Shown here: positions 1 to 64,000 of the stretch, one piece after another
Layout of the letters: every line of letters starts with the position of its first letter
How positions within the stretch are numbered: position 1 is the stretch's first letter
Assembly: GCA_044225505.1 (NCBI GenBank)
Contig: JBGAIN010000006.1
Location: forward strand, 1-64,000
DNA length: 64,000 nt
Source: Limisphaerales bacterium
GTDB lineage: Bacteria; Verrucomicrobiota; Verrucomicrobiia; Limisphaerales; SIBE01
Reading direction: 5' to 3'
Notes under the pieces: generated by a model
The model's database searches: none
Seen by the model: the letters and a program-made list of their open reading frames with translations, nothing else
What the model was told of the DNA's origin: nothing
Made by a program: the position numbers and the translations under genes

Positions 1-2
1 TC

Positions 3-494
3 AAGGAACGTAAACATAACCTCACCGGTAAAGTCGAAAAAGTGGGCATTGACGATGCGTGTGCGTTTCTGGCCCGCTTTAGCAACGGGTCCTTGGCAAC
101 ATTCGAGTCCACACGCTATGCCCGAGGGCATAAAGCTCTCTACACCTTCGAGGTCAACGGCGAGAATGCCTCGCTCTTCTGGGATCTACACGATCTCCAT
201 CGATTGCAATGGTTCGACCACAAAGACGATGGCAAACTTCGCGGCTGGCGTTCCGTTCATGTGACCGATCATGGAGGTGGTCACCCCTACATGGACAAGT
301 GGTGGGTGCCCGGGCTGCAAATCGGCTATGAACATAGCTTCGTGCATCAAGTCGCTGACTTCCTCAAGAGTCTCGAAACGGGCAAACCCGCCGGACCCAC
401 GTTCAAAGATGCCTTGGAAACGCAGTACGTCTGTGACGCCGTGCTGAAGTCGGCTGAGTCCGGGCGATGGCAGAAAGTGAAGAAGCTTAAGTGA
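3..494 (+). CDS. Gfo/Idh/MocA family oxidoreductase, C-terminal part (5' truncated by window)
   Basis: Frame open from window start ([29 protein letters not shown]...); C-terminal [20 protein letters not shown] typical of this family. Confidence 0.85.
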
Positions 495-584
495 TCTCCC
501 AACAGCAGCTAGATGCAGATTTACTGAATCTCTTTGACGCCGCCGTCGTCTTTTACAATGCTTTAAAGCAACCAGTTCTACATT

Positions 585-1016
585 ATGTCGAAAAACTCAA
601 AGTTGTTTGCTGTCAGTCTCATCGCCGGGATCACGGTAGTGCTCTCAGGTAGTCGCGCTGCGGATAGCAAAAAGGTTGATATGGCTAAAGTGCCTCCTGC
701 TTCTGCGAAGAAAGGGGTCACCTTCGACGGAGATATCAAACCAATCCTCGATAAATCCTGCGCCAAATGCCATGGCGGCGATAAGCCCAAGGGCAAATAC
801 CGCGTCGACACGGCCGCGAATTTCATTAAAGGCGGGGAGAGCGGCGATCCTGTCGTCGTCGCTGGGCATAGCGATAAAAGCGCTGTGATCCATTACGTTT
901 CGGATGCCGTGGAGGAAATGGAAATGCCGCCGTTGGACAAACGTGACAAGTACCCGGTGTTGACCAAAGAGCAGATCGGCCTTCTCCGCGCCTGGATCGA
1001 TCAAGGCGCTAAGTAA
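585..1016 (+). CDS. Secreted planctomycete-type cytochrome c domain protein
   Basis: Signal peptide, haem motif CAKCH after IKPIL, distal MPP, and LLRAWIDQGA end. Confidence 0.85.
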   Translation: MSKNSKLFAVSLIAGITVVLSGSRAADSKKVDMAKVPPASAKKGVTFDGDIKPILDKSCAKCHGGDKPKGKYRVDTAANFIKGGESGDPVVVAGHSDKSAVIHYVSDAVEEMEMPPLDKRDKYPVLTKEQIGLLRAWIDQGAK

Positions 1017-1038
1017 TTCTCAGTTCGAATGTTAGGCA

Positions 1039-1090
1039 CCGCCTGGGATTTTCAGGCGGGCACCAGGATCATGCCCGGACTTCCGGGCGT
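1039..1090 (+). terminator. Two adjacent GC-rich hairpins after the cytochrome gene
   Basis: ccgcctg-ggatttt-caggcgg (1039-1059) and gcccgg-actt-ccgggc (1073-1088), then a pyrimidine tract. Confidence 0.4.
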
Positions 1091-1281
1091 GATTCCCTTC
1101 TCTCTTCCCTGAAGGCTGTTGTCCAGGGCTTTCCCCGATAGACTGGCGATGTTTTGACATCGTCCGATGAGCCGCTAGGTTGGATCCCGCGCCCTGGCGG
1201 GGCTAAGGCTAGCCCCAGGCTACTGTGACGGCAACTCTTGGGTTCTTGTGTCCGGCAGTAATCGGTTCGGGGCGATGCACT

Positions 1282-4092
1282 ATGAGCGAAGTGACCTTGC
1301 CCGGCATGATGAACGTCCCTTTCGTCGAGGGACTCTTCGAGGAATTTCGTAAGGATCCGGCTTCGGTGCCGCCCGAATGGAAAGAGGTCTTTCAGCGATG
1401 GGAAAATGGAGTGTCGCCCGATTCCATTCGCGGTTCCTTGGCCGAGAGCGACGTTGGAGCTCCGGTGAACCGTTCGCCTAGCGCGCGCCGCGCGCGCTCC
1501 GAGGTGCGAGCAATCGGCGCTCAAGACCGGGTTGACCAGCTCATCCGCGTCTACCGCATGCGCGGTCATATTATCGCTCAAATCGATCCTCTCGGTTTTA
1601 CCCGACCTTCGCCGCCCGAGCTGGATCCTGAATTCTACGGACTAAGTGAGGCGGACATGGATCGGCCTTTCTCCTGCGAAACCCTTTACAGCGACGGGCC
1701 GCTCACGCTCCGCCAAATCCTCGATCGACTGCGCAATACTTACTGCCGCTTCATTGGCGTTGAGTATATGCATATCGACGACCTCCGCGTGCGCCGATGG
1801 CTGCGCAAACGAATGGAGCCAACGGAAAATCGCATCCAATTAACTCGCGACGAACAGATTCGAATTCTGACTCGCTTGACCGATGCCGTCACTTTCGAAG
1901 AGTTTATTCGAAAGAAGTTCATTGGCGCTAAGAGCTTTTCTCTGGAGGGGTCCGAGAGCTTGATTCCTTTGCTTGATTTGGCGATCGAGAAAGCGGCCGA
2001 GCAGGGGATCCGGGAAATTGTTATGGGAATGGCCCACCGCGGCCGACTCAATGTCCTAGCCAATATTGTCGGAAAGAGTCCGCGGCAAATCTTCCGCGAA
2101 TTCGAAGATGCCGATCCGGAATTATATACCGGACGTGGCGATGTGAAGTATCACTTGGGCTACCGTGGCCGTTGGGAAACGTCCGCCGGCCAACGGCTGA
2201 ACCTTTACATGTGCTTTAATCCGAGCCATCTGGAATTTGTGAATCCCGTGGCTTTAGGCCGTATGCGCGCGAAGCTAGACCGTCTGGGAGACACGCAGCA
2301 TGATCAGGGGTTGGTCATCCTCATCCACGGCGATGCGGCTTTTGCCGGCCAAGGGGTAGTGCAAGAAACCCTCAATCTGAGCCAGCTCCCTTCCTACTCG
2401 GTTGGCGGAACGTTGCATGTCGTGGTCAATAATCAGATCGGATTTACCACCTCGCCTCGCGAAGGCCGCTCAAGCCTCTACGCAACCGACGTGGCTAAGA
2501 TGCTTCAGGTTCCGATCTTTCACGTGAATGGAGAACATCCGGAATCCGTCGCTCAAGTCGTCCGCCTCTGCATGGATTTTCGCAAAGAATTCCGGCGCGA
2601 TGTCGTCATCGACATGTATGGCTACCGGCGTTTAGGCCACAACGAAGGGGATGAACCCTCGTTCACCCAACCCGTACTCTACCGAGCAATTGAAGCTCGG
2701 AAGCCCGTGCGTGAAGGTTACCTCGATCACCTCCTGAAAATGAACGGCGTCACGCGGGACGAGGCCGATCAAATCGCGGAACGACGGCGTGCCAATCTAG
2801 AACGAGAATTGTCCGAAGCGCGAAGCCAATCGTATCGGCCGCCGCTTAAGGAACTCGAAGGAAGTTGGCGCGGCTACGTCGGTGGCCCGGAGGCCGATGT
2901 TCCGGAAGCAGCGACCGGGCTGCCCAAAGAGAAGCTCATGGCGCTCCTGGAGAAACAAACGCAACTGCCCGATGACTTCAGTCCGCATCCTAAGATCAAA
3001 CGTCTGCTCGAGGCGCGGCTCGCCATGGCACGAGGAGAACAGCCGCTCGACTGGTCCGCGGGAGAAGCGCTGGCGTTCGCCACGCTTGCGATGGAGCGTT
3101 GGAAAATACGCCTTGCTGGTCAAGATGTAGAACGCGGCACGTTCAGTCACCGGCACGCCGTTTTGCATGACTACCAAGACGGCCACATCTACGTGCCGCT
3201 GCAGCACTTAGGCCCCAAACAAGCGCCTGTGCAAATTGCCAACAGCCCGCTTTCAGAGATCGGGGCCATGGGCTTCGAGTATGGCTATAGTCTCGATTGG
3301 CCAGACGGACTCGTCGCTTGGGAAGCGCAATTTGGCGATTTTTGGAATGTCGCCCAGGTGATCGTCGACCAGTTTATCGTCAGCGCCGAGGATAAGTGGC
3401 GGCGTCTCAGCGGGCTGGTCCTTTTACTTCCACACGGATTTGAAGGTCAGGGTCCGGAGCATTCCAGCGCCCGACTCGAGCGGTTTCTCGCTCTGGCCGC
3501 CGAAGATAACATCCAGGTGGCCTATCCGACCACGCCCGCCCAATACTTTCATCTGTTGCGCCGGCAGGTCGTTCGACGCTGGCGTAAGCCGCTTGTAGTC
3601 ATGACGCCCAAAAGTTTGCTGCGGCATCCGCAAGCGGTCTCACGCTTCGAGCAGCTCGCCGAGGGAACGTTTCAACGAGTGCTCCCGGATGCATTGCCCG
3701 GCCGGACCAAACCCGTTTCGCTCATCATTCTGTGCACCGGGAAAATATATTACGAACTGCATAAATACCGACACGACACCGGCGCGGACGACGTCGCGAT
3801 CTTGAGGCTCGAACAGATCTATCCTCTCGACCTGAAAGTGCTGGAGGCCGCGTTCGCTTCCTACTCAGAGAAGACACCGGTCCGTTGGGTGCAGGAAGAA
3901 CCCGAAAACATGGGCGCGTGGCGTTACCTCCGATTAAACTTTGGCGAATCAATCCTCGGACGCTTCCCGTTTTCCGGGATCTCACGTCCCGCCTCCGCGA
4001 GTCCTGCCACTGGCTCGCATAATGCCCATAAAATCGAGCAAGAACGGCTCTTGGAAGCTGCTTTTTCCAAGCGGAAAAAAGGAGATTTGTGA
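1282..4092 (+). CDS. sucA: 2-oxoglutarate dehydrogenase E1 component
   Basis: GMAHRGRLN, GDVKYHLG, HGDAAF TPP motif, WEAQFGDF, EGQGPEHSSARLER; ATG 1282 preferred over GTG 1225. Confidence 0.97.
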   Translation: MSEVTLPGMMNVPFVEGLFEEFRKDPASVPPEWKEVFQRWENGVSPDSIRGSLAESDVGAPVNRSPSARRARSEVRAIGAQDRVDQLIRVYRMRGHIIAQIDPLGFTRPSPPELDPEFYGLSEADMDRPFSCETLYSDGPLTLRQILDRLRNTYCRFIGVEYMHIDDLRVRRWLRKRMEPTENRIQLTRDEQIRILTRLTDAVTFEEFIRKKFIGAKSFSLEGSESLIPLLDLAIEKAAEQGIREIVMGMAHRGRLNVLANIVGKSPRQIFREFEDADPELYTGRGDVKYHLGYRGRWETSAGQRLNLYMCFNPSHLEFVNPVALGRMRAKLDRLGDTQHDQGLVILIHGDAAFAGQGVVQETLNLSQLPSYSVGGTLHVVVNNQIGFTTSPREGRSSLYATDVAKMLQVPIFHVNGEHPESVAQVVRLCMDFRKEFRRDVVIDMYGYRRLGHNEGDEPSFTQPVLYRAIEARKPVREGYLDHLLKMNGVTRDEADQIAERRRANLERELSEARSQSYRPPLKELEGSWRGYVGGPEADVPEAATGLPKEKLMALLEKQTQLPDDFSPHPKIKRLLEARLAMARGEQPLDWSAGEALAFATLAMERWKIRLAGQDVERGTFSHRHAVLHDYQDGHIYVPLQHLGPKQAPVQIANSPLSEIGAMGFEYGYSLDWPDGLVAWEAQFGDFWNVAQVIVDQFIVSAEDKWRRLSGLVLLLPHGFEGQGPEHSSARLERFLALAAEDNIQVAYPTTPAQYFHLLRRQVVRRWRKPLVVMTPKSLLRHPQAVSRFEQLAEGTFQRVLPDALPGRTKPVSLIILCTGKIYYELHKYRHDTGADDVAILRLEQIYPLDLKVLEAAFASYSEKTPVRWVQEEPENMGAWRYLRLNFGESILGRFPFSGISRPASASPATGSHNAHKIEQERLLEAAFSKRKKGDL

Positions 4093-4146
4093 GCTCATAC
4101 CCGTTTCAGCATCGGTCATCCCGCGGAGCGTCTCCCAAAGACTACT

Positions 4147-5415
4147 ATGCGAACTGAACTCAAAGTCCCGGCAGTCGGCGAATCCATCACCGAGGTCGAA
4201 ATTGGCGACTGGCGGAAAAACCCAGGCGACTTGGTCCAAAAGGATGAGCCCCTCGTGGTTTTGGAAAGTGAGAAAGCGACTGTCGAATTGCCCTCTCCAA
4301 CGGCGGGCGTTTTGGTCGACTTGCTTAAAAAGAAAGGAGAGACCGCGCGTATCGGCGAAGTGATCGGGCATTTGGACGCAGCCTCCGCAACTCCGACCAG
4401 TTCTGCGGAGAAAAAATCGGCTGATCCTGTTCCGACTCCATCTCCGGCTCCGGCTGCCGATCCCGCTGCCCGGGTCATGCCCGCGGCGCAACGCGTTTTG
4501 GCCGAGCACGGCCTCAAAGCCCAGGATGTTCCCGCTTCGGGCCCTGGCGGACGCCTTTTGAAAGAAGATGTGCTTCGCCATTTGGAGGCCGTCCCCGTTC
4601 CAACCGAACGCAGTCTGCCTCCCAAGGTTCCCGCTCCTGAACCGCCCGCTGCTAAACCCTTGGCTTCTCCTGCACCACCCGTTTCAGATTCACGCTCTCG
4701 GACCAACACCACCGACCGTGCCGAGGAAGTTGTTCCCATGTCTCGCCTGCGGCGGACCGTTGCCGAACGCTTGGTCCAGGCTCAGCACAATGCTGCCCTT
4801 TTGACGACCTTCAACGAGATCGACATGTCTGCCGTTTCGGCCCTGCGCAAGGAGTCCGGCGAAGCGTTCCAAGCGCGTTATGGGGTCAAACTCGGCTTTA
4901 TGTCCTTTTTCGTAAAAGCGGTTACTGATGCATTGACGCTGGTTCCCCAGATCAATGCGTCCATTCGCGGACAAGAGATCGTCTACTACAAGTATTGCGA
5001 CATTGGTGTCGCCATCGGCGGCGGAAAAGGCTTGGTTGTCCCTGTCCTGCGCAACGCTGGCGTCATGAGCTTTGCCCAGATCGAACTGGTGATCGCCGAT
5101 TTCGCGAAACGGGCGCGTGAGAACAAGCTTTTGCCTGATGAACTGCAAGGCGGAACGTTCACGATCAGCAATGGCGGCGTTTACGGGTCTCTTCTGTCCA
5201 CTCCCATTGTCAACCCACCCCAGAGCGGCGTTCTTGGCATGCACACCATTCAAGAGCGGCCAGTGGCCCGGGAAGGGCAAGTGGTGATTCGTCCGATGAT
5301 GTACATCGCGCTGACTTACGATCATCGCCTGGTGGACGGTCGGGAAGCGGTAACCTTCCTCAAACGAGTTAAAGATGTGATCGAATCACCCGCGCGTTTG
5401 CTCCTCGGGATCTAG
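4147..5415 (+). CDS. sucB: Dihydrolipoamide succinyltransferase E2
   Basis: Lipoyl domain (ESEKA), E3-binding domain, [25 protein letters not shown]; follows sucA. Confidence 0.97.
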
Positions 5416-5859
5416 AGCAGTTGCTTCAATAGTCTCTGACGACTCTCCGGCGATCACACTGAGACGAAAGCAGCCTTGGTGCTTCGCGAGATTACTGAGC
5501 TCGGCGTTCGAGCACCGGTGCTCAGAACCGAGTCTCGTTGATAAGCCGATTAGGTGCAGCTTGTTAGACATTTCAGGACCGTTATCGCTGCGCAGCGTTC
5601 AACCGCTCCTTGAATCAGGGCGTAGTAAGGCTTCCAACGCTCAGATTCATGTAATCTGAACGGCGTGCACGGGAAAATTATTCCACCCATCGGAACTGCA
5701 CTCTACTTGTTTCAAGGTCTTGATTCGGCAGAAGCTCACACGAGGCGGGTCCAAGAGCTTTCTCTGGTTTGATAGAAGAATGGGCGATGCGTGATAAAGA
5801 CAAAACCGATCGACCATCCAAAACATTGGTGGTCTCCGTGCATGGGAAGTGAACGCGTG

Positions 5860-5885
5860 TGTAACTTCACGACTTGGACGGCGGA
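5860..5885 (+). promoter_or_regulatory. Putative ECF-type promoter TGTAAC-N15-GCGGA, copy 1
   Basis: tgtaac ttcacgacttggacg gcgga, ~75 nt upstream of ATG 5960; same motif and spacing at 8825 and 14795. Confidence 0.65.
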
Positions 5886-5959
5886 TGAAGAGGTGCTGCC
5901 GGGTCTGTCTACGATCTCACGGATCTGGACTCGGCGGGAAACCTATATCACCGACGACC

Positions 5960-8650
5960 ATGAAGAACTTGATACGCGCCTTGATCGCTCTCTGTGCCGG
6001 CACGATCGCCGCCCAAGCACATTTGCTCGAACGACGACCGAACGAATCGATCCTCCGCTGCGATGGCGCGCCGATCCGCCTGATCGGCTATGGAGATTAC
6101 GGAATTCTCACCGAGGCAGAGTTCGACTACACACGTTTCTTGGATGAGTTGGCGCGGCGGCGCTTGAACTTCTTCCGTGTTTGGATCAACTACCATTGGA
6201 CGAAGAGCTTATCGCCGTTCCTAAAACTGCCCGGCGGGAAGTTCGATCTGACCCGTTACGATCCCTCCTTTTTTGAGCGGTTGCGCAATCTGGCGCGCGC
6301 CGCGGACGAGCGCGGCATCATCATTCAAGTCTGCCTGTTCGACGGCGTGGGTCAGGAGGCGAACGATCCACTGCGCTGGTCACAGTCCCCGTATCATCCC
6401 GCCAACAACATTAATGGATTGAGTCAGAGCCCGAGCGACTACAGCAAGAAACCGTCGCTGCTTTGGGCTCAAGTTCAGATGCCGCTGGTTGATCGGGTCG
6501 TCTCCGAGCTTGGAAGTCTGGGTAACATCGTCTACGAAGTGTGCAACGAGCCCGCGTCTTCAGATCCCAGAGTTTCGCAAGAGTTCGTTGAATCGGTGGC
6601 GGCAAGGTTGCGTGCTAAACTAGCAGGACGTCCCGGGAGCCAAGTCATTTCTGTCAATGCGGATTCGGGTGCCTTGATTTCGTGGGCCCAAGGCAGCTCG
6701 GCGGTCGATCTCCTTTCGTTCCATGTCAACGACAAGGACGTTAAATTCGATCCGCGCGTGAACCTAAAGAAGCCCGCGATCATTAGCAATGACGGCGATA
6801 GCTCGCAAATGACGGCGGATTTTCAGGGTCTTGCTGCTGGACCGCGTCTGGCGCGCACACAGCAATTACTCGGACGTACCTTCAACACGTCGACCGTGCT
6901 CGGACATTCGCACTTCGAGTTTCTGGACAAGGGAATCAATGGCTCGAGCTGGAAATCGAAGAATTACAACCCACGCGCTACGTTGATCAACCGTTCGATC
7001 CTGGATGTTCTCGCCTCCTGGCTCGTAAGGCCTGGACCCACTGCGCCTGAATCGCCGGTGAACGGTATTCGCCTTAGCCGCCAGGGCCCTGACGTTCGTT
7101 ACGTAGACATGGTGACGGGACGCGTTCGGCTCCGGTTCGATACCTACTACGGCGGCGCGCCTCTGGAGTGGTACGTGAACCAAAACGGCCAAGAGACCGA
7201 GTTGCTTTCGCCGCCGCCGAAGGCCGGAACAGGCTTTCAGCTCGTTTATGAAACAGGTCAGGACGCGACGCAGGCGAGCGCAAATGGCATCACCCCGTTT
7301 CGCATCGCGCGGACGGTCGATCCGGTGGACGTCCTGAACCAGAACAATTACTACTGCCGAGAGGTGTTGCCTGCAGAATGGCCGAGCGGCTGCAATTACT
7401 ACCGGGTCGTTGGCTTTGCGCCTTTCTTTTGGGCGTCGCTCGATGCGATCGACGACGCCTACCCTCCATTCACGCGCTCATTGCCGGTGGGGATTGATCC
7501 GCATACTGAGCAAAGTGGCTGGATGACAAGTCGGCCGGGAATAGCGGATGCCGGCGTGCCTCTTTGGTTTCGGTCGCAGCCGGGCAAACCTGCTGGGATT
7601 GTGATGATCGGCAACGAAATGAAACCGGTGGGAAGTGCATCCTGGAACCGCCGCCTCCTGGAGATCCCGGAGGGCCGCTTCGCTTGCCGAATTCGGGTTG
7701 GCTTTGGCGAAACCACAGCAGGAGCGATTGCTGGAATCATGTTCCGTCGGCAGGTCCCAGTTCGTGAGGATGCAAACATCGATGATGCCTATGCGGCGCC
7801 GGGATACACCTTGTATGTAAACTACGCGGGCGACTTGGAGATCATCCGCGTACAGGGCGGGCAAGATCGAGTTTGGAAAGGCCAGTTGAGCAATGCGTCA
7901 CGAGCGCTGCTTCGGTCCGCGTCCGGGACGCAATTGGAGCTTCGAACACACAACGCCATGCCCGGTCGCGTCGAGATTTACGCGGACCACGTGGCCTTGG
8001 GTGTGTATAACGACCCACAACCTATTCTTGGGCCACATTTTGGGCTGTTCGCTACCGCGCCCGCCAACACGTTCATCCGGTTTGCAGAACGTGAGGTATT
8101 TGACGTGGGGACAGAGTTTCAGTCCACGGTCACCGCGCTGCCTGACGGCGTGCTGGAAACAGAGATGATCCTCCGACCGGCTCCGGGCGTGACTTCGAGC
8201 CGCTCGTACTACCGGGTCGTGAACAGTGCGTTCTTGAGCAGTCGGCCGGACTATCTCGCGCAGATAGCCACTGAATCCCCTGCCGGTCAGATACTAGCCG
8301 CCCGGACGGACGGCATGTTCGCGCCCCGGTTGTTGAGCTCGCAGGGCACGATCGTCTTTGGCCCGCCCGCGCCCGCCGACGCCTACGGCCTGTGGGTGGG
8401 GCAACCAGAGGGAAGTGTTGGACTTTACTGCGTCCCCATGGATGCGCAAATCGACGGAAGACCTGCGCCTGGTCCCCACGCGTTGTTGGGCTCGCATAAT
8501 GTCTGTTCGGGTTGTTCCGCGGTGCCTCATCCGGGTTCTATCTTGCATATCAATGCCTTGGACTTTTCAAACAATGCCACGCCACAGCCGGCGTCCAGCG
8601 TTCTCTTGCGCGCTCGCTGGGCGACACAACGCCTGCAGCCCGTGCGATGA
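5960..8650 (+). CDS. Secreted protein with N-terminal clan-A (GH5-like) TIM barrel and unknown beta-rich C-terminal domains
   Basis: Signal peptide MKNLIRALIALCAG...AQA; motifs FFRVW, FFERLR...ADERGIIIQVCLFD, YEVCNEP, SFH, KKPAII. Confidence 0.6.
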   Translation: MKNLIRALIALCAGTIAAQAHLLERRPNESILRCDGAPIRLIGYGDYGILTEAEFDYTRFLDELARRRLNFFRVWINYHWTKSLSPFLKLPGGKFDLTRYDPSFFERLRNLARAADERGIIIQVCLFDGVGQEANDPLRWSQSPYHPANNINGLSQSPSDYSKKPSLLWAQVQMPLVDRVVSELGSLGNIVYEVCNEPASSDPRVSQEFVESVAARLRAKLAGRPGSQVISVNADSGALISWAQGSSAVDLLSFHVNDKDVKFDPRVNLKKPAIISNDGDSSQMTADFQGLAAGPRLARTQQLLGRTFNTSTVLGHSHFEFLDKGINGSSWKSKNYNPRATLINRSILDVLASWLVRPGPTAPESPVNGIRLSRQGPDVRYVDMVTGRVRLRFDTYYGGAPLEWYVNQNGQETELLSPPPKAGTGFQLVYETGQDATQASANGITPFRIARTVDPVDVLNQNNYYCREVLPAEWPSGCNYYRVVGFAPFFWASLDAIDDAYPPFTRSLPVGIDPHTEQSGWMTSRPGIADAGVPLWFRSQPGKPAGIVMIGNEMKPVGSASWNRRLLEIPEGRFACRIRVGFGETTAGAIAGIMFRRQVPVREDANIDDAYAAPGYTLYVNYAGDLEIIRVQGGQDRVWKGQLSNASRALLRSASGTQLELRTHNAMPGRVEIYADHVALGVYNDPQPILGPHFGLFATAPANTFIRFAEREVFDVGTEFQSTVTALPDGVLETEMILRPAPGVTSSRSYYRVVNSAFLSSRPDYLAQIATESPAGQILAARTDGMFAPRLLSSQGTIVFGPPAPADAYGLWVGQPEGSVGLYCVPMDAQIDGRPAPGPHALLGSHNVCSGCSAVPHPGSILHINALDFSNNATPQPASSVLLRARWATQRLQPVR

Positions 8651-8704
8651 GCCTACCTGCTGAGCCGGACATGTAGAGACAGTCACAATCCGCTTGAGCC
8701 TTGT

Positions 8705-8745
8705 GAGGCTGCGTTCCTGAATGGGAGCCAGCCTCGCTTGCTTTT
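8705..8745 (+). terminator. Possible intrinsic terminator
   Basis: gaggctg...cagcctc stem (8705-8735) followed by T-rich gcttgctttt. Confidence 0.4.
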
Positions 8746-8824
8746 GATTTGATGCATCTGCGCGTGTTTTCGGTTGCCCGAGTCCTTGTAGCGGTTAGGG
8801 ACAGCGATTCATCGCGAACGCGTC

Positions 8825-8850
8825 TGTAACTTTGTCACACCGGTTGCGGA
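8825..8850 (+). promoter_or_regulatory. Putative ECF-type promoter TGTAAC-N15-GCGGA, copy 2
   Basis: tgtaac tttgtcacaccggtt gcgga; preceded by gaacgcgt as in copy 1; upstream of ATG 9025. Confidence 0.65.
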
Positions 8851-9024
8851 GAAGGGAGTGTTCCGGAATGGGGTTCAGCCAGTCACAAACGAGCCGTTCT
8901 CCAAACCGCTGGAATACGCTCCGAGACAGCGTTCCTGGCCAACCCGGCGACAAGTGAAGAGCGTCGGTGGTCAGCCCAATCACGGCGATGGAACTCGGCC
9001 CATCGCCTACTAACAAGCAACAAC

Positions 9025-9999
9025 ATGAACGATAGAACTATCCACAACGCGCGCAGAATCGGACTAGCCGCCCTGTGCGCACTTAACCTAGCCCTCGGCG
9101 CCAACCATGCGACGGCGGGAAACTCAAGCGTCGTTTTAAAGTCAAAAGCGAATGTGCCGTCATCGGAGCTCAAGTGGTGGAAGAGCCAGTCTGGCATTCT
9201 CGTGAACAATATCGACGCCCAGCTGCTCCTCGACTATCTCAATCACGACTCTAAGTGGCAGATAGGGCCACTGCAGCCCCGCGGGTTTAATTTTGTCCGG
9301 GATCAGGCAAGCCTGGAGAAGATTCTGGCGAAGGGAGTTGACGGGAATGCGGCATTTGGGGTGGCCACCAAAATTGACGTATTTCAAGACGGGCGCAGTC
9401 GAGGGAGCCGCTCCCTGACACCGTATGTGTTCGCGTGCCTGCCTTCACGGAATGCAAAAGGATACTCTGCGATTCTCGTCAGCGGACGAGATCTGAACAC
9501 CGGGTATTGGTGGACTCGCGCCATCGTCCTCGAAGGCGAAGACGGCAATCGCCTGAACATTCACGAATACGCCATTTGGGGCGGCAGTGTGACGCGTACG
9601 TCGTACAAAAAGGGCGAAACATTCTTGCTCCAGGCGATCACCACGGCGGCAGGCAAGACCAAGACGGCGTTCGAACGAGAAACGATGCCCCGTATGCAGC
9701 GCTCGCGCGACATGTTTCAGCAGGCCAAAGAGTTCTTGATTAATGACCCCAATTCGTCGGTGAACGTGAATTGCGCGAGTTCGTCTCAATTGGCGACCTC
9801 GAAGCAAGAGCCTTGGTGGAAGAAAATACTCAACCAAGCACTCCACGAGCTATGGAAAGCTTTGCAGGATTACGGCAAAAAGTTGCTGGATGACCTGTGG
9901 GAATACGTAAAAAACAACTTCGGCCCTCTCCGACAGCTGGGTGATTGGTTTTCCAGTTTGCTGGGAGGGATTCGTGATTGGTTTAAAGGACTGTTTTGA
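9025..9999 (+). CDS. Secreted hypothetical protein with Trp-rich amphipathic helical C-terminus
   Basis: Signal peptide ending ATA; C-terminus WWKKILNQALHELWKALQDYGKKLLDDLWEYVK...WFKGLF. Confidence 0.75.
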   Translation: MNDRTIHNARRIGLAALCALNLALGANHATAGNSSVVLKSKANVPSSELKWWKSQSGILVNNIDAQLLLDYLNHDSKWQIGPLQPRGFNFVRDQASLEKILAKGVDGNAAFGVATKIDVFQDGRSRGSRSLTPYVFACLPSRNAKGYSAILVSGRDLNTGYWWTRAIVLEGEDGNRLNIHEYAIWGGSVTRTSYKKGETFLLQAITTAAGKTKTAFERETMPRMQRSRDMFQQAKEFLINDPNSSVNVNCASSSQLATSKQEPWWKKILNQALHELWKALQDYGKKLLDDLWEYVKNNFGPLRQLGDWFSSLLGGIRDWFKGLF

Positions 10000-10009
10000 T
10001 AGGCCAAAT

Positions 10010-10038
10010 GTTCGGAGGGGCGTCGGGCCTCTCCGAAC
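10010..10038 (+). other. Intercistronic hairpin
   Basis: gttcggaggggc-gtcgg-gcctctccgaac, 12-bp stem with one G-U, weak U tract. Confidence 0.45.
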
Positions 10039-10059
10039 CTTCCACTTAATCTGATAGAT

Positions 10060-11142
10060 ATGAAAAATCCACGAAGAAGCAAAGTCGCGGTCGGGTCGTT
10101 CACTTTAATTGCCGCGACCTTGTGGTGGTGGTTTGGCGCATCGCATCCCGGAACGGTTCGAAGCAGTGATCCTGAAGCGAGACGGTCCATTGATCGCACC
10201 GCCGCTTCCCGCATGGAGACGCGATCCAGCGGGATGCTACGTCCTCAACTCAAGGAGGCCGAACCGCGCCGGGCTCGCTTCGAGCAGCTCCAAAATCAAG
10301 TGCAGCAACTTCGCACCAAGCCATTCTGGCAGCGCCGCTCTCTCGACGAGCGCATTGCATTGCGCGCCGCCGACGCCGAACTGCGTGAGCTAATGCACGA
10401 GCTCGGAGTCACTCCGGATCAGATGCCGTCTGGCGTCCTTGCCGACGAATTCGATTTCCTCGACCCGGCCCGTCGTGAGGCGATCGAACGGGCCGTTCCG
10501 GTCGAGTTGCGAGAAGCCATCACCCAATATGAGATTCGGGCGGCTCAAGGCTCGGTGGAGAGCGAGGATTACCATCAGTATGGAGATCATCTAAGGGCCA
10601 AGGAAGACCTGCTCTTGCAGAACCTGACCACCGCCGAGATGAGCGACTATATTGCGCGACATTCCGGAGAAGGAGATGCATTGCGTCTGCACGCCATCGA
10701 CTTGTCCGAGGATGAATTTCGCGCCGTTGCCACCATTGAATGGCAGTTCAATCGCGAGGCGGAGCGCTCGGGGGCGAGCGATCTGGATTCCGTGAGGCGA
10801 ACGCGGGACACAGCCCTGCAACGAGCCTTGGGTGGTCGCCTCGCGCTCTATGAACGGTCCGAAGACCCGACGTATGCCGGGCATATTGACGCGGGTACGG
10901 ACCTAGGCTTACCTCGAGATCTGAGCGACTGGATCTACGACGTCCAGCACTGGGTAGATGAATCCGAGAGCCACATGGCCGATGCTGGGGTACTCTCGGA
11001 GGCCGAACGAACGGAACAATTGCGTTCAATGATGGGTGAGGCGCGTTCGGCCCTGCGGGCTGAGTTGGGCGCGAGCTTTGAGCGTTGGGCAACCACCCCG
11101 AGCGCAGCATGGTTGAGCCGCTTTGACTCCTCCCAAGAATGA
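10060..11142 (+). CDS. N-terminally anchored all-alpha hypothetical protein (lipase-chaperone-like architecture)
   Basis: Single N-terminal hydrophobic segment, low-complexity linker, acidic helical body with repeated (A/E)LG motifs. Confidence 0.65.
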   Translation: MKNPRRSKVAVGSFTLIAATLWWWFGASHPGTVRSSDPEARRSIDRTAASRMETRSSGMLRPQLKEAEPRRARFEQLQNQVQQLRTKPFWQRRSLDERIALRAADAELRELMHELGVTPDQMPSGVLADEFDFLDPARREAIERAVPVELREAITQYEIRAAQGSVESEDYHQYGDHLRAKEDLLLQNLTTAEMSDYIARHSGEGDALRLHAIDLSEDEFRAVATIEWQFNREAERSGASDLDSVRRTRDTALQRALGGRLALYERSEDPTYAGHIDAGTDLGLPRDLSDWIYDVQHWVDESESHMADAGVLSEAERTEQLRSMMGEARSALRAELGASFERWATTPSAAWLSRFDSSQE

Positions 11143-11153
11143 TGCGGGCAGCG

Positions 11154-14100
11154 TCATTGGGCGCGGGCGCGATAGAACCGTTGCTGATCGGCGACACCTT
11201 GCGGGTCGGGCCATTCCAGTCCGGCTGAGGAAAGAGAATTCGTCCAGACTGGGTTCCAGCTCTGTAAATCAGCTGAACTCTGGACGACCACCTGGCCTAT
11301 GGCTGGCCCGCTCACGCGGAGTTGGAAGTTGGCGTCGCGCCCGCGTCCGAAAACCAGGCGCAGTTCGCCATCGTCCGTTACGAGGTTAGCGTTTAGAACG
11401 ATCTGACCTTGCGCGTCGCCAGCCCCCATTACGGCGATGAGATAAGTCGTGTCCCGGTTCACCCGCGCCCGGACTGCGTTGCTGCGACGGGCATCGCCCC
11501 CGCAGCTCTCTGCGACAGGAACTCGGCGCTCCGGATAGGCGTAGAGCGCCATGGCTGTCTCGATGGAGCTCCCTTGGTTATCCAAAACCAAAACGCCATC
11601 GGTGCGGACGCGCAAGCCCAGCCAAAGTGAGCCGCGGCCGATCTTGCACCCATGCAGCGGTTCCCCTGGCTCCGTGCTGGCGCCCGTGTTATCCAGGACA
11701 TGCCGGGCTGGTTCACCCATCGCCACGCTGAGGAACGGGTTACCCAAGGCTTGCAGTCCTGGCCTGGCGCTTGACAAGCCGAGCGCGATCAAAAGGTCGC
11801 CGAGCTTGTCGTAGGACAAGGCTGTATCCGTGGCACTCAATTCGAGGCTGGCGGGCAGGCTATCCACCGTCCGGCCTGCGGCATTACGAACGCGAACCCT
11901 GTAAACCCCTACGTCCGCCGGGCTCGCGGAGGTGCGGGTCAACGTGGGCAACGTTTCGCCAGACAACGGTTGACCGTTGCGGAACCATTCGTAAGTCAAG
12001 TCTGTGCCTTCCGCTTGCACTTGAAAGCTCACGCTTGCTCCAGGCGCCACCGTTTGGCTTTGGGGATGAAAGCGGATGACCGGGATTTGCACTGCGGTGG
12101 TTTCGAGAGACCAGCTCAACACCAGTTGGCCGCTTGCGCCAAGGAATCCATCAACGACGATATGATAAACCGTTCCAGCGACGGCATTGAACTGAAGTTG
12201 GCTCGTCAGGAATCCGCCGCGATCCTCGTCGCTGGCAATCTCTACGAGGCTAGAAATATTCGGTCCCGTGTAGACAGCCAGTAACGTGTCAAACGCGCTG
12301 CCTCGAGTATCAAAGGTGGCGACGCCATCGGCCGGGGCCTGCCAGTCGATCCACATTGACTTGCCTCCAGGTTTTGTGGCGTGAACACCTTCGTTCGCTT
12401 CGCGCGTCGCTTGAAGGTTGTTCGTGCTCCCAGTGCCCGTTGGGCTCGTGATAAGACCACGGTTGGCGAATTGGTCTGTCAGGAGTAAGGCCGGAAGTAA
12501 AACCTGGAGAACCGCTGGATCGCTTTCTACCGCGCCAGCGTCGTTGGCTACGGCCAAACTGTAGCTACCACCATCCCCGGCTTGTACGCTGCTCAAACTT
12601 AGCGTCGGATTAGTCTCGCCCTCGAGATTGACACCGTTCTTGCGCCACTGATAGCGCAAGGTCGGCGAGCCGACCGCTCCGGCACGAAATTCGGCGGCGG
12701 TCCCGGGAGCGGCCTGCATCGGTTCGGGTTGGGCTGAAATCAACGGCGGACTCGGCAGCGCTACCAAGACCGCGCGGGAGAATTCGGAGGTGCTACCGTC
12801 CGGCGCTGTCGCTGTCGCCGTGACCCAATTACCCGCGGACAATTCGACTTTAGACTGAAACTCGAAAGTATCACCGTTGGCAGTATCCACACCGAGTTCA
12901 CCCAGGTAAACCTGGCCTTCGCCAAAGCCCGTCGTGTCGCGATTAGTGCTGGCGAAGAACTCGAGGTGGTAAGTTAGGCCTGCCGTGCTTACCATGCGGC
13001 CGGTAATGATGCTTGGGCGCGCGGCGTAAGCGCCGCTGAGCGTTGGGAAATTCTGCAGGCCGTTCGGGCCGCTGTCGGCATCCTCGGAGTCGTTTTGTGT
13101 GACACCAGCGGGTCCGAGATCAATCCCCAGGCCCGTATTCGAATAAATAGCATTCTGGGCGATGCGGTGTCCTTTGCCGCCGATGATTCTTACCCCTGCG
13201 CCTTGATTAAAGGCAATGCGGTTTGCGGTCCCGATGAAATTGTTGGTGTTCGCATCGCTGCCTACGAAAATGGCGTCGGACGTGTTTCCCAGCGGCAGAA
13301 TACCGGTGACATCGATTCCGAAATCGTTCCCGGTCACGACATTACCGCCTAGAGTATTCCCGAGGACCAGCCCTGGGCCATTATTTCCGGAAATCTGGTT
13401 TGATCGAATGATATTGTTGCGCGCGCTGCTCTGGATGACTACGCCTTTCTGCCCATTCGGAACCCGAGATGATCCGGATGAATCTGTGCCGATCCTGTTA
13501 CTTTCCAGGGTGTTTTCAAACGCCGTATTATCGATGCTGACGCCACCCTCAACGTTGCCGGAGACGACGTTGCTCTGGGCGAGGTTGAGTGAAGCACCTC
13601 CACCGATGCGCAATCCCAGATTCTCCAGACCGCCAGCCAGTCCATTGCCAAGTGCACTTTGTCCGGAACTACTGATGCCGATCCAGTTGCCGATGACTCG
13701 ATTCGAGATCGAACCGTTCCCCCAAATCATCAGACCATCGTTATCGTTCCCGGAAATGATGTTTCTCGCTTCGGGTTCGATTCCTCCGATGGTATTCCAT
13801 TTGCAATCTCGAAGCGTCACGGCCGCATTAAGCCGGTTCGTTGTTGCGGAGCTGTTGGGAAGCCGTTCGGTTCCCGTCGCACCCACACCGATCAGGTTGC
13901 CTGCCACACGGTTGGAGACTGCAGACGACGATTGTATGCTTATAGCAATACTCTTGTTTCCAGAAATTAGATTGCCACTGCCTGGAAAGATTCCACCGAT
14001 GTCATTATCCGACGCTAACAAGTTGAGTTCTACACCAGTATCGTTCCCCAAGGGTTTCGTTCCGGATGGGTCCGTGCCGATGTAGTTACCGATAATCGTA

Positions 14101-14714
14101 TTCTGTACGGCGCCCTTTGGCGAAATCCCTATCACGAGGATGCCCGAACGAGCATTTCCCGATATGATATTCCGGGCGGACGGCGTCAAACCACCCACGC
14201 GATTGCCTGCGGATGCAGACAGATTAATTCCGGCGATGCCATTGGGACGGGCGACGGTCCCACTTGGGTCCAGGCCGACATAATTGGCTTCGATGACGTT
14301 GGAGTCGCTGGAAAGGAGGAGGCCAGTGTCGCCGAATCCCCCAACCGCAAGCCCGCGTATGGTGCAGCCGGCGGCCGTGATCCAGAACCCCTTACCGAAC
14401 GGTCCCGCCTTAGTCCCGTCGAGTTCAATTAAGGGCGCACCCGCATACCCTGGTTGAGTTGTGCCATCGATGACCACTGCGTCCGTAACTTGATTAAATG
14501 TTGTGAACGGTTGAATCGTGTAAGGCCCCGGCTCGGGAATGGCAAAGGCGATTGTATCCAAGCCGGAGGTAGAATTGGCGTCGTCGATCGCCTGGCGCAG
14601 GGTTCCGGGGCCGGAATCGGAAGTGTTCGTGACCGTGAAGACTGCGGCGGTAAGCGTCAGTTGACTCAAGAGCACACCCCATCCTAACGCGATAACAAAG
14701 AGGATTCTTCCCAT
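11154..14714 (-). CDS. Large secreted beta-helix protein with Ig and PPC-like domains
   Basis: Signal peptide from MGRILFVIALG; FTVTNTSDSGPGTLRQAI start; repeated GNxIGxDxxG / NIISGN coils; YQWRKNG Ig domains; FDTLLAVYTG; C-terminal SADLQSW...RFYR. Confidence 0.85.
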   Translation of the reverse strand: MGRILFVIALGWGVLLSQLTLTAAVFTVTNTSDSGPGTLRQAIDDANSTSGLDTIAFAIPEPGPYTIQPFTTFNQVTDAVVIDGTTQPGYAGAPLIELDGTKAGPFGKGFWITAAGCTIRGLAVGGFGDTGLLLSSDSNVIEANYVGLDPSGTVARPNGIAGINLSASAGNRVGGLTPSARNIISGNARSGILVIGISPKGAVQNTIIGNYIGTDPSGTKPLGNDTGVELNLLASDNDIGGIFPGSGNLISGNKSIAISIQSSSAVSNRVAGNLIGVGATGTERLPNSSATTNRLNAAVTLRDCKWNTIGGIEPEARNIISGNDNDGLMIWGNGSISNRVIGNWIGISSSGQSALGNGLAGGLENLGLRIGGGASLNLAQSNVVSGNVEGGVSIDNTAFENTLESNRIGTDSSGSSRVPNGQKGVVIQSSARNNIIRSNQISGNNGPGLVLGNTLGGNVVTGNDFGIDVTGILPLGNTSDAIFVGSDANTNNFIGTANRIAFNQGAGVRIIGGKGHRIAQNAIYSNTGLGIDLGPAGVTQNDSEDADSGPNGLQNFPTLSGAYAARPSIITGRMVSTAGLTYHLEFFASTNRDTTGFGEGQVYLGELGVDTANGDTFEFQSKVELSAGNWVTATATAPDGSTSEFSRAVLVALPSPPLISAQPEPMQAAPGTAAEFRAGAVGSPTLRYQWRKNGVNLEGETNPTLSLSSVQAGDGGSYSLAVANDAGAVESDPAVLQVLLPALLLTDQFANRGLITSPTGTGSTNNLQATREANEGVHATKPGGKSMWIDWQAPADGVATFDTRGSAFDTLLAVYTGPNISSLVEIASDEDRGGFLTSQLQFNAVAGTVYHIVVDGFLGASGQLVLSWSLETTAVQIPVIRFHPQSQTVAPGASVSFQVQAEGTDLTYEWFRNGQPLSGETLPTLTRTSASPADVGVYRVRVRNAAGRTVDSLPASLELSATDTALSYDKLGDLLIALGLSSARPGLQALGNPFLSVAMGEPARHVLDNTGASTEPGEPLHGCKIGRGSLWLGLRVRTDGVLVLDNQGSSIETAMALYAYPERRVPVAESCGGDARRSNAVRARVNRDTTYLIAVMGAGDAQGQIVLNANLVTDDGELRLVFGRGRDANFQLRVSGPAIGQVVVQSSADLQSWNPVWTNSLSSAGLEWPDPQGVADQQRFYRARAQ

Positions 14715-14794
14715 AAAATTGCCCACGTGCGGCGGTGAGGTTAGTAGATCGGGCTTTGATTGCAAGCCGGGACGCCGAGGGAACATGACCCACA

Positions 14795-14820
14795 TGTAAC
14801 CTTGGGCGGCTGACTGCGGA
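14795..14820 (+). promoter_or_regulatory. Putative ECF-type promoter TGTAAC-N15-GCGGA, copy 3
   Basis: tgtaac cttgggcggctgact gcgga, ~60 nt upstream of ATG 14879. Confidence 0.65.
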
Positions 14821-14878
14821 TTAGGAGTGTCCGGACGTTGTGCCGGCGCTGAAAGAACATCAACAACCATCGAAACGC

Positions 14879-16390
14879 ATGAAATCAATTCGCTATCTAC
14901 TCCTTACGGCCATGGCTATTTCGCCACTGGTTCGCGGCCAAGTCAGCACCAGCTTCGACTCGTATCCTTCCCTGGACGGTGAGTCCGTACGGGGCTCCGG
15001 TGAAGCTGCCTACGCCAAACCAGCCTGGTGGTCATGGACAGCCCCCGCGACCGGAAAGGTCGTCATTAGTACGGAAGGCAGTGATTTCAACACTTACCTG
15101 GGTGTTTACATCGGTGACTCCACCGACCATCTCGATGCAGTCGCTGCCAACGAGGACACAGAGGGAATGCCTTGGTCGCAGGTCGAATTCCAGGCAAATC
15201 AGGGCACGGTGTATCGCCTTGGGGTATTCGCTCGACTCGGTTTTGCCGGCCAAGCCGTTGCGAATGTGCAATTATCCCCAAATCGATCCCCAGGATCGGT
15301 GGTCGGAGGGGACGATTTCCAAAACCGCCGGGAGTTGAGTGGCACGAACGCGTTGGGGCTGGCCAACAACTTCTACGCGACGCGTCAGAACGCCGAACCT
15401 CCGAGTGGTGGCCGGGGTGAAACCGTTTGGTGGACTTGGACCGCCCCGGCCGATGGCGTGGTGGAAATTGACACTGCTGGCAGCGAGGTGAACACGGTAT
15501 TGAAGGTGTTCGTCGGTGACCAGTTGAACACCTTGCAGGCCATCCGTTGGAACAACGACGTTCCGGGAGCGTCGCACTCGCGAGTTCTATTCCAGGCCCA
15601 GAAAGGGATCACGTATCAAATCTGCGTCGATACGCCTTCGATCACTTTCCCCGGCGGCAATATTCTGCTGCACGTTGCTTTGACCCAGAACGATCTTCCA
15701 GGTGGCGCGCCTGGAATGGACAATTTCAACGCCCGCGGCGAGCTCGTCGGAGCTGAGGCGATTGGCTGCGGTAATATTGATGGCGCCACGTTTCAACCGG
15801 GCGAACCGATCATTGGTGACCGGGAAACCATCTGGTGGCAATGGACCGCTCCAGTTGATGGGCAGGTGGTGATTGATACCGTGGGCAGCGAGTGTGATAC
15901 CTTGCTTGCGATCTATACCGGTGATCAAATCGAGGCCCTTCGCCCCGTGACATCGAACGACAATGCAGACGGCGAATGGACTTCGCGCGTGCAATTTGCG
16001 GCGCGGCGCAATCAACGTTACCAGATTGCAGTGGCCTCGGCACGGGCCATCCGTGTGGACATCGGAAATGTGGTGCTCAATGTGCACCAGCAAGTCGCAC
16101 CTGACGAAGCGCTGCAGGTGTTTCGAGCCGTTGAAGTGGAATTGTTCGCCCGTAAAGGTGTCCGGTACCAGCTGCAGCGGTCCAAAGACTTCATCCTCTG
16201 GACGAACATCGGTGGGCCGTTCGTCGGCCAGGATCGCGTCATGAAATGCCTCGTCTCGATTCGTGAAACCGACGGCAACTTCTTTCGGGCAAAGGAGCTT
16301 GCAACGACTGACATGACTGAGGGCGAATTACCGTCGTCGTCCACGCCCGATTCCTTCGGAAATCTGCCGACGGTTTTCCCTGGCGAATAG
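14879..16390 (+). CDS. Secreted protein with three tandem PPC-like beta-sandwich repeats
   Basis: Signal peptide MKSIRYLLL; three WWxWTAPxxGxVxIxTxGSxxxTxLxxxxGD repeats; C-terminal SKDFILW...FFR. Confidence 0.8.
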   Translation: MKSIRYLLLTAMAISPLVRGQVSTSFDSYPSLDGESVRGSGEAAYAKPAWWSWTAPATGKVVISTEGSDFNTYLGVYIGDSTDHLDAVAANEDTEGMPWSQVEFQANQGTVYRLGVFARLGFAGQAVANVQLSPNRSPGSVVGGDDFQNRRELSGTNALGLANNFYATRQNAEPPSGGRGETVWWTWTAPADGVVEIDTAGSEVNTVLKVFVGDQLNTLQAIRWNNDVPGASHSRVLFQAQKGITYQICVDTPSITFPGGNILLHVALTQNDLPGGAPGMDNFNARGELVGAEAIGCGNIDGATFQPGEPIIGDRETIWWQWTAPVDGQVVIDTVGSECDTLLAIYTGDQIEALRPVTSNDNADGEWTSRVQFAARRNQRYQIAVASARAIRVDIGNVVLNVHQQVAPDEALQVFRAVEVELFARKGVRYQLQRSKDFILWTNIGGPFVGQDRVMKCLVSIRETDGNFFRAKELATTDMTEGELPSSSTPDSFGNLPTVFPGE

Positions 16391-16432
16391 AGTTGGCTGG
16401 CAACAATCGGTATCAGGCGCGTGGTTGGTTGA

Positions 16433-16463
16433 TTCGGATGCCGGCGACGGTTCGGCATCCGAA
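16433..16463 (+). terminator. Perfect 11-bp hairpin after the PPC-repeat gene
   Basis: ttcggatgccg-gcgacggtt-cggcatccgaa. Confidence 0.45.
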
Positions 16464-16600
16464 CACGCTTTGAGAGAGAGCGTGAATTTGCTTTAGTTGC
16501 TTGCTGCTCGTCGGACGCTCCGTTATTAACGCCGCACTCCGGTATGCTTCAGGGTCGACGAAAACAGTCCGCACGCCGTGGCGTTTTTCCGACGAGTCAC

Positions 16601-19600
16601 ATGCTCGTCCGGCTGTGCGTTTGGATGCTGTTGACCATGGGGGCTCGACTCGACGCCGCGGAGACTGCGGAACAGGTAGTACTGATGAGTAGCGATGGGA
16701 CGGTGGAAGTGTTGCCGCAAGGCGCGGTAATCTGGCAGGCCGCTCGCGTGAATGCCCCGTTACACCCGGGCGATCGGGTGCGCACCGGTGAAAACAGCCG
16801 GGCCATGTTGCGATATGGCGAACGCACTCAGGTCCAACTTGGAGAGTTTAGCGAGACAGTCATTCTCCTACCGACGCAAGGACAGGGTTTTTTGAACATG
16901 ATCAAAGGCTGGTTACACTTGCTCCATCGTGGCCGACCTGGGCGCTATGAACTCCAGATCCCAACTGCTCAAGCGATCATCCTCGGAACAGAGTTTACCG
17001 TTTACGTTGCCCCTAACGGGTCCACTCGGATCGACCTTTTAGAAGGAGACGTCCAACTCGGCAATGCGTATGGAAAGATTCGCTTGAGCTCGGGGACAAG
17101 TGCGCAGGTCGATGCCGAGACGGCGCCGAGACCGATCCAGTTCGCTGGACGAATGCGGGCAGTGGAATGGTGCCTTTACTATCCGGCTATTCTTGATCTG
17201 AGCGAGCTGGACGAACTTCTCGAGCGACATCCGGAACTGAGGCCTTCCGTAGAGCATTATCGTGTTGGTGATGCGTTGGCCGCGATTCATTCGTTTCCTT
17301 GGGATGCGCCAAGTCAAAGCGCAGCCGAACGGCTCTACCGCGCTGCGCTCCGCGTGGCCGCTGGGCACTCTGGCAAAGCCATGGACGAGTTAGGATTGCT
17401 AGAAACGGGCGCTGCCGCACGCGCCGGCCGCTTTCTTGGTCCAATTAATGGCTTGAAGCTTCTTGTCGCCACCGTGCAATCAGAAGATCGCCCAGCCGCG
17501 CTTTCCGATCGTGCGTTAAGGCAGTCCACAACATATCTCCTCGCGGAATCTTTCTACCATCAGGCGCATCTGAATTTCGACGCGGCACGCGCCTCAGTGC
17601 GAACGGCACTCGCCAAGAATCCGAACTTCGCGGCGGCTTGGGCGCGTCTGGCAGAACTCGAGTTTTGCGTCGGGAGAATCCCTTCGGCACGCGCAGCCGT
17701 GCGTGAAGCACTGCGGCTCGCTCCGCGAAACTCGGGCGCACTCGTGACGTCTGGTTTCCTAGCTGGAGCCAGGAGTCAAACAGCACTCGCCCAAACGCAA
17801 TTCGAAGAAGCGATTCAGTTGGATCCGCGAAACGGCAACGCCTGGTTGGGACATGGATTAATGCTCATCAAGTCCGGCCGCCGCGCGGAGGGGGTTAAAG
17901 ACTTGCAGGCAGCCGCCGCTTTGGAACCGCTACGCAGCTTGTTCCGAAGTTACTTGGGAAAAGGCTATGCTGATCAGGAGGAGTGGGCTAACGCCGAGCG
18001 CGAATTGACACAAGCCGAAACCCTGGATCCACAAGATCCAACGCCATGGCTTTACTCTGCTTTGCTGCATCGGCAAGCGAACCAGCTCAACCGCGCGCTT
18101 GAGGATTTGGAGCGTTCCCGAGCGCTTAACCAGAATCGTCAGATATTTCGATCCCAGTTACTGCTCGATCAGGACGCATCCGTTCGCGGAACGGATCTCG
18201 CCGGGATTTACCAGGATGTCGGACTATTTGACCGCAGCCTGGCGGAGGCAAGCCAGGCATTGACGATCGACTACGCCAACTATTCCGCACACTTATTGTT
18301 GGCGGAAAGTTACAACGCTTGGCGCGATCCGAATCAGGTAAATTTACGTTACGAAACGCCGGCAGTGCATGAGTTTTTATTGGCGAACCTTCTCGCACCG
18401 CCTGGGGCATTGACCTTCTCGCCCCAAATCTCGCAAAACGAATACACCCGCTTTTTCGATAGAAACCGCTTGGGAATCAATACTCGCACGGAGTATCTAA
18501 GCTCCGGCACCTGGCGCCAGGAAAGCGCTCAGTACGGGGTCTTTGACAGTTCCGCGTATGCTGTGGAGTCAATCTATTATTCACGCAATGGGCAGCGAGC
18601 TAACAACGACTTCGAGGCATGGGCCTTGAACTTCCGGCTCAAACAGCAGCTCACATTACAGGACAGCGTCTATCTGCAGGTAACCCGCTACGAAGCCGAT
18701 GGCGGCGATGTTCGTCCTCTGTTTCAGGAAGGATTAGCAAGTCCATCTCTGCGCGTTTCGGAACGACAAGACCCGCTGTTTCTGGTCGGATATAACCACG
18801 CCTGGTCCGCTGCGGCACACACACTGCTCTTGTTTGGTCACCTCGAAGACCGAGTCACCCGGCGCGACCGGAACGCCCAAGTGGACGTGCTGGACCGCGA
18901 CCCTTTCGACCCCGCGGCAGGAATTCGCAACGTGGACCGTATCCCCGTAACGCTCGACTACTCCGGCTGGAATCGATTGAACTCGATTGAGGTCCAGCAG
19001 GTGCAATCGTTCGGGAATCATTCGTTTACCGCTGGCACCGCGCTACAGCATCAGGCGTTATCCGCGAGTGGCCAGGTTCGCGACGGCGCCTCGTCTTTGG
19101 GAACACCGATTGACAGCCGTGACGATGGTGAGGCCGAGGGCAGCCGAATCGGCACCTATGCATTCTGGCGATGGCACATGACTCCGCGCTTCCATACAGT
19201 TGCTGGTGTTTCTTTCGATTGGCTCCAGTTTCCGGAGAACCTCGGAAGCGTCCCATTTTCGACCAAGCTGCGTGAGGACGCGAGCTTTTCCCCGAAAGCC
19301 GGCCTTTTGTGGAGCGTCACCGACGACTTGCTTTGGCGGTTGGCCGGAGCGCAGTCTCTAAGCGGGATTGGTGTTGAGCAAAGTCTTGGGTTGGAACCCG
19401 TCGACGTGGCGGGTTTCTTAGATAATACCCGCAATTTAATTCCTGAGTCGGTTGTCGGCTCGACCTCTGCCCTGGAGACGCGGGTGGCAGGATCCGCCAT
19501 GGATTGGCGGCCACTTCCGCATACCTATTTGAGCATTGCGGTGGAGGTCCGCACTGCGACTGGCGATCGATCTCTGCCCGCCTATGAGGAGGTCATTCCC

Positions 19601-20119
19601 GTCGGAGGCTTGGGAACTCCCTCACTCGTGCCCGTGTCGTTTCGGGATCGCATTCGATTTGAAGAACAGATCGTTCGCGCGTCGGCTAGCCAGCTGCTAG
19701 GCAGTAGCGGCTCGATTGGAATCGATTATCGTTGGAGTCGCGCGCGCCTTGCTTGGGAATATCCCGATACCGCAAGCGACGCGTCCTTTCCCGGAACAGA
19801 GTCGCGAAAGAACCACCGGGAATCGTCCCTGCACCGCTTCGGGGCCTGGTTTCAGTATCAGAATGCACAAGGTTGGTTTGGTCGAGTCCAGCCCGCCTGG
19901 TACTTCCACACCAATCGGGACTACGTCCCTGCAATAGGTAGCGATACGTTCTGGCAGATTGACGTCTGGGCGGGCCGGCGGCTTTTCCACCGCCACTTAG
20001 AGCTTGCGGTCGGTGTCTTGAACTTGACGGGCGACTCGTTTCACTTGAATCCGATGGTGCTTCAAACGGATTTGCCCAAGGAGCGAACCTTCGCCATGAT
20101 CTGCCGATTTAATTTCTAA
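16601..20119 (+). CDS. FecR domain + TPR repeats + TonB-dependent-receptor-like outer membrane beta-barrel
   Basis: FecR motifs GDRVRTGENSRA and TAQAIILGTEF; TPR region; alternating beta-strands; NLT motif and terminal Phe (MICRFNF). Start could be 16544. Confidence 0.85.
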   Translation: MLVRLCVWMLLTMGARLDAAETAEQVVLMSSDGTVEVLPQGAVIWQAARVNAPLHPGDRVRTGENSRAMLRYGERTQVQLGEFSETVILLPTQGQGFLNMIKGWLHLLHRGRPGRYELQIPTAQAIILGTEFTVYVAPNGSTRIDLLEGDVQLGNAYGKIRLSSGTSAQVDAETAPRPIQFAGRMRAVEWCLYYPAILDLSELDELLERHPELRPSVEHYRVGDALAAIHSFPWDAPSQSAAERLYRAALRVAAGHSGKAMDELGLLETGAAARAGRFLGPINGLKLLVATVQSEDRPAALSDRALRQSTTYLLAESFYHQAHLNFDAARASVRTALAKNPNFAAAWARLAELEFCVGRIPSARAAVREALRLAPRNSGALVTSGFLAGARSQTALAQTQFEEAIQLDPRNGNAWLGHGLMLIKSGRRAEGVKDLQAAAALEPLRSLFRSYLGKGYADQEEWANAERELTQAETLDPQDPTPWLYSALLHRQANQLNRALEDLERSRALNQNRQIFRSQLLLDQDASVRGTDLAGIYQDVGLFDRSLAEASQALTIDYANYSAHLLLAESYNAWRDPNQVNLRYETPAVHEFLLANLLAPPGALTFSPQISQNEYTRFFDRNRLGINTRTEYLSSGTWRQESAQYGVFDSSAYAVESIYYSRNGQRANNDFEAWALNFRLKQQLTLQDSVYLQVTRYEADGGDVRPLFQEGLASPSLRVSERQDPLFLVGYNHAWSAAAHTLLLFGHLEDRVTRRDRNAQVDVLDRDPFDPAAGIRNVDRIPVTLDYSGWNRLNSIEVQQVQSFGNHSFTAGTALQHQALSASGQVRDGASSLGTPIDSRDDGEAEGSRIGTYAFWRWHMTPRFHTVAGVSFDWLQFPENLGSVPFSTKLREDASFSPKAGLLWSVTDDLLWRLAGAQSLSGIGVEQSLGLEPVDVAGFLDNTRNLIPESVVGSTSALETRVAGSAMDWRPLPHTYLSIAVEVRTATGDRSLPAYEEVIPVGGLGTPSLVPVSFRDRIRFEEQIVRASASQLLGSSGSIGIDYRWSRARLAWEYPDTASDASFPGTESRKNHRESSLHRFGAWFQYQNAQGWFGRVQPAWYFHTNRDYVPAIGSDTFWQIDVWAGRRLFHRHLELAVGVLNLTGDSFHLNPMVLQTDLPKERTFAMICRFNF

Positions 20120-20121
20120 AG

Positions 20122-22095
20122 GTGCGGCCTGAGACACAACTTCGGCGTGGAGTGCAGCGGGGTCTCCGTTGGTTCGTGCCGAGTCTGTCTATCGCTATCG
20201 CTTGGATTGCGCTCCTTTCTCCTTTGGGTCGGTGGTCAGACAATATCAGCTACGACATTCTCTTTGCGTTCTACGGCCCTCAACATCGGGACGATGCGGC
20301 GTTGGTCTATATGGATTACGAATCCGCACGTCAGTTGGGTCAGCCAGATTCCGGCCGTTACGATCGCGCGGTGCATGCTAAACTGATCGATAAACTTTCA
20401 GGTCTGGGAGCTAAGGCAATCGTTTTCGATGCGCTTTTCGAGCATCCGGACACCAACAATCCGGCATCTGATCAAGCGCTTATCGACGCCGCTCAACGAC
20501 AGAGGTTCGTCTTCGCCGGGGCCGTTCAGCGCCGAGGCAATTACTCGCTATTACCCGCGGCCAAGGTTGTTCCGCCATTTCCGGAACTGCGGCGCGCGTT
20601 GGCGGGATATGGATTAGTTGAGGGCAATTTGGAAGGGGAACCAATTCGGGACATGACAACGGACCTGGCCGCGGTGTCCAGCCTGGCGAACGTCGTCGCG
20701 GATGCCTTTTCTCCAATCCCTGTGATACTCCAACGAGAGCGATCACCCCGGCTGAACTACTATGGCGCTCCGTTGCAGGCGATTCCTGGATACCGCTACT
20801 TCGACGTACTAACAAACCGGCTCGAACTCCGTGGCGCCTTCTCAAATCGCGTCGTTTTTGTGGGTCAGAATTCGGTGGAGAATCTGGATTCGTCGCCTGA
20901 TCGCGATCTGCATCCCACGCCGTTTACTCGGTGGACGGGCTTGAGAGCTCCAGGTGTCGAGATTAATGCGACCGCGTTCCTGAACCTGGTCCACCATGAG
21001 TGGCTTCGCCGAGGGCATCCACTCGCCGAGGCCATTGCGTTGGTGGTCACCGGCTTGGTCACGGGTCTGGCCCCGGCACCGCGGCGATTCAAAACGGGAG
21101 TTCTTTTACTTGGGCTGTCAATTTGCTCGATAGCTTGGGTGGCGTGGATTCTGGCCTGGCGATGGCATATCTGGGCGCCCTGGCTAATTCCCATTGTCTT
21201 TCAAGTTCCGGTGGGAGTCGCCGCTCTGTTATTACAGCGATCGCGCGAGGGGCAGTCCGATGTGGTGCCCTTGCGTCGGGAGTTTAAAACAGAACCGTGG
21301 TCAATTCCCGACCACGAGTTGGTGCGAAAAATTGGTACTGGTGGCTATGGCGACGTCTGGCTCGCACGCAACGCGCTGGGCGGTTTCCATGCCGTCAAGA
21401 TCGTAGAGCGGAGTCGGTTTTCCGGGCCGGATCCATACGAGCGCGAGTTTAACGGCGTCCGAAATTTCATGCCAATCTCGCGCGGCCATCCGGGATGGGT
21501 GCCGATACTTCATGTAGGGCGAAATGATCTGGCTAGCGGCTACTTCTATTACGTGATGGAACTTGCCGATTCGAAGGCGGAAAAGCTCGACGTCGAAACC
21601 TACGAACCGAAGACGCTGTCTAGCGCGGACTATGGTCAGAGTCCTGCCTCACCCTTACAAATCGCCCGGATTGGCCTCGAGTTGGCGGAAGCACTCCAAT
21701 ACCTCCACCAACACGGCTTGGTCCATCGGGACGTGAAACCAAGCAACGTTCTTTTCTGGCGGGGAAGTCCGCGTTTTGCCGACATTGGTCTTGTCACACA
21801 ATTCGCGAGAACTGGCCGAGACGTTAGTTTTGTGGGAACAGCCGGGTTTGTGGCACCGGAGGGTCCCGGAACGCCTGGCGGGGATGTATTTGGGTTAGGT
21901 AAGTTACTGCAATCTCTCCAAACTGATCGCCTCGTGTCGGATAGCCAGCACTTGGACGAAACATCGGCTCGCCAGCAACAGCGGCTTAGCACGATTTTGC
22001 AGAAAGCAACCGCTATGGATCCTGATCGCCGATACGCCTCCGCTGCTGCCCTGGCGCAGAGTCTTAACGAGTTACTCAAGGATTCTCTTTTCTGA
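20122..22095 (+). CDS. CHASE2 sensor domain + 3 TM helices + Ser/Thr protein kinase
   Basis: RAVHAKLIDKL...AKAIVFDALF, DLHPTPF, PGVEINAT (CHASE2); kinase IGTGGYG, AVK, HRDVKPSN, DIG, APE; 2 nt after the FecR gene. Confidence 0.9.
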   Translation: MRPETQLRRGVQRGLRWFVPSLSIAIAWIALLSPLGRWSDNISYDILFAFYGPQHRDDAALVYMDYESARQLGQPDSGRYDRAVHAKLIDKLSGLGAKAIVFDALFEHPDTNNPASDQALIDAAQRQRFVFAGAVQRRGNYSLLPAAKVVPPFPELRRALAGYGLVEGNLEGEPIRDMTTDLAAVSSLANVVADAFSPIPVILQRERSPRLNYYGAPLQAIPGYRYFDVLTNRLELRGAFSNRVVFVGQNSVENLDSSPDRDLHPTPFTRWTGLRAPGVEINATAFLNLVHHEWLRRGHPLAEAIALVVTGLVTGLAPAPRRFKTGVLLLGLSICSIAWVAWILAWRWHIWAPWLIPIVFQVPVGVAALLLQRSREGQSDVVPLRREFKTEPWSIPDHELVRKIGTGGYGDVWLARNALGGFHAVKIVERSRFSGPDPYEREFNGVRNFMPISRGHPGWVPILHVGRNDLASGYFYYVMELADSKAEKLDVETYEPKTLSSADYGQSPASPLQIARIGLELAEALQYLHQHGLVHRDVKPSNVLFWRGSPRFADIGLVTQFARTGRDVSFVGTAGFVAPEGPGTPGGDVFGLGKLLQSLQTDRLVSDSQHLDETSARQQQRLSTILQKATAMDPDRRYASAAALAQSLNELLKDSLF

Positions 22096-23146
22096 ACGAC
22101 CAGCGCCGCAACCGGCCGATCCAGCCACCCCAACGCGAGGTGCGCGCTCCCTGTTGGCGGAAACGTTCCAAGTCATCTGCAAGAGCATTCGCCGTCGGGA
22201 ACCGCGATTCAGGTGCGCGTTCGAGACATCGGTGGCAGATAGCTTCTAATGTTGGATGAACTCGGGGATTGGTCGTACGGAGTGGGACGACCGCCTCCGT
22301 AAGAACCCGCCTTATTTGATCTTCTGCAGGCCCTCGCCCGAAGGCGGGAACCCCACTCAGCGCTTCGTAGAGAATTGCACCGAGGGAGAAGATATCCGTT
22401 GCCGGTTGCAGTGTTTTTGAACCGGACGCTTGCTCTGGCGAAAAGTATCCCGGCGTGCCGACGATGCACATCTCAGGCGTCAAGCTTCGGACGCTAGTAG
22501 TGACCTTGGCCAGTCCAAAATCGACCACAAAGGGCCATTCCGACCGGTCGAGCAAAATATTTCCCGGCGTCAAGTCTCGATGCAGAACGCCCCTCTCGTG
22601 GGCGTGATGGACGCCGCGAGCAGCTAGCGATACGATGCGGCAGACCTCGAGCATCCATTCAGCTTCCTGGCGCTTGGCATCAGGCCTTTTGGGCTGACTA
22701 ACACGGGTGGTCCAGAAGTCGGTCAGTCGCTTACCCAGCGAAGGACCCGCAACCAATTTCATGCTGTAAAAGATCGTGGCGTTTTCGCTGCCTATTTCAT
22801 AGATCGGAATGATGTGCGGATGGTCCAGCTTGGCGATCGTTTCCGCTTCCTGGCGGAACCGGCGCAGCGGTATGAGCGCATCCAGGGAGTACGCCGAGAC
22901 GATTTTCAAGGCGACATCTCGACCGAGACTCAACTGTCGCGCATGATAGACAATAGCCATGCCGCCCCGGCCCAGTTCCCTCATGATCTCGTAATCCTTG
23001 AGTTGCTTGGGTATTCCGTCCGATTCTGAGGCCGAAGCTTCGTCTGTCTCCGGGGTGGAAGTCGCGTCTTGCAGAAGGCAAGTGGGGCACAGACCCAGCG
23101 TCATTTTTGTGCCGAGCACCGAGCCACATTTCGGACATCGCTCCAT
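22076..23146 (-). CDS. Cytoplasmic Ser/Thr protein kinase with N-terminal Cys motif
   Basis: CPKCG...LCPTCLL, LGRGGM, VALK, HRDLTPGN, DFGL, GTPGYFSPE; no C-terminal sensor. Confidence 0.9.
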   Translation of the reverse strand: MERCPKCGSVLGTKMTLGLCPTCLLQDATSTPETDEASASESDGIPKQLKDYEIMRELGRGGMAIVYHARQLSLGRDVALKIVSAYSLDALIPLRRFRQEAETIAKLDHPHIIPIYEIGSENATIFYSMKLVAGPSLGKRLTDFWTTRVSQPKRPDAKRQEAEWMLEVCRIVSLAARGVHHAHERGVLHRDLTPGNILLDRSEWPFVVDFGLAKVTTSVRSLTPEMCIVGTPGYFSPEQASGSKTLQPATDIFSLGAILYEALSGVPAFGRGPAEDQIRRVLTEAVVPLRTTNPRVHPTLEAICHRCLERAPESRFPTANALADDLERFRQQGARTSRWGGWIGRLRRWSFRKENP

Positions 23147-23164
23147 ATCCGACAACGTCGACCA

Positions 23165-23881
23165 TCAATTGCTCAAAGCCTCGGTCAACGCGCGCAGCTC
23201 TGCTTCGACGTCTGCACTCGCCATGACCGTGTTGCTTACCACCTGTCGCAGCAGTTCGCCAAAGCGACGGCGCATTCGTAAGACGACGACTTTGAGGGCA
23301 CCCTCGGTGGTGCCAACGCTCGCTGCAATCTCCGCGTAGGATCGATCCAGGGCATCTCCTTGAAGGACGCCCTTCACGGCGTCGAACACAGCACGTTGGC
23401 CTTTGGCATCATATTCGTGCGCCAGGCATTGGAGCGTTCGGGAAAGCGCCTCCAAGGCGCACTGCCGGTCGAACACGCCCTCCGGTGTACGGTGGTCTGC
23501 AGGTTCGTCCCTATAACGGTTCTCCGCGTCCGTCGCATCGAAAGAAATTGTGATCTGCCCTCCACCTCGTTTCTGGGCGCGATCGCGTCGTTTGGAATCT
23601 TTCCAGAAATCCTCCAGGCAACCGATCAGAAAAGAGCGAATGCGACCGCGAGCGGGGTCCATTCTGGCAAAGAGACGCTTTCGGACGACCTGCTCAAAAA
23701 AGCCCAGCGTCAGATCTTCTGCATCGTGCGGTGGGACTTGTCTGCGACGCAAGTAGGCATAGACCGGGCTGACATAAAGGCTGCACAACTCCGCCAGCGC
23801 GTCCGACTCCTGCGTGCCTCCCTGGCGGATGCGCATCACTAACGAAACGCGGCTGGCTGGCATCTCACTCGTGGATTTCAT
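23165..23881 (-). CDS. ECF sigma-70 factor of the kinase-associated type
   Basis: ALAELCSLY.SPVYAYLRR, DAEDLT, RGRIRSFL, AQKRGGG, SYAEIAASVG; directly upstream of the kinase. Upstream part of the 555-aa ORF is antisense lpdA. Confidence 0.88.
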   Translation of the reverse strand: MKSTSEMPASRVSLVMRIRQGGTQESDALAELCSLYVSPVYAYLRRRQVPPHDAEDLTLGFFEQVVRKRLFARMDPARGRIRSFLIGCLEDFWKDSKRRDRAQKRGGGQITISFDATDAENRYRDEPADHRTPEGVFDRQCALEALSRTLQCLAHEYDAKGQRAVFDAVKGVLQGDALDRSYAEIAASVGTTEGALKVVVLRMRRRFGELLRQVVSNTVMASADVEAELRALTEALSN

Positions 23882-24088
23882 CGTGAGCCAAAAGGTAAAG
23901 AGAACTAGCTCGCCTAAAGGAGATTCACTCAGAATCATCCTAGGTATTGGATTGAAGCCCGTCCTGGGACAGATGTCCAGCGGGCAATCGTTCTCGCTCC
24001 TGTCGCTCAGCTTGTCGCAACCACGCTGCATTCGCGCACAACGTTCTTTCGTGCCAAGAGCCTTTAATGCGTTTAGAATGCTTTCACC

Positions 24089-25480
24089 ATGCCTGCGAAC
24101 GCACATGACTTGATCGTGATCGGTGGCGGTCCAGGCGGCTATGTTGCCGCCATTCGCGCCGCACAGTTGGGTTTGAATACGGCCTGTATCGAGCAGGAAT
24201 CGGCTCTTGGCGGCACCTGTCTGCGCATTGGTTGCATTCCCAGCAAAGCATTGCTGGAGTCCAGCGAGCTGTATCTCGAAACGAAAGGAAAGCTCGCCGA
24301 TCACGGGGTGCGAGTGGGAGACGTGCAGTTGGACTTGCGCACTATGATGCAACGCAAAGAGCGGGTCGTTACCGTTCTGACCAAAGGCGTTGAGGGCTTG
24401 CTCAAAAAGAACAAGGTGACCCGTTACACAGGCCACGGCCGAATCACGGGTCCGGGACGATTGGTGGTGGACAACGCCGGGCAGGTTACCGAGTTGGAGG
24501 CGAAACATATCCTCATCGCGAGCGGCAGCAAACCATCCATGTTGCCAGGGGTACAGTTGGACGGAAACCGGATCGGCACGAGCACCGAAGCTTTGGGGTA
24601 TACCGAAGTTCCCGCGCATTTGGTTGTAATTGGCGCGGGGTATATCGGTTTGGAGCTTGGCTCGGTCTGGAGGCGTTTGGGAGCGCAAGTGACCGTGCTC
24701 GAGTTTTTGCCACGCATCCTGCCTGGGATGGACGGAGAACTCGCCGCCGAAGCACAGAAGGTCTTTCAAAAGCAAGGGATCAATTTCCGGCTGGGCGCCA
24801 AAGTGACCGCTGCTTCGGTGAAGGGCGAGCAATGCATCGTGGAAGCTGAGGGAATGGAACCGCTCATGTGCGATCGCGTATTACTCGCGGTCGGCAGAAC
24901 ACCCAACACCGATCAGCTCGGCTTGGAAACCGTCGGAATCCAGCTTGATCCCAAGGGCCGCATCCCGGTGAATGAGCATTTTGCCACCCGCGCGGCGGGA
25001 ATCTTCGCATTCGGCGATGTGATTGGCGGAGCGATGTTGGCTCACAAAGCGGAAGAAGAGGGCGCCGCGTGCGTCGAACAGATTGTGACAGGTTACGGGC
25101 ACGTGAATTACGACGCCATTCCCGGAATTGTCTATACGGAGCCGGAAATTGCGTCCGTCGGCAAAACCGAAGAACAGCTGAAAGCTGAGAGTGTCGGCTA
25201 TAGCAAAGGGATCTTTCCATTTCTCGCGAACGGCCGGGCTCGCGCGCTCAACAAAACCGAGGGAAGAATCAAAGTGCTCGCCGATGCCAAGACCGATCGA
25301 GTCCTGGGCGTCCACATTATCGGGCCGCGCGCTGGGGATCTGATCGCGGAAGCCGCGCTCGCGATCGCACTCGGGGCCAGCAGCGAAGACATTGCCCGGG
25401 CATCGCATGCGCATCCGACCCTCTCGGAAGCATTGAAAGAAGCCGCGCTGGCAGTTTCAGGCCGGGCGATTCACATCTGA
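24089..25480 (+). CDS. lpdA: Dihydrolipoamide dehydrogenase E3
   Basis: GGGPGGY, GGTCLRIGCIPSK disulfide motif, HAHPTLSE. Confidence 0.97.
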   Translation: MPANAHDLIVIGGGPGGYVAAIRAAQLGLNTACIEQESALGGTCLRIGCIPSKALLESSELYLETKGKLADHGVRVGDVQLDLRTMMQRKERVVTVLTKGVEGLLKKNKVTRYTGHGRITGPGRLVVDNAGQVTELEAKHILIASGSKPSMLPGVQLDGNRIGTSTEALGYTEVPAHLVVIGAGYIGLELGSVWRRLGAQVTVLEFLPRILPGMDGELAAEAQKVFQKQGINFRLGAKVTAASVKGEQCIVEAEGMEPLMCDRVLLAVGRTPNTDQLGLETVGIQLDPKGRIPVNEHFATRAAGIFAFGDVIGGAMLAHKAEEEGAACVEQIVTGYGHVNYDAIPGIVYTEPEIASVGKTEEQLKAESVGYSKGIFPFLANGRARALNKTEGRIKVLADAKTDRVLGVHIIGPRAGDLIAEAALAIALGASSEDIARASHAHPTLSEALKEAALAVSGRAIHI

Positions 25481-25502
25481 GCTGCGTCGTTGCGCGCGCC
25501 GC

Positions 25503-26897
25503 TTAGGCGGTGCGCGGGATTTGCGTTGCCGGGTCCAGCAGCGCTTGGAGCTTGCTGCGGTCCAACCCGCTCGATTCCAAGGCCACTTCTCGAATGGTCC
25601 GGCGAGAAGCGTAAGCCTCCTTTGCAATAGCCGCCGCCGCGTCATACCCAATGACGGGGACCAAGGATGTTCCCAGCGCGAGGCTCTGCTCGACGGTGGA
25701 TCCGCAGCGTTCTGCGTCGGCCTCCAGCCCCGTGACACAGCGTTGGGCGAAGGTGCGTGTTCCATGGGTCAACAGCGCGATGGATTGCAGTAGGTTGTGC
25801 GCCATGACGGGGATCATGACGTTCAGTTCAAAGTTCCCCCAACTTCCGCCGCAGGTAATTGCGGCGTCGTTGCCCAGCACTTGAGCGCAGACTTGCAGCA
25901 GCATCTCACTCATCACTGGGTTGACCTTGCCAGGCATGATCGACGAGCCAGGTTGAGTAGCTGGCAATCGGAGTTCTCCGAAGCCGCAACGCGGCCCGGA
26001 GGCCAGCCATCGCACGTCGTTGGCGATCTTCATTAAGCTGACGGCCACCGTTTTGAGCATGCCGCTCGCTTCAACCGTGGCGTCTCGTGCGCTCTGCGCT
26101 TCAAAATGATTGCCAGCTTCATGCAACGGAAGGTCGACTTCCTTGGCCAGGGCTTCAATCGTGCGACGAGCGAACTCCGGGTGTGTATTGATGCCCGTCC
26201 CGACGGCCGTTCCTCCCAGAGCCAGCTCGCCGAGGGCAGGGCGCAAGGATTGCAGTCGCTTTACGCCATGTTCGATCTGACTGGCGTATCCACCGAACTC
26301 CTGGCCCAGGTAAATAGGGGTGGCGTCTTGCAGGTGGGTCCGCCCGATCTTCAGAATTCCAGCGAACGCTGCCGCTTTTTGCTCCAGCGCGGTCTGTAAT
26401 TCCTGCAAAGCCGGGACGAGCGCTCGCTCAATGCCTTCCAGAGCTGCCAAATGCAGCGCCGAGGGAATTACATCGTTGCTCGATTGGCCGCGATTTACGT
26501 CGTCATTCGGGTGCACCCGTTTGTCGCCACGAGTTCCGCCCAGGAGCTCCGACGCCCGGTTGGCGATTACCTCGTTGGCATTCATGTTCGTCGATGTCCC
26601 CGACCCTGTCTGGAACACATCCACCACGAATTGATCGTCGTGCTTGCCCTCCACAACTTCCTGCGCCGCGGATTCAATCGCGGCAGCCAGGTTCGGATCG
26701 AGCAGGTTCAACCCAAGGTTCGTCCGGGCCGCATGTTTCTTGATCAAGGCGAGCGCCCGGATAAAACTACGAGGAAAACGAAGCGGACTTATCGGGAAAT
26801 TCTCAACCGCACGGGCAGTTTGCGCTCCGTAAAGCGCGTGTCCTGGAATACGCATCGTGCCCATGGAATCACTTTCGGTTCGGAAACTCTCCTGCAT
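25503..26897 (-). CDS. fumC: Class II fumarate hydratase
   Basis: QTGSGTSTNMN, GRTHLQDATP, GSSIMPGKVNP. Confidence 0.95.
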   Translation of the reverse strand: MQESFRTESDSMGTMRIPGHALYGAQTARAVENFPISPLRFPRSFIRALALIKKHAARTNLGLNLLDPNLAAAIESAAQEVVEGKHDDQFVVDVFQTGSGTSTNMNANEVIANRASELLGGTRGDKRVHPNDDVNRGQSSNDVIPSALHLAALEGIERALVPALQELQTALEQKAAAFAGILKIGRTHLQDATPIYLGQEFGGYASQIEHGVKRLQSLRPALGELALGGTAVGTGINTHPEFARRTIEALAKEVDLPLHEAGNHFEAQSARDATVEASGMLKTVAVSLMKIANDVRWLASGPRCGFGELRLPATQPGSSIMPGKVNPVMSEMLLQVCAQVLGNDAAITCGGSWGNFELNVMIPVMAHNLLQSIALLTHGTRTFAQRCVTGLEADAERCGSTVEQSLALGTSLVPVIGYDAAAAIAKEAYASRRTIREVALESSGLDRSKLQALLDPATQIPRTA

Positions 26898-26997
26898 CAG
26901 GCACGGTCGCACGGGGAGCGGGCCGAGGCAATGGGCAGCATTCTGCGGTTGAGTTATACGATGGATGGAGCCGAGCCAGGAACGAACAGCACTTCGG

Positions 26998-28506
26998 CTA
27001 GATCAATGACATCCCTTTGGGCACCTTCACCACGACGGTCCCGGCAATCTTGTCGTGCCAAGCTTGGCGTTCACGGTCCCATCCAGCCCAAAAGAACCCG
27101 AGGAATAAAGCGAAGGCGGAAAAGAAACTGGATAAGCTCCGGACTAATGCGACGGCAAAATCAACGGGCTGCCCGTCCGTTCGCACCACTTTAATATTCA
27201 TGACAATGCCGCCGATGGTGGTCCCTTTCCAGGCCCACATGGCCACATGGTAGCCCGCCCACACCGCAATAAAGAATGGCCCGGTCACGTGGAGCAAAAG
27301 GCCCAGCAAGATAAAATCAAGCGATGCGGCGCAGAACCGTCGCCAGAACCCAACTCGCGGCAAAAGGACCACGTCGCTGGGGGCCAGCATGGGGGGAAAA
27401 GCTCCAGTGCTCGTTCCCAGATCAGCGGTTGGGAACGGGTCTGCTCCGGCGCCAGCGCCCATGGCAAAAGGCACCGGGCGCGAAGGTTCATCGCGTCGGA
27501 AAGAGCCGAACGAGGCCAACAACACAGCCCCAAACCCAATCAAAGTGACCACACCCCAAACGGCGAATCCAAGAATCGGAACCATGTAAAGGATGTAGAA
27601 GAGAACGAATCCAAGTAACAGGACTCCTGGCAGCGTCAGGTTTAGGGCGGGAAACTGCCGGCTGACCTGCTGCCCGGCGTAAGAATAGACCGCGATCTTG
27701 CCGAATAGCGTGGCGGCCACTAGAGCGCACACGACAAACGGGATCACCAAGATACCCGCGACAGAAACCACGAGCAGGAAGAGCAACGGACCTAGAAGCA
27801 CGAAAAGCAGCAGCCCCACAAAAAACGAGACCACAGGCTGTTGCTCTACCGCCGTGACACACGCGCGCACCGGCGTCGGAAACATCAGCGTCAATGCCAG
27901 ATAAAGGACCAGGCAGATCCCCGCCGCAATCCAGACCCAGCGCACTTGCGGCGGAAACGGTCTGGCCAGGAAAAGCCCTTGTGCCAGCCAGCTTTGCAGC
28001 CAGACGAAATCAGGCATTGCGTGACCTAAAGTCACGGTCGTCTGTTGTCCGCCGACGGTAGCTTTAGGATTCAATTTGAAATGGCCGCCCACCACCACGA
28101 CATCGTTCCCGACGCTCGCTTCCGGGCCTAATGCCGCCGACCCAAGCACTGTCACGAGGCCATCTTTGATCTGGCCGTTGATCCGCGCCGAACCGGACAG
28201 GACCGTCAAGCTCCCCTCGACGGTGCCATCAATCGTGGCGTTACCCGCAATCACGACCAGGTCAGGCACCACTTCGCCAGCCCGAACCGTTACATCTTTG
28301 CCAATCTCAACCCGCGCGTTGCGGGAGATATGACGAGGGGGGGCTCGGTGTCGGACTTTCTTTTTCGGGGGCTGAATAACCGGAGCTGGGTCTTCTGCAG
28401 GCTGAGGGGCGATTGCGTCCGGTTCATCTGCCGCCCAACTGCTTACCACGAGCCAACCACAAACGAAGGCTAGGAGCAGGCGGCTAAAATAGAGACGGGA
28501 ACGCAT
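26998..28506 (-). CDS. Membrane protein: periplasmic beta-helix (bactofilin-like), multi-TM region, C-terminal RDD domain
   Basis: Signal peptide MRSRLYF...SWA; VIAGNATIDGTV-type repeats; GFWRRFCAASLD and RQAWHDKIAGTVVV. Confidence 0.8.
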   Translation of the reverse strand: MRSRLYFSRLLLAFVCGWLVVSSWAADEPDAIAPQPAEDPAPVIQPPKKKVRHRAPPRHISRNARVEIGKDVTVRAGEVVPDLVVIAGNATIDGTVEGSLTVLSGSARINGQIKDGLVTVLGSAALGPEASVGNDVVVVGGHFKLNPKATVGGQQTTVTLGHAMPDFVWLQSWLAQGLFLARPFPPQVRWVWIAAGICLVLYLALTLMFPTPVRACVTAVEQQPVVSFFVGLLLFVLLGPLLFLLVVSVAGILVIPFVVCALVAATLFGKIAVYSYAGQQVSRQFPALNLTLPGVLLLGFVLFYILYMVPILGFAVWGVVTLIGFGAVLLASFGSFRRDEPSRPVPFAMGAGAGADPFPTADLGTSTGAFPPMLAPSDVVLLPRVGFWRRFCAASLDFILLGLLLHVTGPFFIAVWAGYHVAMWAWKGTTIGGIVMNIKVVRTDGQPVDFAVALVRSLSSFFSAFALFLGFFWAGWDRERQAWHDKIAGTVVVKVPKGMSLI

Positions 28507-28517
28507 GAAAACAAACT

Positions 28518-28982
28518 TTAGCGATGGCAGCGCGCGACGCGGTAACACGCGGTCGCGATCGCGACGCACGCCAGATACATGATCAATGGCACAAAGATCG
28601 CCAGCAACAGCCATTGTTGGCCAATCGTCTGGCTGAGCACCAACAAGGCATTGCCCAGAACAAGCACCACCTCCCAAAGCGCTCCCGCGACGCTGAGCGC
28701 GCTCGATACGCTTTCCAATTCCATGCCAGTCGCAAGGAGCCCCCAGATCCAGGAGAGACCATAGAACGTGCCGACGGCACCTGACATCAGAAAGGGTGCC
28801 GAAGCCACCTGAATGGCGAATGGCCATTGAATCCAAGGCCGCTGCCACCAATGCCGCTTCGCCCGCTCCCGAATTTGCGCCAGGACCTTTGGAATCAACG
28901 TTTCCGGAGCTTGTTGTTCCGGCAGCGACGAGAGCTCTCGCTGAATCAGTTCTTCCAGAGACTTATGGGGGGCTGGTTCCAT
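28518..28982 (-). CDS. Putative membrane anti-sigma factor
   Basis: Follows ECF sigma; LPEQQAPETLIPKVLAQI then two TM helices. Confidence 0.7.
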   Translation of the reverse strand: MEPAPHKSLEELIQRELSSLPEQQAPETLIPKVLAQIRERAKRHWWQRPWIQWPFAIQVASAPFLMSGAVGTFYGLSWIWGLLATGMELESVSSALSVAGALWEVVLVLGNALLVLSQTIGQQWLLLAIFVPLIMYLACVAIATACYRVARCHR

Positions 28983-28992
28983 GATTCGCAGA

Positions 28993-29646
28993 TCAGCTAT
29001 GCGCTAAGCGCAGACCGAGGAACGTTTGCGGACTCTGCCTGCGATCCGTCTTCGCTGGCGGAGGGGTTTCCCGCGGTGGTTTGATAACCGGCTTAAAATC
29101 ACTCCATTCGTCAGCGCCAGGCGACGTCAAATTCAAGCGCTTTCGCAACGCCTCTCGTCCGCGAAAGATGTCCGTCTTCACTTTGCTCAACGAAATGCTG
29201 AGCTTGGCCGCAATCTCTTCGTAGGAAAGGTTTTCGAAATGGAACAGGACCAAAGGCACCCGTTGGGTAGTAGGAAGCTTTTGCAGGGCCTGCTCCAAGA
29301 GACGGCGGTGATCCGCTTCGTCGAGCTGATCGCGCAGCGTTTCTGGCGCGGCGACGTCGAGCGTGGCGTCGTCTCCGTCCTCCGGTGATAACATTTCGGA
29401 GAAGAACCGCCAGCGCGCCCGGTATCGGGAAAGGTGGTTCAGACAGAGGTTGGTGGTGACCGTTTTCAGCCAACCGCCAACGGTTGGGCTTTGCGACAGG
29501 TCGTGGAATCGTTCATACGCTTTCAGAAAAACTTCCTGGGCGATATCTTGGGCCTCCGAGTCATTGCCCAGCAACCGCACAGCAGTGCTGAAGACCATGT
29601 TCTGGTAGGCTCGCATGAACGTCTCAAAGTGGCTCGTGTCAGTCAT
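28993..29646 (-). CDS. ECF sigma-70 factor (SigW/RpoE-like)
   Basis: EAQDIAQEVFLKAY, WLKTVTTNLC, LSYEEIAAKL...VKTDIFRGR. Confidence 0.92.
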   Translation of the reverse strand: MTDTSHFETFMRAYQNMVFSTAVRLLGNDSEAQDIAQEVFLKAYERFHDLSQSPTVGGWLKTVTTNLCLNHLSRYRARWRFFSEMLSPEDGDDATLDVAAPETLRDQLDEADHRRLLEQALQKLPTTQRVPLVLFHFENLSYEEIAAKLSISLSKVKTDIFRGREALRKRLNLTSPGADEWSDFKPVIKPPRETPPPAKTDRRQSPQTFLGLRLAHS

Positions 29647-29682
29647 TATCGGGCCGGTGCACGGCCGGCGTTGCTAGGTATA

Positions 29683-29710
29683 GGACACACGAAGTTCAAA
29701 CTGAGTTGCA
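29683..29710 (-). promoter_or_regulatory. Putative autoregulatory ECF promoter TGCAAC-N16-GTGTCC
   Basis: Minus strand tgcaac tcagtttgaacttcgt gtgtcc, ~37 nt before the sigma ATG; fits the AAC (-35) / GTC (-10) ECF pattern. Confidence 0.55.
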
Positions 29711-29775
29711 TGAATTTCTTCCTGTTCTCCTGGAACAGGTTACCTCAGGGGTGAGGTTTCTCGCCCCAGCTTCAC

Positions 29776-30918
29776 TCAGCCAAAGAGTCTTTGGTGTTCT
29801 TTTAGTGCGTAGGGATCTGTCATCCCGGCGATATATTCGCAAACCGCTTGATGCCAGCCAATTTGCGGAGCCCGCCGCCGCGCTTGATCCCCCACTTCGT
29901 CATGGTGCGCCAGGTAAAACCGGAATAGATCCCCGAGCATCTGCACGGCTCTCGAGTTGGGACCATGAACCTTCGGATTGTAATAGAGGTTTTTGTAGAG
30001 GTAACGGCGCAGCGCTTGATTCTCTTTCTTTCGGTTCGGGCTGTAGGCCACCAGGTTGCGCTGCTGTTGCCGCACTGCGTCGGCCGAAGTCACTCCGGCC
30101 CGCGCGATCCGAGCTTCCGTGGTCGTTACCACATCCCGGACCTGATCATCGATAATGCAGCGAATGGTATAATGGAGGCGCGTTTCGTCCGCGATAGGAC
30201 CGAAATCCGCCGTCACCCGCGCGGCCGCGTCGGCCCAAACCCTGGAACCTCGTTTCAGACTGTTTTCGTTCAACAATCCCGCCTCGAGCCCGTCGTCCAG
30301 ATCGTGACTATAATACGCAATCTCATCCGCCAAGTTGGCCACTTGCGCTTCCAGCGACGCTGACCGGAACTTGCCCTTTGCCCCTTTGGAGTCCCGTCCG
30401 GCCGTCTCGTGATGCTTGGCCAAGCCTTCGCGGACTTCCCAAGTCAAGTTGAGCCCGGGGAAGGAGGGATACTTTTGTTCGAGCTCTTCCACGAGCCGAA
30501 GGCTATGCCGGTTATGTTCGAAGCCACCATGCTCACGCATGAATCGGTTCAGGACCGCTTCGCCTTTGTGGCCAAAGGGGGAATGTCCCAGGTCGTGCGC
30601 GAGGGCAATCGCTTCGGCCAGATCTTCATTCAAGCGAAGGGCACGCGCGATATTGCGAGCGATCGCCGCCACCTCCATCGTATGCGTCAGCCTGGTCCGT
30701 AAATGATCTCCCGTGCCATTCAAGAAGACTTGGGTTTTATACTCCAGTCGACGAAAGGCGCGCGAGTGAATCACCCGATCCCGGTCGCGCTGGAATTCCG
30801 TCCGCCAAACTGGCGGGGCCTCCTCGTGCTTCCGGCCGCGGGAATTGGCGCTGAGCTGCGCGTAAGGAGCTAGCGCTATTCGTTCCCGCGCTTCCAATTC
30901 ATCCCGTGTGCAGGGCAT
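29776..30918 (-). CDS. dgt: Deoxyguanosinetriphosphate triphosphohydrolase (HD family)
   Basis: FQRDRDRVIHSRAFRRLEYKTQVF, RTRLTHT, HDLGHSPFGH, YIAGMTD. Confidence 0.93.
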   Translation of the reverse strand: MPCTRDELEARERIALAPYAQLSANSRGRKHEEAPPVWRTEFQRDRDRVIHSRAFRRLEYKTQVFLNGTGDHLRTRLTHTMEVAAIARNIARALRLNEDLAEAIALAHDLGHSPFGHKGEAVLNRFMREHGGFEHNRHSLRLVEELEQKYPSFPGLNLTWEVREGLAKHHETAGRDSKGAKGKFRSASLEAQVANLADEIAYYSHDLDDGLEAGLLNENSLKRGSRVWADAAARVTADFGPIADETRLHYTIRCIIDDQVRDVVTTTEARIARAGVTSADAVRQQQRNLVAYSPNRKKENQALRRYLYKNLYYNPKVHGPNSRAVQMLGDLFRFYLAHHDEVGDQARRRAPQIGWHQAVCEYIAGMTDPYALKEHQRLFG

Positions 30919-31141
30919 ACGTAAGGTAACCTCGAATTTGCGTTCTCGGCAATCTCGCTGAATAACGAAAGGCTCTAAGCTGGAGTCTGGCAGGCGGGCT
31001 AAATCCGTCACCGCAAGGGTCTATGGACTTAAGAGCATCGACACGAACCGACATACGGAGGACTAACGACGCCTCCGGCAGCTCCGCCCAACAGCTGCTG
31101 TCAACTTGACGAATGCCAGTGAGCCGGACGTCTTGTCTGAC

Positions 31142-31384
31142 ATGAAAGAAGTCAACGCCCGCGAGTTTCAAAAGGCGTTTAGCAAGCTGACAACCGAACT
31201 GCCGCAGGGACAGACGATTGCCATTACCATGAAAGGTAAACCTCTCGGCTTCTTTACTAAAGCTCCAGTTCCATCGCAACCCGTTCTAATGCCGGATTTT
31301 GCAGCAAATCTCGAGGCAATGCCTTACGATCCGAAAGAGGCGGAACGAATCATTCGGGAGGTTCTGGATGAGACCGTATCTTGA
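31142..31384 (+). CDS. Phd/YefM-like type II antitoxin
   Basis: MKEVNAREFQK...IAITMKGKPLG...MPDF; overlaps a downstream PIN gene. Confidence 0.7.
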   Translation: MKEVNAREFQKAFSKLTTELPQGQTIAITMKGKPLGFFTKAPVPSQPVLMPDFAANLEAMPYDPKEAERIIREVLDETVS

Positions 31385-31595
31385 TGGTGGTTTCCTCCTC
31401 GCTTTGCTAGCGAAGATTCCCGGAACGCCTATCGCCGCACGGTTGCTCCGGACCCTTTCGACTCCGGTCCCCATCAACTTTTTGCATCCAGCTTTGGCTT
31501 TGGCTTCCGGAGCCACTGAGTTTTACAGTTTTGATCCTCGGCCACGTCGACTAGCTAGTTCACACGGCATGAAGATCCTTCCTGAAAAACTGTAA
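31368..31595 (+). pseudogene. VapC-like PIN toxin with central deletion (75 aa)
   Basis: PIN N-terminus (MRPYLDGGFLL) and C-terminus (LHPALA...FYSFDPR...LA...G) present, middle missing. Confidence 0.65.
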
Positions 31596-31698
31596 TCCGA
31601 GAGTGGCTGTGGCGGTTCGTCCCTTTTGCATCAAAGCGACGGTGACATTTCATAACTCGCGTCCAATTGCTAGGGGCTGGATCAGTTTCAGCACTTCC

Positions 31699-32925
31699 CT
31701 ACGTGGCCGCGACTAGCTCTTGCACAGAGAGTCCGCGCAGCTCGAACAGACGGCGAATCACATCTTCAATCAGGTTGTTCGGGCACGAAGCGCCCGCGGT
31801 GACCCCCACCGTGATTTTGCCGGTCGGCAACCAATCCTGCGTTTCCACTTCGCGATGCAAATGCTGGTCGTAGTGGACGATCGTCTTGTCCGAAAGCATC
31901 TTGGCCGCGTTCTTTATAAAATAGGTCGGCAGTTTGGCTTCACCCATTTCCGCCAGGTGCGACGTGTTGGAGGAATTGTACCCTCCGATCACCAACAGGA
32001 AATCGAGCGGTTCCGCCAGCAACTTCTGCAGCGCATCTTGCCGGTCTTGGGTCGCGCCGCAAATCGTATCGAAGAAGCGGAAGTGCTTGGAAAGTTCAGT
32101 CGGGCCGTATTTCTTAGCGATCGCCGCGCGGATACGGCGCTGCACATCCTCCGTTTCCCCACGCAGCATGGTTGTCTGATTCGCCACGCCTACCGCTTGC
32201 AGATGGATATCAGGATCAAATCCAGCCGAATACGCCCCTTTGAATTTCTCCAGGAACTCCTGTTTGTTACCCCCGTTGACGATGTAATCGCAGACGTAAT
32301 CCGTTTCGGCCAGAGTAAAAACGACCAGGTACTGCCCGCCGGTATCCGTGGCTTGAGAACTAGTCGCCTTGGTTTCTTCGTGCCAAGCCTTGCCATGGAT
32401 AATGCTCGTCACCTTGTCCGTGGAATACTGGCGGACCCGTTTCCAAACGCTCATCACGTCACCGCACGTCGTATCGACAAAGACGCACCCTTTCGCTTCC
32501 AGCTTCGCCCGTGTGCTCATCTCCGTCCCGAACGCTGGAATCAACACCACGTCGCCCTGGCGCAAATCTTCGATGTCCGCATCCTTCTCCTTGCCCGAGA
32601 GGAACTTGATATCCATGGCCCGAAGCTGATCGTTGACTTCCGGGTTGTGAATAATCTCGCCCAGGATGTAAAGAGGCTGGTCGGGAAACACCTTGCGCGC
32701 GGCGTAAGCCAGGTCAATGGCCCGCTCCACTCCGTAGCAAAAGCCGAATTCTTTCGCGAGTTTCACAGTGAGGAGGCCATCGACGGAAAGGACGTCCCCC
32801 TTGGCTCGGATGCGGTCGATCAGCTCGCTCCGGTAGTGCGAAAGCACTTGCGCCTGGACCGCTTCCATGACGTCGGGGCGGCGGAGGTTGATCTTACGGG
32901 GCGCAACCGGTGCTGATGATGACAT
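31699..32925 (-). CDS. ispH: 4-hydroxy-3-methylbut-2-enyl diphosphate reductase
   Basis: FGFCYGVERA, IIHNP, DTTC, NQTT, DTICGATQDRQ, SSNT, TAGASCP. Confidence 0.96.
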   Translation of the reverse strand: MSSSAPVAPRKINLRRPDVMEAVQAQVLSHYRSELIDRIRAKGDVLSVDGLLTVKLAKEFGFCYGVERAIDLAYAARKVFPDQPLYILGEIIHNPEVNDQLRAMDIKFLSGKEKDADIEDLRQGDVVLIPAFGTEMSTRAKLEAKGCVFVDTTCGDVMSVWKRVRQYSTDKVTSIIHGKAWHEETKATSSQATDTGGQYLVVFTLAETDYVCDYIVNGGNKQEFLEKFKGAYSAGFDPDIHLQAVGVANQTTMLRGETEDVQRRIRAAIAKKYGPTELSKHFRFFDTICGATQDRQDALQKLLAEPLDFLLVIGGYNSSNTSHLAEMGEAKLPTYFIKNAAKMLSDKTIVHYDQHLHREVETQDWLPTGKITVGVTAGASCPNNLIEDVIRRLFELRGLSVQELVAAT

Positions 32926-32959
32926 AGCCGGGAGAGCTTAACACCTGCCCGCGCCGCGT

Positions 32960-33862
32960 CTAGCTCTTCTCCGCAAGCTGTTCCAGGATCGCTTTCTGCA
33001 CATGCAGCCGGTTTTCCGCCTGGTCAAAGATCGTCTCCGCGTTGGCTTCAAAGGTCTCCTCGTCAATCTCTTTGCCGCGATACGCCGGCAAACAATGCAT
33101 GACCAGAGCATCGGATTTAGCCAGGCGCACGAGCTTGCGATTGAGTTGATAACCGTTCAAATCCCGCAGTCGTTCCGCGCCTTCTCCTTCGCGGCCCATC
33201 GAAACCCAGACGTCGGTATAGAGCAAATCCGCGCCGCGCGCCATTGCGGCCGGGTCTTCACTGCAGACCACTTGCGCTCCAGCTCGCTCCAGGAGTGCGG
33301 GGCTCGGTTGATACTTCGCGGGCGCCGCGATGCGCAATTGGAACTCCAACTTGCCCGCGGCAAAGAGCCAGGAAGCAGGCACATTGCACGCGCCATCCCC
33401 GACAAAGGTGACGATCTTTCCGCGAATGCTCCCACGCTTTTCCTGGTAGGTAAAAACGTCCGCCAATATCTGGCAGGGATGCTCTTCGTCGGTCAACGCG
33501 TTGACGGTCGGAATCCCGGAATACTCCGCGAACTCTTCCACGTCTCGCTGGGCAAACGTTCGTATCACGGCCCCGTGCACCATGCGGCCCATGACACGAG
33601 CCGTATCGCGAATCGGCTCGCCTCGTCCCAGCTGAATATCGTTGGCCGAGAGAAACATCACTTGGCCGCCGAGCTCGCGAATCCCTACCTCAAAGGAGAC
33701 GCGCGTTCGCGTGGATGACTTGGAGAAGATCAACGCCCAGATCTGGCCTTGGAGTGGGTCGCGTCCTTTCTGGCCACGCTCCCGTTTCGCTACGGCAGCG
33801 CCTTCCAGGATTTTGTGGATCTCGCCGCTTGCGAGCTTTTCCAGACTCAACAGATGTTTCAT
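32960..33862 (-). CDS. argF: Ornithine carbamoyltransferase
   Basis: SSTRTRVSFE, HPCQILAD, DVWVSMG, HCLP, QAENR. Confidence 0.95.
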   Translation of the reverse strand: MKHLLSLEKLASGEIHKILEGAAVAKRERGQKGRDPLQGQIWALIFSKSSTRTRVSFEVGIRELGGQVMFLSANDIQLGRGEPIRDTARVMGRMVHGAVIRTFAQRDVEEFAEYSGIPTVNALTDEEHPCQILADVFTYQEKRGSIRGKIVTFVGDGACNVPASWLFAAGKLEFQLRIAAPAKYQPSPALLERAGAQVVCSEDPAAMARGADLLYTDVWVSMGREGEGAERLRDLNGYQLNRKLVRLAKSDALVMHCLPAYRGKEIDEETFEANAETIFDQAENRLHVQKAILEQLAEKS

Positions 33863-34014
33863 TGCCTAAACCACCAGCGAAAAAAGAAAGGAAAGCATAG
33901 CATCCATCCGCCACTCAAGCGAATTCCCGTCTCCATTCGACTGGCAAATCTGACATTACGCTTGCGCCATGCTGGAGCTCGAGCGAGCAAGTTCCGGGCG
34001 GGTTGATTCGAGGC

Positions 34015-34064
34015 GCCGGTGCAAGGCCGGTGCAAGGCTGCTGCAACGCCGGTGCAAGGCCGGT
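34015..34064. repeat. 11-bp tandem repeat GCCGGTGCAAG, ~4.5 copies
   Basis: gccggtgcaag gccggtgcaag gctgctgcaac gccggtgcaag gccggt. Confidence 0.85.
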
Positions 34065-34271
34065 CACGGAGTGGCCTCGGTCCGGCATTGGACTGGGATA
34101 ACACCCGGGTTGGTCCGCTCCAACCCCGATCCGTTCCTAGCGCGTCTCCCTTGTGTTCCCCCCTCTTTCCCGTCAGCGACCCGCGTCATTCACCCAACTC
34201 ACTTCCGCTCGGTCGCTCCCTTGGGGCTCATGTAGACGCTAACTCCTTGAAATCACGACAATAACGAAATC

Positions 34272-34297
34272 GTGACAGTTTGAGACCAAATTGTCAC
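34272..34297. repeat. Inverted repeat GTGACAGTTTG-agac-CAAATTGTCAC
   Basis: 11-bp arms with one mismatch, 10 nt before the 157-bp repeat. Confidence 0.7.
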
Positions 34298-34307
34298 CCG
34301 AGTGTGC

Positions 34308-34639
34308 CTCCCTGTCGGTCAACGGACTCGCATGCTCGCGATTTGCCGCTTATAAGGCAAAAACGGACCCTAAAAATCGAAGATAAGCTCAATCTGTAAC
34401 GTTATCGAAATCCGTAAAACACACAGAATGAGCAACTTGCCCTGGTGACAGGAGAACCAAAGGGCGAAGACATTTGCCGATGCTCCCTGTCGGTCAACGG
34501 ACTCGCATGCTCGCGATTTGCCGCTCATAAGGCAAAAACGGACCCCAAAAATCGAAGATAAGCTCAATCTGTAACGTTATCGAAATCCGTAAAACACACA
34601 GAATGAGCAACTTGCCCTGGTGACAGGGGAACCAAAGGG
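34308..34639. repeat. 157-bp direct repeat x2 (34308-34464; 34483-34639), period 175
   Basis: Copies differ by three transitions; 18-nt spacer; each unit bounded by CCTGTC...GACAGG. Confidence 0.92.
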
Positions 34640-34709
34640 GAAAAGAACCAAGCATGCCGAAGTGTGCAGACCGAGGAGAAAAATGACCGTGTGCGATCGC
34701 CCTGGCGGA

Positions 34710-37136
34710 CTATCGCCACAAAGATACCGTGCCTACCACAGCGCCGCTCGCAACGTTCACCAACGTCACAATTGGCTCGGACACCTTATTGGGTACAGGA
34801 GGGCGTTCGCCCAGAAGCGCGATACAGTCGGGACCGGGCAGCACTTGTGCCAAGCGACCGATGCCCGTGGCGGTGTTCCAGAGCGGTTTGCCGTCGGGAG
34901 CGATTCGCACCAGCGTGAACGGGGCCAAAGGTTCCGTCCCCACGCGATGCAGAAGAAAGAAACTGTCGGGTTGGGCCTCGTGCCGAACCGAACCGCCAGG
35001 TTTGGCGCGGAGAAAAGTCGCAGCGCGATACTCCGTGGTCGTGAGACGTTCGCAGCTGCCGATGCGCGAGCGCGACTCGCTCGTCTCTAGATTGCCCCGA
35101 TACAGTTGCCGTATCTGGTCCTTGTCGCTGGCGGAGAAATCCCGCGGCAGTGAGAAGCCCGGTTTGAAATTGTTCTTCGCATCGTCCGCGGTCAAAGCTG
35201 CGATCCATTCGTTGGCTGAGATCAAACCGCCGGAACACAAGGACTTTTCGAGGCGATCTTTAGATTGCTCTTCCAACCACGAGCCGCGCGAGGGTGGCGG
35301 GCACGCGGTCGCCTTGAGCGTCTCCGCCGCGAACTCATAGGCCTGGCTCCAGTCTGGCGACACGGCTACGAAGCGATCGGTGAATTCAGACCGCGCCGAG
35401 TTGAGGAACAGCTCCAATTCCGGATTCCGCTTCCGCAAGTCCACTCGGCGGGCGATGTGTTTCGTCTTTAGATTCACAGCGAAGAGGTCGAGCGCCTGAA
35501 TCCAAACCACATTACCGTCTGCACCGAGAATCTTCGTCATTGGTGTTGAGGCGTTCGCTTGTTGCTGGCGGATCAGCGTAAAAGTCTCCTGATGGGTTGG
35601 GTCGGCGATTGAAATCGCCAGCAGATCGATGCGGAAACGGTCCTTGCCGGGAATCCGATGCAACGTCGGTAGATACCGCTCGGTAGTGTGAACGAGCTGT
35701 AAAATGTGAGTTGGCGTACGCGCAGCGGCGCCCAGCGGAAGGCCGGTGGATTTAATGGACAGGAAATGCCACGCGACCAAACCCGCCGTGAGCAACCCCA
35801 GGACCCCTATCACGAGCCCCTTCGCCAACGGCGTCGAATACAGCGGAAACATCGTGGCCCCCCCGAGTTTTTGGGGCAAGGACGCCAAGCCTGTCACCGC
35901 GCCGGAGCTGCCGCTGAATCCACCGCTGCGCAGGTCGTCCGGATGCGGTGGTGAAACCGAGCTCATGCGGCGTAAGATCAACTTCCACGCGTCGAGCGCG
36001 GGCAACTCCTGCGTGTCCGCGTGGCGCTTGACATCGAACTGGTAGAATTGCCAGAGCATCTGCAGAAACTCGGACTCGTCCGAGAACTCCTTGACGCCAG
36101 GATAATCGCCGTAATCCGAGCGAATGAATTTTCCGTTCCGCCAGAAGATGTTGGTGCCGCCTTCCTTGTGTGATGTGCCGAATGTCCCGCCGCGTTTCAC
36201 GCCTTCCACAAGGGCGCGCTGCACCGCCGCCACCGAATCCAGATGCCGTTGCGCATGGAGCGTTGCCTCGGAATATTTCCGGTAACGTTCACCCTGTTCC
36301 TCGGCGGCCGCCAGGGGGGCGGTAGGAGCCAGATCGCGCGTCCAAAACTGATACCAACTGACAGACGTCTTACGGAAGTAATCATGGTGCTTTGTGTCCG
36401 CGTCGGCCCACGATGCTTCCGTGTGGAGCGAGAAGTAGTTATGAAAGGTTCGCGCTGCGACGAAACGGAGCTCAAAGTGATAACGGGCACCGGTTACGTT
36501 CGCCACGGCGTTCATGCGCAATTGCCCACCTTCCACAGCGGCGTTGAACAAGACCATTAATTCGCGTTCCAGGGCGAATTGCACTTCATGGGGCGGGCGC
36601 TTGTCGCGGAAATGCAGTACTCGTGTCCAGCCGGTCGCCGTTTCCGTGACTGAAGTGGACGACGCGGAAGCATCGCCTGGCGCAGAACGGTTGCCAACGG
36701 CATTGGGTTCAGGAGATCCCGATGCCGCGGAGGACAATGGAGCGTCGACGCCTGCCCACTCAGCTCCCGCCTGACGCGCTGCGAATTTCGCCAGAGCGTC
36801 CGGTTTCGCCTCGTGCGCTTTGCGGATCGCGTCCATGTCCGGCTCGGGCGGAGGCGGATTGGGCGCTTCGAGGACGAAGAAGAACCTTTTTGCATCGGTG
36901 AACTCACCCGAGTAGAGCGAGCTGTTTCGCTCGTAAAAACTCAGCCCGCTGCCAGACGCGCGCGGGCGCGTGCTGATCTTCTTCGCGAGCTTGATGTAAG
37001 CGCCAACGGGCGGGGCAGGGTGACTATGGCCAATTTCGTCGATGGTGTTGCCGGCGGCGAGTTCCGCCTCAACCAGCGCGCGGAGCGCAGACGGAAATTG
37101 CGCGAGTTCTTTTTGTTGTTCAGCGTTCAGGCTCAT
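34710..37136 (-). CDS. Multi-domain hypothetical protein with central TM helix and C-terminal beta-rich (PA2928-like) region
   Basis: 808-aa ORF; TM GLVIGVLGLLTAGLVAW; C-terminal ILGADGNVVWI and PDGKPLWN propeller-type motifs. Confidence 0.7.
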   Translation of the reverse strand: MSLNAEQQKELAQFPSALRALVEAELAAGNTIDEIGHSHPAPPVGAYIKLAKKISTRPRASGSGLSFYERNSSLYSGEFTDAKRFFFVLEAPNPPPPEPDMDAIRKAHEAKPDALAKFAARQAGAEWAGVDAPLSSAASGSPEPNAVGNRSAPGDASASSTSVTETATGWTRVLHFRDKRPPHEVQFALERELMVLFNAAVEGGQLRMNAVANVTGARYHFELRFVAARTFHNYFSLHTEASWADADTKHHDYFRKTSVSWYQFWTRDLAPTAPLAAAEEQGERYRKYSEATLHAQRHLDSVAAVQRALVEGVKRGGTFGTSHKEGGTNIFWRNGKFIRSDYGDYPGVKEFSDESEFLQMLWQFYQFDVKRHADTQELPALDAWKLILRRMSSVSPPHPDDLRSGGFSGSSGAVTGLASLPQKLGGATMFPLYSTPLAKGLVIGVLGLLTAGLVAWHFLSIKSTGLPLGAAARTPTHILQLVHTTERYLPTLHRIPGKDRFRIDLLAISIADPTHQETFTLIRQQQANASTPMTKILGADGNVVWIQALDLFAVNLKTKHIARRVDLRKRNPELELFLNSARSEFTDRFVAVSPDWSQAYEFAAETLKATACPPPSRGSWLEEQSKDRLEKSLCSGGLISANEWIAALTADDAKNNFKPGFSLPRDFSASDKDQIRQLYRGNLETSESRSRIGSCERLTTTEYRAATFLRAKPGGSVRHEAQPDSFFLLHRVGTEPLAPFTLVRIAPDGKPLWNTATGIGRLAQVLPGPDCIALLGERPPVPNKVSEPIVTLVNVASGAVVGTVSLWR

Positions 37137-37178
37137 GACCGGACCACAAATCCAATGCGTTCGGGTAGTGCTCGAGTA

Positions 37179-38440
37179 TTATTCCGTTAGCCAGCGCAGC
37201 CAGAGCGGCCCTTGCCACACCGTGGGACGCCAGTTCCAACCCGCCCGCGTCACGGCTTCCACCATCGGCGATTTCATTTCCTGCAGGTTGAACGTGTAAG
37301 CGTAGCTCAACTCGGGCTTGAACCGGCCCTGTTCGTCAAGTTGCAGGCCGAACACACGTTGATGTTCGTACTGGAAGAACACAATGCCAAGCGCAGCTTT
37401 CCATTCAAGGTTCGCGCCGCCGCGTCCCGCTGACCAATCGAAACTCGCGAGGTAATCCGTCGCGCTCACCGTGCCGGCCTTTTCATCAAGCATGAGGCGG
37501 ATGCGGAATGTGCGTCGCAGACCGCGCGCCCGGGCCAGGTCGACCCACTTGGCGTCCGCATAACGCCAGGTCGCAAAGAATTCATTTGGCAACGGACCGC
37601 GTTCAATGCGGAAGGGCACGTCGAGCGTATTGACCGCTTCGAGCCTCGCCGCCAGTTCGCTGGCGGCCACTGGTGTCGTGCCGGGCTTGGCCGGATACGC
37701 CCCGGCCCAAGCCGCGCCTTTGAAGTAGTAAAGCACGACGATGAATAGGTAGGCCGCCAGGCCGACCGCGATCAGCGCGATGCGGAGGGGACTCTTCGGC
37801 TGGCTGGGGGCAGAAGCGGTGCCGCGGACTGCACTGGCCTCGGTTGTTGAAGCTTCGTTAAGCGGTGCGCGACGCGGGATCTCGAATCCGCCCGCGCTCA
37901 TGCGCTGCCGGATGGTCGCGTCGTCTTTGCCCGTCCAAACGCCTACCATGTTCCCGAAGTGCAGCACATAAGCGCGGTCGCCCACGGGGCGGGTCACGGC
38001 ATAACCACGCTGAGAATGGGAAAACGGCTGAGCAAAACCGTATCGCCGTTGGGTAGAATGGCGAACTGCGCGAATTCCGCAGTGGCAAAGACATCGCCAT
38101 GAGCGCGGCGCACGTCCGTGATGAGCTGCGGATCCGCGTCCGGACCGAACAAGGCTTTAGCATCGTTCTCCCGGGCGGCAGGGTTGGTGCGGGTGGCGAT
38201 CTGTTCTAGCGCCTCGGCGCGTGGTGCTTCGGTCTTTGCTGTTTTCAGCGCCCGGTAGCAATGCCCGATGAATTGCGGCACAACGATCAAAGCGAACAAG
38301 CCTGCGAACCAAGCGATCGGCCGCAAGGAGGCGCCCCCGCGTGCCATGAGCAGTCCCAAGAGAGAGCAGACGACGGCCCCCCCCGCCAGCAGAGCGAGGC
38401 TGATGAGAAGGCCGGTATCGGACCGAATAATCTGGAGCAT
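37179..38440 (-). pseudogene. Membrane protein gene probably split by frameshift near 38018 (ORFs 37994-38440 and 37179-37997)
   Basis: Downstream frame reads protein-like upstream of its GTG (SQRGYAVTRPVGDRAY); upstream frame ends soon after LLSRF. Two coupled genes (GTGA overlap) not excluded. Confidence 0.5.
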
Positions 38441-38449
38441 GGCAGTTAC

Positions 38450-38992
38450 TCAGCGCTTAAAGATTTCGCAATACAACGCCAGTAGAACCGTGGAGCAGAA
38501 AGTCACAACGACGCCCAGCACGACACCGATCGGCAGGGCGGAGAGCAGGATGAGAATTGAGCCGAGAGTTTTGTGGGCTTGAAACCAGGTCCCGAAGCCC
38601 GGCTTGGTCTCAGCCAGGATCATCGCGCCGGTTGCGGCCGTGGCGGGCGCGACGGCGAAAGCGCCCAAGGCGACCAGCAAAATGAACGCGGCGTCCTGAC
38701 CTTTCGCGCCCGAGCCGAGCCCTTCGATAAGTCTTCCGCCGCAAACTAGAATGGCGATAAAGGCGAACAGGATGGCGCGCCCCAGCCACCACCAGGTTCT
38801 CGCCCCGGGAACGAAGATGGTCGCGAAGGCAATTGGCGTGACGATAAACGGGAGCAGCCAAATGAGCTTTTCCATGAGCACAACATCGCGGCCTGCGCCC
38901 GAATTGTGGCGTCCACAGAACCAGAAGAGCACGACGCTGAAAAGCGCCAGCGCGGTTTCTGGTCCGATCAGATAGGTAAGAGGGCGGTTCAT
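38450..38992 (-). CDS. Hypothetical multi-pass membrane protein
   Basis: 180 aa, about five hydrophobic segments, ATGA overlap with upstream gene. Confidence 0.75.
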   Translation of the reverse strand: MNRPLTYLIGPETALALFSVVLFWFCGRHNSGAGRDVVLMEKLIWLLPFIVTPIAFATIFVPGARTWWWLGRAILFAFIAILVCGGRLIEGLGSGAKGQDAAFILLVALGAFAVAPATAATGAMILAETKPGFGTWFQAHKTLGSILILLSALPIGVVLGVVVTFCSTVLLALYCEIFKR

Positions 38993-40608
38993 TCCGTTAC
39001 TTCCGGGTCGCTGCCGTAGTCGGCGATAAGCTGGGCGCGGAACTGATCGCGTTCCACGGAGAGTGCCGCGCCTTCGCCGCCGCTGGTGGCCATACTGGCG
39101 TAATGTCTGATAAAGCCGCTGGATTTCTTAAAGGCTTCAAGCGCGCCGCGTTTGTCGCCGGCCTCCATGAGACGCAACATGCGGAGGCGATACATTTCGG
39201 CAGTCGAATAGGCGTAGCCAAGGTAGGGACAACCGTTGCGGATGTGCTCCTCCGCTGCGTTGAGTTTGTTTTCGGCTTCGAGCGCGAGGGCCTCATGCCA
39301 CCACCGAGGCTTGCCATCGGTTGGGCTTTCCATGGCGGAGGTGGATTCGCTCGATTGAAGCGTGGCTTCGGGTTCGTCCGTTTGCTGCGCGCAATCGAAC
39401 ACCAGACTCTCGAGGATCAGTTCGGCGAGATTGCAGGCGTCGGTGGCCTGGTCAGGCGTAGCGGTGACGCGGGCGCGAAGCACCATCGAGTCGTCGCGGA
39501 AAGGATAGAGCATATGATACTGCTCCAGCGGTTGACTCCCGTCGGCGATATTCCTCGCGCCCAGGGCCTGAATGCGGCCCTGCTGAGCGCGAACAAATTC
39601 GGGATGCGGATAAGCGCGGCGCATCTCGGCTTCGAGAACGTCCAGAATCGCCGCGTTGCCGCGCCCTTCGCGGGGGATGAGATTCAGATTGATCTGCACT
39701 TTGCCGCTCGGTTCGAAGATCAGCGTGCGTTTACCATCGTCGATCACGTGCCAGCCATAGGGGACATCGAACTGCGCCATGATCGAACCGGCCGCGAGCG
39801 TGGCGCGGCGGGCTTCTTCGCTAAGCCCAGCGATGTTTGGAATGAACCCGGCGCCGCGGTTGCGAAGGTTGACGTTGATCTCGTGGTCTTCATCGAGCGA
39901 AATGCTATCGTCGCTCAGCGCATAGTCGTACAGCTTGCACTTCTTAGGCGGCAAGTTCGCTGGGATCGGCATTTCGATGTCCTGAACCGGAATGAGCGGC
40001 TGACCGGCGTCGGAATCCCGCACGACATCGGTTTCGGCGCGCTCGGCAGAGTTCGATTCTAGCCACGGCTCGGGAATCTGCGCCGCGGGCGTGGCGTCCA
40101 CTTCGATCGGGAAGCGCGAGCCGCGTGGAGTTTCCAGCGTGAACGACCGGAGCATCGCGAACCACGCGTCGCGCACCGAGTCCGCAAACAGCTCGGGCGC
40201 GGTCAGCGTGAGATTGAGCAAACGGTTGCCGTCTTCGAGGAAAGCGAACCGGACGAGCATTGGGCCGAGATCAGACGGTTGCATCGCCTCGCCGGAAACC
40301 GCTGCGACACCCGCCACGGCGTCACGACCAACGGCACGCGGTTGGAGTTGATTGTGGTTCAGGTGAAACCAAGCCCAGTCGTGAAGTGTGCCGTCCTCAT
40401 GAGCCGGCCTGGCTGCGAAGGCGAAAACGACTGCGGCATGGGGCGCGGTGACAACCGCGAGCGGCACGAATTGGGTGGGATTCGAGAAGTCCACGTCCTC
40501 ATTCGGCAAGTCGTGGCGAATCCAGTCAGCGGGAAGTTGCGTGGTGAAACCAAGCTCGGCGATGCGGGCGGGAAAGGTGCTCAAGGCGAGTTTGAGATTG
40601 GCGTTCAT
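38989..40608 (-). CDS. Hypothetical protein, two PsbP/DcrB-like repeats plus helical C-terminal domain
   Basis: FTTQLPADW and AQFDVPYGW repeat starts; C-terminal ATSGGEGAALS. Confidence 0.65.
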   Translation of the reverse strand: MNANLKLALSTFPARIAELGFTTQLPADWIRHDLPNEDVDFSNPTQFVPLAVVTAPHAAVVFAFAARPAHEDGTLHDWAWFHLNHNQLQPRAVGRDAVAGVAAVSGEAMQPSDLGPMLVRFAFLEDGNRLLNLTLTAPELFADSVRDAWFAMLRSFTLETPRGSRFPIEVDATPAAQIPEPWLESNSAERAETDVVRDSDAGQPLIPVQDIEMPIPANLPPKKCKLYDYALSDDSISLDEDHEINVNLRNRGAGFIPNIAGLSEEARRATLAAGSIMAQFDVPYGWHVIDDGKRTLIFEPSGKVQINLNLIPREGRGNAAILDVLEAEMRRAYPHPEFVRAQQGRIQALGARNIADGSQPLEQYHMLYPFRDDSMVLRARVTATPDQATDACNLAELILESLVFDCAQQTDEPEATLQSSESTSAMESPTDGKPRWWHEALALEAENKLNAAEEHIRNGCPYLGYAYSTAEMYRLRMLRLMEAGDKRGALEAFKKSSGFIRHYASMATSGGEGAALSVERDQFRAQLIADYGSDPEVTE

Positions 40609-40626
40609 GAGCTGGTTGCGATGGAA

Positions 40627-41130
40627 TCAGGGAGTTTGCGGAGTGTAGCCCAGCCATAGAGTGTGTAATCCGAATGCGCACAGGGTGACAATGGCGAGCA
40701 TCAGGATGCGGCCCACGTTATGGAGCGAAAGCGCGAGGAGCAAAGCGGGAAGCATGACCAACGTGAGGAGGATGAACCCACTGATGCGCGCCCATGGCGC
40801 GTTCACGCTCAGGCCGCGCCCGGTAAACCAGCACGCTACGGCGAGCACAAGACCGACGGCGCCAACAATGGCCAGACCGTTGAAGAGGAGTTGTCCCACT
40901 GAACCGGCTATGCGTCCCAAGGCACCGAGAGTTTCGGTAATCCCCTTCAACATCAGCAGAATGGCATCTGGATTCTTCCCGAAGCTAGTGTCGGAAGACT
41001 CTCCGGCAGCGAGACGTAAGCGAATCGCATGGATGGCGTAGAGGACCAACAAGGTGAAGGACGGTGCGCCAAGGACCACGCCGACGGCGCTGAATGAAGT
41101 CGCGAGTGCTGGAATCGTGAGCGGGTTCAT
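40627..41130 (-). CDS. Hypothetical membrane protein
   Basis: 167 aa, four hydrophobic segments, in operon context. Confidence 0.7.
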   Translation of the reverse strand: MNPLTIPALATSFSAVGVVLGAPSFTLLVLYAIHAIRLRLAAGESSDTSFGKNPDAILLMLKGITETLGALGRIAGSVGQLLFNGLAIVGAVGLVLAVACWFTGRGLSVNAPWARISGFILLTLVMLPALLLALSLHNVGRILMLAIVTLCAFGLHTLWLGYTPQTP

Positions 41131-41139
41131 GGAGATAGA

Positions 41140-41283
41140 TTAGAAGGCGACCTGGGCCTTTGAGGTCACTTTCATCACGGCCTCCTGTTGAAAGCGAGTG
41201 CGGTAAGAGGCCCGGATGGCGTCGATCTGGGCGTCAGTGTCTTTCCCAGGCGCATGCAGCAGGACGAGGACGAAACGGGTCAT
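41140..41283 (-). pseudogene. C-terminal fragment of a DUF3574-like protein (47 aa; not in ORF track)
   Basis: MTRFVLVLLHAPGKDTDAQIDAIRASYRTRFQQEAVMKVTSKAQVAF resembles the DUF3574 C-terminal AIRxxYxxxFxQExV...VxF pattern. Confidence 0.6.
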
Positions 41284-41322
41284 GGTTCCGTGTGTGACGT
41301 CGGACGAGGTTAATCCCGAGAA

Positions 41323-41748
41323 TCAGCCTGGCCACGGAAACTTCGCCGACTTAGGAGCGTCGGCGCTGCCGTCAAATTTGCGGAGTTGGACGAACATTTC
41401 AATTTCGCTCGGTTGACCGTTGGCGACGTGAACGCGGAACTGGATGCAACGCGGGTCGCTGGCGCTCGGATCGAAGCTGTAGCCCCATTGAAACCAAGGC
41501 TTGCCTTGCGCGCCTGCCGAACGGGCGTTGCTGCGCATAGCGTCTGGCTCAAACACCGCGCCGGCGGTCTGGGACGACTTGATGCGCACCCGCCACCCAA
41601 AGCTGTCGGTTTCCTTGTAGGCGACAAAGGCGTAATCGCAATTGAGGACGGCGTCATAGGCATCCACGTAGGCGAGATGCTGATATTGCGCGCCGCCAGG
41701 GATGGAAGCAGGTGCCTCGAGGAGCTGAGGTTTTGTGGGGGAGCTCAT
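41323..41748 (-). CDS. Hypothetical protein
   Basis: 141-aa ORF, ATG start, globular aromatic-rich composition, first gene of the minus-strand run. Confidence 0.7.
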   Translation of the reverse strand: MSSPTKPQLLEAPASIPGGAQYQHLAYVDAYDAVLNCDYAFVAYKETDSFGWRVRIKSSQTAGAVFEPDAMRSNARSAGAQGKPWFQWGYSFDPSASDPRCIQFRVHVANGQPSEIEMFVQLRKFDGSADAPKSAKFPWPG

Positions 41749-42103
41749 GGTGTCAGTGTCGTTTTCTGGGGACGATTATCAGTGTTGGACGAGTGAGCGC
41801 ACGGGATGGATATCGCTCAGGGACGCGAACCCAGGTATCGAATTCCGAGGGAACCGCGTTGGAATCGAGCTCAGCCCGAGCAGGCTTGGCGGACTCATTA
41901 CGTTCGAACATCGAAACGTCAAAACATTACACAAGTTCGCGAGAATCGGTGTCTTTCCAGGTCTGGTGAACGGCACACGTTATCTAGAACCGGGGCGGCG
42001 GACGGCATCCGAACAAAGTCGGATGGAATCCACGGGAAGCGGGATCGAAACTCGAACCGCGAAATCTACATGGATCCGCTTTTAGCCCACAGAACTCGGT
42101 ATT

Positions 42104-42132
42104 TATATACTACGGCCGGTTCGATGATTCAA
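42104..42132 (-). promoter_or_regulatory. Possible sigma-70 promoter TTGAAT-N17-TATATA
   Basis: Minus strand ttgaat catcgaaccggccgtag tatata in an AT-rich patch, pointing to the 34.7-41.7 kb operon. Confidence 0.4.
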
Positions 42133-42253
42133 CGCAAAATGTTAGATTTTCCCAGGCCAATGGCCGCATTCCAGGATCCTAGCGACGTTGGTCCATCACG
42201 GATGTCCGCGCGTTCGCGCATCACCCATACGCGCATCGATTCGTGCTGCGCGC

Positions 42254-43609
42254 TCAGAGATTCCCGGGCTCCGGATGCTTCCAAGAACCGCGGTAAGGGC
42301 GAATCAGGCGACGATTCGCTTCCTCATCGCCAAGAATTTTTCCGGCCTCAGCGTCCCAGCGCAAGCTGCGGCCAAGCTCCATGGAAAGATTGGCCATGAT
42401 GCAGCAAGCGGTCGAGATATGGCCTTCCTCGATATCCGCCACCGGCCGTTCCCCAGTTTTGCGCGCCTGGACAAAGTTCAAGAGGTTTCGCCGATTGGCC
42501 GGCGCAGCGAAGAGCTCCGTCTCTTTATGTTGCACGTCCTCGGGGTACTTTTCTCGCTCCTCCACCGCTTTCACCCGGACGGGTGAACCGCCGTCTTTCG
42601 GGATGTAGTCGTACTGCCAAACGCTCAACTTAAGTGTTCCTTTGTCCCCGTAGTAGGTAACGCCCCAGGGGTAGTCCGGTTCGGGATTTCGCCCCCAGTT
42701 GCGCTGGGTCCACCAAACCTGGACATCGCCATAGTCGAACAGCGCCGTTTGCGTGTCGTGGACATTCACGTTGGACTTGGGATCGCGCATTAGGATTCCG
42801 CCGGTGGCGGCGATGCTTTTGGGCCAGCGCAGATCGAGGAACATACGCGTGACATCGAAGAGGTGGACGCACAAATCTCCAGTCTGGCCGTTGCTAAACT
42901 CTCGGCAATCCCTCCATCGTCGCGGATGAATCCCCGCGCTATAATCCCGCCACGCCGCTGGGCCAACGTACATCTCCCAGTCCATCCCATCGGGTGGCGC
43001 GCTCGGTGCCGGAAAACCTCGGCCGCTTCCGTAATAGCTGTGAATATCCACAGACGCGATCTTGCCCAGTTTCCCACTGCGAATGTACTGATCGCGCGCT
43101 TCCAGAATGTGCGGAGTGCTGCGACGTTCCAAACCCACCTGCACGGTCCTCTTGTATTTGCGCGCGGCGGCGACCATGGCTTGACCTTCCACGACATCGT
43201 AGCTGATGGGCTTTTGCACATAGACATCCGCGCCCGCTTTGCAGGCATCGATGGTCGGCAGGCAATGCCAATGATCCGGAGTGCCAACGAGGACAACTTC
43301 GGGACTTTGTTCCGCCAGCAACTTTCGATAATCGCCGTACAGTGCCGGCCTCTTTTTCGAAGGTTGCCGAGCGGCCACAAGATCCGCCGCAGCCTCGAGC
43401 GTCTGCCTCTCCACGTCACAAAGGCCGACCACTTCAACGGGCGCGACTTGGATGAGGTGGAATAAATCGGTCTTGCCGTACCAGCCGCAACCAATGAGGG
43501 CGACGCGCAAAGGCTTGCCCTCTTCAGCTCCAAACGCGAATTTATGCGCCGCTACGGTAAACCCGGCCAGGCTGGCCCCGCTCGTTTTCAGAAAGCTCCG
43601 TCGATTCAT
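42254..43609 (-). CDS. Tat-exported Gfo/Idh/MocA oxidoreductase
   Basis: MNRRSFLK twin-arginine signal; ALIGCGWYG; GTPDHWH; DVYVQKP. Confidence 0.92.
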   Translation of the reverse strand: MNRRSFLKTSGASLAGFTVAAHKFAFGAEEGKPLRVALIGCGWYGKTDLFHLIQVAPVEVVGLCDVERQTLEAAADLVAARQPSKKRPALYGDYRKLLAEQSPEVVLVGTPDHWHCLPTIDACKAGADVYVQKPISYDVVEGQAMVAAARKYKRTVQVGLERRSTPHILEARDQYIRSGKLGKIASVDIHSYYGSGRGFPAPSAPPDGMDWEMYVGPAAWRDYSAGIHPRRWRDCREFSNGQTGDLCVHLFDVTRMFLDLRWPKSIAATGGILMRDPKSNVNVHDTQTALFDYGDVQVWWTQRNWGRNPEPDYPWGVTYYGDKGTLKLSVWQYDYIPKDGGSPVRVKAVEEREKYPEDVQHKETELFAAPANRRNLLNFVQARKTGERPVADIEEGHISTACCIMANLSMELGRSLRWDAEAGKILGDEEANRRLIRPYRGSWKHPEPGNL

Positions 43610-44116
43610 AGGAATGTTTCCTTGAGATGTTTTCCTATCATTGCGTCCGGAAACCTGCGGAGGCAAAGGAAAAGATCGCGGCCCTGGCCGATTGGACCGC
43701 TGATCCAAAGGTGGGTTGATTTGGGACGTGCGCCGTTGCGCCTGCCAGGGGCAGCTCTCCACAAGGGAGCGGAGCATCTTCCTTGGGGCGCTCCTCGCCA
43801 CGGTGGCGGCGATCCCTTGTCGCCTTTGCGATAAATCCTCGGATTAGCGATCAAACCATGCTTTGACAACCCTGGACGAACCGGCGCCAGCGGCCCGCAC
43901 TGGGTTGATAGTTTTGGATTGAGCGGTGCACCGTGGATGAACTCCTCGCCGGGGTACGGGGCAGGGCCGCAATTATCTGATCACCCGAAGCGACTTTAAG
44001 GGGTGACGCTGAGGGCTTTCTGCTGGTGAGGCTCAAAATAATTTCGGGGTTCCGTTGGGGTTCCCAGTCTCGCAACGGCTGCTATTGTGGGAGCAATCAA
44101 CAGAGGATACCAAATC

Positions 44117-44389
44117 ATGAAGAAAAAGGATAAACTGGACGAACTCGCGCAACTCAGCCAAGAACTGCATGTTGTTCGACAACAGTCGCTGGCTGCGTCG
44201 CGCCGAGGCGAGTTTCGCGTTGTTGCCAAACTCACAGCGGAAGCGGCGCGGTTGAACCGGCTCATTCTTGCGGCCGAAGGGGCTCAGGTGCCTGTTTTAA
44301 TCGATCTCGGAGACAAGCTTTTCACGAGCGATGGGGGCGATGTTTTCTCGCTTGCCCAGGCGCAAGAGCCCGAGCTCGCTGTGGCGTGA
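44117..44389 (+). CDS. Small helical hypothetical protein
   Basis: 90 aa, gagg RBS upstream, helical QSLAASRRGEFRVVAKLTAEAARLN. Confidence 0.65.
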   Translation: MKKKDKLDELAQLSQELHVVRQQSLAASRRGEFRVVAKLTAEAARLNRLILAAEGAQVPVLIDLGDKLFTSDGGDVFSLAQAQEPELAVA

Positions 44390-44391
44390 GG

Positions 44392-44476
44392 AAAAAAAGA
44401 AAAGGGTTCGGGCGTCACCAGTTCCCGTAGGCTTTGGGTGAGGGACCCATTGAAGACTAACAACGCGCCCGAACCT
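44392..44476 (-). terminator. Long stem-loop plus U tract on minus strand (terminator or small RNA 3' end)
   Basis: GGUUCGGGCG/CGCCCGAACC stem extended by GUUGUUAGU/ACUGGUGAC (four G-U pairs), then UUUUCUUUUUUU. Confidence 0.6.
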
Positions 44477-44546
44477 TGGTTGTAGCATGCATGAGGACAG
44501 AAATCCTGGCTCTCCATGTCTTGTCTAATTCTTGCCCGTTCTTGTC

Positions 44547-45746
44547 TCAGCAAAAGCACCGTAGCACCCGACAAAGGCGCTCAATTCCAATTTTGATGGT
44601 CGCCGGATCCGCTTGGCTGAAGTTCAAACGCAGCGTCGATCGGCCCTGTCCATCGAGGTGAAACTCCTCTCCTGGCACGAAGGCAACTTGCTGAGACAAT
44701 GCCTGAGTCAGCAGCGCGCGGGCATCGCATTGTTTCGGCAGCTTAACCATCAAAAACATGCCTCCCTCCGGACGGGTCCAACTCACGCCGGGAGGTGCGA
44801 GCGATTCCAACGCTTGCAGCATGGCGTCGCGCCGCGTGCGGTAAGCCTCTCGCAGCAAAGGAATTTGAGTTTCGAGCACTCCGTCCTGTAAGAGTTCCCA
44901 GACTAAGGCCTGACTCCAGGTGCTGGTATGTAGATCTCCGGCCTGCTTAGCCTGCACGATCTTGTCGATGACCCCTTCTGGCGCGATCACCCATCCGACA
45001 CGCAGACCCGGCATCAGCACTTTCGAGAAGGTCCCTACATAGAGCACTTGTCCGACTCCCTGTCCGGATCCGGCCTGCGCCAGAGCCAGCAACGAAGGCA
45101 AGGCTTCGCCTTCATAGCGTAATTCGCCGTAAGGATCATCCTCGACAATCGCCATGTCGCGGTTTTGTAGAAGTCGGAGGAGCTCCACGCGCCGATCTGC
45201 CGAGAGCGTCGTGCCCTGGGGGTTTTGGAAGTTGGGAATGGTGTAAACGAGCTTGGGCGAGTGAACCAGGGCTTCGCGAAGAGAGTCGAGACGCATGCCC
45301 TGGGCGTCGCAGACGATGGGCCGAAAAGACGCTCCCCAAGACCGCCAGGACGCTAGCAAAGCCAGGTAGGTTGGATTCTCCACCGCGACTGTGTCGCCCG
45401 GGTTGAGGAGCACACGGCCGATCAGATCCAGCCCTTGCTGGCCGCCGTTCACGATGGCGACCTGCTCGCGCGTCACTCGCGCTGATGCGGTGGAGTAGCG
45501 GTTGGCGATCCAATCCCGCAGCTCTGGCAGCCCTTCGGTGGAGCTGTATTGCAGTGCTTGGCCCCTCGGACGTTTAAGTAATGACCGAGTCGCGCCGCGC
45601 AGCGAATCCAACGGAAATAGCTCCGCGGCCGGCAGGCCGCCGGCAAAGGATATCATTCCGGGCTGTTCGGTCAGCTTAAGCAATTCGCGGACGGCCGACC
45701 GGCCCATGGTCGCGGTGCGTGCGGCAAACAGTAGGTTCCAATCCAT
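44547..45746 (-). CDS. PLP-dependent class I/II aminotransferase (LysN/Aro8-like)
   Basis: ISFAGGLP, FQNPQG, EDDPYGEL, GTFSKVLMPGLRVGW. Confidence 0.9.
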   Translation of the reverse strand: MDWNLLFAARTATMGRSAVRELLKLTEQPGMISFAGGLPAAELFPLDSLRGATRSLLKRPRGQALQYSSTEGLPELRDWIANRYSTASARVTREQVAIVNGGQQGLDLIGRVLLNPGDTVAVENPTYLALLASWRSWGASFRPIVCDAQGMRLDSLREALVHSPKLVYTIPNFQNPQGTTLSADRRVELLRLLQNRDMAIVEDDPYGELRYEGEALPSLLALAQAGSGQGVGQVLYVGTFSKVLMPGLRVGWVIAPEGVIDKIVQAKQAGDLHTSTWSQALVWELLQDGVLETQIPLLREAYRTRRDAMLQALESLAPPGVSWTRPEGGMFLMVKLPKQCDARALLTQALSQQVAFVPGEEFHLDGQGRSTLRLNFSQADPATIKIGIERLCRVLRCFC

Positions 45747-45803
45747 ACTCCCAGAGAAGCAGGTTCGCCCGAAACGGACTAATACTTCTTTGTTCGCTGA
45801 GTC

Positions 45804-45818
45804 ATAACTTTTCGGTAT
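45804..45818. promoter_or_regulatory. LysR-type box ATA-N9-TAT (T-N11-A)
   Basis: ataacttttcggtat between divergent aminotransferase and LysR genes. Confidence 0.55.
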
Positions 45819-45829
45819 CGTCGCGGCCA

Positions 45830-46729
45830 ATGGAACTCCGCCAATTACGTTATTTTGTGGCGGTCGCGCAGCATCTCAGTTTTACGAAAGCGGCGCGGGC
45901 GCTGCGTGTCGCTCAACCCGCCTTGAGCCGACAGATTCGCCAACTTGAAGACGAGATCAAAGTGCGACTGCTGGAACGGAATCGGCGCCAGACCCAGCTG
46001 ACCCCAGGTGGGCGGGTCTTCCTGGCCGAGGCGTGCGCCCTACTTGAGCAAGCTCAACGGGCCGTCCATGCCGCTCAACAGAGTGATCGCCTGGCCGACT
46101 CGCAACTGACGGTTGGTTACGTGTGGGGCTTGTTTCACGCGTTAGCTCCCAGCGCGATCAGTCGACTGCGCCAGCTTCTCCCAGAAGTGCGGGTTCACCT
46201 CTTGGACATGACCGCGGCAGAACAGGCGGAAGGGTTGGCGGAAGGGCAGCTCGATGCCGGCTTTATCGGCTTCGCGCACGAGGCAGCGGCGCGGGGATTG
46301 GCTATGCGTCAGGTGGGTGCGTGCGACTTTATGGCCGTCCTGCCGGAACGGCACCCACTTCGGAGGCGATCCCGAGTATCATTGAAAGCGTTGGCTTCGG
46401 AACGATTTGTCATGATTTCGGATCGGTCGTATCCAGGAACTTCCCGAATCATTCATGCGGCCTGCAACCAGGCTGGGTTCGAACCCCGCATTTTGCAGCA
46501 GGCTGAACGAGGTTACACAATCCTTGGGATTGTGGCTGGGCATGGCGGTGTGGCGATTCTTCCGGAGCCGTTGCGTGCACTGCCCCATAGTGGAGTGATA
46601 TTTCGCCCCTTGGACGAGCCGGTAAGCGGCGAGCTCTTTATTGCGTGGCATGCGGCGCGGCGGCGTCCCGCGCGGGACACACTCCTGACCCTGTTCGCGG
46701 AAGCTGCGACGTCGAGAACCGATGGCTGA
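45830..46729 (+). CDS. LysR family transcriptional regulator
   Basis: MELRQLRYFVAVA...FTKAA..L.VAQPALSRQIRQLE. Confidence 0.95.
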   Translation: MELRQLRYFVAVAQHLSFTKAARALRVAQPALSRQIRQLEDEIKVRLLERNRRQTQLTPGGRVFLAEACALLEQAQRAVHAAQQSDRLADSQLTVGYVWGLFHALAPSAISRLRQLLPEVRVHLLDMTAAEQAEGLAEGQLDAGFIGFAHEAAARGLAMRQVGACDFMAVLPERHPLRRRSRVSLKALASERFVMISDRSYPGTSRIIHAACNQAGFEPRILQQAERGYTILGIVAGHGGVAILPEPLRALPHSGVIFRPLDEPVSGELFIAWHAARRRPARDTLLTLFAEAATSRTDG

Positions 46730-46772
46730 GGACCAGGATCCGTGACTTAGAACTGGCTCGAAAACACCTCGA

Positions 46773-48021
46773 TCAGCCGATCAGGCGGCCGTAGCCAAAC
46801 AAGCCTCGTTCCTTGATCAGTTGGGCGACTTGAGACGGCACCATCTTTTCCCACTGCGGATCGGCTCCGCGGATTCGAGCCAGGACGTCTTTCGAGAAGA
46901 TGTGCAAGAAATCCCGTTGGTATCCGGCAATTTCCTCGATGGAGCGGTTTTCCAAGAGGTAAGCGTAGAGCTTCCGGAGATGAGGGGCTACGATCAAATT
47001 GCCAGCCGTGGTGATCGAACCGTCCGCAGGTTCCAGGTAGGGATAGACGTACAGTTTAAGGGCTTTCTTAAACAAACGTCCAAAAGACTCGAGAATGCCG
47101 CCGTCCAGGTCGGTATAGTACTTCTCGTCAAATAATTCCCGGAGCGTTGGCACACCCATCACGATGCCGATGTTCTTTTTGGTGGAACGAAAGAGATACG
47201 CCGCAAGCCGATAGTACTCCCCGTAGTTCGAGATGAGCACATGCTTCCCTAACGCATTGAGCAGATCCGCCCGGTCCAGAAAGTCTTGTGGATCGATCCC
47301 CCCCTCGGTGACCAGATTGTTCATGGTCATCTCGGTTAAAACAACAATCTCCTCACCCCGCACATTCGGCTCTTGTCCAAACTGCGCCTCGGCGCATCGA
47401 AGCATATCGACCGTGACGTGGGTCACAGGTCGGAAGGTGCCCCGCTCGACGAGGATCGGCTTGGCGAAGAGAACCTCGGCCGCTTGGACCACCTCGCCCG
47501 TGGCCGTGAACATGGCAGAATTCGCCAGGCGCTGTTGGACGAGCTCGAGGGCCATGAGGCGGTTGCTGCTGGATGTTCTCGCGATCGAGCATCCGTAAGT
47601 GGATCCAAATATCGCTCGGGTCGGCTTGCGGCTGGGCCTGGAAGCGAATGCCCATCCAACCGTGCGATTCGTCCCGTTGCTTGAAACTCCGGGCCGTCAC
47701 GGTATTGGCAAAGGCGAAAAACTTTGTCGTCGAGCCCCGCTTCTGATTGAGCCGTTCGACCAGGAGCTTGTATTCGTGGTCGAGCATTGCCGTCAACCGC
47801 CGCCGACTTACATACCGGTCAGTTGGTCCATAGATCGCATCGCTCACCACCATGTCGTAGGCGGAAATGGATTTGGCGATCGTTCCCGCCGCTGCACCCA
47901 CCCGAAAGAACCAGCGCGCGACCTCTTGCCCAGCGCCGATTTCTGCAAACGTTCCGTACTTCGTCTTGTCCCGGTTGATGTGCAGTGCCTTATGATGGGT
48001 ATCCAAAGGCCGTTCAGTCAT
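46773..48021 (-). pseudogene. Conserved nucleotidyltransferase-like protein (YGTFAEIGAGQEV family) broken by deletion/frameshift at ~47563
   Basis: N-half ends MLDRENIQQQ then shifts frame into NRLMALELV; both halves recognisably one family. Confidence 0.75.
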
Positions 48022-48131
48022 TCCCTGAGACTGAACAAAGCGCAGGTCCGGAGGAAGTGCAAAATGCGTGAGCAGACGAGCGGCTTGTGAATTTGCTCGC
48101 TCGGTCCTTGAACTGAAATATACTGCGGATT

Positions 48132-48611
48132 ATGAATCATGTTGGCATCGGCTATGATGTCCATCGCCTGGTCGAGGGTCGCAAGCTCGTTCTGGGAGGC
48201 GTCGAAATCCCTCATCCTAAAGGCTTGGAAGGGCACTCGGATGCGGACGTGCTGATGCATGCCATCTGCGATGCGCTGCTGGGAGCGATGGGAGAACCGG
48301 ATATCGGGCATTATTTCCCCAACACCGATCCTCGGTGGCACGGAGCACCGAGCAAGACCTTCTTGCAGGAAGCAGCTCGGCAGGTCACTTTTCATGAAGG
48401 AAAGATCATCAATATCGATGCCACGGTCATTGCCCAACAACCCAAAATCTCCCCGCACATTCTGGCGATGAAACGAAACATCGCCGCCGCGCTTAACATC
48501 AACCTGAAGTACGTCGGTGTGAAAGCGACGACGAATGAGCATTTAGGCTTTTTGGGACGCGAAGAGGGGATTGCAGCGATGGCCGTGGCGAGCGTCGAGC
48601 TACCCAATTGA
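48132..48611 (+). CDS. ispF: 2-C-methyl-D-erythritol 2,4-cyclodiphosphate synthase
   Basis: [41 protein letters not shown]. Confidence 0.97.
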
Positions 48612-48614
48612 CGC

Positions 48615-48884
48615 ATGGGCCGCGGCGAGATCAGCTGGAAAGAGCGCACTCCTGAGGGTGATAAGCGGGAGATCTATGCGCATCGGGAAAGAGACCAATG
48701 GTGCTTCTTTGCGCGCGAAAAGCGCTACGATCAGTGGCAAGCTCTCAAAGAGCCTTCGTTGGACGACTGGTTGACCCTCCTCGATGGCGTTCAAAGGCGC
48801 ATTGCCCGTCGCTTGATGCGTCCGGAAGAAGAAGGGCGCGTGAAGAAAGTCATCAACGAACTGTTTCCGGGAACTCCCCTGTGA
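48615..48884 (+). CDS. Hypothetical protein
   Basis: 89 aa, ATG 3 nt after ispF stop. Confidence 0.75.
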   Translation: MGRGEISWKERTPEGDKREIYAHRERDQWCFFAREKRYDQWQALKEPSLDDWLTLLDGVQRRIARRLMRPEEEGRVKKVINELFPGTPL

Positions 48885-49086
48885 GCGATGTGAGAGGTTA
48901 AGGACGCGGTTCTCGGGCGCGCGAGGGCAGCAGGTCCTGTGCAATTAGGCTTGGCGGACCGGCACCTATTGCCGTATGTAATAGCCGCGCGATTTCTTCC
49001 CGGAGGCTAGTTCCTGCGGGAACGAGAGTTATTTTCGGGGATTTGGGAATTTGAGCTGGCCGTGGCCAGCGCAGAAATTTGTCGAT

Positions 49087-50424
49087 ATGAGTGCAAGAAT
49101 CATGGTTGTAGATGATGAGCCCGGCATACGGTCGTTGCTCGCGACGGTGCTCACTAAAGCAAATTACGAGGTTGCTGAAGCAGGGGATGCGACTGCCCTC
49201 AAAGAAGCATTTTCCGGCTCCCAGCCCGAGGTGATCTTGCTCGATTTAAAGCTTCCCGATGCGGAGGGCATGGAACTTCTGCCCATCATTAAGAAGCAAT
49301 GGCCCCAGACTGAAGTCATCATCCTGACGGGACATGCCACGATTGACGCAGCCGTGGCCGCGACCAAGCTGGGAGCTTATGATTTTCAACGGAAACCATT
49401 CGACCACAAGTCTCTGTTGATTGCGGTGGAACGTGCCATAGAGCACAAACAACTCACCGAACAGACGAGTTCCCTGCGGCAAGCCCTTTCCGCGATGAGT
49501 GGTGGCGCTTCGCCAATCTTCCAGAGCCCAGCGATGAAATCGGTGGTGAAAACAGTCGAGCGCGTCGCTCCAAGCGAGGTTTCAGTCTTTATCACCGGGG
49601 AAAGCGGGACAGGAAAAGAAGTGGTGGCGGATCTCGTGCATGCCCTCAGCCCAAGGTCTAAGGGTCCTTTTATCAAGATCAACTGCGCTGCCTTGCCTCG
49701 CGAATTGATCGAAAGCGAGCTGTTTGGATCGGTCAAAGGCGCTTTTACTGGCGCACAAACCGATCGCGAAGGCCTTTTCCGTCAAGCGGACGGAGGCACG
49801 CTGTTACTCGATGAATTGGCAGAAATGCCCGTTGATACTCAAACCAAATTGCTGCGCGTGTTGCAGGAAAAGGAAGTGCGCCCAGTCGGGGGCAAGACCA
49901 CCTACAAGACAAACTGCCGAGTCATCGCCTCGACCAATCAGCAGATCGAGGACGCCATTAAATCCGGGAAACTGCGTCAGGACTTGTACTACCGAATTAG
50001 CACCATCTCAATTCATCTTCCGCCGCTCCGCGAACGCCGCGAGGATGTCATTCCGCTAGGGAATAGCTTTCTAAAGCGGTTTTCCGCCCAGGCTGGCCGG
50101 GTGCTGACGGGCTTTTCGCCCTCCGCCGCGGATCAGTTACGCAATTTCGATTGGCCCGGCAACGTGCGCCAGCTCCAGAACGAGATTCAGCGCGCGGTTC
50201 TGATGACGGAAGGTCCATTGGTCGATGTGCAAGATCTTTCCATTACTCATGTGGCCAGTGGCAAAGACGAGATGGAATTGACCCTTTTGGAAGGGATGGA
50301 GCGCAATACCATCGTGCAGTTGCTTAAGGAGACCGGCGGCAACAAGCTCGAGACCGCGAAGCGGTTGGGCATTGGCCGTCAGACGCTTTACAACAAAATC
50401 AAAGCCTACGGTATTGAAGTTTGA
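49087..50424 (+). CDS. Sigma-54-dependent response regulator (NtrC/AtoC family)
   Basis: REC (VVDDE, LLDLKLPD), GESGTGKE, GAFTGA, WPGNVRQL, Fis HTH. Confidence 0.95.
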   Translation: MSARIMVVDDEPGIRSLLATVLTKANYEVAEAGDATALKEAFSGSQPEVILLDLKLPDAEGMELLPIIKKQWPQTEVIILTGHATIDAAVAATKLGAYDFQRKPFDHKSLLIAVERAIEHKQLTEQTSSLRQALSAMSGGASPIFQSPAMKSVVKTVERVAPSEVSVFITGESGTGKEVVADLVHALSPRSKGPFIKINCAALPRELIESELFGSVKGAFTGAQTDREGLFRQADGGTLLLDELAEMPVDTQTKLLRVLQEKEVRPVGGKTTYKTNCRVIASTNQQIEDAIKSGKLRQDLYYRISTISIHLPPLRERREDVIPLGNSFLKRFSAQAGRVLTGFSPSAADQLRNFDWPGNVRQLQNEIQRAVLMTEGPLVDVQDLSITHVASGKDEMELTLLEGMERNTIVQLLKETGGNKLETAKRLGIGRQTLYNKIKAYGIEV

Positions 50425-50860
50425 CCGCGTTGGTCGCGTTCGCGGCGGTTGCAGCTCGACGGTAACAGGCGTCGATCAGTCGGTTGTGGTTCTTGCCGGG
50501 ATGTTCCAGCCGCGAAAGGTAGAGGAAGAACGGGCGATCCAATCCCCAAGACACGGAGGCTTGATGGCGCGCCGCAGCGCTGTTTCCAGGGCAAAACCGA
50601 GTGTGGTCTAGCCCGTTGTGGATGATGCGAACCCGCTCGCTCGGCAGACTGAAAAAGCGTTCGATGACTTGCGCTGTCGATCGGCTAACAGCGATAAACT
50701 CATCTTGGCGCGCGGCCAAGACAGGCACGACGACTCTCCCGTAGCACATACGGGCCGGGCCTTTCCGGCCCACCAGGACCGTGTGAGCCAGGCCCCGGCT
50801 CCCCGCATAATGCAGAAGGCCGCTCTCTTCGGTGCCCAAATTCAAAAGAGACTTGCCCAC
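50399..50860 (-). pseudogene. Internal fragment of a GT4 glycosyltransferase
   Basis: FIAVSRSTA...RIIHNGLDH...FLYLSRLEHPGKNH; lacks N-terminus and the C-terminal EGFG region. Confidence 0.7.
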
Positions 50861-50863
50861 GGC

Positions 50864-51130
50864 TCACGAAGGATCGTGGCGCGAGTCGGTTCCGAACATT
50901 TTGACGAGCTTGTTATAGAGTCCCAAAAGCAAGAAGGTTGGAGCCCACTGCCCCACGAACGTTGAATCGCGGTCGCGGCCCGAGAGTTTCAGTGCGAGCG
51001 ATACCGCAATCGAGCCGCCCGCGGCCCACAGAAACATATCGGAGGGCAGTTTTGCTGTCTGCGTTTCAATGGCGGTTGCGACCTTTCCTTCAGGATATCG
51101 ATGAGTACTCGTGAGATCTTTTACGTCCAT
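50864..51130 (-). CDS. Small conserved membrane protein
   Basis: EGKVATAIE.QTAKLPSD.FLWAA...FVGQWAPTFLLLGLYNKLVK; aaggag RBS. Confidence 0.8.
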   Translation of the reverse strand: MDVKDLTSTHRYPEGKVATAIETQTAKLPSDMFLWAAGGSIAVSLALKLSGRDRDSTFVGQWAPTFLLLGLYNKLVKMFGTDSRHDPS

Positions 51131-51355
51131 AGTTGACTCCTTGTTTAATCGCCGGTCCCTAGGCACTGAATGAAATCGTCCACGCCGACCGGGAATGTTG
51201 AAATAACTCTACTAGTCTCAGGGCGGTTGGCTATCAGGCATGTCCCCCATTTAGAAGTGCAACTTTACCTCTCGGTCTGGAGAATTATTCAGGGTGAACC
51301 TCCCAGTTCCAGAGTTTAGATTGAAGAGTGGTACTACTCAACCAAGGAGATACTT

Positions 51356-52702
51356 ATGCCAGAGAATATCGATCGTAAGAATGTGAACAAAGAAAATCGT
51401 GAAGCGAACCGTGATCCGATCACAGGTGCAGCGGGAGCTCACCCGGTAGGCACGGGAATTGGTGCCGCTGCTGGTGGCGCCGCTGGACTCGCAGGTGGAG
51501 CTGCCGCCGGTGCCGCAGCTGGAATGGTAGGGGCTGGTCCAATCGGCGGCGCTGTCGGCGCGGCCGTCGGGGCCGTGCTTGGTGGACTGGCTGGTAAAGG
51601 CGTGGCCGAGCAGGTGAATCCGACGGCCGAAGACGCTTATTGGAAGGACCGATACGCAAGTGAGCCTTACTACGACCAGGGTTATACCTATGACGATTAT
51701 CGTGGTGCTTATCGAACGGGCTACGAAGGCTATTCACGCTTAGGCCATACCGGAAAGCGTTACGAAGACATCGAAGCCGAGTTGAGACGCGATTATGAAA
51801 GAAACTTCGCAACCTCTCGGCTGGACTGGGAAAAGGCGCGACCTGCGGTGCGCGCTGCGTGGCAACGGTTCGACCAAGACCTCGGCCGCTATATCGGCTA
51901 TGACGTGGTAGATCGTAATGGCAATAACATCGGGACGTTAGACTGTTTGTGGACCGATCATTTAGGGCAACCTGCCTTTGTCGGTGTCAGAACAGGCTGG
52001 TTCCTCGGTAAGACCCACGTTGTTCCTGCAGAGAGCGTCGAGGTCAGTGAATCGGGACAGCGGTTGCGCCTCCCTTACACGGAAGAAAAGGTAAAGGAAG
52101 CCCCGGCTTACGATCCGGATGAGGAAATGACGCTCGAGATCGAATCTGAGGTCCAACGTTTCTACGGCGTCACGGCGCGAACCGGGGCGAATAGCAGTAG
52201 CTCCACGGTTTCCGGAATGACAGGGCTGGCGCACGAAGCGGCGGCTCGCGCCGCAGATGTGCCTCCGCTGGTTGAGAGCAGGACGCGCTCCGAGACACCG
52301 CGGGAGGAAGCGACAATGCAGCTATCTGAGGAGAACCTCCGCATTGATAAGCGCGAAGTGGAAGCTGGGGGCGTCCGTTTGCGGAAGATCGTGCGAACGG
52401 AGATCGTCAATCAACCGGTGGAACTGCGCCGCGAAGAGGTGGTCATCGAACGCGTGCCGACAGCTCAAGCGCGGACAGGTGAGGCTTCTTTCGGTGAACA
52501 AGAAGTCTATATCCCGCTGCGACGTGAAGAAGCTGTTGTTCACAAAGAGACACGCGTCCGCGAAGAAGTAAGAGCGCGAAAGGAGAGCCAGACGGATACA
52601 CAGCGCGTGTCCGAACAGGTCCGCAAAGAAGACGTCGAGATCGAAAGAACGGGCGAGGCCAAAGATTCTGGCAACCGAGCTTCGCGCACGCGCAAGCCAT
52701 AG
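51356..52702 (+). CDS. Gly-zipper + PRC-barrel + DUF2382 (YsnF/AvaK-like) stress protein
   Basis: NRDPITG..GAHPVGTG Gly zipper; YDVVDRNG..IG PRC barrel; EENLRIDKREVEAGGVRLRK; aaggag RBS. Confidence 0.88.
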   Translation: MPENIDRKNVNKENREANRDPITGAAGAHPVGTGIGAAAGGAAGLAGGAAAGAAAGMVGAGPIGGAVGAAVGAVLGGLAGKGVAEQVNPTAEDAYWKDRYASEPYYDQGYTYDDYRGAYRTGYEGYSRLGHTGKRYEDIEAELRRDYERNFATSRLDWEKARPAVRAAWQRFDQDLGRYIGYDVVDRNGNNIGTLDCLWTDHLGQPAFVGVRTGWFLGKTHVVPAESVEVSESGQRLRLPYTEEKVKEAPAYDPDEEMTLEIESEVQRFYGVTARTGANSSSSTVSGMTGLAHEAAARAADVPPLVESRTRSETPREEATMQLSEENLRIDKREVEAGGVRLRKIVRTEIVNQPVELRREEVVIERVPTAQARTGEASFGEQEVYIPLRREEAVVHKETRVREEVRARKESQTDTQRVSEQVRKEDVEIERTGEAKDSGNRASRTRKP

Positions 52703-52777
52703 CCCGAGCGTGATGGGCTCTCTTATTAGGGTTAGCACGGCCAATTCTAAATTGGCCGTGCACCCATGCAGCAGCGG

Positions 52778-53878
52778 TTAAATGAGAACCGGCTTTGTAT
52801 GGGGCAAGCCGTGGGCCAGGGCCACCGCCTGACAGGTAATGGCTCCTTTCCATACGTTGATGCCGTCGCGAATGGCAGGACGCTTCGTGCACGCCTCAGC
52901 CAACCCGTAGTCTGCCAGTGTCTCAATATACGGATGGGTCACATTGGTCAGCGCTTGCGTGGCCGTCCGGGCGTATGCGCCAGGCATATTGGCGACGCAG
53001 TAATGCACCACGCCTTCTTCCGTGTAAACGGGGTTATTATGGGTCGTGGGCCGCGACGTTTCTGCGCAGCCGCCCTGATCGATGGCGATATCGACGAGCA
53101 CGCTTCCCGGCCGCATGCATCGGAGCATGTCGCGCTTGATCAACTTTGGCGCCTTTGCGCCAGGCAATAACACTGCGCCAATCAATAGATCAACGTTCGG
53201 CAACAACTCCAGCAAGTGCGTTTCATTCGAGTAAAGGGTATGGGCACTATGAATCGTGATGTCGAGAAAGCGCATCCGTTCAAGGTCCACTTCCAGGATA
53301 GTCACGTCTGCTCCCAGCCCCGTAGCCATTCGCGCGGCGTTGATGCCTGAAACACCGCCCCCCAAAACGACCACTCGGCCAGGCAGAACGCCTGGAACAC
53401 CGCCTAACAGGACGCCGCTGCCGCCGCAGTGTTTTGCCAAGTAATAGCCACCCACGATAATTGACATTCGTCCGGCGATCTCGCTCATGGGCTCAAGAAG
53501 CGGAAGGCGGCGGTTCACCTCGATGGTCTCATAAGCCAATGCTGTCACACCGCTACGAAGCAACGCTTCGGTCAACTCGAGCGACGCTGCCAAATGCAAG
53601 TAGGTGAATAGAATCTGGCCTGGACGGAGCAGAGAGTATTCCTCCGGCAGCGGCTCCTTCACTTTTACAACCATCTCGGCATCAAATAGCGCTTTGTGAT
53701 CCGCAACCAACTGAGCCCCCGCTTTGGCGTAGTCTTCATCTGGGTAACCCGAGCCGAGACCCGCCCCACGCTCCACCAGCACTTGGTGACCGCGCCGGAC
53801 GAGTTGGTAGACGGAGGCAGGCAACATAGCGACACGAAATTCCTGCTCTTTAATTTCCCTGGGGATACCAATGATCAT
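52778..53878 (-). CDS. ald: Alanine dehydrogenase
   Basis: [47 protein letters not shown]. Confidence 0.97.
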
Positions 53879-53927
53879 AGCGACCTATTCTTCTTTTCGC
53901 AGACGGTGTTCAGCCATTTCGTCGGGT

Positions 53928-54611
53928 TTAGATCAGATCCAAATGCGTTCTTTCGCTTGGCGGCAACCGATGCAGCATTTCTTCGCAGCGCTCGAGCGTC
54001 TGACGCAACTTCTCGTCATGCGGGGTTATGCGCAGCGCCGCGCGCATGCAGCGGCAGGCCTCCTCTAGCTCTCCCAAATGGACATGACAAAGTCCCATGC
54101 CTTGCCACGCTCCGAAATGGTTTGGATTCATGGTCACCACCCGCTTGGCGTCCGTGATTGCCTCCTGATACCGGCCTAGCTCCCACAGCAGCGTGGCGCG
54201 TCGATTCCAGCCTTCTGGATACGCCGGATAACGTTCTGTAACTTCTGTGAGAATTTGCAGTGCTTCTGGATAAGCCTTTCGCGCAATGGCTTGATTCGCA
54301 GTTTGCACTCGCCGAAACGCGCGATGCCCGCCGGCACGCAGCCAAAGGTCCCATAGCGAATTGATTGCCACCATCCGGGCATTTGGAGATGCCGCTTTGA
54401 GCGCTCGGATCAGCTGGGTTTCACCGTTCAAATAAGCCAAGTCAAACCCGGCGGAAGCTTGTTCTTTCTCGTTACCGCCCAACAATTGACGGTAAAGCCG
54501 CTCTTTGTTCCACGAACTATACTGGCCGACGAGGATACCGATGTAGATCGCCACAAACACGCCAAAGCAGAGATAGACCCTCCTTAACAGCGGTGTGAAG
54601 ACCCGGTGCAC
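53928..54611 (-). CDS. Membrane-anchored HEAT/TPR protein
   Basis: N-terminal TM; EGWNRRATL...NPNHFGAWQGMG TPRs. Confidence 0.8.
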   Translation of the reverse strand: MHRVFTPLLRRVYLCFGVFVAIYIGILVGQYSSWNKERLYRQLLGGNEKEQASAGFDLAYLNGETQLIRALKAASPNARMVAINSLWDLWLRAGGHRAFRRVQTANQAIARKAYPEALQILTEVTERYPAYPEGWNRRATLLWELGRYQEAITDAKRVVTMNPNHFGAWQGMGLCHVHLGELEEACRCMRAALRITPHDEKLRQTLERCEEMLHRLPPSERTHLDLI

Positions 54612-54758
54612 GTTTCAACTATAGAAGCGAATTCTGGCAGGGCAAGTGTCGCGTGGACGGATTCGCGCGGTGATGACCTCGATCAGAGCGCGGCTTGTCC
54701 GCAGGATCACCTGCAGCGCTGCTAGGCATTCCTGGCCTACCGAGCTTCACCGGCAGGT

Positions 54759-56072
54759 CTACAGAATATTTGCCGCCAGTTCCGCCAACTCGGAACGCTC
54801 ACCTTTTTGGAGTTCGATATGGGCTGCGATCGCTTCCGAACGGAACTTGCTCACGATATAGTTGAAACCGTTCGAGGCCGAATCGACGTAGGGATTGTCG
54901 ATTTGATACGGATCACCTGTGAAGACAATCTTCGTCCCTTCCCCGACTCGTGTTACAATCGTCTTGGCTTCCAGCGGCGTTAGGTTCTGCGCTTCATCGA
55001 TGACCATGAACTGATTTGCAATGCTCCGGCCGCGGATATAACTCAATGCTTCGACCGCAATCAGTCCAGATCGGATCAAGTCGTGACTGCGACGATGTTC
55101 GTGACCCATGTTCAAGTCGCCCAGGAGTTCGAGCGTATCGTGAATCGGTTGCATCCACGGTGTCAGTTTCTCCTCAAGGGTTCCTGGCAGGAAACCAAGC
55201 TCTTTGCCGAGGGAAATCGTGGGGCGGGCCACGATCAGGCGGCGGTACTCACGGTCCAAAACCGTGCATTTGAGCCCAGCTGCCATTGCCATCAGCGTTT
55301 TGCCGGTCCCGGCCTTGCCCATGAGTGTCACCAACTTGATGCGCTCGTCCAGGAGCGCATCAAACGCAAAATGCTGCTCCCGGTTTCGTGGCTTGATACC
55401 CCACACCCCTTCTCTCGAATCGATAATGGGAACGAGCTTCGTTGCGGAAACGTCCACGCGTGTCAGGGCGGTCCGGCGGGGATTGTCTTTTTCGGTCAGG
55501 ACACAATACTCGTTGGGGCGGAAATCCGATCCCGCCTCCAACTCCAGCTCACCGTTAGAGCGGAACTGGGTCAGCTTCTCGGGAGTGACCTGCCGTTCGA
55601 ACATCCCTGTGTAGAGCTCTGTCAAGAAGATCCGATCCGTCTCGTAGTCTTCCGCTTGAATCCCGAGCGCGTCGGCTTTAATGCGCAAATTGATGTCTTT
55701 CGTGACGAGCACTGTCGGAATCTCCGGGTGCGCTTTCTGGATCCCCAAGGCGAGCGCAACAATTCGGCTGTCGACCGTGTTGTTGCCAAAAGTAATGGAG
55801 CCATTGCCGTTCTTTTCCTGAAAAACGATACGGAGCCGTCCGCCATTTTTCAGCTGAACTCCTTCGCTCAGGCGGCCTTGCTCTCTCAGGCCGTCGAGCG
55901 TTCGCGACACGGTTCGGGCGTTTTGACCCAACTCCGTCGGCTCGCGCTTGAATCGGTCGATCTCCTCGATGATTTCGATGGGAATAAGGACGTTATTTTC
56001 CTGAAAACTGACCAGGGCATTGGGGTCGTGAAGCAGAACGTTGGTGTCCAGTATGTAATTCTTTGGGCCCAT
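54759..56072 (-). CDS. PhoH family protein with N-terminal PIN domain (YlaK/PhoH2-like)
   Basis: YILDTNVLLHDP, TKDINLR, GKAGTGKT, IRGRSI, DEAQNLT. Confidence 0.93.
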   Translation of the reverse strand: MGPKNYILDTNVLLHDPNALVSFQENNVLIPIEIIEEIDRFKREPTELGQNARTVSRTLDGLREQGRLSEGVQLKNGGRLRIVFQEKNGNGSITFGNNTVDSRIVALALGIQKAHPEIPTVLVTKDINLRIKADALGIQAEDYETDRIFLTELYTGMFERQVTPEKLTQFRSNGELELEAGSDFRPNEYCVLTEKDNPRRTALTRVDVSATKLVPIIDSREGVWGIKPRNREQHFAFDALLDERIKLVTLMGKAGTGKTLMAMAAGLKCTVLDREYRRLIVARPTISLGKELGFLPGTLEEKLTPWMQPIHDTLELLGDLNMGHEHRRSHDLIRSGLIAVEALSYIRGRSIANQFMVIDEAQNLTPLEAKTIVTRVGEGTKIVFTGDPYQIDNPYVDSASNGFNYIVSKFRSEAIAAHIELQKGERSELAELAANIL

Positions 56073-56388
56073 AGATAAAAAACGATCTCTTGAAAATCCA
56101 GGCAGGCGGGCACTCTGGACCTATCGCAGTCCTCGCGAAACACCCACTGACTTTGAAGCTCTGGAATCAAGCGCATTCAGCCTTTGCCATCTTGCCGCAA
56201 CTGCGGCGTTCAAGCAATGACTCAATCCCACTCGGAAGGAAAAAACTATCGGGCCCAACTCCTGGTCCAGGCCTAGCCCGCGGTGCGCCCTGCCGCGGGC
56301 CAGGTGCTGGCCCAGGCCAAGAGGCCGAGTTCGCCTTTAACCCACGAAGATTGTCCGGTTTGCGTCGTTTGTGGCAGCTTTAGGGAAA

Positions 56389-57975
56389 ATGACTGCTGGA
56401 GCCCAATCTGACCCGCGGTTGGTGGCTGATTTTGTGCAGGACTCATCGGAATCGGCATTCCGAGCGATTGTCGCTCGGCATGTCGATTTGGTTTACGCCA
56501 CGGCGCTCCGCCAGCTTGGCAACGCGAGCTTGGCCGAGGAAGTCACGCAAAACGTCTTCGTCGTGCTGGCGCGGAAGGCGCCACGCCTTGCTGGCATCCA
56601 AACTTTGGCTGGCTGGCTGCATCGCACAGCGATTCTGGAATCAAAAGTCCGCTTGCGATCAGAGCTGCGGCGACAACAACGGGAGCATAAGGCGGGCGAA
56701 ATGGCCGCTCTGCAGCGCGAAGGGGAATCGCCTATGGCGCCGCTCATTCCTCTCGTCGACGAAGCGCTGTTGCACCTTCGAGAGCACGACCGAACCGCTC
56801 TCGTTTTGCGATTTCTTGAAGAGCGCAGTCTCTATGAAGTGGGGAAAGCTCTGGGGATCAATGAAGATGCCGCGCGAAAGCGGGTCGCGCGCGCCCTGGA
56901 ACGAGTGGCCCGCTTTTTCCGTGATCGTGGTTTCGCGGTGCCCGCCGGAACAGCGGCCGCTGCCTTGCTCGCGGACTCTGTTGCAGGCGCGCCGGCCGCA
57001 TTGGCCATGACGGTGGCGCAAGTGGGAATCGCCGCGGGAACCAGCGTTTCTGGAATCAATCTGGTTTTGTTTCATCTTATGACGCTTACCAAAACTCAAG
57101 CCGTGCTTCTGGGAGCATTCGTCTGCGCTGTGCCATTGGCCTGGCAACGAAAAGCTGCAGCGGCGTTAGATCGAACTCATTCCCAGCTAACATCGCAAAT
57201 CGCATCCACGGAATCGCGCGCCTTAGCGCTCGACCGGGATTCGGCCTCGCTGCGCGAATCCGCCCGCAGCACTCTCGCCCGGACACTTCACGCTCAGAAC
57301 CGGACAGCGCACTTGCAGGCGATGCTTAACGGCCGGGAAGCTTTCCCGATCTACCAATGGGACGATCGCAACTGGCTCTTGCGGATCCCGAAGGAGTTCA
57401 TGGAGAGGCTCGATGTTTCGGCGACATCCGACAAGCGCGGTCATTTAACCGAACAAATCAAGGAAGTGCTTCAACTTAACGAAGGCGAGAGTGAACTGAC
57501 CCAAACCGCCGTCGAACGCTTTCTCGCAGGATATCGAGAGGCTCAGGGCCAATTGATGCATTCTGTTCCTCCCGCTGCCAACGAGCTTAATGGTGTAACT
57601 CCAGACGACGTCCGATCGTTCGAATTGAAAAGCGTTGCCGGCCAGATCAAACCTCTTCGAGAAAGCCTGTTTCGCGACCTGGAAAACGCGCTTGGCCCTG
57701 ATCGCGCCCGCATCTTTCAGAATGCGCTGAGATATTGGATGCCAATCAACGACGAAGCGGGGGGACTGAGTTCGTCCATGGCCGTTTTTGATTTCGATCA
57801 TCGCCAGTTTTTTGGACGTCCCAAACCGGGCGATGAATACCTGACTTGGGGCGTGACGAGGCGAAACGGCGGACTCATTCGGGCCACCATGGCCATCGAG
57901 GACATTCCCGACATGTTCCGTTCTGCGCTCCAGGATTGGATCGCGCTCGCGCAAAGCAGACCCTCGCAGCCGTGA
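56389..57975 (+). CDS. ECF sigma factor with TM segment and large C-terminal extension
   Basis: AFRAIVARHVDLVYATALR, LAEEVTQNVFVVLARKA, AARKRVARAL, then Ala-rich linker, TM, coiled coil and a ~200-aa domain. Confidence 0.9.
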   Translation: MTAGAQSDPRLVADFVQDSSESAFRAIVARHVDLVYATALRQLGNASLAEEVTQNVFVVLARKAPRLAGIQTLAGWLHRTAILESKVRLRSELRRQQREHKAGEMAALQREGESPMAPLIPLVDEALLHLREHDRTALVLRFLEERSLYEVGKALGINEDAARKRVARALERVARFFRDRGFAVPAGTAAAALLADSVAGAPAALAMTVAQVGIAAGTSVSGINLVLFHLMTLTKTQAVLLGAFVCAVPLAWQRKAAAALDRTHSQLTSQIASTESRALALDRDSASLRESARSTLARTLHAQNRTAHLQAMLNGREAFPIYQWDDRNWLLRIPKEFMERLDVSATSDKRGHLTEQIKEVLQLNEGESELTQTAVERFLAGYREAQGQLMHSVPPAANELNGVTPDDVRSFELKSVAGQIKPLRESLFRDLENALGPDRARIFQNALRYWMPINDEAGGLSSSMAVFDFDHRQFFGRPKPGDEYLTWGVTRRNGGLIRATMAIEDIPDMFRSALQDWIALAQSRPSQP

Positions 57976-58898
57976 AATCATTCACCTTTAAAAACACCCT
58001 CTGGGGCCGAGTTATTAGTCTCGAGTGGGTGCCCCTGCAAAAGCGCGCGCTGATCTTATTCCTTGCGACCCTGGCAGCGGTCGCCGTCCTTGTCCAAAGT
58101 CTGAACCTTAGACAACTCAGACAGAGCGTGGCGCGCGCTGAAAATCAAAAGGGAACTGCAGACGCCCACTTGATCCGTGCCGCGAAAGCCGTGGAAGACG
58201 CGCGCGCCCTGTTGAAACAACAAGAGTCCGACTGGCAGCGCGCTCAAGCCGAGTCAGCGGCGGCAGAAAATCGATTGCTTCTTCAAAATCCGGAGTCGCG
58301 ATGGGCGTTGCCCCCAAGAACCTGGCCAGAATGGGATCCCGCATCTCCGTACGTGTGGTTACGGAAGGAACTGCTTCCCCTGTTTTCGGTTCCTGCGTTC
58401 GATAAAGACGGGAGTCTGACAGCGGAAACGGCTGCGTTCCTGGCCGTAGACAAAGATGCTCGCGATGGTTTGAATCAACGAATGAAGCAGGTGCTAGCAC
58501 AATACCGCGAGCTCGAGACGCGCCATGCGGAAGTCATCCCGGAACCGCTTCCGGGCATGCCTCAAGATGGTTCGGCCGTCACGGTCCAAGTTCGCCCCCT
58601 TCGCGAAGAGGGAGAGCGACTAAAAAAGGCTTTCGAATCGCAGCTTCGCGATGGACTCGGCGAGCAACGGGGAGAACTGCTGCTGCAGAGTGCCAAAGAG
58701 TGGTTGGACTCCACCTTCGGCGCGGCGTCGGACTTGCCTGTGATTATCTCCGCCGTTCGCGATACGGACAACACGTTTCGCGTGAGCATTCGATCCGGGA
58801 CGAGCTGGATCTCGGTTGGCGGAACACCAGGCCTCGCAAGCTATATCCCAGCCCATTTGCTCCCGTTCTTTGATGCTCTGGTTCAGCCGGACGGATAG
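57972..58898 (+). CDS. Membrane-anchored protein paralogous to the C-terminal extension of the upstream sigma
   Basis: GTGA overlap; TM + coiled coil + WD..SPYVWLRKE...LGEQR motifs colinear with the sigma extension. Confidence 0.75.
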   Translation: MKSFTFKNTLWGRVISLEWVPLQKRALILFLATLAAVAVLVQSLNLRQLRQSVARAENQKGTADAHLIRAAKAVEDARALLKQQESDWQRAQAESAAAENRLLLQNPESRWALPPRTWPEWDPASPYVWLRKELLPLFSVPAFDKDGSLTAETAAFLAVDKDARDGLNQRMKQVLAQYRELETRHAEVIPEPLPGMPQDGSAVTVQVRPLREEGERLKKAFESQLRDGLGEQRGELLLQSAKEWLDSTFGAASDLPVIISAVRDTDNTFRVSIRSGTSWISVGGTPGLASYIPAHLLPFFDALVQPDG

Positions 58899-58944
58899 AA
58901 CTCAAGCGTTGAAGAAACCTGCGGAACTCCTATGAAATGAGGTC

Positions 58945-61254
58945 ATGATACCGCCCAAGCCGACCCTAGCTCGGCATCCGATCCGGAGCGCCATCGCCTC
59001 TCTCGCCGCTGCGATCCTGACGACTAGCCTTATCCAGGACGCGCCTGCCGAGATTCCAGTGCTGCATTGGGAGGAACGCTCGGACTGGATCAATGTCAAA
59101 ACGGGCCTTCCGAGGGCGGCGGTCGGCGATGGCCGAGCCGATGACACGGCTGCTCTCCAAGCCGCGTTCGATGGATTGCACGACGGGGCCAGTCTTTATT
59201 TCCCTCCGGGCACCTATCGTATCACAGCGCCGCTCCAGTTGCGTAACGCTGCCGCGGCGCGTTGGATTGGGGGATTGCTCATCGGCTGCGGGCGCGATTC
59301 CATTCTCGCCTGGGGAGGCGTGGCAGGCCAGCCGATGATTCGCGTCGATGGAGTTGCCTACACCCGTTTTGTCGGCATTTCTTTTGATGGCAGTCGCAAA
59401 GCCTCCGCTGGTCTCCATTACCAGGCAACACGTGGTTTTCAGACGGAAGTGACTCACCGGCACCTCGCGTTTCGAGGCTTCACGAATGCCGCTATTCTCG
59501 AAGATCACGCCGGTAACGGGCAAGCCCTGGCGGAAACAACGTTTGAGAATTGCTTGTTTCAAGACTGCGAACGCGGCGTCGCTTTCCTGCAGTTCAACGA
59601 CTACGATTACACGTTCGACGGCTGCGAATTTCAGCGGTGCGGTGTCGCCATTGATTGTGCCCACGGGAACTTCTACGTTCGCAACTGCCATTTCGCAGCC
59701 AGCCGGATCGTCGATATCCGTGATTTGTCGGAGCATTGCAGCTCGGTGCGGCGGTCGACTTCCGTCGGTTCCCACACTTTCGTGCAGCGAGGGTCCAGCG
59801 TTGCTTCATTGACCATCCAGGATTGTCACATCGAAGGTTGGAAGAATCCCGACGGTGCCATTTTGCTCTCGCGTCCGCCCGTGCTCCTGTTCGATTGCAC
59901 CTTTACGCATCCTCCGCGTCGCGCGAACGGGGAGAGCTGTTCGCCCGTGCGGGTTCACAGCCAGGACCAGCGATTAATTGTCTCGGAGAATCGCGTCGCA
60001 GATGGGGCTGAGCTCTTTCAAGGAGGCAAGCCCTCCCTGATGGTCGTGCCGCCCGGTCAACGGCACGGGGTCGTCCGTTCGGCAGAGAGGACATTCCTCC
60101 AGAATGTTGCTTCTATTCCAAAACGGATCTTCGACGCCAAACGAGATTTCGGCGCGAAAGGGAATGGCGAAGCGGACGACACCGAAGCTATCCAGCAAGC
60201 GATTGATGCGGCGTCGCGCGAGGCGGGAGACGCGATGGCCTATCTGCCCACGGGAACCTACCTCATTAAAGAGACGCTGCGTGTTCGCGGAAATGATTAT
60301 TCGGTCAGTGGCAGCGGCTGGAGCACGAAGTTAGTCTGGCGCGGTGCCGAAGGAGGGACAATGATGGAAGTGCGAGACCCGCAGCGAATCACGATTGCTG
60401 ATCTCATGGTGGGCGCCCACGACGGCGGAGCTATGAACAATGGCGCGGATATTGAGCAGCAAAGCGCTGGGCGGGCTTCGCGTATCTCCTACGACGGGGT
60501 TTACGTCTACGGCATGTATCAAAAGCAACCGTTTCGCAAAGGGCTGCGCTTAACGCGGTTGACGGAAAAGGACGTCGTGGTGTTGCCGCACCTCCAAGGA
60601 AATGTCCGCTTGACCGATTGCGGACGCGCCACGGTGCTCGCCAACTGCACCTATGAAGGGTCAGTGGTGATCGAAGGAAAAGACCAACCGAAGGATGGCT
60701 TACTCGGCTTTCAAACTCGGCTCGCGACTCTGGTGACGCACGGTCTCTATGTTCGCGACAACAACAGCGTGGTCATGAGCGATTTTTATGTGGAACAAGC
60801 CGACAATGGCTACGTATTCGAAGGCGCGCCGGAGGATCCACCCGGACGCGTCACGCTGACCGGTGCGAAATTCCAGTCGTTCACCACTAGCGATCGATCC
60901 AAGAATACCGTTGCTGACATTCGCAACTATGGCGGGCAGATCTTTATCGGTCCCTATCAGTTCTATCAAGAACCGAAGCGGATGCGTTTCAAGCAACAAG
61001 GCGAAAGCCAGGTGCAGCTCTACCTATGGGGATCCAGTTGGTACGGCACGGCGCCCGACTCGCAGCTGAGCCACACGACTCAGCTCTTTCCTGTGGGCAA
61101 CGAGTCTTATGGCTCCAGCCCAGCTTCGGATGCGGCGCTGGACCGATTGTTCTTCAATGTCGTTCCCACCGAAACGACGCTGGCGCAGCTTAGCCGCGCA
61201 CTGGATGATCTCCGGCGGCTTGGTGAGCTGGATCTCCGCCTGAATCATCCGTAG
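58945..61254 (+). CDS. Secreted double beta-helix protein (Pectate_lyase_3 / GH55-like architecture)
   Basis: Signal peptide; two GxGxADDT.A.Q.A.D starts with YFPPGTY and YLPTGTY. Confidence 0.85.
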   Translation: MIPPKPTLARHPIRSAIASLAAAILTTSLIQDAPAEIPVLHWEERSDWINVKTGLPRAAVGDGRADDTAALQAAFDGLHDGASLYFPPGTYRITAPLQLRNAAAARWIGGLLIGCGRDSILAWGGVAGQPMIRVDGVAYTRFVGISFDGSRKASAGLHYQATRGFQTEVTHRHLAFRGFTNAAILEDHAGNGQALAETTFENCLFQDCERGVAFLQFNDYDYTFDGCEFQRCGVAIDCAHGNFYVRNCHFAASRIVDIRDLSEHCSSVRRSTSVGSHTFVQRGSSVASLTIQDCHIEGWKNPDGAILLSRPPVLLFDCTFTHPPRRANGESCSPVRVHSQDQRLIVSENRVADGAELFQGGKPSLMVVPPGQRHGVVRSAERTFLQNVASIPKRIFDAKRDFGAKGNGEADDTEAIQQAIDAASREAGDAMAYLPTGTYLIKETLRVRGNDYSVSGSGWSTKLVWRGAEGGTMMEVRDPQRITIADLMVGAHDGGAMNNGADIEQQSAGRASRISYDGVYVYGMYQKQPFRKGLRLTRLTEKDVVVLPHLQGNVRLTDCGRATVLANCTYEGSVVIEGKDQPKDGLLGFQTRLATLVTHGLYVRDNNSVVMSDFYVEQADNGYVFEGAPEDPPGRVTLTGAKFQSFTTSDRSKNTVADIRNYGGQIFIGPYQFYQEPKRMRFKQQGESQVQLYLWGSSWYGTAPDSQLSHTTQLFPVGNESYGSSPASDAALDRLFFNVVPTETTLAQLSRALDDLRRLGELDLRLNHP

Positions 61255-61491
61255 AGCCTCTGCGCCTCACGACGACCCCGCGGTGGCTCGGACGCGCTCC
61301 GAAAGATGAAGAACGAGGGCGCGGCCGTATGCGCAGCATCAGCCGCAGGTTTTGCGAGCGTTCAAGAGCGGCGAATCGCAAAATACTGCGACTAGTCCTT
61401 CGGACATAGTCGCGTTCCGTAAGTTGAGGAACAGGGGCAAGGCCGTGCCCGTGGGATCAGCCGCCGTCTTGGCGATGGCCCCGGCAAGATC

Positions 61492-62175
61492 TCAAGAATG
61501 CCGTGTCTCCTGCGCGACCGACGAGAGCTTTAACGTCTTCATCCGGCCGTACCACGCTTTTAACTGAGTGTAGGCCGAAGGCAGCGCGTAGTTTCCCGAG
61601 TAAAGATAATTCCCCAGAATCCCGTAAAGATCGAAGTCCACGAACCGCGGTCGATCTTCCAGGAGGTAGCGCTTGCCCGAGAGCATTTGTTCGTAAGGAT
61701 GCAACTGCTGCTCTAATTGTTCCAGCAACTGCTCTCGTTGCTCGAGCCATTTCTCCAGACAGCCCCGTCCGAATTTGCGCTCTTTATGCCGCATAAACCC
61801 CATCCGATCAGCGCGAGGCACGAACTTCTTCCAGTAAATGTCGTTCAGCCGAAACCCTATCCCTTCCACGTCATTCTCGATATGGCGCCAAATCAAGCTT
61901 TGCACACCTTCCCACGCTTTCGGAAATAGGCCGAGCTGCAAGCGATCGTCCAAGTATTTGCCGATCACCTGCGAATTGTCGTCCGTCTCGAACAAGACGT
62001 TCTTGCCATCGCGCAAGACGGGAACTTGATAGTATCGTTCCTTGGTAATCCGCCAAATGTAGGAGCGGTCCGCGCTGGACGTATTGATGATCTTAAAGCG
62101 CTCTCCGCTATATTCCAAAATACGCCGTTGCGCGATGCAATATGGGCTCCAGGGAATTTGAATCAACTCGATCAT
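61492..62175 (-). CDS. Glutathione S-transferase family protein
   Basis: WSPYC, QVPVL.DG, SQVIGKYL, FVDFDLYG..G, AWYGRM. Confidence 0.85.
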   Translation of the reverse strand: MIELIQIPWSPYCIAQRRILEYSGERFKIINTSSADRSYIWRITKERYYQVPVLRDGKNVLFETDDNSQVIGKYLDDRLQLGLFPKAWEGVQSLIWRHIENDVEGIGFRLNDIYWKKFVPRADRMGFMRHKERKFGRGCLEKWLEQREQLLEQLEQQLHPYEQMLSGKRYLLEDRPRFVDFDLYGILGNYLYSGNYALPSAYTQLKAWYGRMKTLKLSSVAQETRHS

Positions 62176-62438
62176 ATGCTGAGGACTACCCCTTGAAAAA
62201 GACCAGTCCAGGGCCATGGCCATGCCCTTGAGGGTTGACCGTAAACTTCCGGCAAATCTCTCTTACCCGGCACACACCTTTACTCTATTCAGCGCCACAT
62301 TTCTGACAAGTGTGGATTGACAGTGATCTGCCTGTGCGCCGACGAACGATGTCCATCTCCCGAGGGCGCGCGTCCCTTAGACGGCCTCATCGACCGTATG
62401 CTACCAACCCAGACACCCGCCGTCGTTGAGGCCGAAAT

Positions 62439-63998
62439 CTACGGCTGTCGGAGGCGGTAAAAGCGATACGTCACTCCAGTCTCGGGTAGAACAAAGGTCA
62501 CGTCGCGACCGTCGACGGTCGGATTCACCGTTTTAACCTGTTCCCAGTTTCTCAAATCGAACGACGATTCCAGGTTATACGTTCCTGATGCCTCGCTATC
62601 GAGTCGTAGAGTCAGCATCCCATTGTCGATGAACGCCGCTGCCCATTGAGGCGCAACGGCGCGGGGGCTTACCGCAATTTCTATCGCGACCAATCCGTAA
62701 GCCGGCGGCGATCCATCATCGCTCGCGATCACTTCCAATCGGTGCAGGCCGACTTGATCGCTGCTCGGTGTCCACGTCAACACACCGCTCTCTGGGGCCA
62801 GGTGCATGCCGGTCGGCGCCGCGCGGGCCAGGAGGTAACGGATCGTGTTCGCTGGGATATCCTCATCGTGGGCACTGAGCGCAATGACTAACCTTTCGCC
62901 AACGGTTGCCGTCTGCCTTGGAACCGCGGCGAGCACGGGAGCAGAATTGATCTCCTGAACGATCACCGGGAGTTGGACACGCATCTGGTAGTCCGGAACT
63001 CGCAGGTCACGGATACGATAGACGACCATGTTCGTGCTGGGTCCTTGGGCCTCAGTGGGTATCCAATGGACAGTCGCGGTCACTGGGTCGACGGTAATGC
63101 CTTCGGGAGCACCTGGCTCAATAACGATTTCGAATTGGTCGGGTGGGGTGTTTGCTGGATAAACATAGGTTCGGAGCGGGCTTGACCTCAACTCCTGTAT
63201 GATATCCGGCCCAGCGACCGGGAACTGTGTTGGGAGCCTTAAAGGAAAGGCTACGGGCGGATTGGTTCCGACGATTCGCCCCACGCCTCCTCGAACGACG
63301 CCGCCCAAGAAAGAAAAACCTCCCGCCACCAATAGATTCCCATCCGGTTCCACCACCATGGCACGGATGCTTGGTTCCGGCCCGAGACCTTCCGCGCCGC
63401 TTTCTGGATCAAATGCGAGGTCGAGTTCTGCTCCGTGCAGGACCTTGGCCATTCCATGCCGGGTCGTTCGACGGTCCAGCCGGACTGCCGAGAACTCACC
63501 GGCGAGGACTATATCGTCATCGCCGGTTGGTACAATCGCGCACGGCTCCGCTTCGCCGCCTTCCACCCCGAACAGTGAGTCGGAGGTTTTTCGCTCGCCG
63601 TTAGGCGCAATGACCGTGACCGATCGCGTTAGCTGCTGATCCGTGTCCCGGAAAGTGCCCGCCAGGAGAATCTCACCATTGGGACGGACAGCGATCGCAT
63701 GGACTCGACTCGCAGCAATACCGCTGCTGGCCTTTTCGTCAAGATCCAGTTCTCCGGAGGGGCGGATTCGAGCGAACCCGGGACGCGTCTGCCCCGCAAA
63801 ATGGGTGAATTCGCCGCCCACCCACACGCCTCCCGCTGCATCTTTGGCCAAGGCGAAGACTGGTCCATCTGGGTTCTGAGATCGATCCCATGCCGGATGG
63901 ATCGAGCCGTCGGCGTTCAAACAAACGAGGAAGAGGCGTTCTCCCGTTTTGGCCGATCGGAAATCACCCCCAGCCCAGAGGACATCATGTGAGTAGGC
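62439..63998 (-). CDS. Secreted delta-60-repeat / putative Ig (cadherin-like) protein, 5' truncated by window
   Basis: Frame open to window end; VGGEFT, AIAVRPNGEILLAG, LDLAFDP repeats; WIPTEAQGP, NSAPVL; C-terminal SFDLRNW...RFYR. Confidence 0.85.
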   Translation of the reverse strand, partial: AYSHDVLWAGGDFRSAKTGERLFLVCLNADGSIHPAWDRSQNPDGPVFALAKDAAGGVWVGGEFTHFAGQTRPGFARIRPSGELDLDEKASSGIAASRVHAIAVRPNGEILLAGTFRDTDQQLTRSVTVIAPNGERKTSDSLFGVEGGEAEPCAIVPTGDDDIVLAGEFSAVRLDRRTTRHGMAKVLHGAELDLAFDPESGAEGLGPEPSIRAMVVEPDGNLLVAGGFSFLGGVVRGGVGRIVGTNPPVAFPLRLPTQFPVAGPDIIQELRSSPLRTYVYPANTPPDQFEIVIEPGAPEGITVDPVTATVHWIPTEAQGPSTNMVVYRIRDLRVPDYQMRVQLPVIVQEINSAPVLAAVPRQTATVGERLVIALSAHDEDIPANTIRYLLARAAPTGMHLAPESGVLTWTPSSDQVGLHRLEVIASDDGSPPAYGLVAIEIAVSPRAVAPQWAAAFIDNGMLTLRLDSEASGTYNLESSFDLRNWEQVKTVNPTVDGRDVTFVLPETGVTYRFYRLRQP

Positions 63999-64000
63999 TA

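Follow-up and report, generated by a model that had tools for sequence, protein, structure and literature searches.

An 18.7-kb insertion (5416..24088) separates sucB, which ends at 5415, from lpdA, which starts at 24089, in the 64,000-nt stretch of Limisphaerales DNA analysed here (the window), part of a 9.04-Mb genome labelled G000. In the three of five relatives that yielded a sucB match (G138, G362 and G183), the two genes lie ~20–130 nt apart. Contigs from two other studies span 5344–8672, 18570–23848 and 22514–24800, junctions included, with no indels listed, so the layout of the island is not an assembly artefact. GC3 is 0.59–0.67 in the island and 0.62–0.66 in its flanks; we found no compositional trace of recent transfer of the island, no tRNA within the window and no close relative of the island, and sigma-70 and terminator scans stayed at chance level. 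All nine island genes were confirmed, four for signalling proteins and five for proteins with N-terminal signal- or anchor-like segments, called by eye from the translations. As the original prediction had it, a FecR-TPR-barrel gene (16544..20119, +) is followed after 2 nt by a CHASE2 kinase gene (20122..22095, +), which converges on an ECF sigma and kinase pair, both on the minus strand.

The first signalling gene encodes an NsrA-like outer-membrane receptor of 1191 aa. Pfam detects FecR (77–171), TPRs and a weak TonB-receptor barrel match, and the full architecture comprises a FecR β domain (45–198), TPR helices (225–633) and a 22-stranded barrel (642–1190) ending in a final Phe. A structure model (pLDDT 83) places 22 strands at 642–1190 with helices ahead of the barrel; its best fold matches are TonB-dependent receptors, and a Pfam search found no Plug domain. 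FecA–FecR–FecI signalling relies on a plugged TonB-dependent transporter and a separate inner-membrane FecR anti-sigma, a type ruled out here by the missing Plug match, the fusion of FecR to the barrel and the island's lack of an anti-sigma gene. Sinorhizobium NsrA is, in the available part of its report, a protein of ~1200 aa with a C-terminal barrel spanning aa 600–1200 (PMC7529298), and the window receptor shares this size, the C-terminal outer-membrane β-barrel, homology to the Sinorhizobium protein and an adjacent CHASE2 membrane partner. Our comparator, from the 1.7-Mb replicon of S. meliloti GR4, was a FecR-TPR protein of 1221 aa and the CHASE2 cyclase encoded after it, a pair that we infer to be NsrA–CyaK because the GR4 record is unannotated; its FecR-TPR protein matches the window-receptor profile at E 4e-44 (strongly over FecR and TPR, weakly over the barrel). 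The output of NsrA–CyaK is cAMP and Clr, whereas the island has a Hanks kinase and an ECF sigma, plus an accompanying PPC/Ig surface protein. Receptor homologues occur in 213 of 401 genomes of the order; a receptor pattern search of genome contigs returned no matches.

The adjoining gene encodes an inner-membrane CHASE2 receptor Ser/Thr kinase of a group we call clade A, with CHASE2 at 26–314, Pkinase at 400–651 and hydrophobic segments at 18, 301, 327 and 353; the CHASE2-TM part of the GR4 cyclase matches its own at 99.8% probability. The catalytic motifs are complete (GTGGYG, AVK, HRDVKPSN, DIG and APE), covering the Hanks-kinase set of Gly loop, AxK, HRDxKxxN, DxG and APE, and K426, H535, R536, D537, K539, N542 and D554 are invariant in 29 rows. 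Pfam finds Pkinase and no cyclase domain. The original prediction of a pathway with neither anti-sigma nor cAMP holds for the island, which contains neither an anti-sigma gene nor a cyclase gene, but not throughout the family, as in some relatives the CHASE2 kinase is preceded by a fused cyclase-like domain. Searched against genome contigs, the CHASE2-kinase alignment returned mostly unrelated kinases.

The ECF sigma (23165..23881, −) belongs to an ECF62-like family, here termed S, that is otherwise kinase-partnered, with a kinase within 1.5 kb for 31 of 38 copies in G000. Named relatives are Verrucomicrobiota, and a sigma pattern search of metagenome contigs gave no matches. The sigma had been likened to the ECF43 systems EcfP/PknT (Vibrio) and EcfK/PknS (Xanthomonas), in which, according to the accessible text of these reports, a sigma without an anti-sigma likewise lies beside a membrane Hanks kinase, DAED is replaced by STTA, a phospho-Thr there switches the sigma on, and neither an outer-membrane receptor nor CHASE2 is mentioned (PMC8999054, PMC8103513, PMC13147305). 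The likeness fails at the mechanistic site. DAED is intact at 53–56 (D53-A54-E55-D56; column 55 over 51 rows holds E in 23, Q in 16, R in 5, K in 4, A in 2 and one other residue), hence the EcfP/EcfK switch is not applicable here and its proven activation mechanism cannot be transferred; ECF43 identity was rejected for want of an uncharged STTA-like motif, although the kinase neighbour without an anti-sigma does match. All 51 S rows have Thr or Ser at the Ser10 column, and an N-terminal Thr/Ser is invariant in both sigma families that we compared (51/51 and 24/24), making it a candidate phosphorylation site. In ECF62, the +1 kinase has an N-terminal zinc finger, as do the kinase encoded next to the window sigma (K2) and its paralogues; ECF62 and ECF59/217 kinases are single-pass and often carry WD40 repeats, whereas K2 ends before any TM, and the available part of the source describes these groups from Planctomycetes only, with no mention of CHASE2 in its supplement (PMC7826278). 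ECF267 of Sorangium and Chondromyces resembles the island in that an ECF sigma has protein kinases and a FecR and TPR protein nearby, but in the descriptions available the latter is a putative anti-sigma and no FecA-like transporter accompanies it, whereas the island's is an outer-membrane barrel with a CHASE2 kinase; this barrel and a kinase as the +1 gene led us to reject ECF267 identity.

Beside these genes lie five for secreted or anchored proteins, three of them sharing an upstream motif, as predicted. The secreted 896-aa protein (5960..8650, +), a predicted output whose N-terminal part is probably glycoside-hydrolase-like, has a DUF6298 match below the Pfam cut-off, three G000 paralogues of its N-terminal part and no match in a PDB sequence search. 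The secreted 324-aa protein (9025..9999, +), also a predicted output, has an amphipathic-looking C-terminal tail and no match in Pfam or NCBIfam; it forms a small unnamed family (nine matches at E<=0.001, itself included), and none of its relatives reaches the Pfam cut-off. Judging by a 60-nt gap, its gene is probably co-transcribed with that of a 360-aa protein (10060..11142, +) with an N-terminal anchor-like segment, for which Atlas look-alikes below 0.9 among Verrucomicrobiota hypotheticals are a lead only. These three genes have no homologue in 121 receptor loci of the same order and are therefore local cargo; sequence searches placed none of their products, nor the C-terminal part of the 896-aa protein, in a named family. 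The surface protein at 11154..14714 (−), with β-helix, Ig and PPC-like domains and a C-terminal FYR-type tail, belongs to a receptor-linked PPC/Ig family, and the secreted PPC protein directly upstream of the receptor (14879..16390, +; three PPC-like repeats by Pfam PPC, DNA repeat family D1) is a conserved partner, a candidate co-receptor, ligand presenter or output.

A motif scan placed three exact plus-strand copies of TGTAAC-N15-GCGGA in the window, one a predicted ECF promoter of the 896-aa gene (5860..5885) and two promoter-like (8825..8850 and 14795..14820), against 0.02 expected and 0 of 100 shuffles; the whole genome has four. Because the pattern was derived from the same three sites, we added a further null, in which an 11-base two-block word common to at least three regions arose in 1 of 300 random draws of five upstream regions. 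TGTAAC at spacer 15 showed no enrichment genome-wide outside the island, nor did the exact window motif in other loci. The promoter-like motif upstream of secreted-protein genes is a different one in each sigma lineage; all these motifs were identified post hoc, and the −35 box of the window motif is common to those of related sigmas. TGAAAG-N16-CGTA occurs in 14/26 loci with a sigma of the second family, W, in 0/9 S loci and in 2/43 cyclase or histidine kinase (HK) loci; TGTAA-N14-17-TTCTTC has nine sites in four loci of one S-linked clade and none in 69 other loci; and TGTAA..TTCCGG occurs in 2/10 S, 3/26 W and 0/43 cyclase/HK loci. TGTAA..GCGG (2/10 S, 6/26 W and 5/43 cyclase/HK loci) is equally common in control loci, so the −35 box alone generalises. 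The secreted outputs originally proposed have a parallel at related loci, where secreted genes behind a sigma-type promoter recur.

We propose, with a probability of roughly 60%, a relay in which a surface cue would pass from the receptor to the CHASE2 kinase and on to a phosphorylated sigma, which would express secreted genes from TGTAAC-N15-GCGGA promoters. The relay builds on domain anatomy, on conserved linkage and on homology to the Sinorhizobium pair, seen for both the receptor and the CHASE2-TM part. By analogy with NsrA–CyaK, the barrel loops would bind a ligand (probably a polymer or a protein, which the PPC/Ig surface protein may hold), and CHASE2 would be touched by the TPR/FecR arm in the periplasm. 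Synteny suggests that the CHASE2 kinase stands in for the single-pass WD40/TPR kinase that normally activates the S family; it would likely phosphorylate the sigma, and the modified sigma would transcribe the genes for secreted proteins. The phospho-target would lie outside DAED, the best predicted candidate being an N-terminal T/S-x-x-S/T motif (Ser10/Ser13), and K2 may be what is left of the receptor kinase that once served the sigma, with an accessory role at most.

The barrel might instead mainly export or anchor PPC/Ig proteins, with the CHASE2 kinase monitoring export rather than an outside ligand. Of the 121 receptor loci, 50 contain PPC/Ig surface genes (within 700 nt in 41 of them); these loci cover every output type and include 13 of the 41 that lack CHASE2, while all 9 Mb of G000 hold just seven; the missing Plug and the helices ahead of the modelled barrel also suit an exporter. 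Yet at least 53 G000 proteins have the same C-terminal tail type against two barrels, and the Sinorhizobium homologue NsrA is, in the part of the report available, a signal receptor (PMC7529298), making export a distinctly improbable main role. The real fourth conserved gene of the module is the PPC/Ig surface protein, not a second kinase.

The synteny evidence comes from the 121 receptor loci and a second sample of 32 further CHASE2-kinase loci with 2.5-kb flanks. Eighty of the 121 have a CHASE2 gene (37 cyclases, 34 Ser/Thr kinases, 6 PAS histidine kinases and 3 cut off; 10 of 10 output-class calls checked by Pfam were correct). An ECF sigma adjoins 28 of the 34 CHASE2-Ser/Thr kinases versus 1 of 43 CHASE2 cyclases or histidine kinases, a comparison resting on few independent events because the loci are kin and the cyclase- and HK-linked receptors fall mostly within one 52-row clade. 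The predicted linkage thus holds for receptor, CHASE2 kinase and sigma, of which 19 at the 28 loci are W and 9 S, and the kinase version of the module is present in 83 of 401 genomes of the order, about a fifth. In all seven genomes that show a receptor and a W sigma with no CHASE2 gene visible at the locus, a CHASE2 kinase lies elsewhere, and the W promoter stands beside the distant kinase in four of six orphan loci retrieved. The module had been called self-contained, which it is at the window locus but not elsewhere: in the second sample, 12 of 32 CHASE2 kinases have a receptor, 5 an intact kinase-type sigma and 17 neither a receptor nor any sigma.

This scatter bears on a reading with two unconnected modules, in which the sigma would work with K2 alone, or unregulated, and the receptor and CHASE2 kinase would act in trans on a W sigma or other substrates. 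Many CHASE2 kinases have no linked sigma, and clade A kinases in G000 pair by default with W sigmas, five of which lie elsewhere in the genome. The genes are convergent with a 20-nt overlap, and the window sigma resembles ordinary sigma–kinase pairs: it has its own +1 kinase and sits on a long branch apart from sigmas that follow CHASE2 kinases elsewhere, in trees (quick and FastTree) that are poorly resolved. The long branch, the +1 kinase, the default W partners and the scatter of the second sample also count against the relay. Against separate modules, however, an S sigma adjoins a CHASE2 kinase with no kinase between them at 13 other loci from at least three separate clades, two of them (L139 and L261) with the window's convergent layout but no K2, and the island has no W promoter but TGTAA boxes of the S type, of which one lies upstream of the PPC gene preceding the receptor. 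We consider separate modules unlikely and retain the relay.

K2 (22076..23155, −; start TTG 23155 or ATG 23146), which overlaps the CHASE2 kinase gene tail to tail by 20 nt, is a truncated Hanks kinase of clade B with an N-terminal CxxC...CxxC zinc finger. It stops at the juxtamembrane motif W-RRxP, at the very point of membrane entry in its paralogues, and has no TM or sensor, whereas all 11 paralogues listed run on into a hydrophobic stretch. Its catalytic loop, HRDLTPGN, retains Asp and Asn but has lost Lys; of 119 homologues, 116 have HRDLK, two HRDLN, one HRDIK and none Thr. The top-scoring homologues of K2 share 35–48% identity with it. A two-kinase relay, as originally predicted, with the CHASE2 kinase phosphorylating a soluble K2 that keeps sigma specificity through its zinc finger and either phosphorylates the sigma in turn or is an adaptor that the relay requires, would fit with K2 ending cleanly rather than randomly, being unchanged in other assemblies and having diverged no further than the other three genes, with 9 of 80 conserved columns missed; at L094, of the same family, a clade-B-like kinase and a CHASE2 kinase seem to form one broken chain beside a sigma and receptor. 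But a separate kinase lies between CHASE2 kinase and sigma in 0 of 66 other CHASE2-kinase loci, which also removes the second kinase from the four-gene set of the original prediction, and no conserved class of membrane-free zinc-finger kinases appears among the 119 homologues. With the HRDLT loop, this leaves a second kinase step improbable and K2 probably a dispensable extra.

The signalling block could also be decaying and no longer working: each of the four signalling proteins ranks with the most diverged members of its family, two conserved Trp are gone from the sigma, and K2 is truncated. The sigma also misses 7 of 38 conserved columns against a median of 2, which counts against the relay. 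All frames are open, though, a second strain differs from the island by substitutions with no indels in the contig comparison, and three exact promoter-like copies persist, so that we give decay very little credence beside the relay.

FecR–CHASE2 coupling and CHASE2–kinase fusions are each already known: the accessible portions of the literature report LysM-FecR paired with a CHASE2 histidine kinase in Burkholderia (PMC5192318), CHASE2 cyclase clusters in Campylobacterota (PMC9239204) and CHASE2 Ser/Thr kinases in cyanobacteria (PMC2176072). None of the published systems compared, in those portions, combines a barrel receptor, a CHASE2 Ser/Thr kinase and an ECF sigma, and a literature search with incomplete coverage of survey supplements did not find the three-gene core.

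More speculatively, the island may encode a TonB-independent, anti-sigma-free path in which PPC/Ig proteins and a plug-less barrel take the ligand, the CHASE2 kinase fires, the DAED-intact sigma is activated at its N-terminal Thr/Ser and K2 adds a cytoplasmic step. If true, this would be a second, undescribed phospho-activation route for sigma factors and outside-to-gene signalling without TonB, proteolysis or an anti-sigma, and K2 in this genome would be a cytoplasmic relay step comparable to eukaryotic receptor and cytoplasmic-kinase pairs. One outer-membrane receptor family is linked within one order to three cytoplasmic outputs: cAMP, histidine kinase and Ser/Thr kinase. Kinase-linked ECF groups beyond ECF43 are, in the available text, predicted but untested (PMC8999054), and the signal sensed by CHASE2 domains is given as unknown (PMC5192318); the module joins both gaps in one testable chain, supplying a receptor, a kinase, a sigma, a candidate phospho-site and lineage-specific promoter-like motifs.

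All nine genes claimed in the original prediction are present in the sequence. The FecR-TPR-barrel receptor (16544-20119, + strand) ends 2 nt before the CHASE2 kinase (20122-22095, +), whose gene shares 20 nt with the end of the gene for the second kinase, K2 (22076-23155, −). K2 lies downstream of the ECF sigma gene (23165-23881, −), and the signalling genes are preceded by five genes whose N-termini resemble signal or anchor segments. This block is a genuine insertion. The sucB-lpdA gap is ~20-130 nt in three of five relatives' genomes searched (G138, G362 and G183); the other two gave no match to sucB. Contigs from two other studies run across both ends of the insertion and across the region from receptor to sigma, with no indels listed, and decay of the signalling block appears highly improbable. 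Codon GC of the island is in line with that of its flanks, and the relatives with names are Verrucomicrobiota.

The receptor model (28-row alignment, pLDDT 83) shows a FecR beta domain at the N terminus, then an extended TPR arm and a barrel of 22 strands. Its closest solved structures are TonB-dependent receptors at 10-14% identity, and Pfam found no Plug domain in it. A profile of 122 receptor homologues matched a 1221-aa protein of S. meliloti GR4 (E 4e-44) that is followed by a CHASE2 cyclase, which matches the kinase family of the window over its CHASE2-transmembrane part (99.8% probability). We infer that this pair is NsrA-CyaK; perception of protein-like signals reportedly needs NsrA plus CyaK or CyaD1/D2 (PMC7529298 and PMC13001267). 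The window's genome encodes a second FecR-TPR-barrel protein (locus L001, G000:C222:28662-32291 and neighbours), which converges on a PPC/Ig surface gene, tail to tail, and is flanked by full-length sigma-kinase pairs; no CHASE2 gene is in view there. At another locus (L048), two receptor genes in tandem share a single surface gene and a single CHASE2 cyclase.

Of 401 genomes of the order, 213 encode a homologue of the receptor. We assembled 121 loci: 120 of the 150 matches listed (331 in total; matches with little flank were omitted), each with as much as 20 kb of surrounding sequence, plus the second receptor of the window's genome. A CHASE2 gene was found in 80 of the 121; it encodes a cyclase in 37, a Ser/Thr kinase in 34 and a PAS histidine kinase in 6, and is cut off in 3. 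Output class was assigned by motif, and Pfam agreed in 10 of 10 cases checked. The histidine kinases are CHASE2-PAS hybrids (L071, L074, L092, L104, L113 and L138; four Pfam-checked). An ECF sigma was in view in 28/34 CHASE2-kinase loci, mostly <200 nt from the receptor or kinase, versus 1/43 cyclase or histidine-kinase loci; the associated Fisher P value (4e-14) overstates the case because the cyclase and histidine-kinase receptors fall largely in a single 52-row clade. The predicted four-gene synteny thus holds for receptor, CHASE2 kinase and sigma, but not for K2, since a kinase between the CHASE2 kinase and sigma was found in 0 of 66 other loci. We favour a three-gene relay of receptor, CHASE2 kinase and sigma, with a probability of about 0.6.

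Sigmas in CHASE2-kinase loci belong to two families: W in 19 loci and S, to which the window's sigma belongs, in 9. S sigmas are found in three separate receptor clades in addition to the window. Kinase partnership is the default state of the S family: in the window's genome, which holds 38 S sigmas, 5 W sigmas and ~68 kinase hits, 31 of the 38 have a kinase within 1.5 kb. The +1 zinc-finger kinases of this family fit the description of ECF62 in the PMC7826278 supplement. Phosphorylation activates EcfP and EcfK at the position where STTA takes the place of DAED (PMC8999054 and PMC8103513), and EcfK in its linker as well (PMC13147305). The proposed analogy to these sigmas does not extend to this site, as the window's sigma retains DAED (53-56); in column 55, all but one of the 51 rows have E, Q, R, K or A. 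A T-x-x-S/T motif near the N terminus is common to both families, its first position being Thr or Ser in 51/51 S rows (Ser10 in the window) and Thr in 24/24 W rows, and is the predicted phosphorylation site; Ser83, Ser113, Thr132, Thr192 and Thr218 are further conserved candidates. Elsewhere in the window (26998-29646, −), a second ECF sigma precedes a small membrane protein resembling an anti-sigma factor and a large membrane protein; to judge by the translations, this is apparently an ordinary set under anti-sigma control.

Promoter-like motifs differ between the families. As predicted, three of the five secreted or anchored genes share an upstream motif, TGTAAC-N15-GCGGA, with 3 copies in the window against 0.02 expected, 4 in the 9.04-Mb genome and a post-hoc null of 1 in 300. 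One S-linked clade carries TGTAA-N14-17-TTCTTC, with nine sites in four loci and none in 69 others, and another has TGTAAG..TTCCGG upstream of the surface gene (L060, L105, L062 and L125). Of the surface genes in S-type loci, 7/11 have TGTAA close to their start, compared with 1/6 and 4/21 elsewhere; the −35 box of the window motif is therefore that of the sigma family, and its −10 box is private. TGTAAC is a predicted −35 element in several ECF groups. An intergenic word search recovered TGAAAG-N16-CGTA in 14/26 W loci, 0/9 S loci and 2/43 others, often before secreted proteins. Small secreted proteins (~240-265 aa) behind this W promoter at nine loci (L081, L087, L093, L100, L114, L127, L129, L140 and L146) are likely a W-sigma regulon; a related protein at L135 had no Pfam hit. 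At L036, L043 and L050, TGTAAT..TTCTTCA promoters adjoining the module precede a polyglycine-hydrolase-like repeat and beta-lactamase-family (serine hydrolase) gene, along with other secreted genes.

CHASE2 kinases of the window's family occur in 83/401 genomes of the order; in a sample of 401 drawn from the whole phylum, only the window's genome and one other member of the order gave full-length matches, alongside a kinase-only match. Among 32 of 70 CHASE2-kinase loci not seen before (2.5-kb flanks), a sample that by construction over-represents unlinked kinases, a receptor was seen in 12, an intact kinase-type sigma in 5 (4 of family S and 1 of family W), a broken W sigma in 1 and an ECF of unrelated type in 1; neither a receptor nor any sigma was in view in 17. 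The module is therefore often split. All seven genomes with a receptor and W sigma but no CHASE2 gene in view encode a CHASE2 kinase elsewhere (three families only), and the W promoter adjoins 4 of 6 orphan CHASE2 kinases fetched from them. Overall, this promoter has 9 sites in 7 of the 32 loci (217 kb) versus 2 in 783 kb of cyclase and histidine-kinase loci. We regard as unlikely the alternative that receptor-CHASE2 kinase and sigma-K2 are unconnected modules. Some CHASE2 Ser/Thr kinases (~940-990 aa; L142:2782-5697, L253, L256, L259 and L260) have a class III cyclase-like domain at the N terminus, which Pfam confirmed in L142, placing cyclase and kinase outputs on one chain. An apparent cyclase-like, kinase, CHASE2 and kinase fusion with one break (L094:14724-18568, −) lies upstream of a W sigma and receptor.

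In the kinase tree, the CHASE2 kinases group in a single clade (A, 41 rows, support 100), and K2 falls in clade B of zinc-finger single-pass kinases. K2 ends at a W-RRxP motif, the point where its paralogues enter the membrane; the CHASE2 gene starts at that point, so no remnant follows. Its clean cut, intact frame and divergence not above that of the other three signalling genes point toward a role, and at L094 a kinase resembling clade B is apparently joined to a CHASE2 kinase in one chain with a break. An obligatory place for K2 in a two-kinase relay is nonetheless doubtful, given that none of the 66 other loci has an intervening kinase, including two with the window's convergent layout (L139 and L261), and its HRDLT catalytic loop, which is HRDLK in 116 of 119 near-length homologues and has Thr in none. 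These 119 also contain no conserved membrane-free zinc-finger kinase class. Plausibly, the starting point was a receptor beside a sigma-kinase pair, an arrangement seen at L001, L091 and L125; a CHASE2 kinase would then have assumed the kinase's role, and K2 would have shed its sensor.

The conserved fourth member of the module is instead a PPC/Ig surface gene, present in 50/121 receptor loci (17/34 kinase, 15/37 cyclase, 5/6 histidine kinase and 13/41 without CHASE2) and within 700 nt of the receptor in 41 of the 50. The window's genome has seven such genes in 9 Mb, three of them at its two receptor loci. The remaining three cargo genes have no homologue in any of the 121 loci. At 9025-11142, a secreted protein of an unnamed family, with a Trp-rich, amphipathic-looking tail, precedes a membrane-anchored protein, with about six relatives; speculatively, the pair could be an effector and its chaperone or immunity partner. 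At least 53 proteins of this genome end in an SxD/NLxxW...FYR tail, possibly a sorting signal. We consider it very unlikely that the receptor barrel is mainly an exporter.

FecR-CHASE2 pairs with histidine kinases or cyclases (PMC5192318 and PMC9239204), cyanobacterial CHASE2 Ser/Thr kinases (PMC2176072) and kinase-linked ECF groups, ECF267 among them, are known, as is NsrA-CyaK, so that each half has precedents. The joined receptor-CHASE2 kinase-sigma module was not found in searches of a full-text collection that covers only part of the subscription literature. The window's system resembles NsrA-CyaK at the envelope and PknT-EcfP in the cytoplasm, yet is a member of neither.

Follow-up and report, generated by a model that had tools for sequence, protein, structure and literature searches.

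Between sucB and lpdA, the 64,000-nucleotide stretch of Limisphaerales DNA analysed here (the window) carries an insert with three copies of the bipartite motif TGTAAC-N15-GCGGA, each ahead of a gene, together with a gene for a sigma factor. This raises the question of what the motif is and whether that sigma factor reads it. The first-pass annotation had taken the copies for ECF promoters and the sigma encoded at 23165-23881 for their likely reader. The features concerned are:

5416..24088, the insert: 18.7 kb between sucB and lpdA, containing all sites and the sigma gene
5860..5895, plus strand, site 1: -35 TGTAAC at 5860-5865, -10 GCGGA..A at 5881-5888, predicted +1 at G5895
5960..8650, plus strand, target 1: 896 aa; the N-terminal part has relatives among GH5-like/DUF6298 proteins
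8825..8860, plus strand, site 2: layout as in site 1, predicted +1 at G8860
9025..9999, plus strand, target 2: 324 aa; searches gave neither a family nor a relative, hence no footprint
10060..11142, plus strand: 360-aa gene, 60 nt behind target 2, no family match
11154..14717, minus strand: divergent beta-helix/Ig/PPC-like exported protein
14795..14829, plus strand, site 3: layout as in site 1, predicted +1 at G14829
14879..16390, plus strand, target 3: 503 aa, PPC-type repeats
16544..20119, plus strand: FecR-TPR-beta-barrel protein (NsrA-like)
20122..22095, plus strand: membrane CHASE2 Ser/Thr kinase
22076..23155, minus strand: Zn-ribbon Ser/Thr kinase, 359 aa (the short kinase)
23165..23881 (start may be 23938), minus strand: ECF sigma of the kinase-linked KRGGG family, the proposed reader

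The sucB-lpdA gap, 18.7 kb here, measures 20-132 nt in the relatives G001, G002 and G004, and the two genes are adjacent in all three relatives that have both. A near-identical strain is 99.9% identical over the insert; it shows four differences in site 3, none of them within a box, and near site 1 the divergence between the two strains ends at 5786.

All three exact copies were recovered as described, at 5860-5885, 8825-8850 and 14795-14820, on the plus strand and in sense orientation, and the gaps from their ends to the ATGs at 5960, 9025 and 14879 are 74, 174 and 58 nt, in keeping with the reported distance of about 60-175 nt. The sequence GAACGCGT noted upstream of copies 1 and 2 is present before both, and the similar tail takes the form GRRGTG..CCGG after each copy. 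Other parts of the earlier description were borne out in part. The spacers, called unrelated, are so for most of their length but share a Y-T after TGTAAC. The intergenic position depends on the choice of start codons, as the frames of the 5960 ATG and of the minus-strand ATG at 14717 both stay open further upstream and take in site 1 and site 3, respectively. The signal peptides of the three products were called by eye; a hydrophobicity scan over 19 residues yielded no segment for any of them.

In 100 shuffles none had three copies of the motif (mean 0.02). The original expectation of ~0.03 occurrences ignores the post-hoc choice of pattern, and the bare statistic is weak: of 79 other windows of the genome, 77 contain, in their loosely defined non-coding DNA, some 6-N(12-19)-5 triplet whose spacers are unrelated, and the island window itself holds 27 triplets of any kind. 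Placement and the tail rescue the uniqueness. When the copies of a triplet had to stand sense-oriented ahead of three different genes, at a distance of 30-300 nt and within 10 kb, four loci remained in 7.19 Mb, and the shared tail is found only at the island locus. Judged by promoter position, orientation and tail together, the triplet has no equal in 7.2 Mb. A genome-wide scan for the regulon found four exact copies in 9.04 Mb, against a background of ~3 per spacer length; the copy outside the insert (C27:2773) is tailless and falls inside a called ORF. As the three insert sites are all the sites in the assembly, the regulon is local and the scan adds nothing to it. A wider regulon was rejected, the next-best matrix scores being at most 20.6, mostly in coding DNA, versus 27.6-28.0 for the sites.

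With its -35 and -10 halves, fixed spacing and sense position before genes, the motif has the form of an ECF-type promoter, and the start of transcription predicted from the sequence is the TG of the tail, ~10 nt downstream of GCGGA. The 360-aa gene at 10060..11142 is likely to be co-transcribed with target 2, and the barrel gene is possibly read through from site 3, though a hairpin at 16464-16484, ahead of it, may terminate transcription. Predictions of sigma-70 promoters and terminators are at shuffle level. Neither the barrel gene nor the short kinase gene was seen to have a motif site immediately in front of it, and the divergent gene 11154..14717 has none on its own strand, the minus strand. 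The C-terminal part of target 1 has no relatives in the 400 other genomes of the order and hence no footprint. We call the barrel protein NsrA-like on the basis of domain order. Among 40 barrel loci of relatives, 17 contain relatives of target 3 or of the divergent gene and 26 contain CHASE2; no GTAAC-type site was apparent before the barrel or its neighbour genes among the loci listed, and no common motif was seen by eye in six loci with another ECF subfamily.

The island sigma is one of 38 kinase-linked (ECF62-like) sigma paralogues in the genome. A kinase gene lies next to the sigma in 65 of 101 family members; 60 of the 65 kinases have a zinc ribbon, and WD40 repeats were present in both paralogue kinases scanned. 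NCBIfam gives weak generic ECF matches to the island sigma, and the database labels of its homologues name Verrucomicrobia and Opitutus. Its predicted structure is an intact two-domain helical protein (pLDDT 81) whose top Foldseek rows are ECF sigmas, with no match at E<=0.001. As no database relative exceeds 50% identity and the extended motif is found in one of 401 genomes of the order, both motif and sigma appear to be private. The DAED motif is intact, but the protein deviates at the near-invariant family residues F7, T10, W12, W37, Q59, F81 and W141 and carries 21 substitutions at conserved positions, mostly hydrophobic-for-hydrophobic or Thr-to-Ser. The short kinase is without membrane helix, hydrophobic segment or WD40 sensor, and its catalytic-loop Lys is replaced by Thr, which is found there in two of the 65 family kinases. 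Because of these departures in the sigma and the truncated kinase with its altered catalytic loop, the pair could be decaying.

Within the family, 21 of 96 sigma genes have GTAAC between -15 and +65 relative to their stop, compared with 7 in antisense and 1 in a shifted window. Upstream of family sigma genes the motif is not enriched (14 of 97 in sense versus 15 in antisense). The motif in this family sits behind the sigma gene, before the kinase, and not upstream; autoregulation, as judged by such an upstream site, is absent family-wide and is not required of ECFs. The earlier observation that no copy precedes the island sigma gene was confirmed and, being the family norm, is not a weakness.

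The second half of the motif appears to differ between paralogues. At 11 other loci with 2-3 sites each (26 sites), -10 boxes are more alike within than between loci (identity 0.51 versus 0.34, p=0.0004); since spacers are too (0.39 versus 0.29, p=0.001), local ancestry or composition adds to this signal. To compare residues with bases, sites were chosen by their -35 half only, and 54 of 97 sigmas had one; perhaps 40% of the 54 are noise, as the antisense control, too, gave a site for 24 of 97. The residue equivalent to RpoE N80 co-varies with offset 24 (N with T, 10/10; Y with G, 5/5; R with A, 5/6; H with C, 18/32; p=0.0005) and that equivalent to N84 with offset 22 (D with C, 14/19; N with T, 10/22; p=0.0025), p-values that overstate the significance because related sigmas are not independent. 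The S172 equivalent co-varies with offsets 2-3 (V with A, 20/31; M with A, 0/7). For the island sigma (V/D/D) the expected A at 3 and C at 22 are present in all three sites. Motif bases thus follow the base-reading residues both across the family and in the Asp type, the kin among them not being independent, and the 38 look-alike sigmas appear to be kept apart, each by a different second half of the motif.

The island sigma has Asp at both the N80 and N84 equivalents. Asp at the N80 equivalent occurs in two of 101 family sigmas and in none of 117 database homologues. The second carrier is a sigma of a congener (G002:C20), 38% identical to the island sigma; a quick tree, 49 of whose 98 branches are open, does not join the two as sisters. 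Island-type -10 boxes lie between this sigma and its kinase and before its first target, and both share their -10 nonamer with site 2. No further relatives of the congener's sigma were found at E<=1e-75 in the 400 other genomes. The link between Asp and GCGGA amounts to one independent locus. The core motif without the tail has 44 matches in 43 of the 400 other genomes, the reversed control being at least as frequent by eye; among 43 of these matches examined, six are promoter-like, three have a family sigma in the stretch and one has both. An extra GCGGA match near the C97 sigma was rejected, as it lies inside a gene.

The proposal of an ECF promoter is supported by the occurrence of the -35 half behind family sigma genes and by the tracking of sigma residues by -10 bases. 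That of the reader is well supported, because motif and sigma are confined to one insert, the family places its sites in this way, bases and residues co-vary, and the only other Asp-type sigma has the same -10. We consider it very probable, from sequence comparison, that the three copies are ECF promoters read by the sigma of the same insert, forming a self-contained regulon of probably exported proteins.

It is improbable that another sigma reads these promoters, such as C134 (V/Y/D), a C186-type sigma (M/Y/D) or an unrelated GTAAC-reading ECF. Tyr at the N80 equivalent also pairs with G at offset 24 (5/5), the C186 site has a -10 near that of the island, TGTAAC lies upstream of other ECF-like genes in the genome (C149, C234), ECF16 promoters use GTAAC (PMC3420878) and the island sigma may be impaired. 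However, the C134 sigma's own site differs at three of the five GCGGA positions and the C186 site departs from the island type both in its -35 and in its offset, which is 21. The genome has no further island-type site in promoter position, so another reader would be without a matching home target, and the sites came in one insert together with an Asp-type sigma. Very improbable, in turn, is that the sites are relics of a now inactive sigma-kinase pair, retained only since the insert is young. The truncation and Lys-to-Thr change of the kinase, the 21 substitutions and the long branch of the sigma in the quick tree would fit this, but every frame is open, the substitutions are mostly of the two kinds given above, the base-reading residues agree with the sites, the boxes are intact though the spacers have diverged, and the insert is 99.9% conserved in the second strain.

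Even less probable is that the element is no promoter and instead arose by chance or as a duplicated repeat, or serves as the operator of a different regulator or as an RNA hairpin leader. Sigma binding does not explain GAACGCGT upstream of two sites or the CCGG palindromes downstream, every site allows a stem of 5-6 bp, and bare triplets are common. A hairpin leader was rejected, since folding z-scores of -1.4, 0.2 and -0.2 are no better than those of shuffles. Against the remaining forms of this explanation, nothing is repeated outside the boxes, the triplet is unique under the strict post-hoc control, and its register equals that of the family sites whose bases track sigma residues.

If the island sigma is the reader, its region 4 would bind TGTAAC, a -35 common to many paralogues, and the Asp/Asp of region 2.4 would read GCGGA..A, which no other paralogue would share. 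This would place the C of GCGGA near -13 and the second base of GG at -11; the purine run would serve as discriminator, and -1/+1 would fall on the TG of the tail. More tentatively, the sigma might be activated by Ser/Thr phosphorylation, and, as the sigma's own kinase is without a sensor, the barrel protein together with the CHASE2 kinase might take up the signal. Site 3 may also drive the barrel and CHASE2 kinase genes, which would give a feedback loop.

A broader reading, rather unlikely to hold in all its parts at once, is that the insert is a re-wired unit in which a phospho-gated sigma drives its own sensor operon, within a family using a two-residue orthogonal code. The kinase linked to the sigma would have lost its sensor, and the sigma would be coupled to the NsrA-like barrel and CHASE2 kinase, either through a relay of two kinases or by being phosphorylated directly at its Ser10; the sensor operon would be driven from site 3. 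Dozens of paralogues would feed back on their own kinase, not on themselves, insulated by the two-residue -10 code. Position 10 is Ser in the island sigma and Thr in 97 of 100 family members, and the island sigma N-terminus resembles those of ECFs located with CHASE2 kinases.

A local ECF regulon is a known kind, and the concept of small, linked ECF regulons is already established. Local regulons with at most three linked promoters, patchy distribution and transfer of sigma with regulon are described in Todor et al. (2020, PMC7776599), which also names the RpoE N80/N84/S172-equivalent residues as ECF specificity determinants; the insert resembles these in its few linked promoters, its patchy distribution, its transfer with the regulon and the positions that appear to set specificity. 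That code was derived from autoregulatory promoters upstream of sigmas, whereas the kinase-linked family has no upstream enrichment and carries its site between sigma and kinase or, as in the insert, at targets only. We found no published promoter or specificity code for the kinase-linked KRGGG family in the literature.

ECF62 is listed as 100% Planctomycetes, with target promoters "not conserved", in the supplement of Casas-Pastor et al. (2021, PMC7826278). By description the island system is like it in having a kinase at +1 with an N-terminal zinc finger, WD40 repeats in typical paralogue kinases and no anti-sigma. It is unlike it in that the island kinase is without membrane helix and WD40 part, the homologues are labelled Verrucomicrobia and Opitutus, and the kinase-linked family shows a conserved -35 with a sigma-specific -10. 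An ECF beside a Ser/Thr kinase without anti-sigma is also seen in the ECF43 pairs EcfP/PknT and EcfK/PknS, in which, according to PMC8999054, DAED is replaced by an uncharged S/T motif that is phosphorylated. Membership of ECF43 was rejected, as DAED is intact here; EcfP-type activation is therefore not transferable, and site and mechanism must differ. ECF16 promoters share the -35 hexamer (B. japonicum EcfF, tGTAACc-N16-CGAA, autoregulated, with an OsrA-type anti-sigma, according to PMC3420878), but membership was rejected in view of the lack of a CGAA-like -10, autoregulation and a six-helix anti-sigma at +1. ECF267 (FecR-TPR, without outer-membrane transporter, Sorangium/Chondromyces) was likewise rejected, FecR-TPR being fused to the barrel here. 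By description, the outer-membrane barrel beside a CHASE2 protein recalls NsrA-CyaK of Sinorhizobium meliloti (PMC13001267); the output there runs through a cyclase, cAMP and Clr, whereas here it would be a Ser/Thr kinase and a sigma.

Kinase-linked ECF groups such as ECF62 are without an accepted target promoter (PMC7826278), and that paper asks whether many same-group ECFs per genome are redundant or specialised; a search behind the sigma yields a promoter. As two residues predict much of the -10 box, each paralogue's regulon becomes predictable. The three sites provide a defined read-out for the unstudied barrel/CHASE2-kinase pathway, and if the re-wired unit were true the paralogues would be a ready set of orthogonal, phosphorylation-gated promoters.

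The three exact copies of TGTAAC-N15-GCGGA claimed by the first-pass annotation are present, all in the same orientation:

5860-5885, forward strand: site 1, ending 74 nt 5' of the ATG at 5960
8825-8850, forward strand: site 2, ending 174 nt 5' of the ATG at 9025
14795-14820, forward strand: site 3, ending 58 nt 5' of the ATG at 14879

Constant in all three are TGTAAC, a T two places on, GCGGA and an A three places on, followed 3-4 nt later by a GRRGTG tail. None of 100 dinucleotide shuffles contains three copies. The chance expectation of 0.03 offered earlier is insufficient alone given the post-hoc choice of pattern, and 77 of the 79 other windows of the genome contain some 6+5 triplet with unrelated spacers; the locus is unique once position, orientation and tail are required. 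Under a strict control, in which the copies had to lie within 10 kb, in sense orientation and 30-300 nt 5' of three different genes, 11 triplets remain at four loci in the 7.19 Mb scanned, of which only the present one has the shared tail, the other three resembling inverted or tandem repeats. The genome-wide scan that had been proposed recovered the exact motif four times and motif plus tail three times in the 9.04-Mb assembly (95% complete), and a matrix built from the three sites found no further close match in this genome. Motif plus tail occurs in one of 401 genomes of the order, that of the window. Sites 1 and 2 only are preceded by GAACGCGT (5851-5858 and 8816-8823), for which the sigma model does not account; it may be an upstream element or be bound by a second regulator.

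All three sites lie between sucB (end 5415) and lpdA (start 24089). As these genes are only 20, 42 and 132 nt apart in the relatives G001, G002 and G004, the 18.7 kb between them here (5416-24088) is an insert; a close sucB match was absent in the other two of the five genomes searched. The insert contains the three target genes or operons, a divergent Ig/beta-helix protein, a FecR-TPR-beta-barrel protein (the barrel; 16544-20119, forward strand), a membrane CHASE2 Ser/Thr kinase, and an ECF sigma gene (the island sigma; 23165-23881, reverse strand) followed by the gene for a 359-aa zinc-ribbon kinase (22076-23155), this pair being convergent with the CHASE2 kinase gene. Across the insert, contigs of three public runs from one study match at 99.9% identity, but left of 5787 at about 90%, indicating that the insert including site 1 is common to lineages with differing flank. 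A second strain is about 90% identical at 5000-5786 and 99.9% from 5787, which places a recombination breakpoint 74 nt 5' of site 1. In one 3,054-nt contig the differences number only four and are confined to site 3. Positions 14807 and 14811 (spacer) and 14821 are substituted, and one extra base after 14823 makes the box-to-tail spacing equal to that of sites 1 and 2. None falls within a box, which is weakly consistent with selection on the boxes. The four are packed into 17 nt (14807-14823) of an otherwise identical 3-kb contig, perhaps through a short tract of recombination, through conversion from site 2 or as an assembly artefact.

The genome encodes 38 paralogues of a kinase-linked (ECF62-like, KRGGG) family, the island sigma among them. 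Of about 88 loci listed for 11 relatives, 60 were added, for the most part those with better scores and longer contigs; the resulting set has 101 distinct sigmas, with a kinase gene next in 65. In 21 of 96 cases GTAAC occurs between -15 and +65 relative to the stop codon of the sigma gene (antisense control, 7; shifted window, 1); upstream of the sigma gene it occurs at background only (14 of 97 versus 15 antisense). The family site therefore stands in front of the kinase gene and of neighbouring targets rather than in front of the sigma gene. Eleven other loci have two or three sites each (26 in total, part probably noise); there, the nine bases at offsets 20-28 from the first T of TGTAAC are more alike within than between loci (identity 0.51 versus 0.34, p=0.0004); the spacers show a smaller effect (0.39 versus 0.29, p=0.001). 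The sister sigmas C62 and L123, from two genomes, have an AGCA-type -10 in common.

To relate residues to bases, one site per sigma was picked by the -35 half alone, which 54 of 97 passed (antisense control, 24 of 97). Residues carry RpoE numbering, which we take to be correctly set via alignment to M. tuberculosis SigE. The N80 equivalent covaries with offset 24 (N with T, 10/10; Y with G, 5/5; R with A, 5/6; H with C, 18/32), the N84 equivalent with offset 22 (D with C, 14/19; N with T, 10/22), and the S172 equivalent is linked to offsets 2-3; the p-values of these links treat related sigmas as independent and are overstated. According to Todor et al. (PMC7776599), N84 reads -12/-13, -11T is read by N80 along with other residues, and -34 is read by S172, which would make offset 24 position -11, the conserved A -7 and offset 35 the +1. 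The start predicted for sites 1 and 2 is then the G in the TG of the tail (5895 and 8860); at site 3 it falls one base earlier in register, at 14829. The tail would thus comprise the discriminator and a pyrimidine-purine start.

The island sigma has Val, Asp and Asp at the S172, N80 and N84 equivalents. The Val predicts A at offset 3 and the N84-equivalent Asp predicts C at offset 22, and both bases are present at each of the three sites. Two of the 101 sigmas, and none of 117 database homologues, carry Asp at the N80 equivalent. A blind core-motif search of 400 other genomes gave matches at background level; of 43 fetched, a single match combined a promoter-like setting with a neighbouring family sigma (G002:C20). 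That neighbour is the other carrier of this Asp, and its locus has the same -10 again at the canonical place between sigma and kinase. The G002:C20 sigma shares 38% identity with the island sigma, and a quick tree of low resolution does not place the two as sisters; database relatives of the island sigma above 50% identity were not found. Promoter-position GCGGA..A sites occur at only these two of the 101 loci. For the predicted Asp-GCGGA..A link this makes a single independent case, though a specific one. The nearest rival readers in the genome are the Tyr-type sigmas of contigs C134 and C186, but their own sites differ from the island sites at several positions. The residue-base fit and the G002:C20 carrier bear out the earlier suggestion: judged from sequence, the three sites are very probably ECF promoters read by the island sigma.

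How this sigma is activated is less clear-cut. The insert encodes no anti-sigma. The sigma retains DAED, so the EcfP mechanism, as described in PMC8999054, is not directly applicable. It deviates at 21 conserved family positions (including F7, W12, W37, Q59 and W141), and the Thr conserved in 97 of 100 members is Ser10. Its predicted structure is confident and all-helical, and the top Foldseek rows are ECF sigmas, none at E<=0.001. The island kinase ends before the membrane helix, most family kinases exceeding 1,000 residues with WD40 repeats, and its catalytic-loop Lys is replaced by Thr, as in 2 of 65 family kinases. That the sigma-kinase pair is decaying or differently controlled has perhaps an even chance. 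Among 40 barrel loci of relatives, a CHASE2 gene is present in 26, a kinase in 4 and an ECF of another subfamily in 6; with this barrel-locus subfamily the island sigma shares an N-terminal Arg, Leu, Arg and hydrophobic residue, where its own family has others. The short kinase, this co-occurrence and the N-terminal likeness favour input through the barrel and CHASE2 kinase, by which the signal would enter, again at perhaps evens. Transcripts from site 3 may run on into the barrel gene, though a hairpin stands at 16464-16484, between the site 3 target gene and the barrel gene. This genome has a second barrel locus (contig C222), where a family-type site immediately precedes the barrel.

That locus (C222:16700-43000, L016 in part) lies between two family sigma-kinase pairs and adjoins nitrogenase genes, each pair with its own site set, three CCGT-type and two TGTG-type; at C222:197840-199728 a CHASE2-kinase-associated subfamily ECF is directly upstream of a KRGGG-family sigma. 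Judged by eye, the output of the barrel's CHASE2 partner varies in relatives (L023-L062): mostly cyclase-like, some PAS-containing, few Ser/Thr kinase with ECF. Further elements in the window are:

23960-23990: imperfect inverted repeat 5' of the island sigma gene, in the lpdA/sigma divergent gap; a possible operator or hairpin
28993-29646: second, SigW-like ECF outside the insert, then an RDD/bactofilin-like membrane protein gene; GTAAC lies 98 nt upstream, with a different -10
34015-34069: tandem array of an 11-nt unit
34308-34639: two 157-nt direct repeats, 98% identical, 175 nt apart, one TGTAAC in each, upstream of the end region of the gene at 37136-34710

Small, linked, transferable ECF regulons are established (PMC7776599), GTAAC -35 elements occur in ECF16 promoters (PMC3420878) and in SigD promoters, and NsrA is described with CHASE2 cyclases (PMC13001267). 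ECF62, described in PMC7826278 as a planctomycetal group whose promoters are not conserved, comes nearest in gene context. The parts of PMC7671368 and PMC8103513 available contain nothing on TGTAAC-N15-GCGGA; our literature search did not find the promoter or the family code, and the supplements of Jogler 2012, Wiegand 2020, Garnerone 2018 and Iyer 2020 may contain a motif. The concept is ordinary; the use of the finding lies in what it supplies for a large, unstudied family of kinase-linked sigmas, namely the promoter, the unusual position it occupies and a residue code.
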